Positions 1 through 64,000 of a stretch of 64,000 bases of DNA are shown one piece after another. The translations under genes were made by a program, and so were the position numbers. The notes beneath the pieces are model-generated. The model was not told the DNA's origin. It did not search any database and saw only the letters and a program-made list of their open reading frames with translations. The stretch lies in NCBI RefSeq assembly GCF_964204645.1, contig NC_134028.1, positions 15,445,653-15,509,652 on the forward strand, written 5' to 3'. How positions within the stretch are numbered: the stretch's first letter is position 1; the number at the start of each line of letters is the position of its first letter. Origin of the DNA: Tubulanus polymorphus (lineage: Eukaryota > Animalia > Nemertea).

Positions 1-225
1 GAGCGCCAGCGATGGCAAAAGCCGAGCGTCAATTTTAGCGTTGGTGACATTGTTTTAGTGATGGACCACACACTCCCTAGGTGTTGTTGGCCGCTAGGCC
101 GAGTTATTAGCGTACATCCGGGAAAGGACAATAAAGTCAGGGTTGTTACCTTGAAGACAAGGTCGCAAAATTCTCTTGTACGCCCAGTTGATAAACTTGT
201 GCACCTCGAGTGTGTACATAAGTAA
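1..225 (+). CDS. C-terminal end of BEL/Pao LTR-retrotransposon Pol (post-integrase region), partial
   Basis: Frame 1 reads ERQRWQKPSVNFSVGDIVLVMDHTLPRCCWPLGRVISVHPGKDNKVRVVTLKT...VRPVDKLVHLE, with TAA at 223-225. The GDxVL / WPLGRV / PGxDxxVR / RPxxKL motifs are typical of BEL/Pao. Confidence 0.9.
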   Translation, partial: ERQRWQKPSVNFSVGDIVLVMDHTLPRCCWPLGRVISVHPGKDNKVRVVTLKTRSQNSLVRPVDKLVHLECVHK

Positions 226-439
226 CTTTGTAACAATTTGTATTAATTTGTAATTTTAAAGAGCGTAAACAGAATTTCTTAAGATAAGCCTATAGTGGTT
301 TAATGTTAAGCTGGTTATGTGATGTTTTTTGATAATTTTGTAGTTTGTAGTACTAAGGTTTTTTGGTTTTATAAGCATAAGGCTAGTTTTTTAAATTTTT
401 TGTTTTAAGCGCCCTACGTGCCCTTAAGGAGGTGGGTGA

Positions 440-987
440 TGTAGTGTTCAATTGTGTAATTTGTAACAGTTAATTTTGCTCTAGCTAGTGGCGCCCTCAT
501 GCGGTATTTCTTTGTACTAAAAGTTAAGATGGTATCCATGTGATTGCAATTTTAAGACAGTTTTAGTTTTTACGTTTGTTTCTGCCAAATTTATGTTAGA
601 TCAATCCCAAAACGTCTGTAAGTACATAGCAGAATATCTTCTAAATGTGTATTAATATTCAGTAATCAGTAACTATAGTTTAATGTGTTTAAATCAGTCG
701 CGAAAGTTTATTAAATTTAATTATTGAGTACGTGACTTCCGGTAAAGATGGAAGACATTTTTTTTTTTTACTTTCGATATTAATTTCCTATGTTGCAATA
801 TTCTTATAGTGTAATATTGTTTATTTTATTAGAAACCAACAACAACATATGTAAAGAACAACGACAAGATATGTCAAGAACAACACAAGATTAAGTTGAT
901 TCAAGAATAAAAAGTCAAAGAGTTGCGTTTAAACCAAGAAGATTGTTGCGTTAAGTTTATTTGCAAGATTCAAGATTGGCAGTTACA
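440..987 (+). mobile_element. 3' LTR of BEL/Pao element
   Basis: Purine-rich tract aaggaggtgggtga (426-439) is followed directly by TGTAG. AATAAA lies near 906 and the stretch ends GTTACA at 987. Confidence 0.7.
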
Positions 988-1596
988 CGTAATAATAATT
1001 CTTAATGATGTTCCATGATTCACATTGAGTGAGAACACAGATTAAACATATTTCCAAACTACCGGTACACTTAATATGTCTTAAATCATATAAATTTGTA
1101 TTCATTTTATAAATAGTTGAGAAACGTGATGACCGAACAAATGACCAAAGTTTCAGATTGCATTCCATAGATGAATCTAAATATATACTCATTCAAACGT
1201 TGGATCAAGACAAAAGTAAGACTTAATTAAGTGAAACCTTTTTTGAATTCTGCTTTAAAGTTGAAAAAGACTTCATGTTGTATGTTTTAAAGGGGGAGAA
1301 AAATGGTACTGGTATAAAATTGTCACTGAAAAGGAAACATCGTCGTGGTAAGTACATAACATTACAATGAATTTTCTTGGATGTGCTAATCATAAACATA
1401 TTTGATTCAGATAACATCCTCTTACAGCACAATTACCGGTAACAGAACAAACGCAAGAGCCAGTGCCAGTAACCAAATGTTTCAAAGGTATTATCTTATT
1501 ATTTACTATGTATTTATCAGTAAATTATCCATATCATACTCGAAGCATTTCAAAAAATCTTTTATCTGTTTCTTTGGTGTTTTAAATTTTTTTCAG

Positions 1597-2294
1597 GTGA
1601 TTACAGTCTTGCTGAACTGAATTCCGAAATTGAAAGTATCCCTGACATGAAAATAACAATAAAAGATGACAGTCGTGTTTTCGTCTGCGATGAAGTTTTG
1701 GAAAAGATTGACTTCAATTCACTTGAAGGCAACAACTGGCTTAATGATAAGGTACTCGCTTTGGGACTTAGTGTATTGGGATTCAAGTACCGGTAGATTA
1801 TTGATGATTTATATAAGTCTTAGTCCAATCTTTCATTTCAGATTATCAATAGTTATCTCAGTCTGCTTATGGAGGAAAGAAATAAAGAAGATAATCATCA
1901 CATATTGGTGCTTACATCATATCTTGCAGTTTTATGGAATCGTCCAAATATGTGGCTTTATAAGAAGGTATTTTCTAATGAGAAAAAAAAGTTTAATAAA
2001 AGACTGTGGTGAATCGTATAATATATCAACTTGTATGTAATCACAAATGATAAGCTTATTACCATTAATTTTCATCATTGAGTTCACTAGGAATGCTTTA
2101 TAAAATGTATTCGTGATCCTGTATTTCGATGTCACAATTTCAGATTAAGATGTCGGTGTATGATTGGATATTTGTTCCAATAAATGTTCGTGACAGTCAT
2201 TGGGTACTTTTAGCAGCTAATGTTTCTGAAAAACTGTATCTGTTTTGGATCCATTGTCATCAAAGCAGAATTTTACCCTTATAGATAAGTGGAG
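1597..2294 (+). pseudogene. Intron-containing Ulp1/SENP-like (peptidase C48) fragment
   Basis: Exons ~1597-1751, 1842-1967 and 2144-2294 with GT/AG borders join to ...LEGNNWLNDK|IINSYLSLL...|...WIFVPINVRDSHWVLLAAN. There is a frameshift in an A-run near 2230 and no catalytic-Cys exon before the Polinton. Confidence 0.7.
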
Positions 2295-2408
2295 GTATGT
2301 GCATTCATTTGAAATCATTCACCTGTTGGTGCTGTTTGATAGTAGACAATAGAAATTATTGTCACCAAACTATACAAATATATATTCATTTTTTATTTGT
2401 TTATACTA

Positions 2409-5400
2409 GAAAGTTTAGAGGCGCAGCGCATGAGAAATGTAACTTACAAGCTAAGAAAATTAATTTTGTACCAGTTATATTTCATAATCTATCAGGATAT
2501 GACGCACATTTATTTATCAAACAGTTATGTTATAAGATAGAAGAAATCAATAATGAAATAGAAAGATTAAATTCAAATAGATCAAAAGCTAAAATACCAA
2601 CTTATAAATTTAGAATGTTAGCTAAAACATCTGAGAATTATATATCATTCCAATTTGGGTGTTTAAGATTTATAGATTCATATAGATTTTTAAACAGTTC
2701 ATTAGATAACTTATCAAAATCATTAGTTGATGATGAATTAAAAATATTAAAACAACACTACCCAAATAATGATGATTTCCAATTAATGAGATATAAAGGA
2801 GCAATTCCATATTCTTTCTATAAAAATCATAATGATTTTAACATAACTGAATTATTAAAAGAACAATTCTATGATGAATTAAAAAATGAATATGTTAAAG
2901 ATGAAGTATATAATAGAACATTGAATATTTGGAATCATTTCAAAATAGAAAATCATGGGCAATTAGTAGATTTATATTTAAAATCAGATGTATTATTATT
3001 AACTGATATATTCGAAAGGTTTAGAGATGTAAACCTAAAATATTTTAACATTGATCCTTGTCATTGTTATTCTAGCCCAGGTTTAACATGGGATTGTGGA
3101 TTAAAATTTACAGATATAAAAATGGATTTGTTAACAAATATAGATCAATTATTATTATTTGAAAAATCTATAAGAGGAGGAGTTTCAGGTGTATTAGGTG
3201 ATAGATATTTCAATGTAAATGATAACCCCGGATATAAGTTATTATATATAGATGCAAATAATTTGTATGGTTGGGCAATGATGGAACCACAACCTTATGG
3301 AGTATTTGAATTAACTGAAGTTTTACAGAATGAAAATAATGATAAATTTGATTGGAAGAAAAGAATCCTAGATATTGCAGATGATTCAGATACTGGTTAC
3401 TTCTTTGTTGTAGATTTAGAATATCCTGAAGATAAAAAATTTAAATCTAGAAATCTAGCTTACTGTCCCGAACATAAAACTGTAACTCATGAAGAATTAT
3501 CAAATTATCAAAAAAGAACTAAACCCGAAAATCATATTCATACAGAAAAGTTAATGGTAACTCAAGAAGATAAATATAATTATGTAGTACATTATAGAAT
3601 GTTAAAGTTTTATTTGAATCAAGGAATGATTCTAAAAAAAGTACATAGATATATTTCATTTAGTCAATCTAAGTGGTTAGAAAAATATATAGATTTTAAC
3701 ACCAAACAGAGAACTGAAGCTAAAACTGATTTCGAGAAAGATTTCTTCAAGTTAATGAAAAATGCATTCTATGGTAAGACTTGTGAAAATATTAGAAATA
3801 GAAATGATATTGAGTTAGTTAGTAATGGCAAAAGGATAAGGCATTTACAATCATATCCTAAGTTTTTAGGTAACAGAATATTTGATGAAAATTTAGCTGC
3901 AGTTAAGATGAGAAGAACATCAATGAAATTTAATAAAACAATCTATGTTGGCGCTTCAGTTTTAGAATTATCAAAATTACTAATGTATGAATTTTATTAT
4001 AACATATTACAACCACTTTTTGGAGAAAAACATATAGAAATACTATATTTTGATTCTGTAACAGCTGACCCCCTAATATTTTTAAAATATAATAATCACA
4101 TGTTAATTAGAAGAATTTCAGAAATAATTCAAAAACAAAATGAATGTTATATTTCGTATGGTGAAAAAGAATTAATACAAATAAATGGATTAATGGATGT
4201 TTGGACAAAAAATGGATTGGTGAAATTAAAGAATATAATTAGACATAAAACGAATAAGAAAATCTATAGAGTTAGAACTAAATTAGGATTTGTTGATGTT
4301 ACTGAAGATCATAGTTTAATTAAACAAAATGGTGATGAAATAAAACCAACTGATATAAAAATTGGAGATGAATTATTACATAAAAGATTTTACCCAAGAA
4401 TGAATCATATGTCATTTGATAAAATAATTGATAATATTTATAATATAGAACCCGAAACATTGGAAGAAAAAGAATATTTTATCAAAGGATTTTTTATGGG
4501 TGATGGTTCAGCAGGTGTGTATAAATATGTTAGTGGAACTAAATATTGTTGGTATTTATGCAATCAAGATTTGAAATTATTAGAAAGAATTAAAAAATAC
4601 TGTGAACAAGTTTATTCACATAAAACATTTAGAATCGGGGATTATATGAAATCATCACAATGTTATAGAATACATGTGAATAATACTAAAGATTTTGCAA
4701 TTAAATATAATGATGAATTCTATATTCATGCAATAGTGAAAAGTAATACTTCAACTAAAGAAAAGATAGTTCCAGATTATGTAATAAATGCAAAAGATAA
4801 TTTAAGAAAATGGTTCTTCATTGGATTTTATACTGCAGATGGTTCAAAAAACTATACAAAACAAAAACTATATCTTTGACACAAAAAGGAAAAGTTGCTG
4901 TATCAGGATTAAATATATTATGCAATTCATTAGGATTTAATATGTTAGTTAATATAAGAAAGGATACACCAAATGTATTTCAATTAACGCATGTAGAAAA
5001 TGTACTAACTGAAGAAGCCAGAGATTTATTTGAAATATCCAATCATACAGAATATGTTTATGATTTAACAACTGAAGATGGTACATTTAATTGTGGATTT
5101 CCATTAATCATAAAAATACAGATTCTTACATATTAAAGATAAAAACTGATAACATAACAGATTATTTAAAAACATTAAAACATCATTTTGATTTTAGTAA
5201 CTATCCTAAAGATCATGAATTGTTTAGCAATGATAATAAAAAAGTTCCAGGGAAGTTTAAGGATGAATTAGGTGGTGAAGAAATGATAGAGTTCATAGGT
5301 ATTAGATCTAAAATGTATTCATATAAAACTAAAGAACATGAAGCTAAAAAGTTAAAAGGAATAACCAAAAGTGTAGTAGAAAAGAATATTCATTTCAAAG

Positions 5401-5648
5401 ATTACATCAATTGTATATTCAAAGAAGAAGTTAGAAAACATAAGATGAGATGTTTAAGATCTGAAGATCATGAAATGTTTATTGAAGAAATTGAAAAGAT
5501 AAGTTTGAATCCATTTGATGATAAAACATATATTCTGGATAATGGAATTCATACAGTTGCTTATGGTTTCAATTTAGATGAATACTTAAAATTTAAAAGA
5601 GAAGAAACAAAAGAGAACGAGATAATGAAAAGAATTCTAACGTGTTAA
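2409..5648 (+). CDS. polB: Protein-primed family B DNA polymerase, 5' truncated, intein-containing, two frameshifts
   Basis: Motifs FHNLSGYDAH, FIDS, YLKSDVLLL, YIDANNLYG, KLMKNAFYGK, YFD|TDS, GKFKDE, RSKMY and KLKGI. Confidence 0.95.
4055..5117 (+). mobile_element. Intein with LAGLIDADG homing endonuclease at the PolB YxD|TDS site
   Basis: Starts SVTADP after YFD. Contains block B VTEDHSL, LAGLIDADG motifs GFFMGDGS and GFYTADGS, and block F YVYDLTTEDGTF. Ends KN followed by TDS. It is 355 codons if single A's are restored near 4866 and 5113. Confidence 0.93.
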
Positions 5649-5677
5649 TCAAATTTTAATGAAAATATGTATAATAA

Positions 5678-6028
5678 ATGGAGAGTAAACAAACACACAG
5701 TGAGAACAACAAATTATTTCTAGATAGAATTAAAAATATAACAAATGTAAAATCTGTAGATTATAAATTCAAAAAATTAACAGAATTAACAATTCATAAG
5801 AAATATCTAATTACAAATATTGATACAGTTACTAATAACTATGGAGATAAATTAGTTATACACTTAAAATAAGGATTAAAAGGAAATACACATAAATTCA
5901 GAACATATTTACCAGATAGATTTCATAGATTATCAAGCGAAGACTTAGAAGAATTATGTTCTGGAGATTTCTATTTCGTATACAAAGGTAAGAATGAAAA
6001 AGGGCACCATGAAATAGATTTCGAATAA
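5678..6028 (+). pseudogene. Small Polinton protein, possible OB-fold ssDNA-binding protein (frameshifted)
   Basis: Paralogous to B 24233-24586; ~117 aa when repaired. Function is inferred from its pattern and its position after PolB. Confidence 0.5.
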
Positions 6029-6045
6029 GAAAATATGTAAAATAA

Positions 6046-6803
6046 ATGGTAGAATTAAAAGAATACAGATTATTTGTTGATTCAAGAAAACTTACAAATT
6101 ATAAATCTCATAATTTACTAGTACAATTAGATAGAGAATTTAAGAATTCTGTAGATTTAAAATTAGTTAATATAAGTTTATGTAATTCTTTTTACAATAT
6201 ATCGGATAAAACTATTGAAGATAATACTGTTTTAATTCATATTAGAAATATGGATAAATGGTATCATCTATTTCTAAGACCAGGATTATATAATTTAGAT
6301 ACATTAGCGCAGGAAATTAATAGAAGAGCTCGGTTGAAAATGGGTGCATCTGCTGGATTTGGATTAAAACTGATTAAAAGTGATAGCTCCGATAAAATAA
6401 GAATAAAATTAGGTAATGAAGATCAACATGCATTTATGGTAAAAAACCTATAGCTAAATTGCTAGGAATTGCACCAGATATTGTTACAGGAAACATAGAT
6501 GGTAATTCAAACTTAATACCTTACACGCACTTTTATATTTATTGCAATTTAATTGATCCTACAAAAACTTTCGAAGCAATTAAAGAAACAATTTGTAGTT
6601 CTAGTATACTAAATATTTTACCACTAAAAAATGTTAAACAATTTGGAACTCAAATAAATTATAATTTAACAGAATGTGATTTTAAACCTTGCATTCCACA
6701 TTTCAATAATTTCAAATTAGAAATAAGAAATCATAATGGTTATTTAATTGATTTGAATAACTTTCCTGTGATATATGAATTAGTTATAAGATGTAGAGAG
6801 TAA
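6046..6803 (+). CDS. Minor capsid protein (penton, single jelly-roll), internal stop at 6451-6453
   Basis: LFVDSR...ISLCNSFYNIS...FYIYCNLID...LEIRNHNGYLIDLNNFPVIYELVI matches the Polinton minor capsid pattern. Confidence 0.75.
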
Positions 6804-6819
6804 TTTTTTCACTATATAA

Positions 6820-7176
6820 ATGAATATAACTGTTGGACCGAGTATATGTTTTGGGTTTGATTTTAAACGTGAGAAAGAAATAAAATTTAACATTACTGAT
6901 GTAATTACACATATCAAAAATATTACATTTTCTAATGAAACAACATTTGAGTATGAAACAACAATAGATAAAGAAACTTTTAATGTAGAAAAGATTACTA
7001 ATTTAATTAGAGAATCTTTAAGATTTTATGAATTAGATGAAGATTTTATCATCGATGATATTAAAAAAATAATAATTGAAATATATACAAATGAAACTAG
7101 TAATGAAATAAATGTTGAATTAATCATCACTAAGATAACTAAATATTTTGAAGATAGTAATTTTTTTGATAAATAA
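6820..7176 (+). CDS. Hypothetical acidic protein (118 aa)
   Basis: Intact ORF with paralogs at 8396-8752 and 25194-25535. Confidence 0.8.
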   Translation: MNITVGPSICFGFDFKREKEIKFNITDVITHIKNITFSNETTFEYETTIDKETFNVEKITNLIRESLRFYELDEDFIIDDIKKIIIEIYTNETSNEINVELIITKITKYFEDSNFFDK

Positions 7177-7398
7177 ATGAGTGATAATAAGTGGATAATA
7201 ACTGGATTATATAATGGCGCATTACTATCAGTTGGAACTGTTGGTTATTCAATGGTATTAAAAAAAGTATTCAAAATGGGAAGTGTTAATGTTGATAGAT
7301 TTGATATAAATGATATCTTAAAATTAACATTAGCAGTTACTCTATCTAATTTAACTATTGATTATTTAGAAAAACAAAAATATATACCTCCCATATAA
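7177..7398 (+). CDS. Small hydrophobic protein (73 aa)
   Basis: Identical protein at 8753-8974 and 25536-25757. Confidence 0.85.
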   Translation: MSDNKWIITGLYNGALLSVGTVGYSMVLKKVFKMGSVNVDRFDINDILKLTLAVTLSNLTIDYLEKQKYIPPI

Positions 7399-7422
7399 AT
7401 GCATAATTATTTTGCTAAATAA

Positions 7423-7845
7423 ATGGCTTCTGCAATTATAACTATTATAGGATCGGCAATTGTTAACGCTTTAGCATTTACTGGTGGTGGATATTTATTT
7501 AAGCATATTGATAAAAATGGTTCATTAACAGAACAAAAAAGACATAACTTAGCATTAGAGAAATACAATAAAGCAGCAGAAGAATACAGAGAAAAACGAC
7601 AAAACTATATGGATTACATCAATAAAGAATTATATGATCAGAAGATTTCACATAGAGATTTTCAATCAGTTGATGATGCAATGAGTTTATATAACGCGGT
7701 AACCAATAAAGAAAAATTACATCTATACAAACCTAAATTATCAGATTATTATACCCCAAGTAAAGAACAACAGAAATATGAAATAATTTGGATTTTAGGT
7801 GGAACTGTTATTGTTATATTTGTAGCATATAAATTTACTAATTAG
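7423..7845 (+). CDS. Membrane-associated protein with EQKRHNLALE motif (140 aa)
   Basis: Hydrophobic N-terminus and C-terminal TM segment. Paralogs at 8999 and 25782. Confidence 0.8.
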   Translation: MASAIITIIGSAIVNALAFTGGGYLFKHIDKNGSLTEQKRHNLALEKYNKAAEEYREKRQNYMDYINKELYDQKISHRDFQSVDDAMSLYNAVTNKEKLHLYKPKLSDYYTPSKEQQKYEIIWILGGTVIVIFVAYKFTN

Positions 7846-7864
7846 TAATTTTTTTTCTAAATAA

Positions 7865-8299
7865 ATGGAAGATAAAGTTGATAATATTGATATTATTCCT
7901 CATGATATAAATAAAACTAAATTAAAAACATATTTAGAAAAACAAATATTAGAATTTGAAAGTGACTTAAAGATAAAAAAGAAAAAATATTTAAAACGTA
8001 AAATTATATATTATTTGATTATAAGTGGTTCGGTTACAATTAGTTCTGTAATTACATTTCTAGCAATATTCAGTCCATTAACACCTTTAGCTATATCAAT
8101 TGGTGTATTAGGATTAAGTTCAAGTGTTTTAACTGGTATAAGTTCAAAATTAAATATAAAAAGTAATAAAGAAAAAATTAAAACTAATATAAAAGAAATT
8201 AATAAATTAAAGAATACACTAGATTATATAATAAGTTTAAATGGCCATATAACAGTTAAAGAACAAGATAAATTATTAAAAGAATTAGTTAATTATTAA
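7865..8299 (+). CDS. Two-TM coiled-coil protein (144 aa)
   Basis: Central hydrophobic hairpin. Paralogs at 9433 and 26225. Confidence 0.8.
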   Translation: MEDKVDNIDIIPHDINKTKLKTYLEKQILEFESDLKIKKKKYLKRKIIYYLIISGSVTISSVITFLAIFSPLTPLAISIGVLGLSSSVLTGISSKLNIKSNKEKIKTNIKEINKLKNTLDYIISLNGHITVKEQDKLLKELVNY

Positions 8300-8395
8300 T
8301 TTTTTTATTATATAAATGGGGTTTCCAAAAGCTTTCCAATATAATAAATCAATAAGATGTTATAAGATGTAGAGAGTAATTTTTTCACTATATAA

Positions 8396-8752
8396 ATGAA
8401 TATAACTGTTGGACCGAGTATATGTTTTGGGTTTGATTTTAAACGTGAGAAAGAAATAAAATTTAACATTACTGATGTAATTACACATATCAAAAATATT
8501 ACATTTTCTAATGAAACAACATTTGAGTATGAAACAACAATAGATAAAGAAACTTTAAATGTAGAAAAGATTACTAATTTAATTAGAGAATCTTTAAGAT
8601 TTTATGAATTAGATGAAGATTTTATCATCGATGATATTAAAAAAATAATAATTGAAATATATACAAATGAAACTAGTAATGAAATAAATGTTGAATTAAT
8701 CATCACTAAGATAACTAAATATTTTGAAGATAGTAATTTTTTTGATAAATAA
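8396..8752 (+). CDS. Duplicate 118-aa protein
   Basis: Near-identical to 6820-7176. Confidence 0.8.
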   Translation: MNITVGPSICFGFDFKREKEIKFNITDVITHIKNITFSNETTFEYETTIDKETLNVEKITNLIRESLRFYELDEDFIIDDIKKIIIEIYTNETSNEINVELIITKITKYFEDSNFFDK

Positions 8753-8974
8753 ATGAGTGATAATAAGTGGATAATAACTGGATTATATAATGGCGCATTA
8801 CTATCAGTTGGAACTGTTGGTTATTCAATGGTATTAAAAAAAGTATTCAAAATGGGAAGTGTTAATGTTGATAGATTTGATATAAATGATATCTTAAAAT
8901 TAACATTAGCAGTTACTTTATCTAATTTAACTATTGATTATTTAGAAAAACAAAAATATATACCTCCCATATAA
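8753..8974 (+). CDS. Duplicate 73-aa hydrophobic protein
   Basis: Identical to 7177-7398. Confidence 0.85.
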   Translation: MSDNKWIITGLYNGALLSVGTVGYSMVLKKVFKMGSVNVDRFDINDILKLTLAVTLSNLTIDYLEKQKYIPPI

Positions 8975-8998
8975 ATGCATAATTTTTTTGCTAAATAA

Positions 8999-9413
8999 AT
9001 GGCTTCTGCACTTATAACTATTATAGGATCGGCAATTGTTAACGCTTTAGCATTTACTGGTGGTGGATATTTATTTAAGCATATTGATAAAAATGGTTCA
9101 TTAACAGAACAAAAAAGACATAACTTAGCATTAGAGAAATACAATAAAGCAGCAGAAGAATACAGAGAAAAACTATATGGATTACATCAATAAAGAATTA
9201 TATGATCAGAAGATTTCACATAGAGATTTTCAATCAGTTGATGATGCAATGAGTTTATATAACGCGGTAACCAATAAAGAAAAATTACATCTATACAAAC
9301 CTAAATTATCAGATTATTATACCCCAATTAAAGAACAACAGAAATATGAAATAATTTGGATTTTAGGTGGAACTGTTATTGTTATATTTGTAGCATATAA
9401 ATTTACTAATTAG
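8999..9413 (+). pseudogene. Duplicate 140-aa protein with an 8-bp deletion
   Basis: gaaaaacgacaaaactat is shortened to gaaaaactat near 9170. Confidence 0.8.
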
Positions 9414-9432
9414 TAATTTTTTTTCTAAATAA

Positions 9433-9867
9433 ATGGAAGATAAAGTTGATAATATTGATATTATTCCTCATGATATAAATAAAACTAAATTAAAAACATA
9501 TTTAGAAAAACAAATATTAGAATTTGAAAGTGACTTAAAGATAAAAAAGAAAAAATATTTAAAAAGTAAAATTATATGTTATTTGATTATAAGTGGTTCG
9601 GTTACAATTAGTTCTGTAATTACATTTCTAGCAATATTCAGTCCATTAACACCTTTAGCTATATCAATTGGTGTATTAGGATTAAGTTCAAGTGTTTTAA
9701 CTGGTATAAGTTCAAAATTGAATATAAAAAGTAATAAAGAAAAAATTAAAACTAATATAAAAGAAATTAATAAATTAAAGAATACACTAGATTATATAAT
9801 AAGTTTAAATGACCATATAACAGTTGAAGAACAAGATAAATTATTAACAGAATTAGTTAATTATTAA
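9433..9867 (+). CDS. Duplicate 144-aa two-TM protein
   Basis: Near-identical to 7865-8299. Confidence 0.8.
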   Translation: MEDKVDNIDIIPHDINKTKLKTYLEKQILEFESDLKIKKKKYLKSKIICYLIISGSVTISSVITFLAIFSPLTPLAISIGVLGLSSSVLTGISSKLNIKSNKEKIKTNIKEINKLKNTLDYIISLNDHITVEEQDKLLTELVNY

Positions 9868-9883
9868 TTTTTTTATTATATAA

Positions 9884-11196
9884 ATGGGGTTTCCAAAAGC
9901 TTTCCAATATAATAAATCAATTAAATATAATATTTCTGCAATAGATTTTAATAAAGATATTACATATAGAAATGAAGTTTTAAATTCATTAATTGATTTA
10001 TATATTTATGTTACTGAAAGTAATAATTTTCATGTAAAGATGGAAAATATATTTCATGTGTATACAATTAATTTCAAAACTTTAAATGAGGCAAAACAAT
10101 GGTTATTAAAATCTAATATGAAGTATTGGCAGAACCAATTAAATTTTGCTGGTTATTGTGCAACAACAGGGTGTGGAATAAGTTGGCATGATCATTTAAA
10201 AAAACCAAGTTTACCATTGATGTTGTCACTTTTTAGATTTCATACTTATTTTCAAATAAAATTAATATTAGATGAATTAGAATGTTCTTTACCAGGTTCA
10301 AAATATTTTAAAGAATTGAATAATAATATTAATTTTTCTAAGTTTTATAAAATATGTAATGAATTTAATATTAATTCAAATGAAGATTTTAGAGCAAAAA
10401 TTGAAACAATGGGTGGATTAGGAATATTATATACTAAAGAATTTGGAAAAATAATGACAAATACAGATTTAGGAACACTAAATTGGAATGAATTACCAAA
10501 ATATTATAATAATATTCAACAACAAAACAATAATGGTTGGGTTAATTTCATTTTAGAAAATAGTGAAGGTTTTACTAAAGCCGGGATACAAAGAATAAAT
10601 CAATCAATTAGAACTTATTTGATATGTATTTTAGGTGTGCAAGTTGAAACAAGATCCCCAATAGTTGGAAATGATAACACTTCATTCGATGCGCAGAAAC
10701 AATTTAAAGGATTATTTGAAGATTCAATTCATAATGATAAAAATAGATCGATTCCAGAAAACATTGTAAGATATCAAAATTATTTAGATAAATCTCATGT
10801 AAGACTAAATTATTGTATAGGCCCTAATCTATTAATTATTTCTAATGATTTAGTATTAAAGATGGGAAATATAATTGGTTACATCTAATTAAAACTGCAA
10901 CAATAAATAGTTCATTTGGATTAAATGATATAAATAAAAAGATTATTACTGCTCCAAAGTTAATGGAAGGTGAACAAAATAAAAAACATATTCAATCAAC
11001 AGAAACTAAAACTAAGAATATTAAATTAAATAATGATTCTAAACCGGATTATAATACATCAGAAAATATTAAAACTGATAATATTCAACATGAAATAATT
11101 AAAACTGATAATGATAATAAATCCCATGAAAATACTAAATTAGCTTTAACTTGTATAGGAATTGTAATCGGAGGAATATTATATTTTAAATTTTAA
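9884..11196 (+). pseudogene. ~440-aa Polinton protein of unknown function with C-terminal TM (frameshifted)
   Basis: The 334 and 77 aa ORFs join by comparison with B 26676-27999. Confidence 0.75.
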
Positions 11197-11211
11197 TTTT
11201 TTATTATATAA

Positions 11212-12665
11212 ATGGATGAAGAAATTCCATTGGATACTTTTGGTGACGCCCCTGGTATAAGTGATGAACCACAACCTGATTTTAATGAAACTAATATTGA
11301 TAATGATGATGAATCAGCATATAATTCTAATTTAGCAGATAGTGGTTCTAAAGCCCCATCAACAGATGAATTTGATAGAAGAACTAGATTGAGAATAAAT
11401 CCTGAAAATGAAAATCAAGGTTTATCAAGACAAAATTTAGAAAATATTGAATTTATGTATGATTTTCAACATGTATTTAAAGATTCAGGATATAATATAA
11501 ATGCCAGAGGCGCCAGACTTTTAGTACAAGAATTAAAATCTTTAGATGGTGAATATTATTATCATTTGAAAGATGATTATTATATTGATATCTCTTATAA
11601 AAAACAAAACAAAATATTAGCAGAATCAACTTTGCTTAAGTCTGACTCATTACTATCTAGAATTAAGAGAATAAGAAATAGTAATGAAATAGAAGATGTA
11701 ACACAAGAAGAAATTATTAAAAATGAAAGAGTATTTAAACAAAGAATTAATGAATTATTTGAAACAATCGATAATAATTTAGAAACAGAAACAACTTCTG
11801 AACAGAATGTAACTTCCAAAACTAGTAAACTTAAATCAAACACTGAAGTTCAAACTGAAACACTTTTACCGAATGGATTACTTGATGCAACAGATCAAGA
11901 AATAGAAGCTTTAAGTATGTTTTCTAAAAAAAATAATTACAGAAATAATAAGTATACGAAATGAAGCCGATAAAATTGCGCGCGAAAAACATATTAGATA
12001 TGATAAAATTAAACCTTTAGAAAATAAATTATTTGACACCAGAAAAGAATTAGAACAATTAAAATTAGATAGAGAATTTAAAGTTATTGAAGAAATTGAA
12101 TCTAAAAAGAGAAATGCATATTTAGAAAAAGAAATTGATGATTTAGAATATAACATAGAATTTCAGAAAGAAAAAATAAAATTATTATTAAAATCATATG
12201 ATTATTGTATTAATAGATTAAAAGTTGTTGTTAAAGAGTTAATACTAAAACCAAATTCTGACATATCACTAAAAGATAGAATAGAATTATTATTTAAGTT
12301 TGAAGGAATAACAATTCTTTCAATTCTAACAGCTGTAACTATGTTATTTACAACAATTGGTTTAGCAATATCAAATGCTTTGAAATCTACTCCTACTCCA
12401 AATAAAACAGATAAACCCCCAGAAAATAATAATTCTATACAAGATAAAGTTAAGGATGGTTTAAAGAAATTAGCAAAATATTTATGGGAACTATCTAAAA
12501 AAATCTGCTGCAGCTTTACGAGGAATTATTGCATCAATTGTTGGTTTTATATTGAAATCTGCTGGGAATATTCTTAACTTTGCTGCTGAACATATTATTT
12601 TATTTTTGATTACAGTTGTAAGTGCAATTATTTTTGGATTAGTAAACATGATTAAAAATAAATAA
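11212..12665 (+). pseudogene. Long acidic/coiled-coil protein with C-terminal hydrophobic helices (frameshifted)
   Basis: Fragments are colinear with B 28016-29387 (LLPNGLLDATDQE; MLFTTIGL...KLAKYLWELSKK). Confidence 0.75.
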
Positions 12666-12686
12666 TTAATTTTTTTTGTTAAATAA

Positions 12687-13926
12687 ATGAGTGGGAGTTA
12701 TATAAGTCCTTCTAAGATTTCTAGAATATCTAATGCTATTAAAGCAGAAAGATCACATCATATAATTACTCATAACCCTTCTAATATTAATCCCGATGAA
12801 ACTTTATACGTCAGAATCCCTCGATTAACACAAAATACTTTTTATGCTCCAAATAGTATTTATTTATCAGCCGATATAAAAGTTACTGGTCATGATAATA
12901 ATTATGTTGTCGATAATATTGGGAAATATTTGATTAAAAAGTTAACTATAAAGATTGGTCCAGAAACAGTTTTCTCATTAGATGATTATAATTTATTTAT
13001 GCATTATAAAGATTTATGGTTAACTAAAGAAAATAGAAATAATATGATATTTCAAGGAATCCAATCAGAAAACCAAAATAAATTAAGATCAGAAGCACAT
13101 AATGCAATATTAACTAATTCTATAGATAAATTGATAAAAAGTATATATGGAAGCAAATATAAAATTCCATTAGACTTTGAATTGATAAATACTAATGCAC
13201 CTTTATAAATACGCAATTCAAGATGTTATATTCGAAATAATATTTGCTCCTGTTAATGAAATTGTAATATCTAGCGTTAATAAAGATATGTGTTATAAAT
13301 TATCGAATATATGTTTAGAATATGATACAGTAACTGATGAAAATATTTCAAGTATAATTCAAACTCATTACAATAAAGGATTTTCATTATTATATGTTTA
13401 TATTGATAAATTTAAAACTGTAACTATTAATGCAAATGATGAAATTATTAATGAGAATAACTTCCCAAGAAGATCTATTAAAGGTATATTAATATTTTTT
13501 ACCATTGCAACATATACTAATGGTGCAATAAATGTTGATAATTATTATAATCCTGAAATAACAAAAGTAGAAATAACTATCGAAGGAATAGCAAATAAAA
13601 TATTTTGTCAAGGAATGAGAATGATTGATCAATGGCCAGAAATTAGAAAACATTTTATGAATGAAAAAGTAAAATCATCTGAAAATTGTAATATTAATCA
13701 AATTGATTATTATACCGGTAATAAATATGCATTATGGTTAGATTTTAGAACAACAGAGGATAATTCATTACATGGTTCTGGAAAAAAATTACAAAACACT
13801 AAAGATGGAATACAATCATTCATGACAAAGAATAAAGGAATCAAAAATTTCAAAATGCACATTTATATTATATCTGACGCACAATTAAATATTGTAAATT
13901 CACAATTAGATAGTGTTACGTATTAA
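12687..13926 (+). CDS. Major capsid protein (double jelly-roll), frameshifted
   Basis: ~410 aa, beta-rich: THNPSNINPDETLYVRIPRL...NICLEYDTV...PRRSIKGILIFF...YALWLDFRT...LHGSG. Highly conserved in all three copies. Confidence 0.8.
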
Positions 13927-13958
13927 AATTTTAACTATAAGAAAAATTTATATAATAA

Positions 13959-15127
13959 ATGGAAGGTGGAATATATGAAATACAAACTCCAAGTGAAATG
14001 ATATCAGATATATATTATATATTACCTTATGATGAATAAATTAAGTATTTTGGAGATTACTTTAATCAATTCAAATATAGAATAAATAAAATAAAAGATA
14101 ATATTGAAACTAAAATAGAAGATAAGAATGATATTGAATATAAAATAGAAGATGATATTGAATATAAAATAGAAGATAGTAATAATATTGAAACTAAAAT
14201 AGAAGATGTAACAGCATCTACATCTTATAATATACCCTCTACATATGATATTGAATCAAAAAAGACAAATGAAAAATATTGTGACGTATGTAAACAGTTT
14301 AAAAGTTATAAGAATTGGGCAACTCATCTTAATTCACTCAAGCATAAGAAAAATAAGAATAAGACTATAAATGAATTGAATAATGATAGTGAAATTGATA
14401 ATGATAATGTTAAAGAAGATAAATATTGTGAAGAATGTGATAAATATATAAGTCGTAGTAATTTTTCAAAGCATAAATTAACACAAATACATTTGGATAA
14501 TATAGAAAGAAATATATGTGAAAAGTGTAATGTTGTTGTATTACCTAAAGATAGAATTAAACATGATAATTCTTTTGAACATACAATAAAAGCTGCTGAT
14601 TCAAATAACCTTTATAGAGTACCAACTGCATTTTTTGATATCGAAAATAATTATCATAGGAAATTATATAGATCAATTTTTATCGATTATGTAAGAAATA
14701 ATCCAAAACAAGTATTATCAGATATTGAAACTGGTCGGACGCGTATAAAAATTGATCTATATAATTATTGGGGTATACATTATTTCATAAAATTTAAAAA
14801 TATAGATTTTTTAACAGAATTGAAAAAGTTGCTGCTAATGATAATATAAGTGATAACTTTTATGAAATAATTCAATACTACAGTTATGAAGATTTTTCAC
14901 AGGATGTTATAAATAAAATAAGAAATGATGCAAAAAATAAATATAAAAATATAAGTGAAGACAAATTAAACCAATATATTTATTTAACTTATGAATTGTT
15001 TGCTAAGGGTTTGAATAGTGTTGGTTATCATACTAAACTATTAGGTGAAAGAAAATCACAAGAATTAAAAGATGCATGGCTCAAATTGTTTTCAGAATTA
15101 GAATCAGAAAAGTTATTTAAAATATGA
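13959..15127 (+). pseudogene. Copy-A-specific zinc-finger protein (disrupted)
   Basis: TAAATG start. Fingers YCDVCKQF..WATHLNSLKH, YCEECDKY..SKHKLTQIH and ICEKC..KHDNSFEH. Confidence 0.6.
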
Positions 15128-15133
15128 ATATAA

Positions 15134-15747
15134 TACCCCCTTGTGTCTTTATTGTCTTTAGTAGGCTTAGTACTTTTAGTACATAAAGAATAAATCTTTA
15201 TTTTATTAGTAGTAAATAAAATTATTTTTAAAACTACTAAACTACTAAAGACAATAAAGACATAAATATATATATATTACTGTTTCAATAATTATATTTA
15301 TTCATCTGATGGATTTTATATATTACTGTTTCAATAATTAAATCTATTTATGGCGCATATTTATTATATATTACTGTTTTAATAATGATAAATATCATAG
15401 ATTTATCATATATAAAAATTATTTATATATTTATTTTTCTAAGTACTAATAAAATGAAGATTTATTCTTCATGTACTAAAAGTACTAAAAGTACTAAAGA
15501 TAATAAAGACATAACAAACACATATAGATGTAATAAATATCATAGATTTATTTATCTCACAGATTTATTATATATATTTGATTCAGTAATGATAAATCTA
15601 TATGTGTTTGTTATGTCTTTATTATCTTTATTATCTTTAGTAGTTTAGTAGTTCTATTTTATTTTTAAAGTATTAATAATATGAAGATTTATTCTTTATG
15701 TACTAAAAGTACTAAAAGTACTAAAGATAATAAAGACATAAGGGGTA
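15134..15747. repeat. Fold-back region with long terminal and nested inverted repeats between convergent gene blocks
   Basis: tacccccttgtgtctttattgtctttagta...acttttagtacataaagaataaatctt pairs with aagatttattctttatgtactaaaagt...tactaaagataataaagacataaggggta. Confidence 0.8.
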
Positions 15748-15798
15748 TCAGGTATTAGGGTATCTAATAGGGTATCTAATACATAGATATATAAATAG

Positions 15799-16410
15799 TT
15801 ATTTTATAAACTTATATTCATAAGGAAATTGTAGTCTCAGTAATAATTTTGAACCTTTATTATTCTTTAATTTATTCATATAATCATCATGTAATTCAGT
15901 AGGTATAATTTGATTTTCTTCCAATGATTGTTGCATAGATTTTCTATCTTTGATATAAAATATAACTAGAAATCTTATATTCTCCCTAAAGTCTTTAACA
16001 ATTGAATTATATTTTTGATTTAAAACCCATGTTGTTATCCCAAAATGTCTCCCAGAGAAAGCTAAGTAACATAACTCACTTTCTCTCACTTTTGAATCAT
16101 GTAAATTTGCGCAATCATCTACAATGAATAATGTATTTGATCCATTATAAGTATCAATTGCTATTTTTATACAATTATCTAAATTTTCTTTTACTGTTTT
16201 AGGATCTAATATAATAAACTTTTTCATCTTAAATATATCTCTATTATATGTTTTATTCATTTCATAAGTAGGACAGAATAATATTATATTATCAAAATGA
16301 TTCTTATGAATAGTTTCTAACAAATCTAATATGAAATGTGTTTTACCACAATTGGTTACTCCAGTAACTAACATATTATGCGGTTCAAATATAAATAAAT
16401 CTTTATTCAT
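15799..16410 (-). CDS. A32-like genome packaging ATPase
   Basis: Walker A GVTNCGKT, Walker B LFIVDDC and SGRHFGIT..LNQ. The start overlaps the integrase stop. Confidence 0.92.
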   Translation of the reverse strand: MNKDLFIFEPHNMLVTGVTNCGKTHFILDLLETIHKNHFDNIILFCPTYEMNKTYNRDIFKMKKFIILDPKTVKENLDNCIKIAIDTYNGSNTLFIVDDCANLHDSKVRESELCYLAFSGRHFGITTWVLNQKYNSIVKDFRENIRFLVIFYIKDRKSMQQSLEENQIIPTELHDDYMNKLKNNKGSKLLLRLQFPYEYKFIK

Positions 16411-17546
16411 GTATTCTTTTAATTTTACTAGATAAAATCCATTCATTAAATTTATCATCATATCCTTTATATTTCACCAAAGAATACTTTTTTCCTTTAA
16501 GAGTTTTTGTTTTCAATACTTTTTCTATTTTGTATTCTATTTCATCTGGATTTGGTACAAGTGATAATTCTTGTTCATAGAAATAACCTAATATTTCTTC
16601 ATCTTTTAAATCTTCTAGTTTATAAACAAATGGTTTTGTTAATATTATCTTTTTAATCTTGAATATTTCTTCTGTAAAATTAGGAGTATAACCTTTATAA
16701 AATGTTTTTCTATATTTAGATATTCTAACGTGTTGTCCTATTTTAAATTTAGGTTCTAACGTGTTGTCCTATTTTAAATTTAGGTTCACCGGAATCATGT
16801 GTAACAAACGCTCCATATAAATTATTCCAAACTATTTCTGAATTATCTTCTTTTCTAGCTTGTATAGGTTTCATATTTATAGAACTATGTTTAGAATTAT
16901 TATAACCTTTCACTAAATCATCTAATATATCGATATATTTATATGTTTCATTTGCAGTAAAATATTTCCACATTCTAGTTTTCAATGTTTTATTAAATCT
17001 TTCTATAATAGATGCTTTTTTATCTGAATGTGTTGAAAAATAATCTACATCGTTATCAGATAATAGTTTTTTAAAATGTTTGTTATAGAATTCCTTACCT
17101 TCATCAAATTGTATCTTATCTGGAATAGCTTCTTTAAATATAGATTTAAAAGCATTAGTAACTTCTAAACCTGTTTTATTTTTGATTGGTATACTCCATG
17201 CGTATCTACTGAATATGTCTATAACATTTAATATCCAGAAATATCCTTTGTTGTATTCTCCTAAGTTCTTCCTGTCAATTAAATCAGCTTGCCATTGTTG
17301 ATCAATATATGAAACCATAACTTTTCTTGTTAAATAAGTTTTATCCATTTTCTTGTGGATTTGATATGTTGGTTGATTTTGTAACCATGATTTCAATTCA
17401 CTATATTTTATATCACCGTGTGGGTGCCGTATGGCGCCATTTTCATTATCAGATTTAATTTTACCCCATAATTCTGTAACGTTAGAATATGATACTTCAC
17501 TTTCTGGGTTATAATATAAATCTCTTAAATATTGTTCTTTTTTCAT
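16403..17546 (-). CDS. Retroviral-like integrase with C-terminal chromodomain (frameshift from a ~31-bp tandem duplication near 16723-16785)
   Basis: WQADLID, IDIFSRYAW, QFDEGKEF and KASIIERFNKTLK. Chromodomain YKIEKVLK..KGKKYSLVKYKGYDDKFNEWI. Confidence 0.93.
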
Positions 17547-17549
17547 CTT

Positions 17550-17918
17550 CTTTTAAAATAATAATAATTTAGATTTAGTTTCAATGACTTTATGATTTGA
17601 CTTATTTTCTGGTATGATAGGTTTATTGTCATTGGAATCATCTTTATCATCAGATTTGAATTTTGATTTATATATTACACCGGATAATATAATAACTGTT
17701 ACTAATCCAATTGTAATATATAATTTATAATTACTTCCAGCATTAGAAGAATCAGATGGATTATTATTTGAATTAATATCAGATAATGTCTGTGATTCAT
17801 TTATATCAGTTAATTTCTTTTTCTTAGCTTTTTTTAATTCTGAAGATCTTTTACCTAATTCTCTTGCCCATTTAATTTGTTTCTCGGATGTAGCCTTTTT
17901 CTTAACTCCATCACTAAT
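17550..17918 (-). pseudogene. ~122-aa basic/TM protein, start codon mutated
   Basis: Colinear with B 33721-34089. Confidence 0.65.
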
Positions 17919-18513
17919 TTATTTTACTTAATTTTTGTTCTGATTCATTTTCTGTTTCACGGTTTGGTTGTAGTACATCTGTTTCATTCTTACCTGATTT
18001 ATATTCCATAGGCTTGATGTTCGAAAATGTTATGACGCCAGTAGAAATTAATGTCATAACCGATCCTAATTGAAATGAAGCATAACCAACCCATTTTTAT
18101 AATTCAGTCATAACTAAATAGTCATTTTTCAAATCACTATATAATTTATTTTCATCATTAATTGGTATTAACTGGTTACATAACTTAGAATAACATTTGA
18201 CAATACCATCTGAAATAGAATCATTTATTCTAGCTAATCTAGCTTCTTCATAAATCTTAAAATATTTTATTACTTTATCGGGTTTCATAGAGTCTAATTC
18301 TTGAAAAGTAATAATTCTATTTAAAAACTCTTTAGATTTTCCACCAGCAATTAATAATTCAAGATGGTGTTTACAATATAAATAGTATTCATAATCTATA
18401 TTGTTATTAACTTGAATAGAATTAGAAACAACTGTATCCTTATTATCACTTATGCCCAAATCATCTAATGTCTTTTCAATATCAATACTATTCTTATTAG
18501 ATTTCGTTGACAT
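17913..18513 (-). pseudogene. ~200-aa protein with C-terminal hydrophobic helix, premature stop
   Basis: Colinear with B 34082-34690 and C 55887-56754. Confidence 0.7.
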
Positions 18514-18759
18514 TTATATTAGAGAAAAAAGCGAAAAAAATATAATAAGTATTCTTCAAATGATACCAGTATATCTTTAGATTAATACTAGCTTAGTTAA
18601 AGGTAAAGAATTTTAGTATTAGTTATTGTTTTTTAGTATTTTTTATTTGTGATATAAAGTATTCTTTTTTGAAAAGAAAATATTAAAAATATAATAGAAT
18701 TCACTAGCTAGTTGAAGTTATTGTTTTTTTAATATTTTTTATTTAAAATCTATTATTCT

Positions 18760-19431
18760 TTAACCACTAATTAAAGACTCAACGTATTGTTCATTATTTG
18801 GATCATTGTTCCATTGATCAATAAATTTCTTTGCCTTTGTTAACTGTTCTAAATATAACTGTAAATCTAAATTATTAGATTTAATTATGTTTTCCTTCTT
18901 TTCTAAAGCTCTTAAATTTTTCCAATTCCAAATAAGTTTTTTATTGTATTCATCATTCATGTCAAATTTAGAAATCGGCAACACGTGATCAATATGAAAG
19001 TATTCACCATAATTATCTATATTCATTTTATCATCGAATTGATATATTATCATCCATGATATGAAAAATTCATCTGTGCAACCCAATAAATTAGATAGTG
19101 TTTCTGAATGTGTTTCTTTGTTGAATAATTGTGTTAATCTAGACCGTAAACATTGTTTTAATCTAAAATTAAGATCTGTTTGATATCTTTCTCTCATATA
19201 TTCTGTCATATAATCATTATAAGCTTCTCTATTATCTTCTCGATATTGTTTGGTATATAGTTTAGTACAAGTTTTACAGCAATATTGAAAACCATCTTTG
19301 CTAATCTTACGCTTATTAAATTCTGTTATAGCTAATTTATCTAATTCACATTTAGAACACTTCTTGTAATATATATTTATAACACCAGTGTTATTTGTTA
19401 TATTAATACTTTGTGGTTGTTCTGATTCCAT
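18760..19431 (-). CDS. Zn-ribbon plus HNH-type endonuclease (223 aa)
   Basis: CSKC...CKTC, then LGC, NYGEYFHIDHVLPISKF and NWKNLRALEKKENIIKSN (His-Me finger). Confidence 0.8.
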   Translation of the reverse strand: MESEQPQSINITNNTGVINIYYKKCSKCELDKLAITEFNKRKISKDGFQYCCKTCTKLYTKQYREDNREAYNDYMTEYMRERYQTDLNFRLKQCLRSRLTQLFNKETHSETLSNLLGCTDEFFISWMIIYQFDDKMNIDNYGEYFHIDHVLPISKFDMNDEYNKKLIWNWKNLRALEKKENIIKSNNLDLQLYLEQLTKAKKFIDQWNNDPNNEQYVESLISG

Positions 19432-19449
19432 TTATTATACATATTTTTT

Positions 19450-20035
19450 TACTAAATTGATTTTAGAAGTTCAATGATTTATATCATGTATTATTTCAAT
19501 CACACTTTACTAACACTTTTAATGTTTAAAAATCTAACTCACACAAATATGAATATTGAAATAATGTTGTAAATATATACTTTTATATCTATTCTATAAG
19601 AGCTCACCCTTTACTCACACTTTTATATTGAATAATCTATCAATTTATATGTTATTCATATATATTTTATTCATGTATATAAATATTTTAAGAGTAATAG
19701 GGATAATGGGCTTTCATATCAAAGGTTGAAAGGGCTAGTGAGTAAAAAATGAAAAAGATGAAAATAATAACAATTTCTACTTGAATTAGGAGTGAAACTC
19801 ATAAAAAATGAAAAATAATTCTCACACGCTCGAATTTATTTCACTCACACTTTACTCACAATTTTTTTCTAGCGAGTAAAAATGAAAAATAAATTCGAGC
19901 GTGTGAGAATTATTTTTCATTTTTTATGAGTTTCGCGACTAATTCAAGTAGAAATCGTTATTATTTTCATATTTTTCATTTTTTATGAGCTCGACCTTTC
20001 GACCTTTGGTATGAAAGCCCATTATCCCTATTACT
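19450..20035. repeat. Right TIR of copy A ending in a 343-bp hairpin (19693-20035)
   Basis: Homologous to B TIRs: agtaatagggataatgggctttca ... tgaaagcccattatccctattact. Confidence 0.9.
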
Positions 20036-20451
20036 CACAAAGAAATACCCTCTGGAAAGTGACGAGGGCGGGCGAATTTTATTTTTATTGCTTTTTTTAA
20101 ATAAAAAAGTTCAAATAAAAAGCTCAACCTGAGACTTATAGAAGAGACGCGGGAGGGAAGCTTTTTTACCAATGCCAAACAAACCAGCAATGCAAGTACA
20201 TGTAGAACATATGCAAAAAAACTGTATTTAGAATTAAGAAGCTCCCTTACCTATAAAATCAAACTATATCGTCACAATTAATCGAAGCTAAGACAATCAT
20301 TTTCGCTTCCTCGAAATGATGTAAGAAGAAACGAACTTGCCGCAGTTGTTGTCACCGTAAAATGTGAATTACCAGTTCGTGGAGGATGAGCATATCAACG
20401 GCCGCAGAAAAAAACATCTGTCATACATTATACAGCTATGCGGGCGAGCGG

Positions 20452-20872
20452 AGTAATAGGGATAATAGGCTTTCAGGCCAAAGGTCGAAGGGTCGAGCTC
20501 GTAAAAAATGAAAATAATAATAATTTACAGTTGAATTAGTCGTGCACACTCCTAATTCAACTGTAAATTATTATTATTTTCATTTTTTACTCACTCACCC
20601 CTTCAACCTTTAACCTGAAAGCCTATTATCCCTATTACTCTTAAAATATTCATATATATATATATAAACATAATTTACATGAATAACATTTAAATTGATA
20701 GATTATTCAATATAAAAGTGTAAGCTCTTATAGAATAGAGATATAGATATATTTCCAACATTATTTCAATATTCATAGTTGTATGAGTTAGATTTTTAAA
20801 CATTAAAAGTGTTAGTAAAGTGTGATTGAAATAATACATAATATAAATCATTGAACTTCTAAAATCAATTTA
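20452..20872. repeat. Left TIR of copy B, starting with a 188-bp hairpin (20452-20639)
   Basis: Reverse complement of 35631-36004 with small indels. Confidence 0.92.
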
Positions 20873-20893
20873 AAAAAAAAATTTAGTATTAAA

Positions 20894-23800
20894 ATAGAAG
20901 CAAATAAGTACTACTGTCCAACATGTAATATCAATATAGATAAATCCCAAAAAGCAAGACACAATAAAACTAAAACACATTTAGAGAATAAATTGAAATT
21001 AGAATATAAGGATGATATATTAGAAACTAAGTTAGAAGAATTAAAGAATGAAAAAGAAACATACAAATGTGATACATGTAATCAATCATTCAGTGATAAA
21101 GAACATTTAAAATCTAAAAGTCATATTGGAAATATGAATAATGATATTTTAGGTGAGGATTATTTTGATAATGATAACGATAAGAAACATAAGACAATTA
21201 AAAGGATAAGAAATAAATAAAACAATAAAAGACCATACATGGAAGATGTAAGAAATTATATTAATTCATTAGATAATAAAAAAGATATAGAGATAACCGA
21301 AGCATTTAAAAGTGATATTGGTCCAGCAGCTATCGAGTTTAAATTTCATAAAGGAAAAACATTAGAAGAAAATAAAAAACATTTAGAAAATATGAAAAAT
21401 ATTATAAAAATAAAAACTGATGTTGAATACCCTAAAATTAGTATATCAGTTAAAGTAAAGTTTATAAAATCTGAAGATAAACCAATATATAATATAAATT
21501 CTCATTCACAACATATTATTTCAAAACAACATATAGATGAAAAATTAGATAAATGTTATAATGAAGTAAAAACTAAAATAGAAGAGAAATATTTTGAAGG
21601 ATCAGGTTTAATATTTGATGAAATAATATTTATGACTTTACATGTTTATAACACAAAATATAATAAGTTAACTAAATCAAAACCAATTGATGAAAATAAT
21701 TTATCATATTATAAAGAACCAGATATTGAAGCATCGAGTTATATTAAACTACCATTTAAAACTAATGCTGTAATAAATGTACAAAATGAAGATGATAAAT
21801 GTTTTCTATGGGCTATAATAAGTTGTTTACATCCAGTTGAAGATTATAATAAACATACTTATAGATTAACAAATTATAAACAATTTGAAAATAATTATAA
21901 GATAGATAAGTATCCTGTTATAATTAAAAACATCCCAAAGATAGAAAGAGATAATAATTTAAGAATAAATGTATTTGATTTAATCAAATTACCAAATACA
22001 AAAGGTAACAACATAAAACATTATACATTAGAACCTTTCTATCTATAAAAAGATTATGATTCAAACGATGTTATAGATATACTATATTATGAGAATCATT
22101 ATATGTGGATTAAACAAATAGATTTATTCTTTAGAACAGAAAGTGATCACCATAATAAAATATATCTATGTAGAAAATATTTACATAAATTCAGTAATGA
22201 AAGTACATTATTAAATCATAAACAATTATGTGAAAATCATGATTATTGTAAATTAGTTTTACCAAATCAAAAGGATAAAATATTAGAATTCAAAAAATAT
22301 GATTACAAAAATAAAGTACCATTTGTCATATATGGAGATTTTGAATCATTAAATAAAGAACTAACTGATCAAGATAGAAAAGAAATATATTATAAGAGAA
22401 AGAAATTAAATTCTAATGAAAATGATTATTCTGAAGAACCACCAAAAACAAATACTTTTAAAAAGATTCATCAATCAGCTGCTGCTTTCGGGTTATATAT
22501 AAAATCTGATTATCCAGAACTTATTGAAAGTGAATATTATGATTATAGAAATGAAAATGTTATCAATCATTTTTGTGACTTATTAATTGAATATGAAATA
22601 AGATTTAGTAAATTATTGAATACCAATATAGAAATTATAATGACAGAAGAAGATAAAGAAGAATTTGCGTTTGCAGATAAATGTTATTATTGTGAAAAGA
22701 TATTTAATTATAAAGATAAAAAAGTAAGAGACCATGATCATTTGAATGGAAAGTTTAGAGGCGCTGCACATGAGAATTGTAATTTACAAGCTAAGAAAAT
22801 TAACTTTGTACCAGTTATATTTCATAATCTATCAGGATATGATGCACATTTATTCATCAAACAGTTATGTCATAAAATAGAAGAAATTAATAATGAAATA
22901 GAAAGATTAAATTCAAATAGATCAAAAGATAAAATACCAACTTATAAATTTAGAATGTTAGCTAAAACATCTGAGAATTATATATCATTCCAATTTGGTT
23001 GCCTAAGATTTATAGATTCATATAGATTTTTAAATAGTTCATTAGATAACTTATCAAAATCATTAGTTGATGATGAATTAAAAATATTAAAGCAACACCA
23101 TCCAAATAATGATGATTTTCAATTAATGAGATATAAAGGCACTATTCCATATTCATTTTATAAATCACATAATGATTTTAATATAACTGAATTATTAAAA
23201 GAACAATTCTATGATGAATTAAAAAATGAATATGTTAAAGATGAAGTATATAATAGAACATTGAATATTTGGAATCATTTCAAAATAGAAAATCATGGGC
23301 AATTAGTAGATGTATATTTAAAATCAGATGTATTATTATTAACCGATATATTCGAAAGGTTTAGAGATGTAAACCTAAAATATTTCAATATTGATCCTTG
23401 TCATTGTTATTCAAGTCCAGGTTTAACATGGGATTGTGGATTAAAATTTACAGATATAAAAATGGATTTGTTAACAAATATAGATCAATTATTATTATTT
23501 GAAAAATCTATAAGAGGAGGAGTTTCAGGTGTATTAGGTGATAGATATTTCAATGTAAATGATAACCCTGGATATAAGTTATTATATATAGATGCAAATA
23601 ATTTGTATGGTTGGACAATGATGGAACCACAACCTTATGGAGTATTTGAATTAACTATTAACTATTAATGATACTGACAGTTACATATTAAAGATAAAAA
23701 CTAATAACATAACTGATGATTTAAAAACATTAAAACATCATTTTGATTTCAGTAATTATCCTAAAGATCATGAATTGTTTAGCAATGATAATAAAAAAGT

Positions 23801-24203
23801 TCCCGGTAAATTCAAAGATGAATTAGGTGGTGAAGAAATGATTGAATTCATCGGTATTAGATCTAAAATGTATTCATATAAAACTAAAGAACATGAAGCT
23901 AAAAAGTTAAAAGGAATAACAAAAAGTGTAGTAGAAAAGAATATTCATTTCAAAGATTACATCAATTGTATATTCAATGAAGAAGTTAGAAAACATAAAA
24001 TGAGATGTTTAAGATCTGAAGATAATGAAATGTTTATTGAAGAAATTGAAAAGATAAGTCCAAACCCATTTGATGATAAAAGATATATTTTAGATGATGG
24101 AATTCATACAGTTGCTTATGGTTGTAATTTAGATGAATACTTAAAATTTAAAAGAGAAGAAACAAAAAAGAACGAGATAATGAAAAGAATTCTAACGTGT
24201 TAA
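20894..24203 (+). pseudogene. polB: pPolB polyprotein: Zn fingers, putative terminal protein, OTU-like protease, EndoVII-like insert, exonuclease and polymerase; frameshifts and ~730-bp internal deletion
   Basis: YCPTC..H, INVQNEDDKCFLWAI...ENHYMWI, YGDFES, CYYC..RDHDHLNGKFRGAAHENCN, YIDANNLYG, then directly DTDS at 23670. The presumed ATG at 20894 reads ATA. Confidence 0.92.
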
Positions 24204-24232
24204 TCAAATTTTAATAAAAATATGTATTATAA

Positions 24233-24586
24233 ATGGAGAGTTAACAAACACACAGTGAGAACAACAAATCATTTCTAGATAGAATAAAAGATACTTCAAA
24301 TATCAAATCAGTAGATTATAAATTTAAGAAGTTAAAAGAATTAATAATCCATAAGAAATATCTAATTACAAATATTGATACAGTTACTAACAAATATGGA
24401 GATAAATTAGTTATACACTTAGAATATGAAGGATTAAAAGGAAGTACATATAAAATCAGAACATATTTACCAGATAGATTTCATAGATTATCAAGTGAAG
24501 ATCTAGAAGAATTATGTTCTGGAGATTTCTATTTCGTATACAAAGGTAAGAATGAAAAAGGCCACCATGAAATAGATTTCGAATAA
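24233..24586 (+). pseudogene. Small protein (possible SSB), early stop
   Basis: atggagagttaa versus atggagagtaaa in copy A; the remainder is open. Confidence 0.55.
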
Positions 24587-24603
24587 GAAAATATGTAAAA
24601 TAA

Positions 24604-25176
24604 ATGGTAGAATTAAAAGAATACAGAATATTTGTTGATTCTAGAAGACTTACAAATTATAAATCACATAATTTACTAGTACAATTAGATAGAGAATTTA
24701 AGAATTGTGTAGATTTAAAATTAGTTAATATAAGTTTATGTAATTCTTTTTACAATATATCGGATAAAACTATTGAACACAGAGCCTTTTTAATTTTTGA
24801 TACAGGTAAAAATGAATGGTTCTATATATATTTAAAACCGGGGTTATATAATTTAGATACAATAGCACAAGCTATTACACCAAACTTAATACCTTACACA
24901 CATTTTTATATTTATTGCAATTTAATCGATCCTACAAAAACATTCGAAGCAACTAAAGATATAACTTGTAATTCTGGTTTATTAAACATTTTATCATTGA
25001 AGAATGTTAAAGAATTTGGAACGCAAATAAATTATAATTTAACAGAATGTGATTTCAAACCATGCATTCCTCGTTTTAATAATTTTAGATTAGAAATTAG
25101 AAATCATAATGGGCACTTAATTGATTTAAATAATTTCCCTGTAATTTATGAATTTGTTATAAGATGTAGAGAGTAA
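24604..25176 (+). CDS. Minor capsid protein with shorter central insert (190 aa)
   Basis: Paralog of 6046-6803 lacking ~60 central residues. Confidence 0.75.
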   Translation: MVELKEYRIFVDSRRLTNYKSHNLLVQLDREFKNCVDLKLVNISLCNSFYNISDKTIEHRAFLIFDTGKNEWFYIYLKPGLYNLDTIAQAITPNLIPYTHFYIYCNLIDPTKTFEATKDITCNSGLLNILSLKNVKEFGTQINYNLTECDFKPCIPRFNNFRLEIRNHNGHLIDLNNFPVIYEFVIRCRE

Positions 25177-25193
25177 TTTTTTTCACTATATAA

Positions 25194-25535
25194 ATGAATA
25201 TAACTGTTGGACCGAGTATATGTTTTGGGTTTGAATTTAAACATGGTAAAGAAATGAGAATTAAACTAAATGATGTAATTACTGATATAAAAAGTAAATC
25301 ATTTAACAATGCAACAATGATTAATAAAGAAAATTATAATATAAAAAAAGTAATTGATTTAATTAAATCACCTTTAGAATATTATGAATTAAATGAAGAC
25401 GGAATTATTGATGATATTAAAAACATATTAACCAAAATATATGATAATCATAAAAGTAGTAATGAAATGAATGTTGAATTAATCATCACTAAGATAACTA
25501 AATATTTTGATGATATTAATTTTTTTGATAAATAA
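25194..25535 (+). CDS. Hypothetical protein (113 aa)
   Basis: Ends match A 6820-7176; the middle is divergent. Confidence 0.8.
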   Translation: MNITVGPSICFGFEFKHGKEMRIKLNDVITDIKSKSFNNATMINKENYNIKKVIDLIKSPLEYYELNEDGIIDDIKNILTKIYDNHKSSNEMNVELIITKITKYFDDINFFDK

Positions 25536-25757
25536 ATGAGTGATAATAAGTGGATAATAACTGGATTATATAATGGAGCATTACTATCAGTTGGAACTGT
25601 TGGTTATTCAATGGTATTAAAAAAAGTATTCAAAATGGGAAGTGTTAATGTTGATAGATTTGATATAAATGATATTTTAAAATTAACATTAGCAGTTACT
25701 TTATCTAATTTAACTATTGATTATTTGGAAAAACAAAAATATATTCCTCCCATATAA
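25536..25757 (+). CDS. Small hydrophobic protein (73 aa)
   Basis: Identical to copy A at protein level. Confidence 0.85.
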   Translation: MSDNKWIITGLYNGALLSVGTVGYSMVLKKVFKMGSVNVDRFDINDILKLTLAVTLSNLTIDYLEKQKYIPPI

Positions 25758-25781
25758 ATACGTAATTATTTTGCTAAATAA

Positions 25782-26204
25782 ATGGCTTCTGCAGTTATAA
25801 CTATTATAGGATCAGCAATTGTTAACGCTTTAGCATTTACTGGTGGCGGTTATTTATTTAAGCATATTGATAAAAATGGTTCATTAACAGAACAAAAAAG
25901 ACATAACTTAGCATTAGAGAAATACAATAAAGCAGCGGAAGAATACAGAGAAAAACGACAAAACTATATGGATTATATTAACAAGGAATTATATGATCAG
26001 AAGATTTCACATAGAGATTTTCAATCAGTTGATGATGCAATGAGTTTATATAACGCGGTAACCAATAAAGAAAAATTACATCTATACAAACCTACAATAT
26101 CAGATTATTATACCCCAAGTAATGAACAGAAGAAATATGAAATAATATGGATTTAAGGTGAAACAGTTATTGTTATATTTGTTGCTTATAAGTTTACTAA
26201 TTAG
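25782..26204 (+). pseudogene. 140-aa membrane-associated protein, premature stop at 26154-26156
   Basis: Paralog of 7423-7845. Confidence 0.75.
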
Positions 26205-26224
26205 TAATTTTTTTTGCTAAATAA

Positions 26225-26659
26225 ATGGAAGATAAAGTTGATAATATTGATATTATTCCTCATGATATAAATAAAACTAAATTAAAAACATATTTAGAAA
26301 AACAAATATTAGAATTTGAAAATGATTTAAAAGTTAAAAAGAAAAAATATTTAAAAAGTAAAGTTATATATTATTTGATTATAAGTGGTTCGGTTACAAT
26401 TAGTTCTGTAATAACATTTCTAGCAATATTCAGTCCATTAACACCTTTAGCTATATCAATTGGTGTGTTAGGATTAAGTTCAAGTGTTTTAACTGGTATA
26501 AGTTCAAAATTAAATATAAAAAGTAATAAAGAAAAAATTAAAACTAATATAAATGAAATTAATAAATTAAAAATTACGCTAGATTATATAATAAGTTTAG
26601 ATGGTCATATAACAGTTGAAGAACAAGATAAATTATTAAAAGAATTAATAAATTATTAA
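26225..26659 (+). CDS. Two-TM coiled-coil protein (144 aa)
   Basis: Paralog of 7865-8299. Confidence 0.8.
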   Translation: MEDKVDNIDIIPHDINKTKLKTYLEKQILEFENDLKVKKKKYLKSKVIYYLIISGSVTISSVITFLAIFSPLTPLAISIGVLGLSSSVLTGISSKLNIKSNKEKIKTNINEINKLKITLDYIISLDGHITVEEQDKLLKELINY

Positions 26660-26675
26660 TTTTTTAATTATATAA

Positions 26676-27999
26676 ATGGCAGATAGTTTTCCAAAAGCTT
26701 TCCAATATAATAAATCAATTAAATATAATATTCCAGCAATAGATTTTAATGAAGATATTACATATAGAAATGAAGTTTTAAATCCATTAATTGATTTATA
26801 TATTTATGTTACTGAAAGTAATAATTTTCATGTAAAGATGGAAAATATATTTCATGTGTATACAATTAATTTCAAAAATTTAAATGAGGCAAAACAATGG
26901 TTATTAAAATCTAATATGAAGTATTGGCAGAACCAATTAAATTTTGCTGTTTATTGCGCAACAACAGGATGTGGAATTAGTTGGAATGATCATTTAAACA
27001 AACCAAGTTTACCATTGATGTTATCACTTTTTAGATTTCATACATATTTTCAAATAAAATTAATATTAGATGAATTAGAATGTCCTTTACCAGGTTCAAA
27101 ATATTTTAAAGAATTGAATAATAATATTAATTTTTCTAAGTTTTATAAAATATGTAATGAATTTAATATTAATTCAAATAAAGATTTTAGAGCAAAAATT
27201 GGAACAATGGGTGGATTAGGAATATTATATACTAAAGAATTTGGAAAAATAATGACAAATTCAGATATAAGAACACTAAATTGGAATGAATTACCAAAAT
27301 ATTATAATAATATACAACAACAAAACCATAATGGTTGGGTTAATTTCATTTTAGAAAATAGTGAAGGTTTTACTAAAGCTGGAATACAAAGAATAAATCA
27401 ATCTATTAGAACTTATTTGATATGTATTTTAGGTGCGCAAGTTGAAACAAGATCCCCAATAATTGGAAATGATAACACTTCATTCGATGCGCAGAAACAG
27501 TTTAAAGTATTATTTGAAGATTCAATTCATAATGATAAAAATAGATCGATTCCAGAAAACATTGTAAGATATCAAAATTATTTAGATAAATCACATATTA
27601 GATTAAATTATTGTATAGGCCCTAATCTATTTATTATTTCTAATGATTTAGTATTAAAGATGGGAAACATAATTGGTTATAATAATCTAATTAAAACTGC
27701 AACAATAAACAATTCATTTGGATTAAATGATATAAATAAAAAGATTATTACTGCTCCAAAATTAATGGAAGGTGAAAAAAATAAAAAACATTCAATCAAC
27801 AGAAACTAAAACTAAGAATATTAAATTAAATAATGATTCTAAAATAAAAGATTACAATACATCAGAAGATATAAAAACTGATATTATTCAACATGATATA
27901 ATTAAACTAAATGATGATAATAAATCCCATAAAAATGCTAAATTAGCTTTAACTTGTATAGGAATTGTTTTAGGAGGAATATTATATTTTAAATTTTAA
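26676..27999 (+). CDS. ~440-aa protein of unknown function with C-terminal TM (one frameshift)
   Basis: 377 and 75 aa ORFs; paralog of 9884-11196. Confidence 0.78.
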
Positions 28000-28015
28000 T
28001 TTTTTTATTATATAT

Positions 28016-29387
28016 ATGGATGTAGAAGGTGTAGAAGATTTTCCATTGGTTCCTTCAGATGAACCTGGTATAAGTGATGAACAACCGCCCGATTTTAGTG
28101 AAACAAGTATTAATGACGGTAATGAGCCAGGACGTAATTCTAATTTAACTACACCTGAATATATTGATAAAACACGTTCAAAGATAAGTATTGAAAATGA
28201 AGTACCAGAATTAACAGAAAAAGAATACAAATATAATGAAATTGATCGTGATTTTAAACCAATGTTAAAAAGATCTGGTTTCAATATAACAAATAAAGGT
28301 ATGGATTATTGAGTAGAAGATTTGAAATATTTAAATGGCGATTATTATTGGAAATTGAAAGGCAACTATTATTTTAATATTTTAAATCTTTAAAGTAACG
28401 ATAAAATAATAGCACAATCAACTTTTAATTTATTAAAATCAGATAGAATTAAGAAAATCATTAATGATGTTATAACTGATGTTACAGAAAAAGAGATAAT
28501 TGATAATAGAAGAGCATTTAAACGAAGAAATGATTATTTTTTGAAGATAATTAAAGAAAATTTAGAACCAGAAACAATTACTAAAGAAGTTATTAATTCC
28601 AAAACAAGTAAACCTAAATCAAGAAGAGTTCAAACTGAAAAACTTTTACCAAATGGATTACTTGATGCAACAGATCAAGAATTAGAAGATTTAAATAATA
28701 TATTTTCTGTTGATGTAATTAGAGAAATTGAAAGTATAAGACTTGCATCTGATAAAATTGCGCATGATAAAAGTATAAGAGATATTGAAATTAGAAATTT
28801 AGAAAAAGAATTAACTGATGAAATGGAATATAGGAAAAAAGAATTCCGTTTAGAAAAAGAAATTGATAATTTAAAAGATAATTTAGAAGTACTGAAAGGT
28901 GAAAGAGATATTATTGAAAGAATTTGGTAATAATTTTAAAAGATTAAAAGATGTTTTTAAAGATTTGTTGATAAAACCAGATTCTAAAATATCATTGAAA
29001 GATAGAATAAGATTATTATTTAAATTATAAGGAATAACAATTCTTTCAATTCAAACAGCTGTAACTATGTTATTTACAACAATTGGTTTAACTATATCAA
29101 ATTCACTGAAATCTACTCCTACTCCCAATAAACCGGATAAACCCCCGAATGATAATTCTATACAAGATAAAGTTAAGGATGGTTTAAAGAAATTAGCAAA
29201 ATATTTATGGGAACTATCTAAAAAATCTGCTGCAGCATTACCAGGAGTTATTGCATCAATTGTTGGTTTTATATTGAAATTTGCAGGAAACATTTTTAAC
29301 TTTGCTGCTGAACATATAATTTTATTTTTAATTACAGTGGTAAGTGCAATTATTTTTGGGTTAGTTAATATGATAAAAAATAAATAA
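28016..29387 (+). pseudogene. Acidic/coiled-coil protein with C-terminal hydrophobic helices
   Basis: Three fragments colinear with A 11212-12665. Confidence 0.75.
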
Positions 29388-29407
29388 TTAATTTTTTTGT
29401 TAAATAA

Positions 29408-30653
29408 ATGAGTGGGAGTTATATCAATCCTTCTAAGAATCATAGAATATCTAATGCTATTAAAGCAGAAAGATCACATCATATAATTACTCATAACCCT
29501 TCTAATATTAATCCCGATGAAACTTTATATGTTAGAATCCCTCGATTAACACAAAATACTTTTTATGTTCCAAATAGTATTCATTTATCAGCCGATATAA
29601 AAGTAATCGGTAATAATAATAATTATGTTGTTGATAATGTTGGAAGATATTTGATTAAAAAATTAACAATAAAGATTGGTCCAGGAACAGTTTTCTCATT
29701 AGATGATTATAATTTATTTATGCATTATAAAGATTTATGGTTAACTAAAGAAAATAGAAATAATATGATATTAAGGCATCCAATCAGAAGACCAAAATAA
29801 ATTAAGATCAGAAGCGCATAATGCAATATTAACTAATGCTATAGATAAATTGATAAAAAGTATATATGGAAGCAAATATAAAATTCCATTAGACTTTGAA
29901 TTGATAAATAATAATGCGCCTTTATATAAATACGCAATTCAAGAAGACGTTATATTCGAAATAACATTTGCTCCTGTTAATGAAATTGTAATATCTAGCG
30001 TTAATAAAGATATGAGTTATAAATTATCGAATATATGTTTAGAATATGATACAGTAACTGATGAAAATATTTCAAGTATAATTCAAACTAAATACAATCA
30101 AGGATTTTCATTATTATATGTTTATATTGATAAATTTAAAACTGTAACTATTAATGCAAATGATGAAATTATTAATGAGAATATTAACTTCCCAAGAAGA
30201 TCTATTAAAGGTATATTAATATTTTTTACCATTGCAACATATACTAATGGCGCAATAAATGTTGATAATTATTATAATCCTGAAATAACAAAAGTAGAAA
30301 TAACTATCGAAGGAATAGCAAATAAAATATTTTGTCAAGGAATGAGAATGATAGATCAGTGGCCAGAAATTAGAAAACATTTTATGAATGAAAAAGTAAA
30401 ATCATCTGAAAATTGTAATATTAATCAAATTGATTATTATACCGGTAATAAATATGCATTATGTTTAGATTTTAGAACAACAGAGGATAATTCATTACAT
30501 GGTTCTGGAAAAAAATTACAGAACACTAAAGTTGGAATACAATTATTCATGACAAAGAATAAAGGAATCAAAAATTTTAAAATGCATATTTATATTATAT
30601 CTGACGCGCAATTAAATATTGTAAATTCTCAATTGAATAGTGTTATGTATTAG
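29408..30653 (+). CDS. Major capsid protein (one frameshift near 29772)
   Basis: Paralog of 12687-13926. Confidence 0.8.
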
Positions 30654-30685
30654 AATTTTAACTTTAATAAAAATTTATATAATAA

Positions 30686-31564
30686 ATGGAAGGAGGTAAA
30701 GTATATAAACATATTCCATACATCGATACACATGAAAATAATGATGGTTTATATTATGTAATACCTTGTAATATAGCTTTGATATTTGATCCTATTTTCA
30801 AAATTTATAAAACTAAACTAATAGAAATCAATAATAATAAAAGTGGTGTTGTTGATAATTTAAGTAATGTAATTGATAATAATGTAATACCTTCTACATC
30901 TAATAATGTAATACCTACTACAGCTAATAATGTAATACCTTCTACATCTAATAATTTAATACCTTCTACATCTAATAATGTAATACCTTCTACATCTAAT
31001 AATGAAATAATATTAAATTTTAGTGAAAATAGAAATTATTGTGGATATTGTTAAGGTGAATTTTCAAACGCTCCATCAAATTGGAATAAACATATGAATA
31101 CAAAGGTACATATTACTAATGTTATAAAACGTGTTGGTTTAAATGAATTTATAGAACACCCATTTAGATATGTTACAAAGTTTGTTTCAAATCAAAAGGT
31201 AAATGGTGAAAAAATATATGAAGATTTATTATTAGCAACACCTAATAAAGATGAATTAGATCTAACCGATGCTAATGAAATATTAAAACCAAACACTGTA
31301 AATGAAATATTAGGAGCAAACACTAATAAAGATAATAATGAAGATATAGTTACAGATAAGCATATTGATATTAAAGATTCTATGAAACATAAAGTAGAAA
31401 ATAATGATAAATTTGATTGGATGAATAAGCATAACAATGAAACAACTATTGATGATGCGGTAAAAAGGATGAAGAATAAGTATAAAAATAATAAAGAATT
31501 TGAAGAAGAAAATTCGGTAGAGAATTTAAATAAATTGTTAGGGTCTGATAGTGAAAGTAATTAA
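30686..31564 (+). pseudogene. Variable-slot protein with (NNVIPSTS)n repeats and one Zn finger; internal stop
   Basis: 24-bp repeat x5 at ~30878-31000; YCGYC*GEF..WNKHMNTKVH. Homologous to C 60108-60877 and not to copy A. Confidence 0.7.
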
Positions 31565-31998
31565 AATATTGATTATATTTAACACAAATAATAATATTGG
31601 TTGAAAATTGTATAAAATAATAGTAAATAAAAAAGGGGGTTTTAAGTATTCAAGGTATTTAAGGTATCTAATACATATCTAATACAATCTAATACAATCT
31701 AATACAATCTAATACATAAAATATCTTATTTTATAAACTGATATTCATATGGAAATTGAAACCTCAGTAATAATAAATAACCTTTATTATTTTCAAACTT
31801 ATTCATATATTAGTTGAAAAAATAAAAATAAATTGGTTGAAAATTGTATAAATAATATTTATTTTAAAAAGGGGGTTTTAAGTATTTAAGGTATCTAAGG
31901 TATTGGGGTATCTAATAGGGTATCAGGTATTAGGGTACCTAATAGGGGGTATCAGGTATTAGGGTATTAGGGTATCTAATACATAGGTATACAAATAG

Positions 31999-32602
31999 TT
32001 ATTTTATAAATTTATATTCATAGGGAAATTGTAGTCTCAGTAATAATTTTGAACCTTTATTATTCTTTAATTTATTCATATATTCATCATGTAATTCAGT
32101 AGTATATTTGATTTTCTTCCAATGATTGTTGCATAGATTTTTTATCTTTATTGTAGAATAAAACTAGAAATCTTATATTCTCCCTAAAGTCTTTAGAAAT
32201 TGAATTATATTTTTGATTTAAAACCCATGTTGTTATCCCAAAATGTCTTCCAGAGAAAGCTAAGTAACATAACTCACTTTCTCTCACTTTTGAATCATGT
32301 AAATTTGCGCAATCATCTATAATGAATAATGTATTTGAACCTTTATAAATATCAATTGCTATTTTTATACAATTATCTAAATTTTCTGTTTTAGGATCTA
32401 ATATAATAAACTTTTTCATCTTAACTATATCTCTATTATATGTTTTATTCATTTCATAAGTAGGACAGAATAATATTATATTATCAAAATGATTCTTATA
32501 AATAGTTTCTAACAAATCTAATATGAAATGTGTTTTACCACAGTTTGTTACGCCAGTAACTAACATATTATGCGGTTCAAATATAAATAAATCTTTATTC
32601 AT
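31999..32602 (-). CDS. A32-like packaging ATPase (3' frameshift)
   Basis: GVTNCGKT, IIDDC and SGRH. Confidence 0.9.
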
Positions 32603-33714
32603 TTATTCTTTTAATTTTACTAGATAAAATCCGTTCATTAAATTTATCATCGTATCCTTTAGATTTCACCAAAGAATACTTTTTTCCTTTAAGAGTTTTT
32701 GTTTTCAATACTTTTTCTATTTTGTATTCTATTTCATCTGGATTTGGTACAAATGATAATTCTTGTTCATAGAAATAACCTAATATTTCTTCATCCTTTA
32801 GATCTTCTAGTTTATAAACAAAAGGTTTAGGAAATATTATCTTTTTAATCTTGAATATTTCTTCTGTAAAATTTGGGGTATAACCTTTATAAAAGGTTTT
32901 TCGATATTTAGATATTCTTACGTGTTGTCCTATTTTAAATTTAGGTTCACCGAAATCATGTGTAGCAAATGCGCCACATAAATTATTCCAAACTATTTCT
33001 GAATTATCTTCTTTTCTAGCTTGTATAGGTTTCATATTTATAGAACTATGTTTAGAATTATTATAACCTTTCACTAAATCATCTAACACATCGATATATT
33101 TATATGTTTCATTAGCAGTAAAATATTTCCACATTCTAGTTTTCAATGTTTTATTAAATCTTTCTATAATAGATGCTTTTTTTATCTGAGTGTGTTGAAA
33201 AATAATCTACATCGTTATCAGATAATAGTTTTTTAAAATGTTTGTTATAAAATTCCTTACCTTCATCAAATTGTATCTTATCTGGAATAGCTTCTTTAAA
33301 TATTGATTTAAAAGCATTTGTCACTTCTATACCAGTCTTATTTTTGATTTGAATTGACCATGCGTATCTACTGAATATGTCTATAACATTCAGTATCCAG
33401 AAATATCCTTTGTTGTATTCCTCTAAGTTCTTCATGTCAATTAAATCTGCTTGCCATTGTTGATCGATATATGAAACCATAACTTTTCTTGTTAAATAAG
33501 TTTTATCCATTTTCTTGTGTATTTGATATGTTGATTGATTTTGTAACCATAATCTTAGTTCACCATATTTTATATCACCGTGTGGGTGCCATACGGCACC
33601 ATTACCATTTTCATTATCAGATTTAATTTTATTCCATAATTCTGAAACGTTAGAATATGATACTTCACTTTCTGGGTTATAATATAAATCTCTTAAATAT
33701 TGTTCTTTTTTCAT
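32595..33714 (-). CDS. Integrase-chromodomain (frameshift in an A-run near 33180)
   Basis: The 186 and 183 aa ORFs together carry the DDE motifs and chromodomain. Confidence 0.92.
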
Positions 33715-33720
33715 CTTATT

Positions 33721-34089
33721 TTAATCCATTAATAATAATTTAGATTTAGTTTCAATGGTTTTATGATTTGACTTATTTTCTGGTATGATAGGTTTATTGT
33801 CATTGGAATCATCTTTATCATCAGATTTGAATTTTGATTTATATATTACACCGGATAATATAATAACTGTTACTAATCCAATTGTGATATATAATTTATA
33901 ATTACTTCCAGCATTAGAAGCATTTGATGGATTATTATTTGAATCAATATCAGATAAAGTCTGTGATTCATTTATATCAGTTAATTTCTGTTTCTTAGCT
34001 TTTTTTAATTCTGAAGATCTTTTACCTAATTCTCTTGCCCATTTAATTTGTTTCTCGGATCTAGCCTTTTTCTTAACTCCATCACTCAT
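33721..34089 (-). CDS. Basic N-terminus, single-TM protein (122 aa)
   Basis: RSEKQIKWARELG; TM LYITIGLVTVIILSGVIY. Conserved in copy C. Confidence 0.8.
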   Translation of the reverse strand: MSDGVKKKARSEKQIKWARELGKRSSELKKAKKQKLTDINESQTLSDIDSNNNPSNASNAGSNYKLYITIGLVTVIILSGVIYKSKFKSDDKDDSNDNKPIIPENKSNHKTIETKSKLLLMD

Positions 34090-34690
34090 TTATTTTAGTT
34101 AATTTTTGTTCTGATTCATTTTCTGTTTCGACGTTTGGTTGTAGTACATCTGTTTCGTTCTTACCTGATTTATATTCCATAGGTTTGATGTTCGAAAATG
34201 TTATGACGCCAGTAGAAATTAATGTCATAACCGATCCTAATTGAAATGAAGCATATCCAACCCATTTTTGTAATTCAGTCATAACTAAGTAGTCATTTTT
34301 CAAATCACTATATAATTTATTTTCATCATCAATTGGTACATCAACTGGTTACATAATTTTGAATAACATTTGATAATACCATAACTTATAGAGTCGTTTA
34401 TTCGGGCTAATCTTGCCTCTTCATGAATCTTAAAATATTTTATTACTTTATCGGGTTTCATAGCATCTACTTGAAAAGTAATAGTCTTAGTTAAAAATTG
34501 TTTAAACTTTCCGCTAGCAATCAATAGTTCAATATGGTGTTTACAATATAAGTAGTATTCATAATATATATTGTTATTAACTTGAATATTATTTTCAATT
34601 TTGGTTTTTAATATCCTTATTATCACTAATACCTAAATCATCTAATGTTTTTTCAATATCAATACTATTCTTACTCGATTTCTTTGACAT
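34082..34690 (-). pseudogene. ~200-aa protein, frameshifted
   Basis: Fragments are colinear with copies A and C. Confidence 0.7.
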
Positions 34691-34941
34691 TTATATTAGA
34701 GAAATTTAATAAAAAAAATATTATAAGTATTATAAAATGATACCAGTATCTCTTTAGATTAATACTAGCTTAGTTAAAGGTAAATAATTTTAGTATTAGT
34801 TATTGTTTTTTTAGTATTTTTTATTTGTGATATAAAGTATTCTTTTTTGAAAAGAAAATATTAAAAAACAAATAAATAACTAATACTAGCTAGTTGAAGA
34901 TATGTAATTTTTAATACTTTTTATTTAAAATCTATTATTCT

Positions 34942-35609
34942 TTAACCACTCATTAAAGATTCAACGTATTGTTCATTATTTGGATTATTGTTCCATTGAT
35001 CAATAAATTTCTTTGCCTTTGTTAACTGTTCTAAATATAACTGTAAATCTAGTTCATTAGATTTAATTATATTTTCCTTCTTTTCTAAAGGTCTTAAATT
35101 CTTCCAATTCCAAATAAGTTTTTATTGTATTCATCATTCATGTTAAATTTAGAAATCGGCAACACGTGATCAATATGAAAGTATTCACCATAATTATCTA
35201 TATTCATTTTATCATCGAATTGATATATTATCCATGATTTGAGAAATTCATCTGTACAACCTAATAAATTAGATAGTGTTTCTGAATGTGTTTCTTTGTT
35301 GAATAATTGTGTTAATCTAGATCTTAAACATTGTTTCAATCTAAAATTAAGATCTGTTTGATATCTTTCTCTCATATATTCTGCCATATAATAATTATAA
35401 TGTTCTATATTATCTTCTCGGTATTGTTTGGTATATAGTTTAAAACAAGTTTTACAGCAATATTGAAAACCATCTTTGCTAATCTTACGCTTATTAAATT
35501 CTGTTATAGCTAATTTATCTATTTCACATTTAGAACACTTCTTGTAGTATATATTTATGACACCAGTGTTATTTGTAATGTTTATAGTTTGTGGTTGTTC
35601 TGGTTCCAT
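34942..35609 (-). CDS. Zn-ribbon plus HNH endonuclease (frameshift near 35120)
   Basis: Paralog of 18760-19431. Confidence 0.78.
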
Positions 35610-35630
35610 TTATTATACATAATTTTTTAC

Positions 35631-36004
35631 TAAATTGATTTTAGAAGTTCAATGATTTATATCATGTATTATTTCAATCACACTTTACTAACACTTTTAA
35701 TGTTTAAAAATCTAACTCATACAAATATGAATATTGAAATAATGTTGTAAATATATTCTTTCATATTGAATAATCTGTCAATTTAAATGTTATTCATTTA
35801 CATGAATATTTTAAGAGTAATAGGGATAATAGGCTTTCAGGTTAAAGGTTGAAGGGGCGAGTGAGTAAAAAATGAAAATAACAATAATTTACAGTTGAAT
35901 TAGGAGTGTGCGCGACTAATTCAACTGTAAATTATTGTTATTTTCATTTTTTTACGCGCTCGACCCTTCGACCTTTGATCTGAAAGCCCATTACCCCTAT
36001 TACT
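35631..36004. repeat. Right TIR of copy B ending in a 189-bp hairpin (35816-36004)
   Basis: agtaatagggataataggctttcag ... ctgaaagcccattacccctattact. Confidence 0.92.
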
Positions 36005-36312
36005 GAGCGGGTTTTAATTTTCATAAAAAAGTGACGATGATGCTTTGTCGATGCGGGCGAGCGCATTTTACTTATTATTATTATTATTATTTTTATTAGG
36101 TACTTTTTGATGACGCGGGCGGCATTTGACTTTTTTGAGAAACTACGGTATTTCTTTGTGTGGCCTTAGGTGTCCGGCTCATTTTGCAATTATCTCGGCA
36201 ATTTGGTAAGTGGAATAGAACTTAATTCTGTTTTATTCTATTTGGCTATGCAGCACGTGCTTTGGTCGGGGAAGCACGTGCTTTTGTTTACAAATACATA
36301 TGTTCGATTACG

Positions 36313-36484
36313 TATTACGTGACGTCATCGGAAAATGCTCATTATGCAGAAGGTGGTCTCGCTCTATCTGAAATATCCTCGACCCGACGGTTGAGGGATC
36401 CGCCATTTTACGTATTAGGTGACGTCATCGGAAAATGCTCATTATGCAGAAGGTGGCCTCACTCTATCTGAAATATCCTCGACC
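36313..36484. repeat. Short direct repeat (~70 bp x2)
   Basis: gtgacgtcatcggaaaatgctcattatgcagaaggtgg...tctatctgaaatatcctcgacc occurs twice. Confidence 0.8.
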
Positions 36485-36553
36485 GATTAATGGCAGGGTT
36501 TCGTGCCGTGGGCAATCTCGATTGCATCAGGTTCGAATCCCTGCCGGGGAGGA

Positions 36554-36753
36554 TGTTGACAGCCGCGATCAGCTGAGCTCTCCACTTGTTGGTTTCTTCG
36601 TCAATACCCCGCTTCGGAAATGCGACATATCCGATCCCTTCACCCTTTGTTTTTTCATAGAAGTTAGAACATCCAGGAATACAGCAGTTGCGACCGCCCT
36701 TATAGGCATTTTAAAGTAGCCTACGAATTAGCTATAATCGAAGACAAAGCACA
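36554..36753 (-). pseudogene. Inverted fragment of the THAP exon of the P element
   Basis: Reverse complement of ~38996-39190. Confidence 0.85.
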
Positions 36754-37359
36754 TAGGCCTATAGTTAGTTCCCTAATCGTTGGTGGTAAGCTTTTGCACA
36801 TGTGGCATGATAAGACAAGGGGACCTAGACGGATTCATATAAAACTTCCAAGACGAAACGACAATTTTTATTTTTGATGGTTTTCCAACCTATATTTCAA
36901 ATCTTCGTGTTTTCGATAGATAATTAAATAATAAATTCTGGTAAAAGAAAAATGTGAATAAGTGTTGATTTCTTAATATTTTTCAATTTCGTCGTTTCGC
37001 TTAATTAGATTGTGCTGTTTTCCTGGCTACAGTCCACAGGTGCCAGCACCTCCAGTAATTTTCAAAATGGCAGCTGTTGACTCGACGGAAATTTACTCTC
37101 ACTTTACGGCCGATTTGCACATGGATTAAGATCGTCAGGTGAGGTGTTATAGGTATCAGACAAACTACGAATCTGTTGTGCGTCGATTACAACAACAATT
37201 AGACGGATATATTAAGAGACAATGAAATGCCAGGCAAATTACTCGTCAGTCAAATTGGCTGACGAAGATTTCATACAAAAACGACCTTCCCATTCCTGAC
37301 TGTGGTTTGTGAAAATATCCGATCGTGAAACTAAACCACAGACAGGTTACTGACTAATA

Positions 37360-37549
37360 GCGGTTCCTGAACTTCGCTGAAAAAGCTGAAACGCTGAAAT
37401 GCCGAAAAGAAAACGCTGAAATTTCAGGGAATTTCCGAAAAACGCTTAAATTTCAGGGAATTCGCGAAAAACGCTGAAATCGTGCTACGAACCGACAATA
37501 CACGTTTTCAATTTTTTTCCGGGCCGGGACCGCTGCCGAGTCCTGAACC
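37360..37549. repeat. ~200-bp dispersed repeat (MITE-like); second copy at 44619-44818
   Basis: gcggttcctgaacttcgctgaaaaagctgaaa...gagtcctgaacc with internal aaaaacgctgaaat sub-repeats. Confidence 0.8.
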
Positions 37550-38059
37550 TTTGCTTTAGTCTCTACCTAATTTTTGGTTAAAGAGACATGCATATGTTAT
37601 AAATCATTTGACAGAAATCGAAAAAATGTTTGAAAATTGCACGGAAATCAAAGAATTCTGGTCGAAATTATAAAATCCCAATGATGATTTGTAACAGCAG
37701 TTGTTTTTCATACTATATAGATTTTTTAATGTATTATATTTACCCGAATTGCATTTTTCTATTATTCTATGTTCAGCCGTTGTTAATGGTTACAGTGACA
37801 GATGTTGTATTATACTTAATTGATTTCCGCATTCCGCGCATACCTTACCGCTCACTAAATGAGCGGCTTGGAATGTTGAAATCGATACTGACTGTAGAAT
37901 AAAATACATGTGTTTATGAAATAGTAATTCCACCCGGCGTTTTCGTTGAATTGATTTTCAGTTTGAGGATTTATTATCTAGGATCCGAAATGACTTATCT
38001 GGACAGTTATAGTTACCACTCCTATAGATAGACCAAAGTAGTGAGATATTGAATCCTAA

Positions 38060-38186
38060 TTCAAATAAAAAATATTTAAAAAACAATAACTTCAACTAGC
38101 CATTATTTTTATTTAATTTTTTTCAAAATCTAATATTTCTTTTCAAAAGGAGAATACTTTATATCACAAATACAAAATATTAAACA
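38060..38186 (-). mobile_element. Detached piece of Polinton copy C (intergenic region next to HNH gene)
   Basis: Reverse complement of A ~18627-18745. The homology resumes at ~55775. Confidence 0.75.
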
Positions 38187-39035
38187 AGAGGCCCATGGGC
38201 CTTGAAGCATTGGTAGATTATACTGTGGTATTAAGTGGTTATAATGTTTTACATCTCCCGGCAAATCTTCTATGACGATGTTGATTGGGAGGACCACAGA
38301 CTTAAAGGTCTATTTGTCTAGTACGATTTTATTCCTGAAAATGAATTTATTTTCTGCCGAACGATTTAGCCTAGGCTATTTGTACTGTTAAACCTCATTA
38401 ATGCGATTCTGTTAAAAAGACGAAACTAGTTTATTCTGATGTTTTCCATCATGTCCCAGCCAAGATATTTAGCCTATATCAATCAAGATTTGGATACAAA
38501 AACCCATTTTTACGCATGAACTGTTAGGCCCCACTGAATAATGAAAACAAAAACAGAACGATTTTTCTGAATGCAATTGCAAGACCCTCTGATCTTAGAG
38601 CTCCAAGCTCTGATGCATGTACGCATGCAAAACGTCGCAGAGAGCGATGCCGGCGTTGGTGTCACTGAGGCCGGCTGATGATTGTTTGTTTGTCTTTTTG
38701 TTTGTTTGGCTTTACGTACGTCGTTTGGATCTTGGTTTCCCAAGACTATTCCTATTGGATTGTTCATTATCCTCACGTAGGTACGGCCTTTGAAGTGTTG
38801 CCCGCACACAGTTCGCAGCCAGCAGGACTCGAACCCACTTGTCACTCAGCATTGATAGTGGATTCAACCATAGAACTATAACGGAAGGGAAGGCCGACTC
38901 CTTAAAAATCCGCTAGGCACCGCTAGTAATCTTGTGTTTTTTGCAGCGCCATCACCGGTGGCGATACGCGTCAACTGCATTCCAGCGCTAGATCCATGTG
39001 CTTTGTCTTCGATTATAGCTAATTCGTACTTTAAA

Positions 39036-42000
39036 ATGCCTAAGGGCGGTCGCAACTGCTGTATTCCTGGATGTTCTAACTATTATGAAAAAACAAAGGG
39101 TGAAGGGATTGGATATGTCGCATTTCCGAAGCGTGGTATTGACGAAGAAACCAACAAGTGGAGAGCTCAGCTGATCGCGGCTGTCAACAGGGCCTATAAA
39201 AATTTCAATCCAAATGTTCAGCATATATGCACTTATCATTTTGAAAAAAAGTGTTTGCTTTTTCACGGTAGGTCTATAAAATAGCGATGTCCTCATCCAA
39301 AAAGTCCACGATAGCTTAAAATACATCCATCCATCCGATCTTTGCTTGTTTTTTTTAAATAAATTTCAATTCAATTCAATGAGGTTATTGCATTGCATGA
39401 CCAGTTTAGGCCTATAGACACATACGCTTTGGCTAAAGGAAGCCTACCACCATATGGTTTAACCTTAGTCATTTCATAATCTCTACTAGCCTAATTCATA
39501 GTTTTTCATCAGGCGTAAGTTATAAACTGGCAAAAGGTAGTCTTCCAACTTTATTTATGCCAAGGAAAAGTATAGACACTCCAAAATCCACCCGCAAATA
39601 ACCAGTATGTCGAAGTTTGTGTATGTTTTTGGCATTGCTCATTGGCTGAGTTCGTTCTATGAATGCTTTTTTTTTGTTCTAGTATCGTTTCTAATTTTAC
39701 CTGTTGTGAATTTTTCACCTTGTTCTGTATGTTTATTTATGATTCCGTTTTTCATGAGATTCCTAGTGTTGATTACTTACTTACAAATACGGCCTTACTA
39801 AGGATGGGGACCAGGTAATTCCGATAGCAACAAGTTTGTTATGGAAAGAAGCCTAAGTAATTATTAGTGGTATTTGCGAAGTAGAAAATAAATAAGTTTC
39901 TGATTATTTTTCCTTTTCCTTGAGTTCTTGATGTCCCTACATAAATGCTAGCCCTATAGAGTTAGTATTGAGTAGGCCTGTTAAATTGGATATTGAGAGA
40001 TATTACTTTTTGTTTCAAATTCAGCTTGAACGACCAGCTCCATCTGTCAGAGAAATCGTGGCTTATTATACCTTCGACGAACTCCTCCATGATTCGAAAA
40101 AAGTAACTCAGCCCTGGGTGGTTTTAAAGTCCAATGAGAAACTCTTGGCACTGGGATTTGTGGACGACCGTTTTGAAATTTTGATGAAAGTCATCTTCAA
40201 AGATAGTTTCATTCCAGAATTATTCAGAGAAGGTGAGTTAAGTTCTATGGTTTAAACTCATAATTCTATAATGACCCTATCATGATAGTATTCAAACATC
40301 GTTCTTATATTTCTAATTTTAAAATGCAGGACGTCTCTTAAATGAGAGTTTTGATGCCGAAAAGATTAAATTAGCTTCAATTCTCAAGCTGCTCGATGAA
40401 AAGAAATGGTGCACTGGTTCTGAACCTCGCTCTAAAAACTGCTTTTTAACTGTTGCAGATGTATCTAATGGTGTATATCAGTCTTTTTATCATAATATCC
40501 TCTAACACCGTTTTCTTCACATATTTATATCAGAAATATGTTATTTTCTTATTTAGATCAATGTAAATCGTGTTCGGCCGCAGATGAAGCTGAGAAAAGA
40601 AAACAAATCGATGGTATTAAGTAAGAAAACTCCATTGTCTTTTATTCCACACACTCTTCTTGTCCAAGAGGTGCGATCTGTACGGTTGAAGTGCAAGGAA
40701 CAAGAATCACAACTGAAAATCATTAGAGACAAACTCGAGAAAGAAAATGTTCCCATAGCTGATGAGGTTCAGGTAAAATATTTTTCTTATAGATATAAGC
40801 CGTGTTCACACGACAAATAGTTAGACCGGTCGAAATGGATCCGCACCAGTCCAAATTTGGACTGGACCAAATCTGATTGTGCGTTCACACGAATTGCTAA
40901 CGAGTTTAATACAATTTAATTTATACCGCAGAGTACGTTTTAGCCCGGACCTGGTACCAGTTTCTGTCCACAAATACAGAGATTTAGTCCGGTCCAAAAT
41001 TTGGACCTGGTCGCTCTTTTAGACTGTGCCAAATTAGACCAGTCTAAAATGGACCGGACCAGAATTTTTCGTGTGAACGCTTGGTCCCGTCTAAATATCA
41101 TCGTCTGAACGTGCCTATAGAACTATACATTTCGTGTATGGTTCAATGTTTCAGGTCACTAAATATCACATCTAATTTCAGGAAGGGTTGGGTCAGATTT
41201 TAGAAGCTAATACAATTGATAGCCCATTCTTGCAGCTATTTTGGGACGAACAAAAAAAAAGCATCTTCACGTGATCCTAGGGGCATGAGATGGCATCCTA
41301 TGATGATAAGGTGAGCATTAGTGTGAAAATACCGTAGTGAATTTTTGTCAATATTCATGATATAAAATAATTTCTTTTAAAGTTTTGCAATATATCTTCA
41401 TTATCAGAGCCCGAGAGCATATGATGCATTGAGGAATACTGGTGTCCTCCAACTGCCGAATAAATCAACTTTGAAAGATTACACCAGTTTCTTTCAACCA
41501 AAAGAGGGGTTTCAACCCCATGTATTTCAGGTACAGTTTCTCGGGCTTGTTAAAATGTCACATTTCTTTACCAGGCCTAAGATAAAATTTGGTTTTATAT
41601 GCAGGAAATTAAGCCTTTAGTCCAGGATCTCCCGGCTGAAAAATGCTATGGAGTTCTTTTACATGATGAGATGTCAGTCAGGGGAGACTTAGTGTATGAC
41701 AGAAGAGGTAGTGAAATTGTAGGATTTGTCAATCCAGAAACATGGAATTTCGATAAGGTATTGAGTGAAATTTACAACATCAAATTTTCAATTCACATTT
41801 TGAAATCTGTTTTTTTTTTCATTTTGTAGAATCAGTCAGCAACAGATCTTGCCAATCATGTATTGGTCTTCATGGTAGTTGGTATCAACAACAATATTAA
41901 AAAGTCTCTTGGATACTTTGCTACGAAGACAGCAACATCTGATGTTTTGTATCCCTTACTATGGGAAGCTATTTTCTATCTGGAAGAACAGGGCTTAAAG

Positions 42001-43710
42001 GTAAATAATCTAACCATGGAATGGTATTAAACTTTGCGATAATTTATCATGAGTAATACATGAAGTTAAGTTTGTCATAGGTTATATCAAGTACTTCAGA
42101 CAAGGCATCCCCAAATCAACGCTTGTACCGTATACATGCGGATGGAAGTAACCTTGTTAGTGAGACTGTCAACTGGATGTCAGTAGAAAAACGCCCGTTG
42201 TTTTTCATTTCTGATCCTCCTCATCTGATGAAAACCATCAGAAACAACTTAGAGAAATCCAAGCCAGGTGGTACCAGATGTCTTTGGGTAAATATATTAC
42301 CAATTGAATTTTTAAACGACCTTGCTCTGGCACGGATCCAGAGGGGGGGTTTGTGGGGTCAGAACCCCCTCCCCTCTTCTGACCAAGTGCCCTTTTGAAA
42401 ATCACATGTGAAAAATTCCACCCAACATTTATCTATGACAAGAGTCTACAGTACTTTTTAAAGCTGTAATATGCACTAAAATTTTCTGGGGGAGGATCTC
42501 CAGACCTCCCTACAAGGGCATTTCTAAGAAAGAAAGTACAGATTATGATTCTTGTTTTTTACAGAGCAATGGTCAACATCTTTGGTGGAGTAGTATTTAC
42601 AACGTGTATCGAGAAGACAGTACTAATCAGCTCAGAATGACAAAATTGAGAGATGAGCACGCACGGCTTACACCAGCAGCCAGAATGTCAGTTAGACTTG
42701 CAGTGCAGGTGGGTAATTGTTGCCACGCCAGATTTAGTAAACGTAGATGTAGAATAATCAGGATCTACGTAGTTCCACGAAAGAATTTAATTCAAACTTT
42801 TTCATGAAATTGACACCAGGTCCCTTAAAGTCACCATTAAATGATATCTCTCCAATTTTAGGTCCTTAGTCGTTCAGTTGGACTAGTTCTCCAACAGTAT
42901 GGTGGTCCTGATGTTATTGAACTCTCAAAGTTTATTGTGATGTCCGACCGGTTCTTTGACTGCTTAAATGTGAGATCTTTCAATGAACATATCAACAAAA
43001 GAAAACCAGACTTGGCCCCATATCGAAGACTTGATGATGAGCGTTTCCAAGTGAGACAAATTTGAACAAAAATTCCTGAATTGTGGTACCGCTTTAAAAA
43101 TTGTGATGATAATCTATATTTTCCAGTTCCTTGAATCCTACCTGGAATACCTTGATCTATGGAAGACTTGAGTTAGTAACAGGGAGGGATTTACCAGGGC
43201 AGAGAAAGAGAAGATGTTTTTGTCAAATCAGACATATGATGGAATTTACACTACGGGTAAGATCATAATAATTCATACTGCAAACATAACTTATAACATG
43301 TCTCCAATGAATTTATTCATTGATTCGTAGTGAAGGGGTATATTGGAGCAGCAAGATTTCTCTTGTCACACAGTGTTCCCTATGTGTTCAGCAACATATT
43401 CTGCCTAGATCCAATAGAAGAGCATTTTGGAAGACACAGGGGACTTGGCAATAGATCTAGGAATCCTTCAGTATATGAATTTGGGTATGTCACACTCCAT
43501 TCCATTTGTATTCAAAACTGTTCTGAATTCACGAAGTACTGGTAAATGTAAACAATTTCTAAATGTTCTAGGCATCAAAACAAGTTACGTATTCAAAGAT
43601 CCCTGGCTTTTAAGTTCCAGCCAAAGGGAAATACTGCTGGAAGAGCTGCAGGTGACAATCGGATAGACGAAATTGATGAAGGGCCTTTGCCAAAAATCAA
43701 AAGACACTGA
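39036..43710 (+). pseudogene. Multi-exon THAP-domain P-element transposase (THAP9-like), with lesions
   Basis: CCIPGC..FP..W..ICTYHF..SLPTLF; RWHP; SPRAYDALR..LP; DEMSV; SDKAS; DPPHLMKTIRNN; MSVRLA; DRFFDCLN; DPIEEHFGRHR. GT/AG introns. Confidence 0.9.
40798..41116. mobile_element. Harbinger-like MITE in a transposase intron
   Basis: Imperfect TIR agccgtgttcacacga / tcgtctgaacgtgcct, flanked by ATA on both sides. Confidence 0.6.
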
Positions 43711-43782
43711 TGTATGTATCTCAAACCAAAAATTTTAATAGCAAAACAAGTATTAAAAAAGCATCGGTACAAATTCTATAAT

Positions 43783-43935
43783 GGGATCATTCATTTATTA
43801 CGTACGGATACAATTTGACTTTTTCAACCTCTCCCTGTACAGAAAATCGGCCATTTTTTCATATAAATTAAGCATTACAGTACGCACTTGCACTTACCCC
43901 TCCCCTCCCCTAATGCGTACGTAATAAATGAATGA
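43783..43935. mobile_element. Small MITE
   Basis: tcattcatttattacgtacg / cgtacgtaataaatgaatga inverted repeat. Confidence 0.6.
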
Positions 43936-44618
43936 AGATATCAGATTCAGAAACATGAGAAAGATATGTTACAAACTGTCCCTTAAGGCTTTCGATTTTC
44001 GCGACAACTTAGTAGCTCTAACCAATTTTTCAACAATGTATCGACATTTTTGATGAGCCCTTACAGCAAAAAACGTGTTGACAAAGCATTTATACAAATT
44101 TTCAATTGATTCTACAGAGGTATCAGATTCAGAAACAAGCTCCAAAAATTTCGTTGCGAGATCAGCATTTTTTTACCAAGTTGCAAAATTCATATTTATT
44201 TACAGATTTCTCTGGTAATTGTCTAAAACATATTTCCATTTCCCTAATTATTTCAAAAAACTCTGTTTTTGGCTTTGTCAGACCACCCCTATTCATAAGA
44301 TCTAAATATCTAGACGTTGCATTATCAGAACTACAGTCATAGGACACCAGGCACTCGGATCTTGTTTTGTATTTCTTCAATAGATACCCTGCTATGTAAA
44401 ATACCACTTCTTCTTCTTTTTCAGTTAAAGGTCCTATGACCTCTGATTTGGAATTTCCCCTTTTTTGGTTTCGATAAACTAAGTAGACACCCCTTTACTA
44501 CTCAGTGTCACTATTTCTTATGTTTGCGCGAACATATTCGGAAAAATCGGGTCTTAAAATACTTTACTCGCACATATCCATAAAAGCTAGTTCATTTTTT
44601 GGCCACTACTCACGGTGT

Positions 44619-44818
44619 GCGGTTCCTGAACTTCGCTGAAAAAGCTGAAACACTGAAAAGCTGAACCGCTGAAATAAAAACGCTGAAATTTCAGGGAATT
44701 TCCGAAAAACGCCGAAATTTCTGGGAATTCCCGAAAAACGCTGAAATCGTGCTAGGTACCGACAATACACGTTTTGAAATGTTTTCCGGGCCGGTGTCCG
44801 CTGACGAGTCCTGAACCG
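44619..44818. repeat. Second copy of the 37360-37549 repeat
   Basis: Direct sequence match. Confidence 0.8.
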
Positions 44819-45929
44819 TGTTTTACGCTCTAGCTTCGGTTACAGAGACATGCCTTAAGGTCGTCGTCATGATCGACTTGATCGATTGCGGATTGCGTGG
44901 ATTGTTAGATGTGTTTTTGCCATAGTTTTATGTGCATATACCGGTACGATCTAACAATGAAGTTATCACTTCATTTGAATAAATTCTTAATTACAGTAAT
45001 ATTAATTCACAATATTTTTTCTTATGTTTGGTGATTTCTTGCAACTTATCATTGCCAAGTCTCATACAAGTAGTAGCTGAATGAAAGTACAGTTAGGCTG
45101 AACCTGATAACCCAAATTAAGTGCTAGCATGGAACTAAAGATTATTTTGATTCTATTTTCGGTGTCATTGAAATTCGTTAATAAAGGTTCAACCGTCATA
45201 GTATACTGTACTTAGCATTGCTACGATTGGGTGCCATATTTCTACAAGGAGGAAGGAGTCTTTAAGTGTCTTTGTTCCCTGGTAGGGTACAGGGTAAAAC
45301 CTGGTTTACTTTCTCTTTCGACTTGCCGGAGACTACTATCTGCAATGTATTGCATGCTTTGATTTGTCTGGCCTATAGGAGTCGAACGATATTTCCCCAT
45401 ACACAGGCTTGGCTTTAGTGTAGATGAAGGCTAGGCACTGCACATTGTGGATTGACTGGAACTCTTAACTCACAAAATTAAACGAGTCAACAAGAAAGAT
45501 CCAATAATTGGACGTTTGTCTAACTATATTATTTAACAGCTTGAAATAATACATAACACATTCTGCAAGAGTACACAAAGGAAATCAGTTCTTACATTAT
45601 AGCAGAATCAATAGTTCGCTTAACTCTGGCTAGAATTCTGGTTCCATTGCTTCATATTCTAATGAAATCCACTAGCATACCTTAGAATATCGCTTAGCTT
45701 AAGACTAAAAATTTGGTACCAGGAAACAGGGAAGAAAAAGTGGATGTACTGTACATCCGCAATTGACTTATTTCTCTCTGGTTGAATCAAGTTATTATTG
45801 AAATAGCATTCGAATAGCCATTTTATTTTTAAAAATTGTGTCGTTCAGCTATCCTGCTGCAAATTTGGCAGTTGAAGTTTACTGGTGCCAGTTGATTTCT
45901 CAGTATCTCAAAAAATTTGCACATTCTAA

Positions 45930-46287
45930 AGCCTAGCGCACATCGACACTGCGATTGGAGACAACTAGTTGCAAGGCAGTTTTCGGCGCATGAGAGGAAC
46001 TGGCTGGATACGATCAGTTGCTTGAATGTGTCGATGTGAGCGAGCTTACGATTGGTAAGCGTCGATCTATCTCCAGTTCCAGCCAGTTGCCCATGTTCTA
46101 CTTTTGAGCAACTGGTTGTACTCAATCGCAGTCATATCCGTCGATGTGCGCGCTCAGGATCTCGACGATCGACATGCGCCATGCAGTTGCTGCAACTGAC
46201 CGGTTGTAACTAGATTTCGATGTGCGCGGGGTAATCGTTCGGTAGCAACAAGTTGTCTCCAATCGCAGTGTCGATGTGCGCTAGGCT
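45930..46287. mobile_element. PIF/Harbinger-type MITE
   Basis: 37-bp perfect TIR agcctagcgcacatcgacactgcgattggagacaact and TAA TSD. Confidence 0.88.
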
Positions 46288-47259
46288 TAAGCCTGAATCT
46301 AAAAATAGAAAAAGGTGCATTTTAGTAGGATATAAAAGAATAGTGGCTTATACACCCTGGACTATATAGCCTATGGGTTGGGCCTATTTTGAAAGCACTG
46401 AGGTCCGAGGGAACAGCACTTAGTAAATAAATACTGAAATTAAACTTACAAAACACCCAGTACTTGAGATGATGTACTTGACAAGAAGTGTCTCCAGCTA
46501 AGCAAATCAACTTTGTCTATGACTCCTCCTTTTATAGATTCAGTAGTAGTCTAAAAATAAGAATCGGTACATTTTTCTAACAGTTGGTATGTCATTTCTT
46601 CAGAAAAAAACTAATTATTATCACGCCACAGCAAATAAATTATTCACAGTTGTTGAATGGTTTGCCCGATTTAGATTAATTGGTTGACGCTAATCAATAT
46701 GACCCATACGTAGGGGCCTACTGTATGCCATTGGCGTCAATTCCATTCCATTCAATTCCACAGTGAATTAAAAAGAAATTAAGTTAGATCCCTTTTGTCC
46801 AAAAGCTGCATCATTTATAAAACTAGCTGTCAAATTTAATTTACCTCCTTCAGAGAATACCATGACATAGTCCGTCGCCCATCAACGTGTTGACAAAAGA
46901 AAAGTTGCTCCATGTTTTATACATGAACGTTCAAATAAGATATTTTGCGTCTTGCAGGGAATATTGAGCATAGTGTTTGAGTTGGCTTGCACGGTTTGTG
47001 AATGGGTTTTCCTCATTATGCTGCCTGTATGCATTAAAAATCCGGATTTCAAGCGAATTAATTTGTCCAACAAGTGGCAAAAGGTAGAAAGTTTCTAATG
47101 TCCGATCGACAGTACCGGTAGCGCCGCTACTTAGCAATAATAAGAACTAATGTTATTGACGATGTTTTGTTAAGTGGAAAGACGCCGAGTACCAGTATAT
47201 ATCCGATAGGTTCAAATCCCCAATTTCTTCGGGATGATTTGATTTTAAAATAGCGATCG

Positions 47260-47472
47260 GGTAAAAGTGCAGATCCGCACCTCTCGTGATTGACACAATC
47301 TGCTGAATGCAAGAATCCTGGCTAAAATCTTTCTACTCTCTAGTGAAGATATCTTAAAATTAACCAATGGCAATGTACTGAATTGCTGATGACATTTTGA
47401 ATCTGAAACAATGATATTTAACGTAATTGATTGAACCGTTTACGCGGAGAGGTGCGGATCTACACTTTTACC
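47260..47472. repeat. MITE-like inverted repeat
   Basis: ggtaaaagtgcagatccgcacctctc / gagaggtgcggatctacacttttacc. Confidence 0.65.
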
Positions 47473-47724
47473 TTGTTTTAATAGATTTGGTGCACCTTAT
47501 TAAACTTACCCACCGTCAACACACCTGCCGGATGTGAAACAGGGGACGTCCTATTCCAATGACGCTAAAGATTTTGTGTGAATTTTATGGTACTGTAACG
47601 GCGGTATAAATTAAATTCAGCTTAGACTGAGAGTAAAGTATTTTAAGGCAAACTCTAATGGGCTAACTGCACATCGTCGAAAGACTTCTCATCCATCGAT
47701 ACTTGATAAAAATGAAATAAAGCA

Positions 47725-50100
47725 GTGTTGTCTCTGCTGACTATCTGTACGATCTGCCTGTCACCATGTCAAGTAACGAAACGTTCAGTATCTGGATCAG
47801 CCGTGAAGTACCAGACAGTCTGTAGTGGTCCCGATTCGCATGTTAGGGAATGGTCTTCACAGCCAGAACATCAACGGATGGCACTAGGAAATTTACTTGC
47901 TGCTGCGGGTGTCTTCTTCAGTGCTCTGAGCCCAAGTAAGTTCTTCACCATGTGCCAAAGTCTGAACATCAAGATGATAAACTTGCGCCATTTCTTCAGA
48001 CTACAACGGAGTTACCTGAGTTTGGCTATCTATAATGTTTGGACTCGGAATCAGAAGGTAATGGTGACGGAATTACAGAAGCGAATAAAAAAGACGAGAA
48101 ACAAGCTATCGCTAGGTGGAGATGGACGCTGCTGTTCACCGGGCCATACAGCAAAGTATGGTTCGTACTCGATCATCGATATGGAGACCCAAAAAATTCT
48201 GGACTTTCAACTCATTCAGGTAACTCAGGATATCTCAGCTATGTGAAACTCTAACAAGATGTTGAGGTAATTTTTAAACATTCTTAAGGTGAAACCTGAT
48301 TTTTTATTCATTGTTTTTTTTGTAGAGCAACGAAGTAAGAAGTTCAAATTCAATGGAGTTGGAGGGATTCGAACGATGCATGGCATTTTTGAAAGAAAAT
48401 AAACTGGGAGTTAAAGATATTACCACCGATCGTCACGTTCAAATAAAGAAATATTTACGGCAGAAAATGACAAATGTTACCCACTTCTTTGATGCATGGC
48501 ATATATCAAAAGGTATTCAATTTGTAGATATAATAATTAGAATTGTCGAGTCGAGAAGATACACAATATCCATGTAAGATGAATAACGAGCAACGTTTTG
48601 GCTAATAAGTAACTATTAGCCATCATCAGGCGTACTGATGATGGCTAATAGTATTTAGCCGAAACGTTGCTCGAAATATGTACAATTTACAATAGAACTT
48701 TTTATTTTTGGCTGAATCTATTGTGGGAATTCTCTCACAAAATTTTAATTAAAAGGTACCAGGTTTTGGATAATTACATGTATGATTTTATTTAGGAGTA
48801 GTAAAGCAACTCGAAAAAGCAGCAAAACAGAAAAAATTCAAGAGTATTGCAGAGTGGACAAAGTCAATTTCAAATCATCTCTACTGGGTGGCCTCAAGCA
48901 GTGAGGGTGATGCAGAAATGGTGTTAGCGAAATGGAAGTCAATTGTCAACCATGTCGTTGATAAGCATGACGGACATGGCGAGAAATTTAAACAATGCGA
49001 ACACGGCGATTTGGAGGAAAGAAATTGGCTCAAGTCAGGTTAGTGTGTCTGACAGTATGAAGATTTCTTATTTAGAGGATGTTTGGAGTAATAAGACTGT
49101 ATACTCCAAGGAAAATGTTAAAATAATTTTTTCAAAATCTATGTATGATACACAGAATTGGTGTGAGACTGAATATTGAGATAAAAATTAATTGAAAATG
49201 AAGTTATTTTGGTCGAGTATGTCTGATATCTAAGTAGCTCCATCTGATGGGATAGCTGGTACCCTATTGTTTTGATATGGAAATCATTACAAATCTGAAT
49301 AAATTTTGAAATTTCAGGAGTTTTTACCTCCAAATAAGACGACTGAGTGAATACATGCATTCAATTTTCTTTTTCTCATATCATTATTCGTTTTAGGTTC
49401 TGCGTGCCACAAACTGCTCAAAGACATTGTCTTAAAACGAAATCTCCTGGCAGATATTGGAGAAGTAGCCCCAAGTTCGCAAACATCCGCCTTGGAGTCC
49501 TACCACAAAATTGTGATATACTTTGCCCCAAAATCGATGCATTTCTTCTATGATTCAATGTTGTCGAGGTAAAGAATTGTTTAGTTATATATCAAATATT
49601 CGTTTGTCAATGTTTACCCAAAATTGTTCATTGTGGCATCCATTTTCAGGCTTCAGCTCTCAGCTATGCACTTTAATGAAAACAGTGTTCGCGAACAGGC
49701 AGTTGACAAATCTGGCAATCCACAATTCAAATTGTCGTATCCAAAGGCTCGTCATGGTGCACCAGTAGCGAAAGAAGTGAAAGTCCCAATTACCTACAGT
49801 GAGTTTTACTAAATTTCAATTTTTTGAAAAATGCTGCAACATCTCTTTACAGAAACTGTTTCTGATTTTGAATGCACACTTAATTCAATTTTAGATTATT
49901 TGTCCGACTGTATGAATGAGGTGATAAGATTAAGAATGGAACACGAGAATCATCAGGCAGCTTCTAGAGCATGGAAGGAAATAAGTGTGGCAAGTGAGAA
50001 GGGAAATGTTGTGGATAAATTTGATCGGACTGATATCGTGAAAGAAGAAGTCGTTTTAGCTCATGTTAGCCGATTTAATCTACCTGTGAAATCTAAGTAA
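47725..50100 (+). CDS. Kolobok DDE transposase (multi-exon; 5' exons unresolved)
   Basis: WSSQP..GNLL; GDGRCCSPGHTAKYGSY; MELEG; TTDRH; DAWHISKG; NHLYW; CEHGDL; QTSALESYH..FAPK; AMHFNEN. Confidence 0.85.
48587..48673. ncRNA. Palindromic Penelope-like remnant with hammerhead-ribozyme core
   Basis: CTGATGA-t-ggctaa(loop)ttagcc-GAAACG at 48635-48666, with an inverted copy just upstream, inside an intron. Confidence 0.55.
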
Positions 50101-50221
50101 AACACAAAGACATCTTAACAATGCATAGATCTGATTTATTATGTAATGATACAATGTACAAAAATGATATGGCAAATACAACATTTTATATATAAATCCC
50201 TTTTACTTGTCATCCACGAAC

Positions 50222-51406
50222 CTATAACCTCTCTGGTATAGCTGGGTACTCAAAGCCGGTATAAAGTTCATTTGGAGAAGGCCACTTAAGTCGTATTGTT
50301 GAGACAACACAGGAAGGCAGGATACGACGATTTCCACGACCAAGTATGCCCCATGCCCAACGACAGAAACGACGGTACGCAATGTGTCGATATAATCTGG
50401 AAATTAGTATAAACGTGAGAAAGTTGAATTAGAACAAAAATTAAATGGTCAAAATATTTTGTGACGATTTAACTAGGTGTGTTGTTGTATATTTGTAAAA
50501 CAAAATTGTTTTACCTTCTGTTTAGTTTTAATAATGTCATAAATATTTTAATATTAATTTACTAAGCAGTATGTTTTTGATAATCACAGGTATGCATTAT
50601 TTTTTAATGAATTTTTAAGGAACTTACTCTCCAACTGGTTCCTCATCACCTACAGGCCAGTTATCTCGGAAGAAATCATAAAAACATACTTTTAAGACCT
50701 CGGGCTCGAGGCAGTTTGCTCTGAAACCATGCACTTCAGTAATGCAGAGTACATTGTTGGCAGTGCTTATTTCTTTAAGGCATTGAAACTCTTGGCAGCA
50801 CACATTCATTCGAGTTTTTTCCATAACGCTGCAGATATTTCTGCACAAACACCTAAAAATATATTCATTTTAACTATTGTATACTATCTAATTATTTCTT
50901 ACCTGAAAAAAAAAATTTGCTCAGCGAATAATCACTAGATTTCCTCGTTATTTTTGGCGCAAAAGAAAAAAGAGGGTTTTATTCACCTTTATTTTATACA
51001 AAAATAGTCTTGCCCACTGAGGAGAGTAGAAATGTAAACCGGGAAATTTGTTTTGCAAACAAGCGGCAACAATAAAGTTTATTGAATTTGTTTCGATCAG
51101 CTGATTGACGTAAACAATTTTACCAAATGCCAGAATCCAACATGGGAATTAATCTACGCAGCCCTAAACGTATTTATTCTTATTTAATTAATAAAAATAT
51201 CCTACATACCAGTCCGTATTGTCAGCTAGCTGACGATATTCTTCATCACTGCTTATATCGTCTGAAGATGAAGCCGAGTTGTCGTCGTCGGAGTTAGGCC
51301 TAATTTCCCTATTTGCTGCTAGCGGTTCAAACATGTAAGGAGCTACGTTACTTACGTTCCTTGCATCTATTTCAGTTATATCCAAAATTTCTTCATCCGA
51401 TGACAT
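50222..51406 (-). CDS. KolX accessory protein (P2X7 C-terminal/ballast-like Cys-rich domain), 3 exons
   Basis: Exons 51406-51210, 50852-50628 and 50396-50222 give PYMFEP..WCLCRNICSVM..VCCQE..CITE..F...CL..YRHIAYRRFCRWAWGILGRGNRRILPSCVVSTIR..P....YTGF. Confidence 0.88.
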
Positions 51407-53279
51407 TTTGCGACAATAGCACGAATGAATAGCGCTTGAATCGACGTATTGTTCTATTGTTATCGCAACATTGGCGAGATCGCTTGTCGGAACCTACGTC
51501 ACGGCATCGGGCCACCTATCGGAATTTTTATGAACTGGCGTTTCGGCAAATACCGTAAAAAGTGAAATTTGAACCACCAATTTGAAACCAATGATCAATT
51601 TATTTCTTGCTTAATTGTCTCTATAATCAATTTTTTAATATAAAAAAAACTTCTGATGAAGTAAAATCGCGGATATAATTAGAGGTCATAGGACCTTTAA
51701 AGGACTGGTTGTTTTTTTCATGGTAGCCTCAGGAAAGGTCTGGTGAAGGAGTTGCTCCATACAACGGAGGGCCAGTATTGACGCTGCTTGAGTTACGGGA
51801 GTCACATTTGCAGTTAGTACAGAATAAAATCTACTCCAACACTTTTCCCGCGCATTGGGTGTAGACAGAGAGTTTAAATTTTGGAGTACGTCGCGATTTA
51901 TCCATTCCAAGCTGTTTGCTAATTCACCAGCTGTAAAATAAAGCACTTTATAAATTTTTCCTGATTATTATAAACTACAGTGTAGGCAATATAAATGTAA
52001 ATACCTGTGTTCTTTTATAGATGATCTTTAACCTGATCTGAAATTATTTGGTCCTCCAAAATCTTCGAAACTTCTCGGCTAACCAATAGCTCTGTCAAGA
52101 TGTTTTTCTGGAATTTTAATATTATTTTCTTTTATGTATATATGTACATATTGTAAATAATAGTGATAAATCTAGTGATACAAAACTTTGATTTAGCTGT
52201 TTTACCAGAGACCTGTCAATGTCACTTGGTTGACTAAGTATAATCGTCTATAATCATTGCATGACTTATTAAGAATTAATTTTTGTCCATGAAATACTTA
52301 CATCAGATTGTTGGTCAGGCACTGCATTATATTCATTAGGGTCAAAGTAAATATCATCCCATTCCTACAGAAAAATTAAAAGCTGTTGATGCTACTACTT
52401 CATTCATGCTAATTTTCATTCTAGAGGCCTACCCTTGCCTATCCTTTGGTTCGTCGCGGTTTATTCAAACCATTTCAATTGGAAAAAATCGGCAATGGAA
52501 TCTCTATTCGTAGAAATTATGAAAAAAATATGTTTCAATAAAATATACCTCTAATATAAGCTTAATCAGCAACTTGCAATCACTGTTTACCCCCCTCATC
52601 GGATACTTCCTTAGTCGCTATCTTCGAAGACTATCGCCGCCGGTGGTGGCGCTGCAACAAACGAAACATGGGATAAGGAAATGTGTTGATGACGTCACGA
52701 GTCGGCCTTCCCTTCCGTTATAGTTCTATGATTCAACAGCATCACGCCTTATCTCACTGAGCTACCGAGGCCACTCGATTCAATTCCAAAAAACTACAGC
52801 AGCGGCAAATAACCATCGCAATATTGCAATTTACGACAAACAACGCGTAAATTCAATCACTGTTTAACGCATGGAAAAGATAAAATGTATTTTTTCCCGG
52901 CGCGCATTACAATGAAGCGGAATACCGGGATTCGGGGTAGCGTGCTCTGGCAAGTGACTGCAAAAATCTACTTCCGTTTCCGTTAAAATTCATAACGTCA
53001 AGTCTAAGGTCTCAACTCTCGGAATTTCCTCGACCAAGAGGGAATACAGGTAACTCTCTCTCTCTCTTTCTATAATCCTATACATTTAAGGAAAAAGTTG
53101 CATATAGGCGTCGCTTCTAGGGTTCGCTCACGTCACTAGCATCTGGGAGGTAGAGAAGCTAGAAGGGGAAAATTTTCTTGTTTTCCTCCATGAGATTTAA
53201 CGCGCAAAAATATGTCAAGTCTTCCTCTGGTGAGTGAGAATACGTAAAGGAGTCCTAATTCTCAGTGATAAGTCATAAT

Positions 53280-54935
53280 TGTAACACGGGTGACTGAATG
53301 TCCTCACAAATCACCCATGAAAAAGGCGTGTGCATGTATGAAAAACTGTGACCAAAAGAATTAATAGAAGAATCATGAATGAGTCAAATAAAATAAAAAT
53401 CCCCTAGCTTTCTCTCCGACTGAGGAGGAAATACAGGACTGCGTCCAGCGCTACAAGTATTTCCGGCCTCCACAGCCGACCTGATCAGGCGTTTAGCTTC
53501 AAAAAGAATAATAGATACCAACTAAATAAAACGAGGAGCATTCACCAATATTTGGCCTCTCCCACTAGAGGGTGCCCTCAATGCTTCCCCTTTTTGAAGA
53601 CTTACATGATGCCCTAAACTCTCCAACCCACAAGATTCTTCAAGAATATTTTATGGTGTCACAGAATCCCAAAAATGCACAAGAAAATCCTTTCCTCAAT
53701 TGATAGTAAATCCGACACCACAAAAATAGTTTAGGGAAAAAGGCAAAGATTTAGAATTTTATGTATATGATAATATTCTCTTGAATACTATTTATTATTT
53801 CTTGGAAATATTCGAATAATGAACAATATATACACAACCTCGAGGTTATCTCTTATTTACAACATTTAAGGTAGATAAGATGGCCAACCGGCCACCAAAG
53901 GAGGAGATTAACAAGGGCATATTGCCCTTAATACAAGTGCACGACTCGCACCAGAATTCAATAGTATTAGGAATAAAGATTTCAGATATTCTAACATTAC
54001 GACTCAACAATAGTTACTTAAACCCTGCGCTCGTTTTACGCTAAAGAAGATGTAACTCTAACTAAGTGCTCTTAATAAAGATAAGAATTTTCGCTATATT
54101 TAATCATAGTTCCAGTTAAGTATTTATTTAATCATTCTTCCTATTATGTTTATGTAAGAGATGGTCACTACTCCGAAAACTCAAAAGTTGAGGGAAAAAC
54201 CAAGAGAGGAAATCGGAAAGAAGAATACTTTCGGGGAATAATTCGAAGGAGAAAACCTCCTTGAACCCTGAAAGATTATTTTCCGAAAACATCTTGGAAG
54301 AAAAACAACTTTGAGAATAAGGACCAAGAAATACTTAAAGAGAATCAGTGCTAAGTATGACTTACTAAGAAAATTAGATTAATCCCTCCCCCCATAGTTC
54401 AAAATCTTAGTAATACACACCTAAGAATGTGCACCGAGACTAATTAATAAAGCACATTTTTGCCTTTTATAGAGCCCAGATTATGACGTAACCCCATCTA
54501 ATTGGTTAAAACAAAGCACCCCGAGCACACAATATAATTAAGAACCGTATAGTGGCGCCATCTCGGGCACAGAGCACAGCATAAAAATATCGATTTAAGC
54601 ACGGGAACATCGATTAAGGCACATTAACTCGAAAAATACAAACCGGGAGTGACCCGAACACATAGAAAAGGTCTTTAGGTACAGTTTTTGAATTCAGATT
54701 AAATCATACAATATTTCATTAAGATAGAAATAAAAATAGTTTCTAATCCACCAGACCGAAGTCCAAAGCATTAAACATTCTTGTCTCAGAGTTACAAATA
54801 CATTATAAGGTTTTATTTTACATCATACAAACTTTTAATAGGAATTTAATATGAATTTTAGACTGAGCTGGGGAGGACTCTGCAGCTCGAAAATAAAAAG
54901 AACAGAACGAAGTGAAACGAATTTCCGCTACAACA
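53280..54935 (-). mobile_element. Possible long solo LTR
   Basis: Minus strand starts TGTTGTAGCGG and ends GTGTTACA, with CCAAT, TATAAAA (~54470) and AATAAA in order. No TSD was found. Confidence 0.35.
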
Positions 54936-55886
54936 AAGCGAATCTCTGCCGAGTGCGTAAGAGGGTGCTACCGCCTTATGAGTGCGCAGCAGGCGGGTAG
55001 TGCGTCCTAAAGTGAAAACTTATATTAGAATATAGCCGAATCGAATTTTACAATGTCAGTCAACTGATTGATGATACAACATGGTTGTTCTCGGCGTACT
55101 TAACAATGATATTTTCCTCCAATAAACAACTCTGGTAAAATTGAATAAAATGATCTATCTTTATTGGTGATATCGTATCATGGTGGTAGCCTACCGTTTA
55201 CCGTTTGATGTTTCGTGTCATCATGAAATGGTTTTAACTTTAGTAAAGGCATTCCGCACGATCACATCTGGGTTTCATTCACGAGTAGGCTGCCGTTCCA
55301 CTGCTCTAGAAATACGTTTTCTGACGCTGAGAATTAATCCCAAATAATCCCATGGATACTGATAGTTGGAATAACAGTGATATCCAAACACTGTGATATT
55401 CATAAACCGCAGGTACATAATTCTATGTGTTTCTATTCAGAAGAGGCTGTTCCCCATTCTTTACTGCCAATGTCAATGCGGACATATCGCTACGCAATTG
55501 TTTAACCCGCTCTCATCAACCAGATAATGAACGAGAAAAATGCGATCGAATAACTTTTTGGACCATTAAATCAGAAATCTGGCGACGCTATGTTGTGGGG
55601 AATAATTGAAACATTTTTTTAGTAATTTTCAGCTGTTTCTAATGTTTTACGTGAACAGAGTGACAATTTGAAGTTACTATGGAAATGAGAAGAGTCGGCG
55701 CTATTTTTTCGTACTACTATTTTCGATCCATTTTACTAGTATTGGCATGACGTCATAGACGTCAACCAATGCTAAAAACAATAACGTCAATACTAGTATT
55801 AACACAAAGAGATACTAGTATTAACCCAAAGAGATACTAGTATCATTTTATAATACTTATATTTTTTCGCTTTTTTGCAAAAATAA

Positions 55887-56754
55887 ATGTCAAAGAAATC
55901 TAATAAGAATAGATTGATATTGAAAAGACAATTGTGGATTTAGGTATTACTGGCAATAATGATACAGTTGTTTCCAATTGTATTCAAAATGATAATATTG
56001 ATTATAAATACTATTCAACATGTAAGCACCATCTAGAATTACTAATTGCCGGCGGCAAATCTAAAGAGTTTTTAAATAGAATTATAACTTTTCAAGAATT
56101 AGATAATATGAAACCAGATAAAGTAATCAAGCATTTCAAAATATACGAAGAAGCTGTTACACGCGAGTCAAAGACAAATCCTCTGATGTGGAGTAAACGT
56201 CCAAGCTAACAAGAAACTGCTAACAACAGATATAAAATAGCGCGACACATTAATAGTTCCAAGAACGGCCTAGGTCTGACTGACTAATACAAGCCCGGCA
56301 GTGGTATATATATTAGCAGGCATTAAGGAGGCACAAACTGTGACAGCTGGATTAAACCAGTGACCCACTGCCAAAAATGCTAGTCAGCCAGGCAGTACAA
56401 TACAATTCTTACAATATAATACCAGGTAACAAAGCTAGATTAGCTAGAATAAATGACTCTATTGGTGATGGAATAGTTAAATGTTATTCTAAATTGTGTA
56501 ACCGAGTAATTCCAATTGATGATGAAAATAAATTATATAGTGATTTGAAAAATGACTATTTAGTAATGACAGAACTACAAAAATGGGTTGGATACGCTTC
56601 ATTCCAATTAGGTGGAATAATGACATTAATTTCTACTGGTTTAATAACATTTTCTAATATCAAACCTATAGTATGTAAAGATAATAGTAAATCAGAAAAT
56701 ATCGAAACAGATATTGAATCAGAACAAAAATTAAGTAAAATAAATGAGTGCTGA
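55887..56754 (+). pseudogene. ~200-aa Polinton protein split by a solo LTR
   Basis: KIYEEA|RLARIND is rejoined after removing the LTR. Confidence 0.8.
56155..56431. mobile_element. 277-bp solo LTR
   Basis: TGTTAC...GTAACA termini and 4-bp TSD AAGC. Confidence 0.88.
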
Positions 56755-57112
56755 TATTCAGAAAAAGCCTAGATCTGAAAAACAAATTAAATGGGCTAGG
56801 AAGTTAGGTAAAAGATCTTCAGAATTAAAAAGAGCTAAGAAAAAGAAATTAAATGATATAAATGAATCACAGAAATTATCTGTTATTAATTCGAATGATA
56901 ATCCATCTAATGCTTCCAATACTGGAAGAAATAATTACTTATATATTACAATTGGGATAATCACAGTTATCATATTCTCTGGTGTAATATATAAATATGA
57001 ATTCAAATCTAATAATAATGATAATAATGATAGTAGTGATAATTATAAACCTATGATACCAGAAAATAAATCAAATGATAAAATCATTGAAAATAAATCA
57101 AGATTACTATAA
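56744..57112 (+). CDS. 122-aa basic/TM protein
   Basis: Paralog of 33721-34089. Confidence 0.8.
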   Translation: MSADIQKKPRSEKQIKWARKLGKRSSELKRAKKKKLNDINESQKLSVINSNDNPSNASNTGRNNYLYITIGIITVIIFSGVIYKYEFKSNNNDNNDSSDNYKPMIPENKSNDKIIENKSRLL

Positions 57113-57127
57113 ATGGATTAAAATAAG

Positions 57128-58134
57128 ATGAAAAAAGAACAATATTTAAGAGATTTATATTATAACCCAGAGAGTGAAGTATCATATTCTAGTGTTTCAG
57201 AATTATGGGATAAAATTAAATCTGATAAAGAAAATATAAAATATAGTGAACTAATATTATGGTTACAAAATCAACCAACGTATCAAATCCATAAAAAATG
57301 GATAAAAACTATTTAACAAGGAAAGTTATGGTTTCATATATTGATCAACAATGGCAAGCAGATTTGATTGACATGAAGACCTTAGAAGTATACAACAAAG
57401 GATATTTCTGGATATTAAATGTTATAGATATATTCAGTAGATACGCATGGTCAATTCCAATCAAAAATAAAACTGGTTTAGAAGTTACTAATGCGTTCAA
57501 ATTAATATTTAAAGAAGCTATCCAAGATAAGATACAATTTGATGAAGGTAAGGTATTCTATAATAAACATTTAAAAAAACTAATATCTGATAACAATATA
57601 GAATATTTTTCAACGCATTCAGATAAAAAAGCATCTATTATAGAAAGATTTAAATAAAACATTGAAATCTAGAATGTGGAAATATTTTACAGCAAATGAA
57701 ACATATAAATATATCGATTTATTAGATGATTTAGTGAAAGGTTATAATAATTCTAAACATTCAAGTATTGGTATGAAACCTATACAAGCCAGAAAAGAAG
57801 ATAATTCAGAAATAGTTTGGAATAATTTATATGGTGCGTTTGTAACACATGATTTTGGAGAACCTAAATTTTAAATTGGACAACATGTTAGAATATCTAA
57901 ATATCGAAAACATTTTATAAAGGTTATACTCCAAATTTTACTGAAGAAATATTCAAGAATAAAAAGATAATATTAAGTAAACCATTTGTGTATAAATTGG
58001 AAGATTTAAAAGATGAAGAAATATTAGGTTATTTTTATGAACATGAATTATCACTTGTACCGAATCCAGATGAAATAGAATACAAATTTAATGAATGGAT
58101 TTTATCTAGTAAAATTAAAAGAATTAATGAATAA
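57128..58134 (+). pseudogene. Integrase, several frameshifts, chromodomain partly deleted
   Basis: WQADLID, QFDEGK and ERF; EYK is joined directly to FNEWIL. Confidence 0.88.
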
Positions 58135-59750
58135 AGATTTATTTATATTTGAGCCGCATAAAATGTTAGTAACTGGAGTAACCAACTGCGGTAAAACACA
58201 TTTCATATTAGATTTGTTAGAAACTATCTATAAAAATCATTTTGATAATATAATATTATTCTGCCCTACTTATGAAATGAATAAAACATATAATTGGGAT
58301 ATAGTTAATGGCCGACTTCAAGTATAAAAGGCCCATCATCTGTCAGACATGGCAGTATCTCTGAACCCATGGAGCAGTCAAGAGCTCCAGCGTTGAAACT
58401 GGTATTTCCCTAATATCTCCGTCAGTTAACCGATTTGGACCCTCCTTTTTAAGTCAGGGATATGTGTAAACATGTAATATAGTCATATCTACGGCTTAAA
58501 ATTTAGTTTAAGCCCTCCTTCATGCATAAATTAGCAATTTACTTAGTGCATTCTTCAAACTTTCAAATCTTTGAATGACAAGCTGGGAGGAGTTACTCAC
58601 CTCACCACAGAGAGCACAGTGACCTGTAGTCATAAACCTATATAAACAAAACAGTTGCAGCTCTCTAGTGTAAGCTAGTGTAAGTAGGGATATGTGTAAA
58701 CATGTAATATAGTCATATCTACGGCTTAAAATTTAGTTTAAGCCCTCCTTCATGCATAAATTAGCAATTTACTTAGTGCATTCTTCAAACTTTCAAATCT
58801 TTGAATGACAAGCTGGGAGGAGTTACTCACCTCACCACAGAGAGCACAGTGACCTGTAGTCATAAACCTATATAAACAAAACAGTTGCAGCTCTCTAGTG
58901 CCTAATTTTGGGGGTTAGAAAACTTTTGACCTGAAAGTTGTGTCAAACTGAAAATTTATATATCATCTTAACTCCTTATCAGTAAAAATGTGTGAAAATT
59001 TCATCAAAATCGGACAAAAATTGAATATATTGAAAATACAGATTTTATGTTCAACATTATTACTGGAGGAATTCTTATCAAAAAACATCGACAAAATCAG
59101 CGAATTCTAATTAATAAGATTACTATGACTAAAATGATATCAAACATATACGAAAACAGTTTTTTTTTATGTGTCAGTGTGATACTGGTGTGAGCCAGAT
59201 GTTCCAGTAAACACTTTAAACAAACTACCGCTTGCTAGTTGCTAGTGGGATGTGGCCTGCACTGCATATCTCAAGTACCAACCGGCGGGTTTTTGGACCT
59301 CCATTTAAGTCGGCCTTTAAGATAAAAAAGATTAATATATTAGATCCTAAAACAGTAAAAGAAAATTTAGATAATTGTATAAAAATAGCAATTGATATTT
59401 ATAAAGGATCAAATACATTATTCATTGTGGATGATTGTGCAAATTTACATGATTCAAAAGTTAGAGAAAGTGAGTTATGTTATTTAGCTTTCTCTGGGAG
59501 ACATTTTGGGATAACAACTTGGGTTTTAAATCAAAAATATAATTCAATTGTGAAAGATTTTAGGGAGAATATAAGATTTTTAGTTTTATTTTATAACAAA
59601 GATAGAAAATCTATGCAACAATCATTGCAAGAAAATCAAATTATACCTACTGCATTACATGATGAATATATGAATAAATTAAAAAGTAATAAAGGTTCAA
59701 AATAAATTCTGAGGCTTCAATTTCCCTATGAATATAAATTTATAAAATAA
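58127..59750 (+). pseudogene. Packaging ATPase split by a TTAA element
   Basis: GVTNCGKT lies before the insert and IVDDC/SGRH after it. Confidence 0.88.
58309..59316. mobile_element. Non-autonomous TTAA-targeting (Kolobok-like) element with internal ~215-bp duplication
   Basis: TTAA|tggccgactt ... aagtcggcct|TTAA. 58456-58670 is repeated at 58686-58900. Confidence 0.8.
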
Positions 59751-60107
59751 GACATTTTAAGCATTAATGTATTTGGTACGTATTAGATACATATTAGATA
59801 CATAAATACTTAAAACCCATATATTAAATACGCCATTAAATACGTATTAGATACATTAATACTAAAAACCCCTTTTTAAGAAAAATAAATATTATTTATT
59901 TTAATTTTTCAACTAATATATTTTTAATTTTTCAACTAATATTTGAATAAGTTTGAAAATAACCTCAGTAAAAGGTATTTCAAATAATATGTACTAAATG
60001 CGTATTAAATATGTATTAGATACATAAATACTTTAAACCCCCTTTTTTAATCACTATTATTTTATACAATTTTCAACCAATATATTATATTTACTATCTG
60101 AATCACT

Positions 60108-60877
60108 TTAATCATCAGACTCTATTTCGACATCAGACTCTAACAATTTATTCAGCGTATCTACCGATAAAACTAGAGCATTATCACTACTTGTAAATAT
60201 ATCTTCTATTTTAGATTTCTTAGTGCCTTCATCATTATAATGAATATGTTTACCTGTAACTATATTTTCATTGTCATCTTTCTTAGTGTTTGACTCCAAC
60301 ATTTCATTTACAATGTTTGATCCTAATATTTTATTAGCATCAGTTAAATCTAATTTATCTTTACTAGGTTCTTTAGATAAAAATTCACCTAATAAATCTT
60401 TATATAAATCTCACCTAATAAATCTTTATATAAATCTTTACCATTTACTTTTTTATTTGAAACAAACTTTGTTACATATCTAAATGGATGTTCTATAAAT
60501 TCTCTGATACCAACACGTTATATAACATTAGTTATATGTACAACTGTATTCATATGATTATTCCAATTAGTTGGGGCGTTTGAAAATTCACCTTTACAAT
60601 ATCCGCAATAATTTCTATTTTCATTATAATTTAATATTATTGCATTATTAGATGTAGAAAGGTAAAACAGTATTAGATGTAGAAGGAATAACATTATTAT
60701 CAATTTCATTACTTAAATTATCAACAACTTCACCATTTCTATCAGTTTAGTTTTATAATCTTTAAAAATAGCATCAAATATCAAAGCTATATTACAAGGT
60801 ATTACATAATATAAGCCATTATTATTTTCATGTTTATCAATGTATGGAATATGTTTATATACTTTACCTTCATCCAT
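60108..60877 (-). pseudogene. Variable-slot protein homologous to B 30686-31564
   Basis: GKVYKHIPYID..; NYCGYCKGEFSNAP..WNNHMNTVVH. Confidence 0.75.
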
Positions 60878-60909
60878 TTATTATAAAAAGTTTTATTAAA
60901 ATTAAGATT

Positions 60910-61532
60910 TTAATACATAACACTATTTAATTGTGAATTTACAATATTTAATTGTGCGTCAGATATAATATAAATGTGCATTTTGAAATTTTTGATTCCT
61001 GTTTTCCTTTTCATGAATAATTGTATTCCATCTTTAGTGTTCTGTAGTTTTTTCCCAGAACCATGTAATAAGTTATCTTCTGTTGTTCTAAAATCTAACC
61101 ATAATGCGTATTTATTGCCGGTATAATAATCAATTTGATTAATATTACAATTTTCAGATGATTTATTTTTTCATTCATAAAATGTTTTCTAATTTCTGGC
61201 CACTGATCAATCATTCTCATTCCTTGACAAAATATCTTATTTGCTTTACCTTCGATAGTTATTTCTACTTTTGATATTTCAGGATTATAATAATGATCAA
61301 CCTGTATTGCGCCATTAGAATATGTTGCAATTGTAAAAAATATTAATATACCTTTGATAGATCTTCTTGGGAAGTTAATATTCTCATTAATTATTTCATC
61401 ATTTGCATTAATAGTTACGGTTTTGAATTTATCAATATAATCATATAATAATGAAAATGCTTGATTATATTGAGTTTGAATTATACTTGAAATATTTTCA
61501 TCAGTTACTGTATCATACTCTAAACATATATT
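60910..61532 (-). pseudogene. C-terminal half of major capsid protein, interrupted at 61532
   Basis: Reverse complement of B ~30033-30653. Confidence 0.88.
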
Positions 61533-63360
61533 TAGGGTTTTCTGTTACATCACAGAAAACCCTATTGAGATTCGCGTGTTTCAACTGCAACTTACTTTCA
61601 CTGTCGGCGAAACCATTCTGTATCACAAGTACTATGCTGCATTGACAAATACTGTATATAATATTAATCAGAATGCCACTGTTTACTCACTGTGAGCCTC
61701 TAAACATCGAAATTTAAGCCCGATTCAAACAGTATCCATCTACGTATGTGTATTGCCTACGTGTCTTATTCCCACAATACCGCAGTACATGTATTTGAGT
61801 GCGTATCCGTATATGCAGTGATAGAGAGCCCTGTTCTAGATCAGTAGTAAAAAGTATTTTTATCACTCTACGAGTCGAATGTTTTGCCGTTGAAATAGGA
61901 CATTCTCGAGTGAACGCAACTGAGGAATTTGTATAGCCTTGTTTGTGCCGCATATACGTACGTTCAAGCAATAGCATCCTTGCGGTAACTTCCCTGGATA
62001 GAGCTAATGAATGCAGCTATCGATACGCGAGAGCCTTGATGACTATACTCTTCTGCTAGCATTACAATATTCCTTGACGGATTTACTTGAAACTTTCGTG
62101 AGATCTACGGAACACAGGTACCTTGAGGTAAGTCGAAGGGATCTTTGATTTGGGACCCCGTTCACCCACCAGGGCGTGTTTTACATTTGAAAATTATGAC
62201 ATCGAAAAGTTACTGTGCGAGAAAATTTTTTGTCTTTGACTTCTCAGCTTCGGGCGAGCACGAAAGTTGTTCATAACAGCCTGGAGGCTAAAAAAGTGAA
62301 TGGCACGCCCTATCTGCGATTAACCGTTTGGGCTCTACGGGCTCGAAAATGGGCCCCCAAATTTTTTAATGAGACTTTTGCTCCCAGCTCCTTTTAACCG
62401 TTGGAAATAGAATCGTGGTTGCGACGAGTGATCAGTAGCCCTTGCGAAGACGCTTTTATTGATGTATGGTATAACTATGTAACTCATATGGTTCTCCAGT
62501 AGCGCCACCTATAAGACGCTAGAATACGCATTTCCATCTATATCGACTAAGGGTACTAATGGATTTCTTTAAAAATTGATACACATGTACCTGGTTACTA
62601 AACGAAACGAACCCCTTATATGATTAGTTCCCATTTTAACCACTAGGGGGCGTAAATTTTGAAAAATCGATTTCAGAATCAATTTTTCGCATTTAATGCG
62701 GTCTGTTTATTATGAAAATCACAAAACTTGGTATAAGTACAAAGACATGTGTGTAATATGCCATCCTGCATGATTAGTTCATAAATCTGCCACTAGGGGA
62801 ATGTGAAAACATCGATTTTTGCTCCTAGGTCCTTAACCGTTGGCGATAGAATCGAGGTTGCGATGTGTGGTTAGTAGCCCTTTTCAAGATACTTGTATTT
62901 GTGTATGTTTTAAGTAGGTAACTTATATGGTTCTCCAGGAGCGCCACCTACATTTTGCTGGAAATGCATTTTCATTGATAGCAACTAAGCGGATAAAGGG
63001 GTCTCTATGAAATTGATATACATGTACCTGGATATATGATACAACGAATCCCTAACATGATTAGTTCCTATTCTAACCACTAGGGGCGTTAATGTTGAAA
63101 ACTCATTCTAGCATCAGTTTTTTCGATTTTAATTCAGTAGTACTTAGTATGCTAACCGGCAAATTACCGGCCACTTGAACATGGTAAAAGTACCGTATCT
63201 TCGTTATTCTCGGTGTCATATCCCCTAACCTTGGTACATTAGAACTTTTCGCGTAATATCCCATGTGAATCAACATAGCCATGTTATCAGCTGACCCCTA
63301 GGTGGCGCACCTCATCCAGCAAGGCAGAAACCCGTTATCGCTGCTTTGCAGCTATATTTA
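61531..63360 (+). mobile_element. Helentron-associated (HINE/DINE-1-like) non-autonomous element
   Basis: 5' hairpin tagggttttctg/cagaaaacccta, internal direct repeats (~62390-62700 / ~62830-63130), 3' cagaaaccc plus stem-loop gctgctttgcagc, inserted at TT. Confidence 0.7.
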
Positions 63361-64000
63361 TTAGGGTTTCTGCTGCCTTCGCAGAAACCCTATTGTATTC
63401 CTGCTGATTTGTTGTTGTTGTTGTTGTTGTTGTCGTTGTCGTTGTCGTTGTCGTTGTTATTATTATTATTATAATATTCTTTTTCACACTGTATCACAAG
63501 TACTACGCTGCATTGACAAATACTGTATATAATATTAATCAGAAATGCACTGTTTGCTCACTGTGAGCCTCTAAACATCGAAATTTAATTCCGATTCAAA
63601 CAGTATCCATCTACGTATGTGTATTGCCTACGTGTCATTCCCACAGCGGCTCCTAAATACGTGTGTTTGTGTCTGTGTCCTTATATCGATAGAGCTGTGT
63701 TGTTCTAGATCTGTAGTAAACACGTAAGCAGTAGTGATATTTTTATCTCTTCCTTCTACGAATCGATTGTTGAATTAGGACATTGCTCGACTGAACGCAA
63801 CTGAGGAATTTTTATGGCCTTGTTTGTGCCGTATGTTAAAGAGCATCATATATTGCTTCGGCAACACAAGTTAGAGCATCATATAAGTAATTGGAAGATG
63901 TGGGTTTCATACCAGAGTACTAGAGTACTAGACACCACTAATCACCACAAGTAATTTTTTTCCCTAATAAATGGGAGACAGTGAGTTCCAAACAGAAAAA
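63361..64000 (+). mobile_element. Second related HINE-like element in tandem, with (GTT)n(GTC/GTT)(ATT)n microsatellite; runs off the window
   Basis: ttagggtttctg...cagaaaccctattg; 63490-63830 matches 61618-61950. Confidence 0.7.

Follow-up and report, generated by a model that had tools for sequence, protein, structure and literature searches.

In this work, we are presenting an analysis of a 64,000-nucleotide stretch of Tubulanus polymorphus DNA (the window), in which positions 2409..36004 are occupied by two tandem, decayed copies (A and B) of one Beta-polymerase Polinton with a 416-bp host spacer between them. The starts of its capsid and membrane genes match the layout of vaccinia late promoters, with a T-run and T at -10, while the other genes have an A-run, resembling intermediate promoters. 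Judging from these predicted promoters, we see an even chance that the element is a virophage-like satellite, the genes of which would be read by a co-infecting RNA polymerase of the poxvirus type rather than by host Pol II. A preliminary description of this DNA had suggested that the element may use the transcription machinery of a large DNA virus, and this dependence thereby gains real support, as far as promoter sequences can give it. They point to a poxvirus-type polymerase over a mimivirus- or iridovirus-type one, which is favoured because the T-run/TAAATG layout fits the vaccinia late consensus and is lineage-specific.

Copies of the element in the window

The interval 2409..36004 is not a single element; it resolves into copy A (2409-20035) and copy B (20452-36004), and a third copy lies downstream. 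All three are broken.

2409..20035, no strand: Polinton copy A, left end missing (cut inside PolB), right terminus intact, frameshift decay
20446..20451, + strand: target-site duplication GAGCGG, left of B
20452..36004, no strand: Polinton copy B, complete 15,553-bp insertion with AGT...ACT ends and ~450-bp inverted repeats, decayed
36005..36010, + strand: target-site duplication GAGCGG, right of B
55815..61532, no strand: copy C, inverted fragment without ends, from U138 to the ATPase plus part of the capsid gene

At the left border of copy A (2409) read depth rises from ~4 to ~600, and one read set gives ~180 polymerase copies per single-copy flank; 298 of 16,342 aligned reads are at least 99% like copy A. 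The genes are very AT-rich and apparently intronless, as had been noticed before: the element has 23.5% GC against 37.6% in the flank, and its ORFs are without apparent introns. The accompanying claim of an intron-rich host has as its basis a single Ulp1 gene (1524-2300) that looks spliced when read by eye and is matched by Pfam. This Ulp1 protease was also considered as the element's own and ruled out, since it lies outside the element and has single-copy depth.

Gene content

The genes are arranged in two converging blocks, listed below with the coordinates of copy A and, in brackets, those of copy B.

2409..5648, + strand: protein-primed PolB (pPolB, Beta type) of copy A, lacking its N-terminal part (PF03175, E 3.8e-15; aligned to P0001)
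20855..24203, + strand: PolB of copy B, in pieces; zinc fingers, terminal-protein-like, OTU-like, EndoVII, exonuclease and polymerase parts (PF03175 and PF02945)
5678..6028 (B: 24233-24586), + strand: small conserved ORF U1, A-run start
6046..6803 (B: 24604-25176), + strand: penton (minor capsid) gene, A-run start, assigned via the model of relative L004
6820..8299, + strand: U2 and three small hydrophobic ORFs (73, 140 and 144 aa), T-run starts
9884..12665 (B: 26676-29387), + strand: pair of large conserved genes with membrane segments at the C-terminal end, T-run starts
12687..13926 (B: 29408-30653), + strand: major capsid protein, double jelly-roll, T-run start, assigned via the model of relative P0122
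13959..15127 (B: 30686-31564), + strand: variable zinc-finger gene after the capsid gene, A-run start
15137..15745, no strand: central palindromic region, degenerate, where the two gene blocks converge, self-match 68%
15799..16412 (B: 32096-32602), - strand: A32-like packaging ATPase (PF04665, E 2e-12)
16403..17546 (B: 32595-33714), - strand: retroviral-type integrase with chromodomain (PF00665, E 6.5e-10; PF00385), the sole gene without TAAATG
17553..18513 (B: 33721-34690), - strand: 122-aa membrane protein and U138 gene (conserved ORFs, hydropathy)
18760..19431 (B: 35094-35609), - strand: free-standing zinc-finger/HNH endonuclease, start inside the inverted repeat

The polymerase of the window family stands at 59% to its intact relative P0001. 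In copy B it carries a ~1.8-kb deletion at 23656/23681, and its terminal-protein and OTU labels were taken over from PMC11071308. The block of U2 and small hydrophobic ORFs in copy A has a tandem duplicate at 8359-9932. For the penton, the structure model of relative L004 matches the mavirus penton (E 7e-10), and for the capsid, the model of the close relative P0122 (pLDDT 88.6) matches the iridovirus and PBCV-1 capsids (E ~1e-16), both of which rank above mavirus. No capsid relatives were found in viral contigs or prokaryote assemblies.

Several ORFs, among U1, U2, U138 and the zinc-finger gene, are without a family match, the Atlas giving no usable family for U2, and Pfam recognised no RNA polymerase family among the window ORFs. 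The earlier remark that an obvious maturation protease is missing stands: searches of the element and of 80 capsid loci, the complete L040 among them, found adenain/Ulp1 neither by Pfam nor by tblastn. About seven membrane proteins had also been counted; the hydropathy scan gives five clear ones, one likely false positive in the ATPase and two more candidates below threshold. Both traits are general to this capsid type, occurring also in relatives without the start motif, and have no diagnostic weight.

Start motif and promoter layout

TAAATG had been reported at nearly all starts, and this is borne out: it stands at 12 of 15 starts in copy A and 13 of 15 in copy B, and in at least one copy for 14 of the 15 genes, the PolB start, intact in neither copy, being excluded from the count. 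By comparison, TAAATG accounts for 5.6-8.3% of the element's ATGs taken together and for 16 of 718 in host DNA. The motif is absent from the integrase start in copies A, B and C and in L007.

Two classes of starts, defined after the pattern was seen and counted over related rather than independent rows from the window and the clade loci, differ in what precedes the motif. Capsid and membrane gene starts have T at -10 in 25 of 27 cases and a T-run in 21 of 27, compared with 25 of 70 and 2 of 70, respectively, at internal TAAATG sites; starts of the other genes have an A-run in 14 of 21 cases and a T-run in 3. In vaccinia, the 10th base before TAAAT is T in late promoters, and intermediate promoters are A-rich (PMC11980589; PMC5294985). 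Each class stays with its own set of genes in elements whose capsids share 52-80% identity.

TAAATG tracks the capsid lineage rather than AT content. It is present at 34 of 41 supported starts in 14 clade loci, some of them at 40-44% GC, and at 1 of 82 in a sister clade of 16 loci, some at 26-28% GC, where ten starts checked in two loci read AAAATG; these counts across GC rule out AT-richness as the cause of the motif. Two other capsid sublineages also have it (10/10 and 4/6 starts), so it was gained or lost more than once. Stop-start coupling was ruled out as well, the TAA being the upstream stop in only one of nine junctions with a measurable gap, and so was trans-splicing, because AG precedes the ATG at the integrase start only. 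The motif TTTTTNT occurs six times in 12 ORFs, ~9.6 being expected, which is uninformative as depletion.

The Pol II signals of the host, AATAAA or TATAAA, are found within many of the starts as well, and this bears on another reading: an autonomous nuclear Polinton read by host Pol II. On that view the T-run/TAWATAAATG block would serve as a short cassette of host type, in which a poly(A) signal or pause for the upstream gene is joined to a TATA-like or initiator-like element; its pox likeness would be convergent and the intein and HNH mere passengers. In corals, expression of polintoviruses is visible in transcriptomes of the host, a helper being unmentioned in the available text of the source (PMC11131425). 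The ~180 copies imply repeated germ-line integration, and Pfam found neither a helper gene nor, specifically, any poxvirus gene in the element or clade loci. Against this, a TATA box directly adjoining the ATG would have Pol II begin transcription within the coding sequence, and scanning ribosomes do poorly with T at -3. Moreover, TAAATG and not AATAAA is invariant across relatives, AATAAA is not clearly depleted inside genes, and the block is missing from sister lineages that have the same genes. We regard transcription by host Pol II as rather unlikely.

It is very improbable, in our opinion, that an unrecognised transcription factor or small polymerase of the element's own, encoded among U1, U2, U138 and the zinc-finger gene, reads TAAATG. 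The ORFs without a family leave room for such a factor, relative L028 has a weak VLTF3-like match (E 6e-4), and there is a precedent in the yeast cytoplasmic linear elements pGKL1/2, which share with the window element protein-primed linear DNA, and in which a TAAAN initiator with a pox-early-like upstream element is used by their own polymerase and transcripts have poly(A) heads (PMC6211774). They differ in encoding an RNA polymerase, a helicase and a capping enzyme (PMC6211774). A multisubunit polymerase would need larger ORFs than any in the window element, L028 itself is without the motif (0/7 starts), and several of the unassigned ORFs have counterparts, recognised by eye, in motif-less lineages. 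Nor are pGKL1/2 known to have a capsid or integrase.

Terminal hairpins

The self-complementary ends of the preliminary description are confirmed by folding, with z of about -20 to -27 at three genomic ends, on which the end structure rests; none of the clade loci extends to an element end.

20452..20639, no strand: left terminal imperfect hairpin of B, 188 nt, -74.3 kcal/mol, z -22.6, with AAAAAATGAAAA in each arm
35816..36004, no strand: right terminal imperfect hairpin of B, 189 nt, z -19.5
19693..20035, no strand: right terminal hairpin of A, 343 nt, its loop holding a further, nested palindrome, z -27.2

The hairpin arms co-vary between A and B, and a fixed block of mismatches is retained. 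Arm orientation is identical in all three ends, all from genomic copies, which show no pox-like flip/flop among them. The pox-early-like motif AAAAAATGAAAA occurs eight times, always in hairpin arms, and not once in the other 31.7 kb (0.43 expected); the terminal motif was unmatched in viral contigs. Seven other contig ends were folded, and none gave a comparable hairpin except for a repeat-based one in L027.

Intein and HNH endonuclease

An intein at the conserved polymerase site had been recognised correctly; it interrupts motif C of copy A and has two LAGLIDADG motifs.

4055..5117 (approximate), + strand: intein with LAGLIDADG endonuclease at polymerase motif C of copy A, frame breaks near 4865 and 5115

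Its junctions read YFD|SVT...KN|TDS, so that it sits in frame at the conserved site with Ser at its start, Asn at its end and Thr at +1, and it is 62% identical to the intact intein of the pPolB of P0001. In copy B the deletion spans the intein region and the sequence resumes at D-T-D-S, which looks like an empty allele. About one third of the family copies have the intein, reads show exact empty-site joints, and the site is empty in all eight related loci with a recovered motif C.

The proposal that the element trades inteins with its helper gained no support. In a tree built from the best 120 of 216 matches, all five polinton inteins form one clade (support 100/99), which spans Beta and Alpha-like polymerases, and among Beta polymerases the intein and extein identities move together. 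The nearest non-polinton relatives among these 120 are giant-virus MAG and T4-like polymerases, not poxviruses. The motif-C (YGD|TDS) inteins known from PolB of giant viruses, from Pol delta of Chloropicon and from a T4-like polymerase share the site, the Ser start, the Asn end and the LAGLIDADG core at ~40% identity, whereas the window intein resides in the protein-primed polymerase of an endogenous animal element and belongs to a polinton-only clade. One review, in the part available, gives the range of inteins as bacteria, archaea and unicellular eukaryotes (PMC5874633). A polymorphic Hint-type intein in an animal endogenous element is thus unusual, and we found no description of one for a polinton polymerase.

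The HNH endonuclease groups first with other Polintons (support 97), and its matches among the 80 capsid loci are confined to five loci of the window lineage. Its assignment to a giant-virus type holds insofar as the gene is present and some of its relatives are located within capsid genes of giant viruses; the Atlas clusters closest to it consist mostly of phage proteins. The nearest outside relatives of intein and HNH, at 30-45% identity, are giant-virus MAG, T4-like phage and unlabelled proteins, again not those of poxviruses. Because each groups first with other Polintons, both appear to be old single captures from a pool common to giant viruses, phages and protists. Of the two observations that the preliminary description set jointly against its own hypothesis, the one on intein and HNH grouping with Polintons thus holds, although giant-virus sequences are among the outside relatives of both.

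The age of these captures suits the idea that the family is a relic, in which the ancestor was a pox-type satellite and the promoters and captured genes were kept, the family now or last spreading without a helper, or being extinct in this host. Every window copy is decayed and the share of reads close to copy A is small, as this idea would have it. It is opposed by the start classes, tied to the same genes across such divergent capsids, and by the co-varying hairpin arms, each of which implies selection until recently, and we consider it decidedly unlikely.

Proposed mechanism

If the element is a satellite read by a poxvirus-type polymerase, post-replicative factors of the helper would recognise the T-run or A-run with TAAAT, and initiation inside AAA would add a 5' poly(A) head, which would relieve the poor translation context of T at -3. 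Precedents for such a scheme are the helper late motifs of virophage genes (PMC11464507), the polinton-like viruses in entomopoxvirus occlusion bodies (PMC11296320) and the TAAAN initiator with poly(A) heads in the pPolB-bearing linear elements of yeast (PMC6211774). The linear genome would be copied by the element's own protein-primed polymerase; 3' strands could fold back on the terminal hairpins, and the EndoVII domain of the polymerase may cut the resulting junctions. Packaging of the genomes would then use the capsid that the element itself encodes, and further copies would integrate in the germ line. Coexistence with large DNA viruses may have allowed ancestors to acquire the HNH gene, the intein and, in the case of relative L004, a deoxynucleoside kinase. 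Today the intein would move chiefly from one Polinton copy to another, homing into motif-C sites that are still empty.

Comparison with known systems

The element has the features of a Maverick/Polinton: pPolB, rve integrase, terminal inverted repeats with a target duplication of 6 bp, within the 5-8 bp of the group, and capsid, penton and A32 ATPase, the capsid and penton folds being taken from relatives P0122 and L004. With the Beta-polymerase 'adintoviruses' of Polintoviricetes, as far as they are described in PMC8502044 and 10.64898/2026.06.19.733378, it shares these genes with the double jelly-roll type of capsid, and also inverted repeats, a 6-bp target duplication, membrane-active accessory proteins and an animal host. 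It differs in the lack of an adenain-type protease, which applies to the whole capsid type, and in its pox-style starts, long terminal hairpins and Hint-type intein in pPolB. The adenain/Ulp1 protease is typical of Polinton group 1 and variable in group 2, and the window element is not an adenain-bearing adintovirus in the narrow sense.

Virophages (mavirus, Zamilon), according to the available parts of PMC11464507 and PMC8547959, are likewise without their own RNA polymerase; their genes stand under late motifs of the helper, as would be the case here, and mavirus integrates and reactivates on superinfection; they differ in protist hosts, helpers and motifs of the mimivirus family, a distinct capsid family and a conserved protease. 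The window element falls outside Virophaviricetes, its capsid model being nearer to iridovirus/PBCV-1 than to mavirus and the protease being absent. Polinton-like viruses found in entomopoxvirus occlusion bodies, as presented in the accessible part of PMC11296320, are also small capsid-coding elements and proposed hyperparasites of poxviruses in animals. They have an end module made up of a tyrosine recombinase with a primase-helicase and highly divergent capsids, and were found with the helper, whereas the window family has pPolB and rve, germ-line integration and promoter evidence but no helper seen with it; the term 'promoter' is absent from PMC11296320.

For animal Polintons, no virions have been observed according to 10.64898/2026.06.19.733378. 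Tentatively, and with less confidence than for the single element, we suggest that one lineage of true Polintons in invertebrate germ lines may be integrating virophages of poxvirus-type viruses, with early-, intermediate- and late-like promoter classes, mismatched hairpins tuned to the pox factory and an intein actively homing in an animal nuclear genome. The clade-specific poxvirus promoter layout names the kind of trigger to seek for Polinton expression. If the suggestion is true, this lineage would be a candidate for a heritable defence against poxviruses in animals, and the virophage way of life would extend from protists to animal germ lines.

Organization of the Polinton copies

Self-comparison of the window revealed three copies (A, B and C) of one Polinton family, and frameshifts or stops were present in every one.

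Features of the Polinton family (window coordinates)
2409-20035: copy A, with an abrupt left edge inside PolB
~4055-5117: intein at motif C of the polymerase, YFD|SVT...KN|TDS, with two LAGLIDADG blocks
6783-9932: 1.58-kb internal duplication of copy A
20452-36004: copy B, a whole insertion with AGT...ACT ends, inverted repeats of ~450 bp and GAGCGG on both sides
55815-61532: copy C, an inverted fragment

The element is indeed AT-rich (23.5% GC vs 37.6% in the flank). Its genes include a protein-primed PolB (pPolB) with EndoVII, an rve integrase with chromodomain and an A32 ATPase; the predicted capsid is a double jelly-roll, judged from the modelled relative P0122, and a predicted penton was identified from the modelled relative L004. 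No pox polymerase subunit was identified among its genes. Raw DNA reads came from a single run labelled as the same species (~12% of it read, 85% likeness). PolB depth averaged 646 in these reads, some 180 times the 3.6 averaged over four flank bins, which is a rough estimate because flank counts are low.

The flanks carry a retrotransposon piece, pieces of THAP and P-element transposase, and a P2RX7_C domain, a content that suggests an invertebrate animal as host. Window 1-222 is a retrotransposon integrase 3' end (DUF5641), presumably Pao/BEL-like, and the THAP/P-element transposase at 36459-43500 is broken and carries an inverted duplication of 200 bp (36554-36754 and 38996-39189). A gene of the Ulp1 protease family (1524-2300), split by short GT-AG introns, adjoins copy A on the left; lying outside it, at single-copy depth, it was rejected as an element gene. 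An isolated short match (~80%) to element non-coding 18629-18747 was found at 38060-38187, and a 24-bp tandem repeat (30853-31033) lies within the post-capsid gene of copy B. An open frame headed by a T-run/TAAATG start at the window edge (63945-64000) is possibly a fourth family fragment. Degenerate palindromic or repetitive spacers separate converging gene blocks at 15137-15745 and 31586-32084, with comparable self-matches in related loci (L004, 9082-9359; L007, 3183-3255), and may be termination regions. Capsid proteins 54% identical to that of the window (P0131 cluster) appear in NCBI/UniRef as belonging to Bartonella assemblies, probably through eukaryotic contamination.

Gene-start motif

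TAAATG, said to mark nearly all starts, was found at 14 of 15 genes. The arrangement TTTTT-N5-9-TAAATG gave 56 overlapping matches, where shuffling of the whole window predicts 3.7; this control is lenient, as host DNA in the window is less AT-rich. A T at -3 is unfavourable to scanning ribosomes. Slippage at TAAAT, of the kind that produces poly(A) heads (PMC6211774), would remove this context. In the window and the loci of its capsid-tree clade, capsid and membrane gene starts had T at -10 in 25/27 and a T-run in 21/27 cases, vs 25/70 and 2/70 for internal TAAATG controls, and an A-run preceded 14/21 starts of the remaining genes; these classes were defined after the pattern was seen, with two genes of unknown function placed in the capsid/membrane class. 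PMC11980589 and PMC5294985 give TAAAT(G) as the late consensus of vaccinia, the 10th base upstream being a T amid further Ts, and describe A-rich intermediate promoters. The eight occurrences of AAAAAATGAAAA, all in hairpin arms, amount to about one observation, because they are copies of a single palindromic site. This motif resembles the pox early core, described as 'A-rich interrupted by TG' (PMC11980589).

The best 80 of 106 capsid-bearing metagenome loci were compared, 44 having enough capsid for a tree. TAAATG stood at 34/41 homology-supported starts in the window clade (support 99), at 1/82 in a 16-locus clade, at 10/10 and 4/6 in two further sublineages and at 0/30 in nine other loci. 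AT-richness as the cause was rejected, as the motif is present in L009 (44% GC) and L010 (40%) and absent from L039 (26%) and L043 (28%). Other polinton lineages (L002, L051, L062, L072, L049) also have TAAATG starts, thus the trait is wider than the window clade; in L002 the integrase is additionally fused to an adenain-like domain. The close relative L004 encodes a deoxynucleoside kinase with a T-run/TAAATG start (10343-10981, minus strand), whose sole relative found on a viral contig was L091 (37% identical).

Two further traits of the preliminary description are non-diagnostic. Of the approximately seven membrane proteins, five exceeded the hydropathy threshold; counterparts were seen by eye in loci without TAAATG, and adintoviruses have been described as carrying membrane-active genes (PMC8502044, section 3.2). 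As described, no maturation protease was found: three candidate protease queries taken from L001-L003, of which Pfam confirmed one, had no match in the window, their sole match among the 80 capsid loci was marginal (E 0.004, at the L006 integrase start), and no protease was seen in twelve ORFs of the complete element L040.

Terminal hairpins

The self-complementarity of the ends was confirmed, each of the three (A right, B left, B right) folding as a hairpin from the first base. A-right and B-left are separated by 7 substitutions and a 9-base insertion that recur in mirror image on both arms, plus a few unmirrored changes, yet a mismatch block is kept in one orientation at all three ends. Mismatches are mostly C/T and become G-T pairs on the 3' strands, which therefore fold more stably than the other strands (-81 vs -74, -76 vs -68 and -138 vs -133 kcal/mol). 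This pattern is consistent with a selected fold-back structure. The 3' strands could self-prime on these hairpins, and the EndoVII domain of the polymerase might resolve them; L040 has EndoVII, and its sampled end showed no comparable hairpin. A palindrome carrying AAAAATGAAAAATA in the loop of the A hairpin (19795-19925) suggests that hairpins can grow by fold-back copying. In the relative L027 the end (1-206) is a tandem-repeat palindrome with (TTAGGG)n in the loop.

Intein and HNH endonuclease

The intein reported at the conserved polymerase site is real. Empty-site joints occurred in 90 reads (4052->5116, found too in contigs from two other runs) and 73 reads (4058->5126), and depth over its first half was 0.36 of PolB, where divergent intein reads may be undercounted; the intein is polymorphic among family copies. 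Motif C was empty in all eight related loci where it was recovered.

Among the best 120 of 216 matches, the first five were protein-primed polymerases (62, 46, 45, 47 and 45%), and the remainder nearly all RNA-primed PolB with a few type II topoisomerases (P0090, P0091, P0094, P0108). The family includes an Alpha-like polinton polymerase (P0005), a T4-like phage polymerase (P0014) and Chloropicon Pol delta (P0062). A quick tree had 70 rows (69 of the 120 matches, each with both of its ends located, and the unbroken N-part of the window intein) and a careful one 32 of these, picked from the neighbourhood. The five polinton inteins form one clade (support 100/99). The careful tree gives no resolved sister; the quick tree suggests (93, unstarred) a group with giant-virus MAG polymerases (P0019, from L087) and the T4/RB69-like P0014. 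In Beta polymerases, identity to the window is much the same for the extein as for the intein (59/62, 47/46, 46/45, 42/46%), and P0005 has a 45% intein within an extein giving no BLAST match. We read this as a single old capture with long co-descent and at least one transfer from one polymerase class to another, together with probable homing among Polinton copies. No sign was seen of recent intein exchange with a helper, a hypothesised co-infecting large DNA virus, and the intein provides no evidence for a current helper. Intein invasions are proposed as a possible source of endonuclease insertions in pPolB (PMC11071308).

For the HNH gene 18 relatives were found. Its link to large DNA viruses holds in that, for two of three viral-contig matches, a giant-virus capsid gene is interrupted by the HNH gene (30-37% identity; L085 confirmed by Pfam Capsid_N, L084 judged by eye), but the closest Atlas clusters (a protein-cluster resource) are viral and mostly phage wherever phylum is recorded. 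As with the intein, polinton HNHs form one clade (five, support 97, 26-row quick tree), P0283 being counted as a polinton by its shared end sequences. The HNH family is therefore one found across large DNA viruses generally, and its gain was a single event.

Discussion

In the passages of the literature searched, we found no account of a Polinton with pox promoters, terminal hairpins or a Hint intein (PMC11071308, PMC12220804, 10.64898/2026.10.13.758929, PMC5294985, PMC11980589, PMC3671162, PMC11131425, PMC11464507, PMC6211774, 10.1101/2023.08.22.554363, PMC10710043, PMC11296320, PMC8502044, 10.64898/2026.06.19.733378); the PMC8502044 genome maps and preprint supplements may contain such annotations. 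The abstract of a review gives bacteria, archaea and unicellular eukaryotes as the range of inteins (PMC5874633), and virophages are treated in PMC8547959.

The window family is a real, integrated Polinton with three unusual, verified traits, of which the promoter layout is the strongest. Because of this layout, dependence on a poxvirus-type helper is the leading hypothesis, to which we give about an even chance.

Follow-up and report, generated by a model that had tools for sequence, protein, structure and literature searches.

A pol-c-type intein in the polymerase gene of a Polinton from Tubulanus polymorphus, in a very likely animal nuclear genome

The protein-primed DNA polymerase gene of a Polinton in DNA of the nemertean Tubulanus polymorphus carries an intein of the pol-c type in its catalytic motif C. 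The gene lies in a stretch of 64,000 nucleotides of contig NC_134028.1 (the window, hereafter). We hold with a probability of about 0.8 that this is a pol-c intein in a Polinton polymerase, very likely that of an animal, and that both a jump from giant viruses and homing are likely parts of its history. Reviews describe inteins as absent from metazoan genomes (PMC5784728, PMC8529194), and the papers that we searched held no earlier report of a Hint intein in a Polinton. The features of the window are listed here by position and strand.

1..219, plus strand: DUF5641, end of a BEL/Pao-type retrotransposon in the flank (Pfam, E 8e-20)
2409..20035, no strand assigned: Polinton copy 1, carrying the intein, left end lost
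2409..4054, plus: N-extein, protein-primed family B polymerase, 5′-truncated, ending in YFD (Pfam DNA_pol_B_2, E 4e-15)
4055..5117, plus: intein coding sequence with Hint splicing domain and predicted two-motif LAGLIDADG endonuclease, about 354 codons with two frame breaks
4055..4318, plus: N-terminal splicing region, with Ser1 at 4055-4057, block B TEDH at 4301-4312 and a TIGR01445 match
4487..4507, plus: LAGLIDADG motif 1, GFFMGDG, acidic residue retained in the sequence
4823..4843, plus: LAGLIDADG motif 2, GFYTADG, acidic residue retained, same motif in relatives
4863..4867, plus: first frame break, run of five A, from three-frame translation, colinear with the unbroken P0001 and P0163
5056..5117, plus: C-terminal splicing region, with block F VYDL at 5056-5067, block G and the final Asn codon at 5115-5117
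5112..5116, plus: second frame break, run of five A, at the penultimate intein residue
5118..5648, plus: C-extein, starting with TDS (Thr+1), 81% to P0184 residues 1188-1363
12687-13926, plus: capsid-like gene of copy 1 (Pfam Capsid_N, E 6e-4, under the cut-off)
15799-16473, minus: A32 ATPase of copy 1 (Pfam Pox_A32)
16403-17552, minus: rve integrase with chromodomain of copy 1 (Pfam rve)
18760-19431, minus: His-Me endonuclease of copy 1
19693-20035: palindromic right terminus of copy 1
20452..36004, no strand assigned: Polinton copy 2, both ends kept, AG...CT termini
23670..23681, plus: empty site D-T-D-S of copy 2, no intein, directly after a deletion in its polymerase
38874..44494, no strand assigned: THAP and P-element-type transposase pieces in the flank (Pfam THAP, Tnp_P_element, TNP-like_RNaseH_N)

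Sequence analysis confirmed that the region 4055-5117 reads as a pol-c-type class 1 intein with a predicted LAGLIDADG homing endonuclease. The insertion point is polymerase motif C, YFD/TDS, between D and T: YFD runs up to 4054, Ser1 starts at 4055 (SVTADP) and Thr+1 (TDS) stands at 5118, straight after the terminal Asn codon. The hallmarks of class 1 inteins (Ser1, block B TxxH, block F Asp, terminal Asn, Thr+1) are present. All motifs quoted in the original prediction, which had been made from the letters alone, were found in place, and IRHKTNKKIYRV and MKSS both occur inside the intein. The insert is 1063 nt long (3n+1); when it is read through with an X at each break, 354 residues and zero stops are obtained. 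The resemblance to an intein is no accident: with 26.2 bits (residues 2-88) the first intein piece exceeds the curated threshold of 24.5 bits for TIGR01445 intein_Nterm, and Pfam Intein_splicing (E 6e-5, below its cut-off) and LAGLIDADG_3 (residues 139-214, E 5e-4, just below cut-off) match as well, the latter being above cut-off in the relatives P0158, P0001 and P0003. Across 60 relatives T, D and H of block B are invariant and Ser1 is nearly so. The penultimate residue is His in P0003 and P0199, Lys in P0124 and P0005 and Ser in P0001; the second break of the window copy falls on this residue, so that a His is not readable there. A penultimate His is common in class 1 inteins and not obligatory.

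The structural model of the window intein matches solved LAGLIDADG-bearing inteins. Made from the first 270 aa, it finds the same PDB matches as the model of P0158, an intact relative 44% identical to the window intein, but its Hint part is of low confidence. The P0158 model (pLDDT 92) has full inteins as its best PDB matches (TM 0.63, E 2e-17), with TliVMA, PI-PkoII and PI-PfuI on top and I-DmoI at about 2.5 Å rmsd; it has a Hint fold which encloses the predicted endonuclease. GFFMGDG and GFYTADG together with these fold matches, including I-DmoI, bear out the LAGLIDADG domain proposed at the outset. In the structure search with P0158 a phycodnavirus polymerase aligned at 32% and Megavirus courdo11 PolB at 29%. 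When the PDB was searched with a profile of alignment A2, matches to polymerase exteins dominated. The Atlas matches to the P0158 intein were all below 0.9 and are leads only, the first being a viral DNA_pol_B/LAGLIDADG cluster.

The identification of the host gene as the protein-primed PolB of an integrated Polinton also held, given DNA_pol_B_2, rve, Pox_A32 and a 6-bp duplication next door. By its genes and ends the intein-bearing element can be classified as a Polinton/Maverick, with pPolB, rve integrase and A32-like ATPase, and with terminal repeats and the 6-bp duplication in copy 2, copy 1 having kept its right end only; Pfam matches to DNA_pol_B_2, rve and Pox_A32 are found in copies 1 and 2 both. 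Copy 2 is 88-96% identical to copy 1 and is framed by the 6-bp target duplication GAGCGG (20446-20451 and 36005-36010). At its empty site four of the nine bases that follow the Asp codon show synonymous differences to copy 1. For a double jelly-roll capsid gene there is the Capsid_N match below its cut-off. Family profiles gave no match for an adenovirus-like protease or a minor capsid gene among the scanned window ORFs. The N-extein is 85% to the intein-less P0184, and a weak PF03175 match together with Endonuclease VII suggests that the polymerase likely belongs to the divergent Beta/Group 1 class.

Judged from its sequence, the intein copy of the window is a broken relic. Its reading frame is broken twice, at the A-runs 4863-4867 and 5112-5116, as had been foreseen for two homopolymers, and an unbroken frame is seen in relatives, e.g., in cluster P0199. 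The polymerase gene starts only at about 2409, corresponding to residue 638 in P0184, a relative of 1363 aa, and because the left end of the element is lost a whole polymerase could not be made from this copy even if the breaks were ignored. Neither break showed an indel among the 12 listed of 33 read-level indel rows. The breaks may be due to genomic decay or to an assembly error. Of the 27 one-base indels by which copy 1 and copy 2 differ, only 9 fall within runs of at least four, so that real decay is common in these elements.

Raw DNA reads (run X5) came from another study, whose material was labelled as the same species. At the intein site 197 reads jump over the intein. Among these, 89 reads (54 starts) omit exactly 1063 bases and have flanks as in the window copy, and 38 plus 70 further reads skip the intein with different letters at the site. 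Intein-bearing and intein-less alleles therefore coexist in Tubulanus polymorphus DNA. The exact skipping of 1063 bases and the motif, YFD/TDS here vs YGD/TDS in PMC549080, establish the predicted pol-c site. That the intein stems from contamination is ruled out, since some reads cover it and others skip precisely this interval. Median depth was 572 for the polymerase, 183 for the intein (max 254) and 4.0 for the flank; the intein depth is about 0.3-0.45 of the polymerase depth, and the depth ratio gives roughly 140 polymerase copies in the family. Of the variant positions inside the intein, 15 of 25 are at third codon positions (p 0.006), these 25 being the intein rows among the 40 listed of 760 variant rows. 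The bases of the window copy differ from the majority of the reads at many positions.

The window intein matches 216 of 1388 candidate proteins (best E 1e-98). In each of the top five of the 120 listed matches a Polinton-type polymerase carries the intein at the identical site; in all, at least six Polinton polymerase sequences besides that of the window share both intein and site. An alignment-based site count over the 120 best polymerase relatives gave 2 with intein, 84 canonical empty sites, 29 variant empty sites (P0191 doubtful) and 5 without coverage of the site. The 150 best 50%-representatives comprise 124 RNA-primed polymerases, 7 topoisomerase II, 1 Polinton-type polymerase and 18 for which no extein matched, among these 11 fragments closest to Polinton inteins; no new full-length Polinton family was found among them. 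Cluster P0199 has, among 15 listed members, 7 with an unbroken intein (1537-1539 aa), 5 without intein and 3 which do not span the site.

Apart from the intein, P0199 and P0313 are 97.8% identical, and P0124 and P0127 99.2%. In the first pair 14 of the 26 differences lie between −7 and +52 residues of the site and 6 within 7 residues, a clustering with a Fisher p of 2e-7. The tract of P0199 is 77-79% to its empty sisters (99% upstream and 97% downstream) and would match what homing leaves behind. A donor of this tract was looked for and none was found. In P0124/P0127 there is no divergent tract and 0 of 6 differences are near the site.

It is possible, though we consider it doubtful, that the intein is a mere passenger, which would have entered one Polinton lineage in the distant past, possibly in a host other than an animal, and would since have multiplied by ordinary Polinton replication without any homing in the animal. 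The GC content of the intein equals that of the exteins (24.5% vs 25%) and the Polinton inteins have diverged from each other as much as most exteins; the association of intein and Polinton is therefore probably old, as a passenger would have it. The lack of a conversion tract in P0124/P0127 fits as well, and so do the 89 reads with empty sites in the flanks of the window copy, as apparently suitable targets persist. Such a history would, however, need six precise losses or gains, since the 6 intein-bearing exteins on our 48-row extein tree require 6 changes, and it is at odds with near-identical pairs with and without intein in three settings and with the confinement of the divergent P0199 tract to the site. 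Moreover, the acidic residues of both endonuclease motifs are retained in Polinton inteins wherever the motifs were read.

If homing takes place, as we prefer, it could proceed as follows. In intact copies the N-O acyl shift would be brought about by Ser1 together with the Thr/His of block B; attack by Thr+1 and cyclisation of the terminal Asn would follow and re-form Y-x-D-T-D-S. For these steps we rely on established intein chemistry. The released endonuclease would cut empty D/TD sites, and repair off an intein-bearing copy would bring the intein with its flanking codons into the cut site. Empty targets, which single-copy genes of animals do not offer, would be at hand in the approximately 140 polymerase copies or in free genomes that replicate alongside.

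Instead of or besides selfish homing, the endonuclease might be retained for attack on competing intein-less Polintons or on giant viruses that infect the same cell; such a role has been put forward for the inteins and introns of giant viruses (10.1101/299784). Motif C is unusually variable among intein-less relatives (D/CDS, D/TDA, D/TDG) and recoded empty sites occur in the window species, but escape from homing or drift explains the variation equally well and the host has no known giant virus. We regard this explanation as unlikely.

The nearest relatives of the window intein are other Polinton inteins (62%, then 44-49%), followed by giant-virus metagenome inteins at about 40%. In the intein tree that we built, the 7 Polinton inteins are monophyletic (100/100), and their branch is nested in a 21-row branch (98/97) which otherwise holds inteins of RNA-primed polymerases; the sister relation of Polinton and giant-virus MAG inteins has a support of 90/94, not starred. 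The anticipated affinity to giant viruses is upheld by these identities and by the nested position. A single-sequence scan of viral contigs gave zero matches; an alignment scan gave 513 relatives, of which 80 were retained. The near neighbours P0019 and P0029 match inteins of the IMG/VR giant-virus MAG contigs L005 and L015 at 99.7% and 100% identity. The tree was rooted on a chosen topoisomerase-intein outgroup, contains no archaeal pol-c inteins and was gathered around the window query, so that the direction of transfer is one that we infer. A recent Mimivirus donor is out, given the identities and the monophyly of the Polinton inteins.

The extein of P0005 is only 22-27% to the others, yet its intein is 46-49%. 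A Polinton intein clade without P0005 was not rejected in the AU test (p 0.345), and the jump between two deep polymerase classes thus rests on identities and not on topology. On this sequence evidence it is likely that the intein jumped once, long ago, from giant-virus polymerases at the base of the Polinton intein clade and later passed from Polinton to Polinton. The crossing between polymerase subfamilies envisaged originally survives as this one old event; for the window intein itself the closest relatives are Polinton inteins. Co-infection may have been the route.

The proposal of an animal Polinton stood as regards the Polinton, and the animal host follows by inference from the flanking transposons and the polymerase relatives. 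DUF5641 at the window start presumably marks a BEL/Pao retrotransposon. BEL/Pao elements have been described from metazoan genomes only (PMC3118150). The Atlas clusters nearest to P0184 are mostly eukaryotic, with Arthropoda or Cnidaria commonest, and the only eukaryote-named match among the 120 best polymerase relatives is the insect protein P0191. Flank and element are both present in the reads of the separate study under the same species label. The flanking transposon families, the 6-bp duplication of copy 2 and the polymerase relatives make an animal nuclear genome very likely as host. That the DNA belongs to a protist or other non-animal cobiont, and merely repeats known protist and algal nuclear intein cases, is against these findings highly improbable, even though the window is without a conserved single-copy animal gene. 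The THAP and P-element-type pieces at 38874..44494 are apparently intron-split, and such elements are found beyond animals too. From algae, too, nuclear scaffolds are on record on which a viral polymerase carries an intein (PMC10710043). An assembly chimera, or a contaminating giant-virus fragment joined into the Polinton gene, could draw on the differences between window copy and most reads and on the left junction at 2409, which reads were not shown to bridge, but it is refuted for the intein by junctions exactly at D/T, by independent reads and contigs which cover the intein and also skip it precisely, and by unbroken intein-bearing Polinton polymerases in other data sets.

The window intein resembles the Mimivirus R322 PolB intein (pol-c site YGD/TDS) and archaeal pol-c inteins in its first Ser, last Asn, Thr+1, block B Thr/His and LAGLIDADG endonuclease, and in length (about 354 aa vs 351 aa in R322; PMC549080), and it belongs to the same sequence family as the giant-virus MAG inteins at about 40%. 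Unlike these giant-virus and archaeal pol-c inteins it sits in a protein-primed polymerase (PF03175), theirs being RNA-primed (PF00136), and it falls in a separate clade, that of the Polinton inteins, and in an element which is part of likely animal nuclear DNA. Intein-bearing viral-like DNA polymerases on algal and protist nuclear scaffolds and the nuclear inteins of Anaeramoeba (PMC10710043) are similar in that viral DNA brings an intein into a eukaryotic nucleus; what differs from those algal and protist cases is the multi-copy Polinton, the coexisting empty alleles and the likely animal host. Polinton pPolB is known to contain HNH and VSR nuclease inserts (PMC10748475), likewise nuclease domains within a Polinton polymerase. 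By their description there they differ from our insert with its Hint domain, interrupted catalytic aspartates and empty alleles, and the word "intein" is absent from the available parts of that paper. The element shares pPolB, rve integrase, A32 ATPase, a candidate capsid-like gene, terminal repeats and the 6-bp target duplication with Polintons/Mavericks and adintoviruses; from Polintons as described in PMC8502044 it is set apart by the intein, the palindromic termini and the lack of a detected protease gene.

More tentatively, the intein could be a natural gene drive in an animal Polinton family, which would be spliced in germ cells, convert empty copies and provoke recoding or residue substitutions in the catalytic motif in answer, and which would have crossed two deep polymerase classes and reached several animal lineages. 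The intein sits in a viral gene and not in a host gene. A virus-like element in many copies would bring in the gene and at the same time keep empty targets permanently available, and so be a way round the absence of inteins from animals. With the finding the range of the pol-c intein, so far RNA-primed polymerases, comes to include protein-primed ones, and genes may be seen here to have moved between giant viruses and Polintons. Concrete support is also given to the published idea that inteins invade Polinton polymerases, which was put forward as a speculation on the origin of the HNH/VSR inserts of pPolB (PMC11071308). Why animals lack inteins becomes a testable question.

The protein-primed family B polymerase (pPolB) gene of Polinton copy 1 (Pfam DNA_pol_B_2, E 4e-15) is split by an intein: the polymerase sequence ...ILYFD ends at 4054, SVTADP... 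then starts, and TDSYIL... is back at 5118. YFDTDSYIL is uninterrupted in the intein-less relatives P0184-P0186 (81-85% identity). The features, with motifs located in the sequence, are:

4055-5117, + strand, intein insert inside the protein-primed family B polymerase gene, 1063 nt
4055 (start), + strand, Ser1, first residue of the intein, after YFD
4301-4312, + strand, block B TEDH
4487-4507, + strand, LAGLIDADG motif 1 GFFMGDG
4823-4843, + strand, LAGLIDADG motif 2 GFYTADG
4863-4867, + strand, first frame break, in an A-run
5056-5067, + strand, block F VYDL
5112-5116, + strand, second frame break, in an A-run
5115-5117, + strand, terminal Asn codon of the intein
5118 (start), + strand, Thr+1, first residue of the C-extein

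The original prediction of a splicing domain with a LAGLIDADG endonuclease splitting the catalytic motif, interrupted in two A-runs, is borne out: all motifs and both frame breaks were found, and with X at both breaks the intein is a stop-free sequence of 354 residues. Its first piece scores above the NCBIfam intein_Nterm cut-off; the Pfam intein and LAGLIDADG models match with scores under the cut-off. A structure model covering the first 270 residues (pLDDT 63) is confident for the endonuclease part and not for the Hint part; for P0158, an unbroken relative (44% identical), the model reached pLDDT 92 and pTM 0.91. The top structure matches of both models are solved endonuclease-bearing inteins. 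The intein is real. The frame breaks reflect either genomic decay or an assembly error. Copies 1 and 2 differ by 27 one-base indels, just 9 of which lie within runs of at least four, so real decay is common here. The intein copy in the window is a relic.

Three related Polinton copies lie in the window:

2409-20035, copy 1, the intein carrier, left end gone; capsid-like, A32 ATPase and rve integrase genes kept
20452-36004, copy 2, both ends present, AG...CT termini, 6-bp target duplication GAGCGG
about 55815-61532, copy 3, inverted and partial (integrase, ATPase), split by an insertion that has a 221-bp direct repeat (58450-58900)

The ends and the target duplication of copy 2 show that this family integrates into this DNA. 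The polymerase of copy 1 is without its first ~637 codons, and that of copy 2 has a deletion stopping just upstream of D-T-D-S, which follows without intein; the copy 2 polymerase therefore derives from an empty (intein-less) allele. Of the 9 bases that follow the Asp codon, 4 differ between the two copies, all synonymously, versus 28 differences over the following 519 bases (p 0.001). The termini at 19693-20035, 20452-20640 and 35816-36004 are long palindromes (~190-340 bp), each starting with AGTAATAGGG and finishing with the complement of AGTAATAGGG, so that each end could form a hairpin, which is unusual for a protein-primed element. A free-standing His-Me finger gene (endonuclease VII/HNH-like; PHROGs E 8e-15) adjoins the right terminus of copies 1 and 2 (18760-19431 and 35094-35609, both - strand) and is a second nuclease of this family. 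Copy 1 also carries a 1.58-kb tandem duplication of several small genes (6783-8364 / 8359-9932, 98.5% identical), and short tandem repeats occur within element ORFs at 15229-15741 and 30853-31033, those of copy 2 with 24-nt units.

The flanks have a GC content of 33-40% versus about 24% in the Polinton elements, and contain THAP, P-element transposase pieces and DUF5641 (E 8e-20), which we take to be a mark of BEL/Pao elements. BEL/Pao elements are described from metazoan genomes only (PMC3118150). The Atlas clusters nearest to the polymerase relative P0184 are mostly eukaryotic, Arthropoda or Cnidaria being commonest. On these transposon families and taxa, the host is with high probability an animal. 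The host flank at 1565-2340 has pieces resembling an intron-split, presumably Ulp1-type (from its motifs) protease gene broken off at the start of copy 1; a Pfam scan of these pieces gave no match. A contig of sequencing run X1 spans 2229-2412 and then continues into other sequence. Mutator-like transposase pieces lie in host DNA at 47716-50100 (Pfam E 0.007).

Part of the intein is present in 4 of the 10 runs listed, all of one study. Run X5 is raw Illumina DNA of a different study with the same species label, ~12% of which was examined. Here both alleles are present: 89 reads with 54 starts jump exactly 1063 bases with flanks as in copy 1, and a further 38 + 70 reads skip the intein and carry different bases there. 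Median depth, with reads under 88% likeness lost, was 572 in polymerase bins, 183 in intein bins (range 47-254) and 4.0 in the flank, which roughly suggests ~140 polymerase copies per flank equivalent (the flank may itself be multi-copy), ~0.3-0.45 of them carrying the intein. In the 40 displayed rows of 760, 15 of the 25 intein variant positions are third codon positions (p 0.006).

Intein homologues gave 216 matches among 1388 candidates. The best 5 of the 120 listed are polymerases of Polinton type in which the intein occupies the same site (P0001, 62% identical to the window intein; P0002-P0005, 45-47%), and more Polinton inteins are found in the fragments P0155-P0165, in P0199 and at contig locus L081. 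Only 2 of the best 120 polymerase relatives hold the intein. The cluster of P0199 has 136 members; the 15 listed, on contigs from 57 kb to 1 Mb long, comprise 7 unbroken intein-bearing polymerases (1537-1539 aa), 5 empty ones and 3 not spanning the site. With the intein left aside, P0199 and P0313 are 97.8% identical, and of the 26 positions at which they differ, 14 are located from residue -7 to residue +52 relative to the site; this tract is 77-79% identical, versus 99% upstream and 97% downstream. Co-conversion of flanks has been noted in intein invasion (PMC10643990), and such a tract would be expected had the intein come from another family together with flanking codons. A search for the donor of this tract found none. 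P0124 and P0127 (cluster of 121; 99.2% identical, intein left aside) show no divergent tract around the site. Many empty Polinton polymerases among P0197-P0300 have D/CDS (Cys for Thr), D/TDA or D/TDG in motif C (the slash marks the insertion point); this variability is unusual and may reflect escape from the endonuclease.

We built an intein tree from a query-centred sample of 52 rows without archaeal inteins: 7 Polinton inteins, 40 from RNA-primed polymerases (selected from 86) and 5 topoisomerase II outgroup rows. The Polinton inteins form a single branch (100/100) inside a 21-row branch (98/97), with five rows as sister group (90/94). Two of these five match inteins of IMG/VR giant-virus MAG contigs at 99.7% and 100% identity, and the window intein at ~37-40%. 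The best named BFVD matches of P0158 are phycodnavirus, Pandoravirus, Megavirus and Marseillevirus polymerases (21-32%). In the extein tree (48 rows) the 6 intein-bearing rows require 6 changes, and each adjoins empty relatives, the sole exception being P0005, of a very different polymerase class (22-27% extein and 46-49% intein identity to the others). The AU test did not reject a clade without P0005 (p 0.345), so the jump into its class rests on the identities. Intein GC content matches that of the exteins. The predicted giant-virus affinity is upheld and movement between polymerase subfamilies is likely; the best reading is a single old transfer into a Polinton from a polymerase of a giant virus, probably in that direction, followed by repeated movement among Polintons. 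The same intein family is also held by topoisomerase II proteins at D/TD, so jumps between unrelated genes sharing a local motif have happened; carriers of this type, often with D/TD, are P0007, P0090, P0091, P0094, P0108, P0377, P0433, P0466, P0484, P0499 and P0500. P0062, which NCBI names DNA polymerase delta catalytic subunit and which comes from Chloropicon primus, a green alga, contains a related intein grouping with those of virus-like polymerases; P0062 may be an endogenous viral gene.

We observe the intein's anatomy, its precise insertion, coexisting alleles and a patchy distribution. Class 1 intein chemistry is established, and by it splicing would rejoin both catalytic aspartates of the polymerase; we propose that splicing would hence be obligatory for replication of any intein-bearing copy. 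The same class 1 residues are given for the Mimivirus intein (PMC549080). The predicted endonuclease would cleave sites that are empty, with repair then copying the intein in; targets would come from the high-copy Polinton family or from co-replicating free genomes. The variant empty sites (D/CDS, D/TDA, D/TDG and the synonymous recoding in the window) may be resistant alleles. In the main rival explanation, homing has ceased and the intein is now a passive rider in Polintons.

Passages of PMC5784728 and PMC8529194 describe metazoan genomes as without inteins. PMC549080 defines the YGD/TDS site of the Mimivirus pol-c intein, versus YFD/TDS in the window polymerase, and mentions an iridovirus intein; Alpha and Beta PolB are defined in PMC8502044. 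Algal and protist scaffolds have intein-bearing viral-like polymerases (PMC10710043). Polinton polymerases with HNH and VSR inserts are reported in PMC10748475, whose text does not contain the word intein, and such inserts were speculated to stem from intein invasions (PMC11071308). The intein passages of PMC12220804, PMC3671162, PMC5718144, 10.1101/299784, PMC9939771 and PMC13768754 report no Polinton intein, nor did a term search of the supplements of PMC10748475, PMC10710043 and PMC8502044 or the matches listed in the literature searched; subscription papers, Repbase, InBase and preprint supplements could hold one. The intein allele that we describe is known, the class of its host protein is new, and the intein very likely sits in animal nuclear DNA, in many copies and with coexisting empty alleles.
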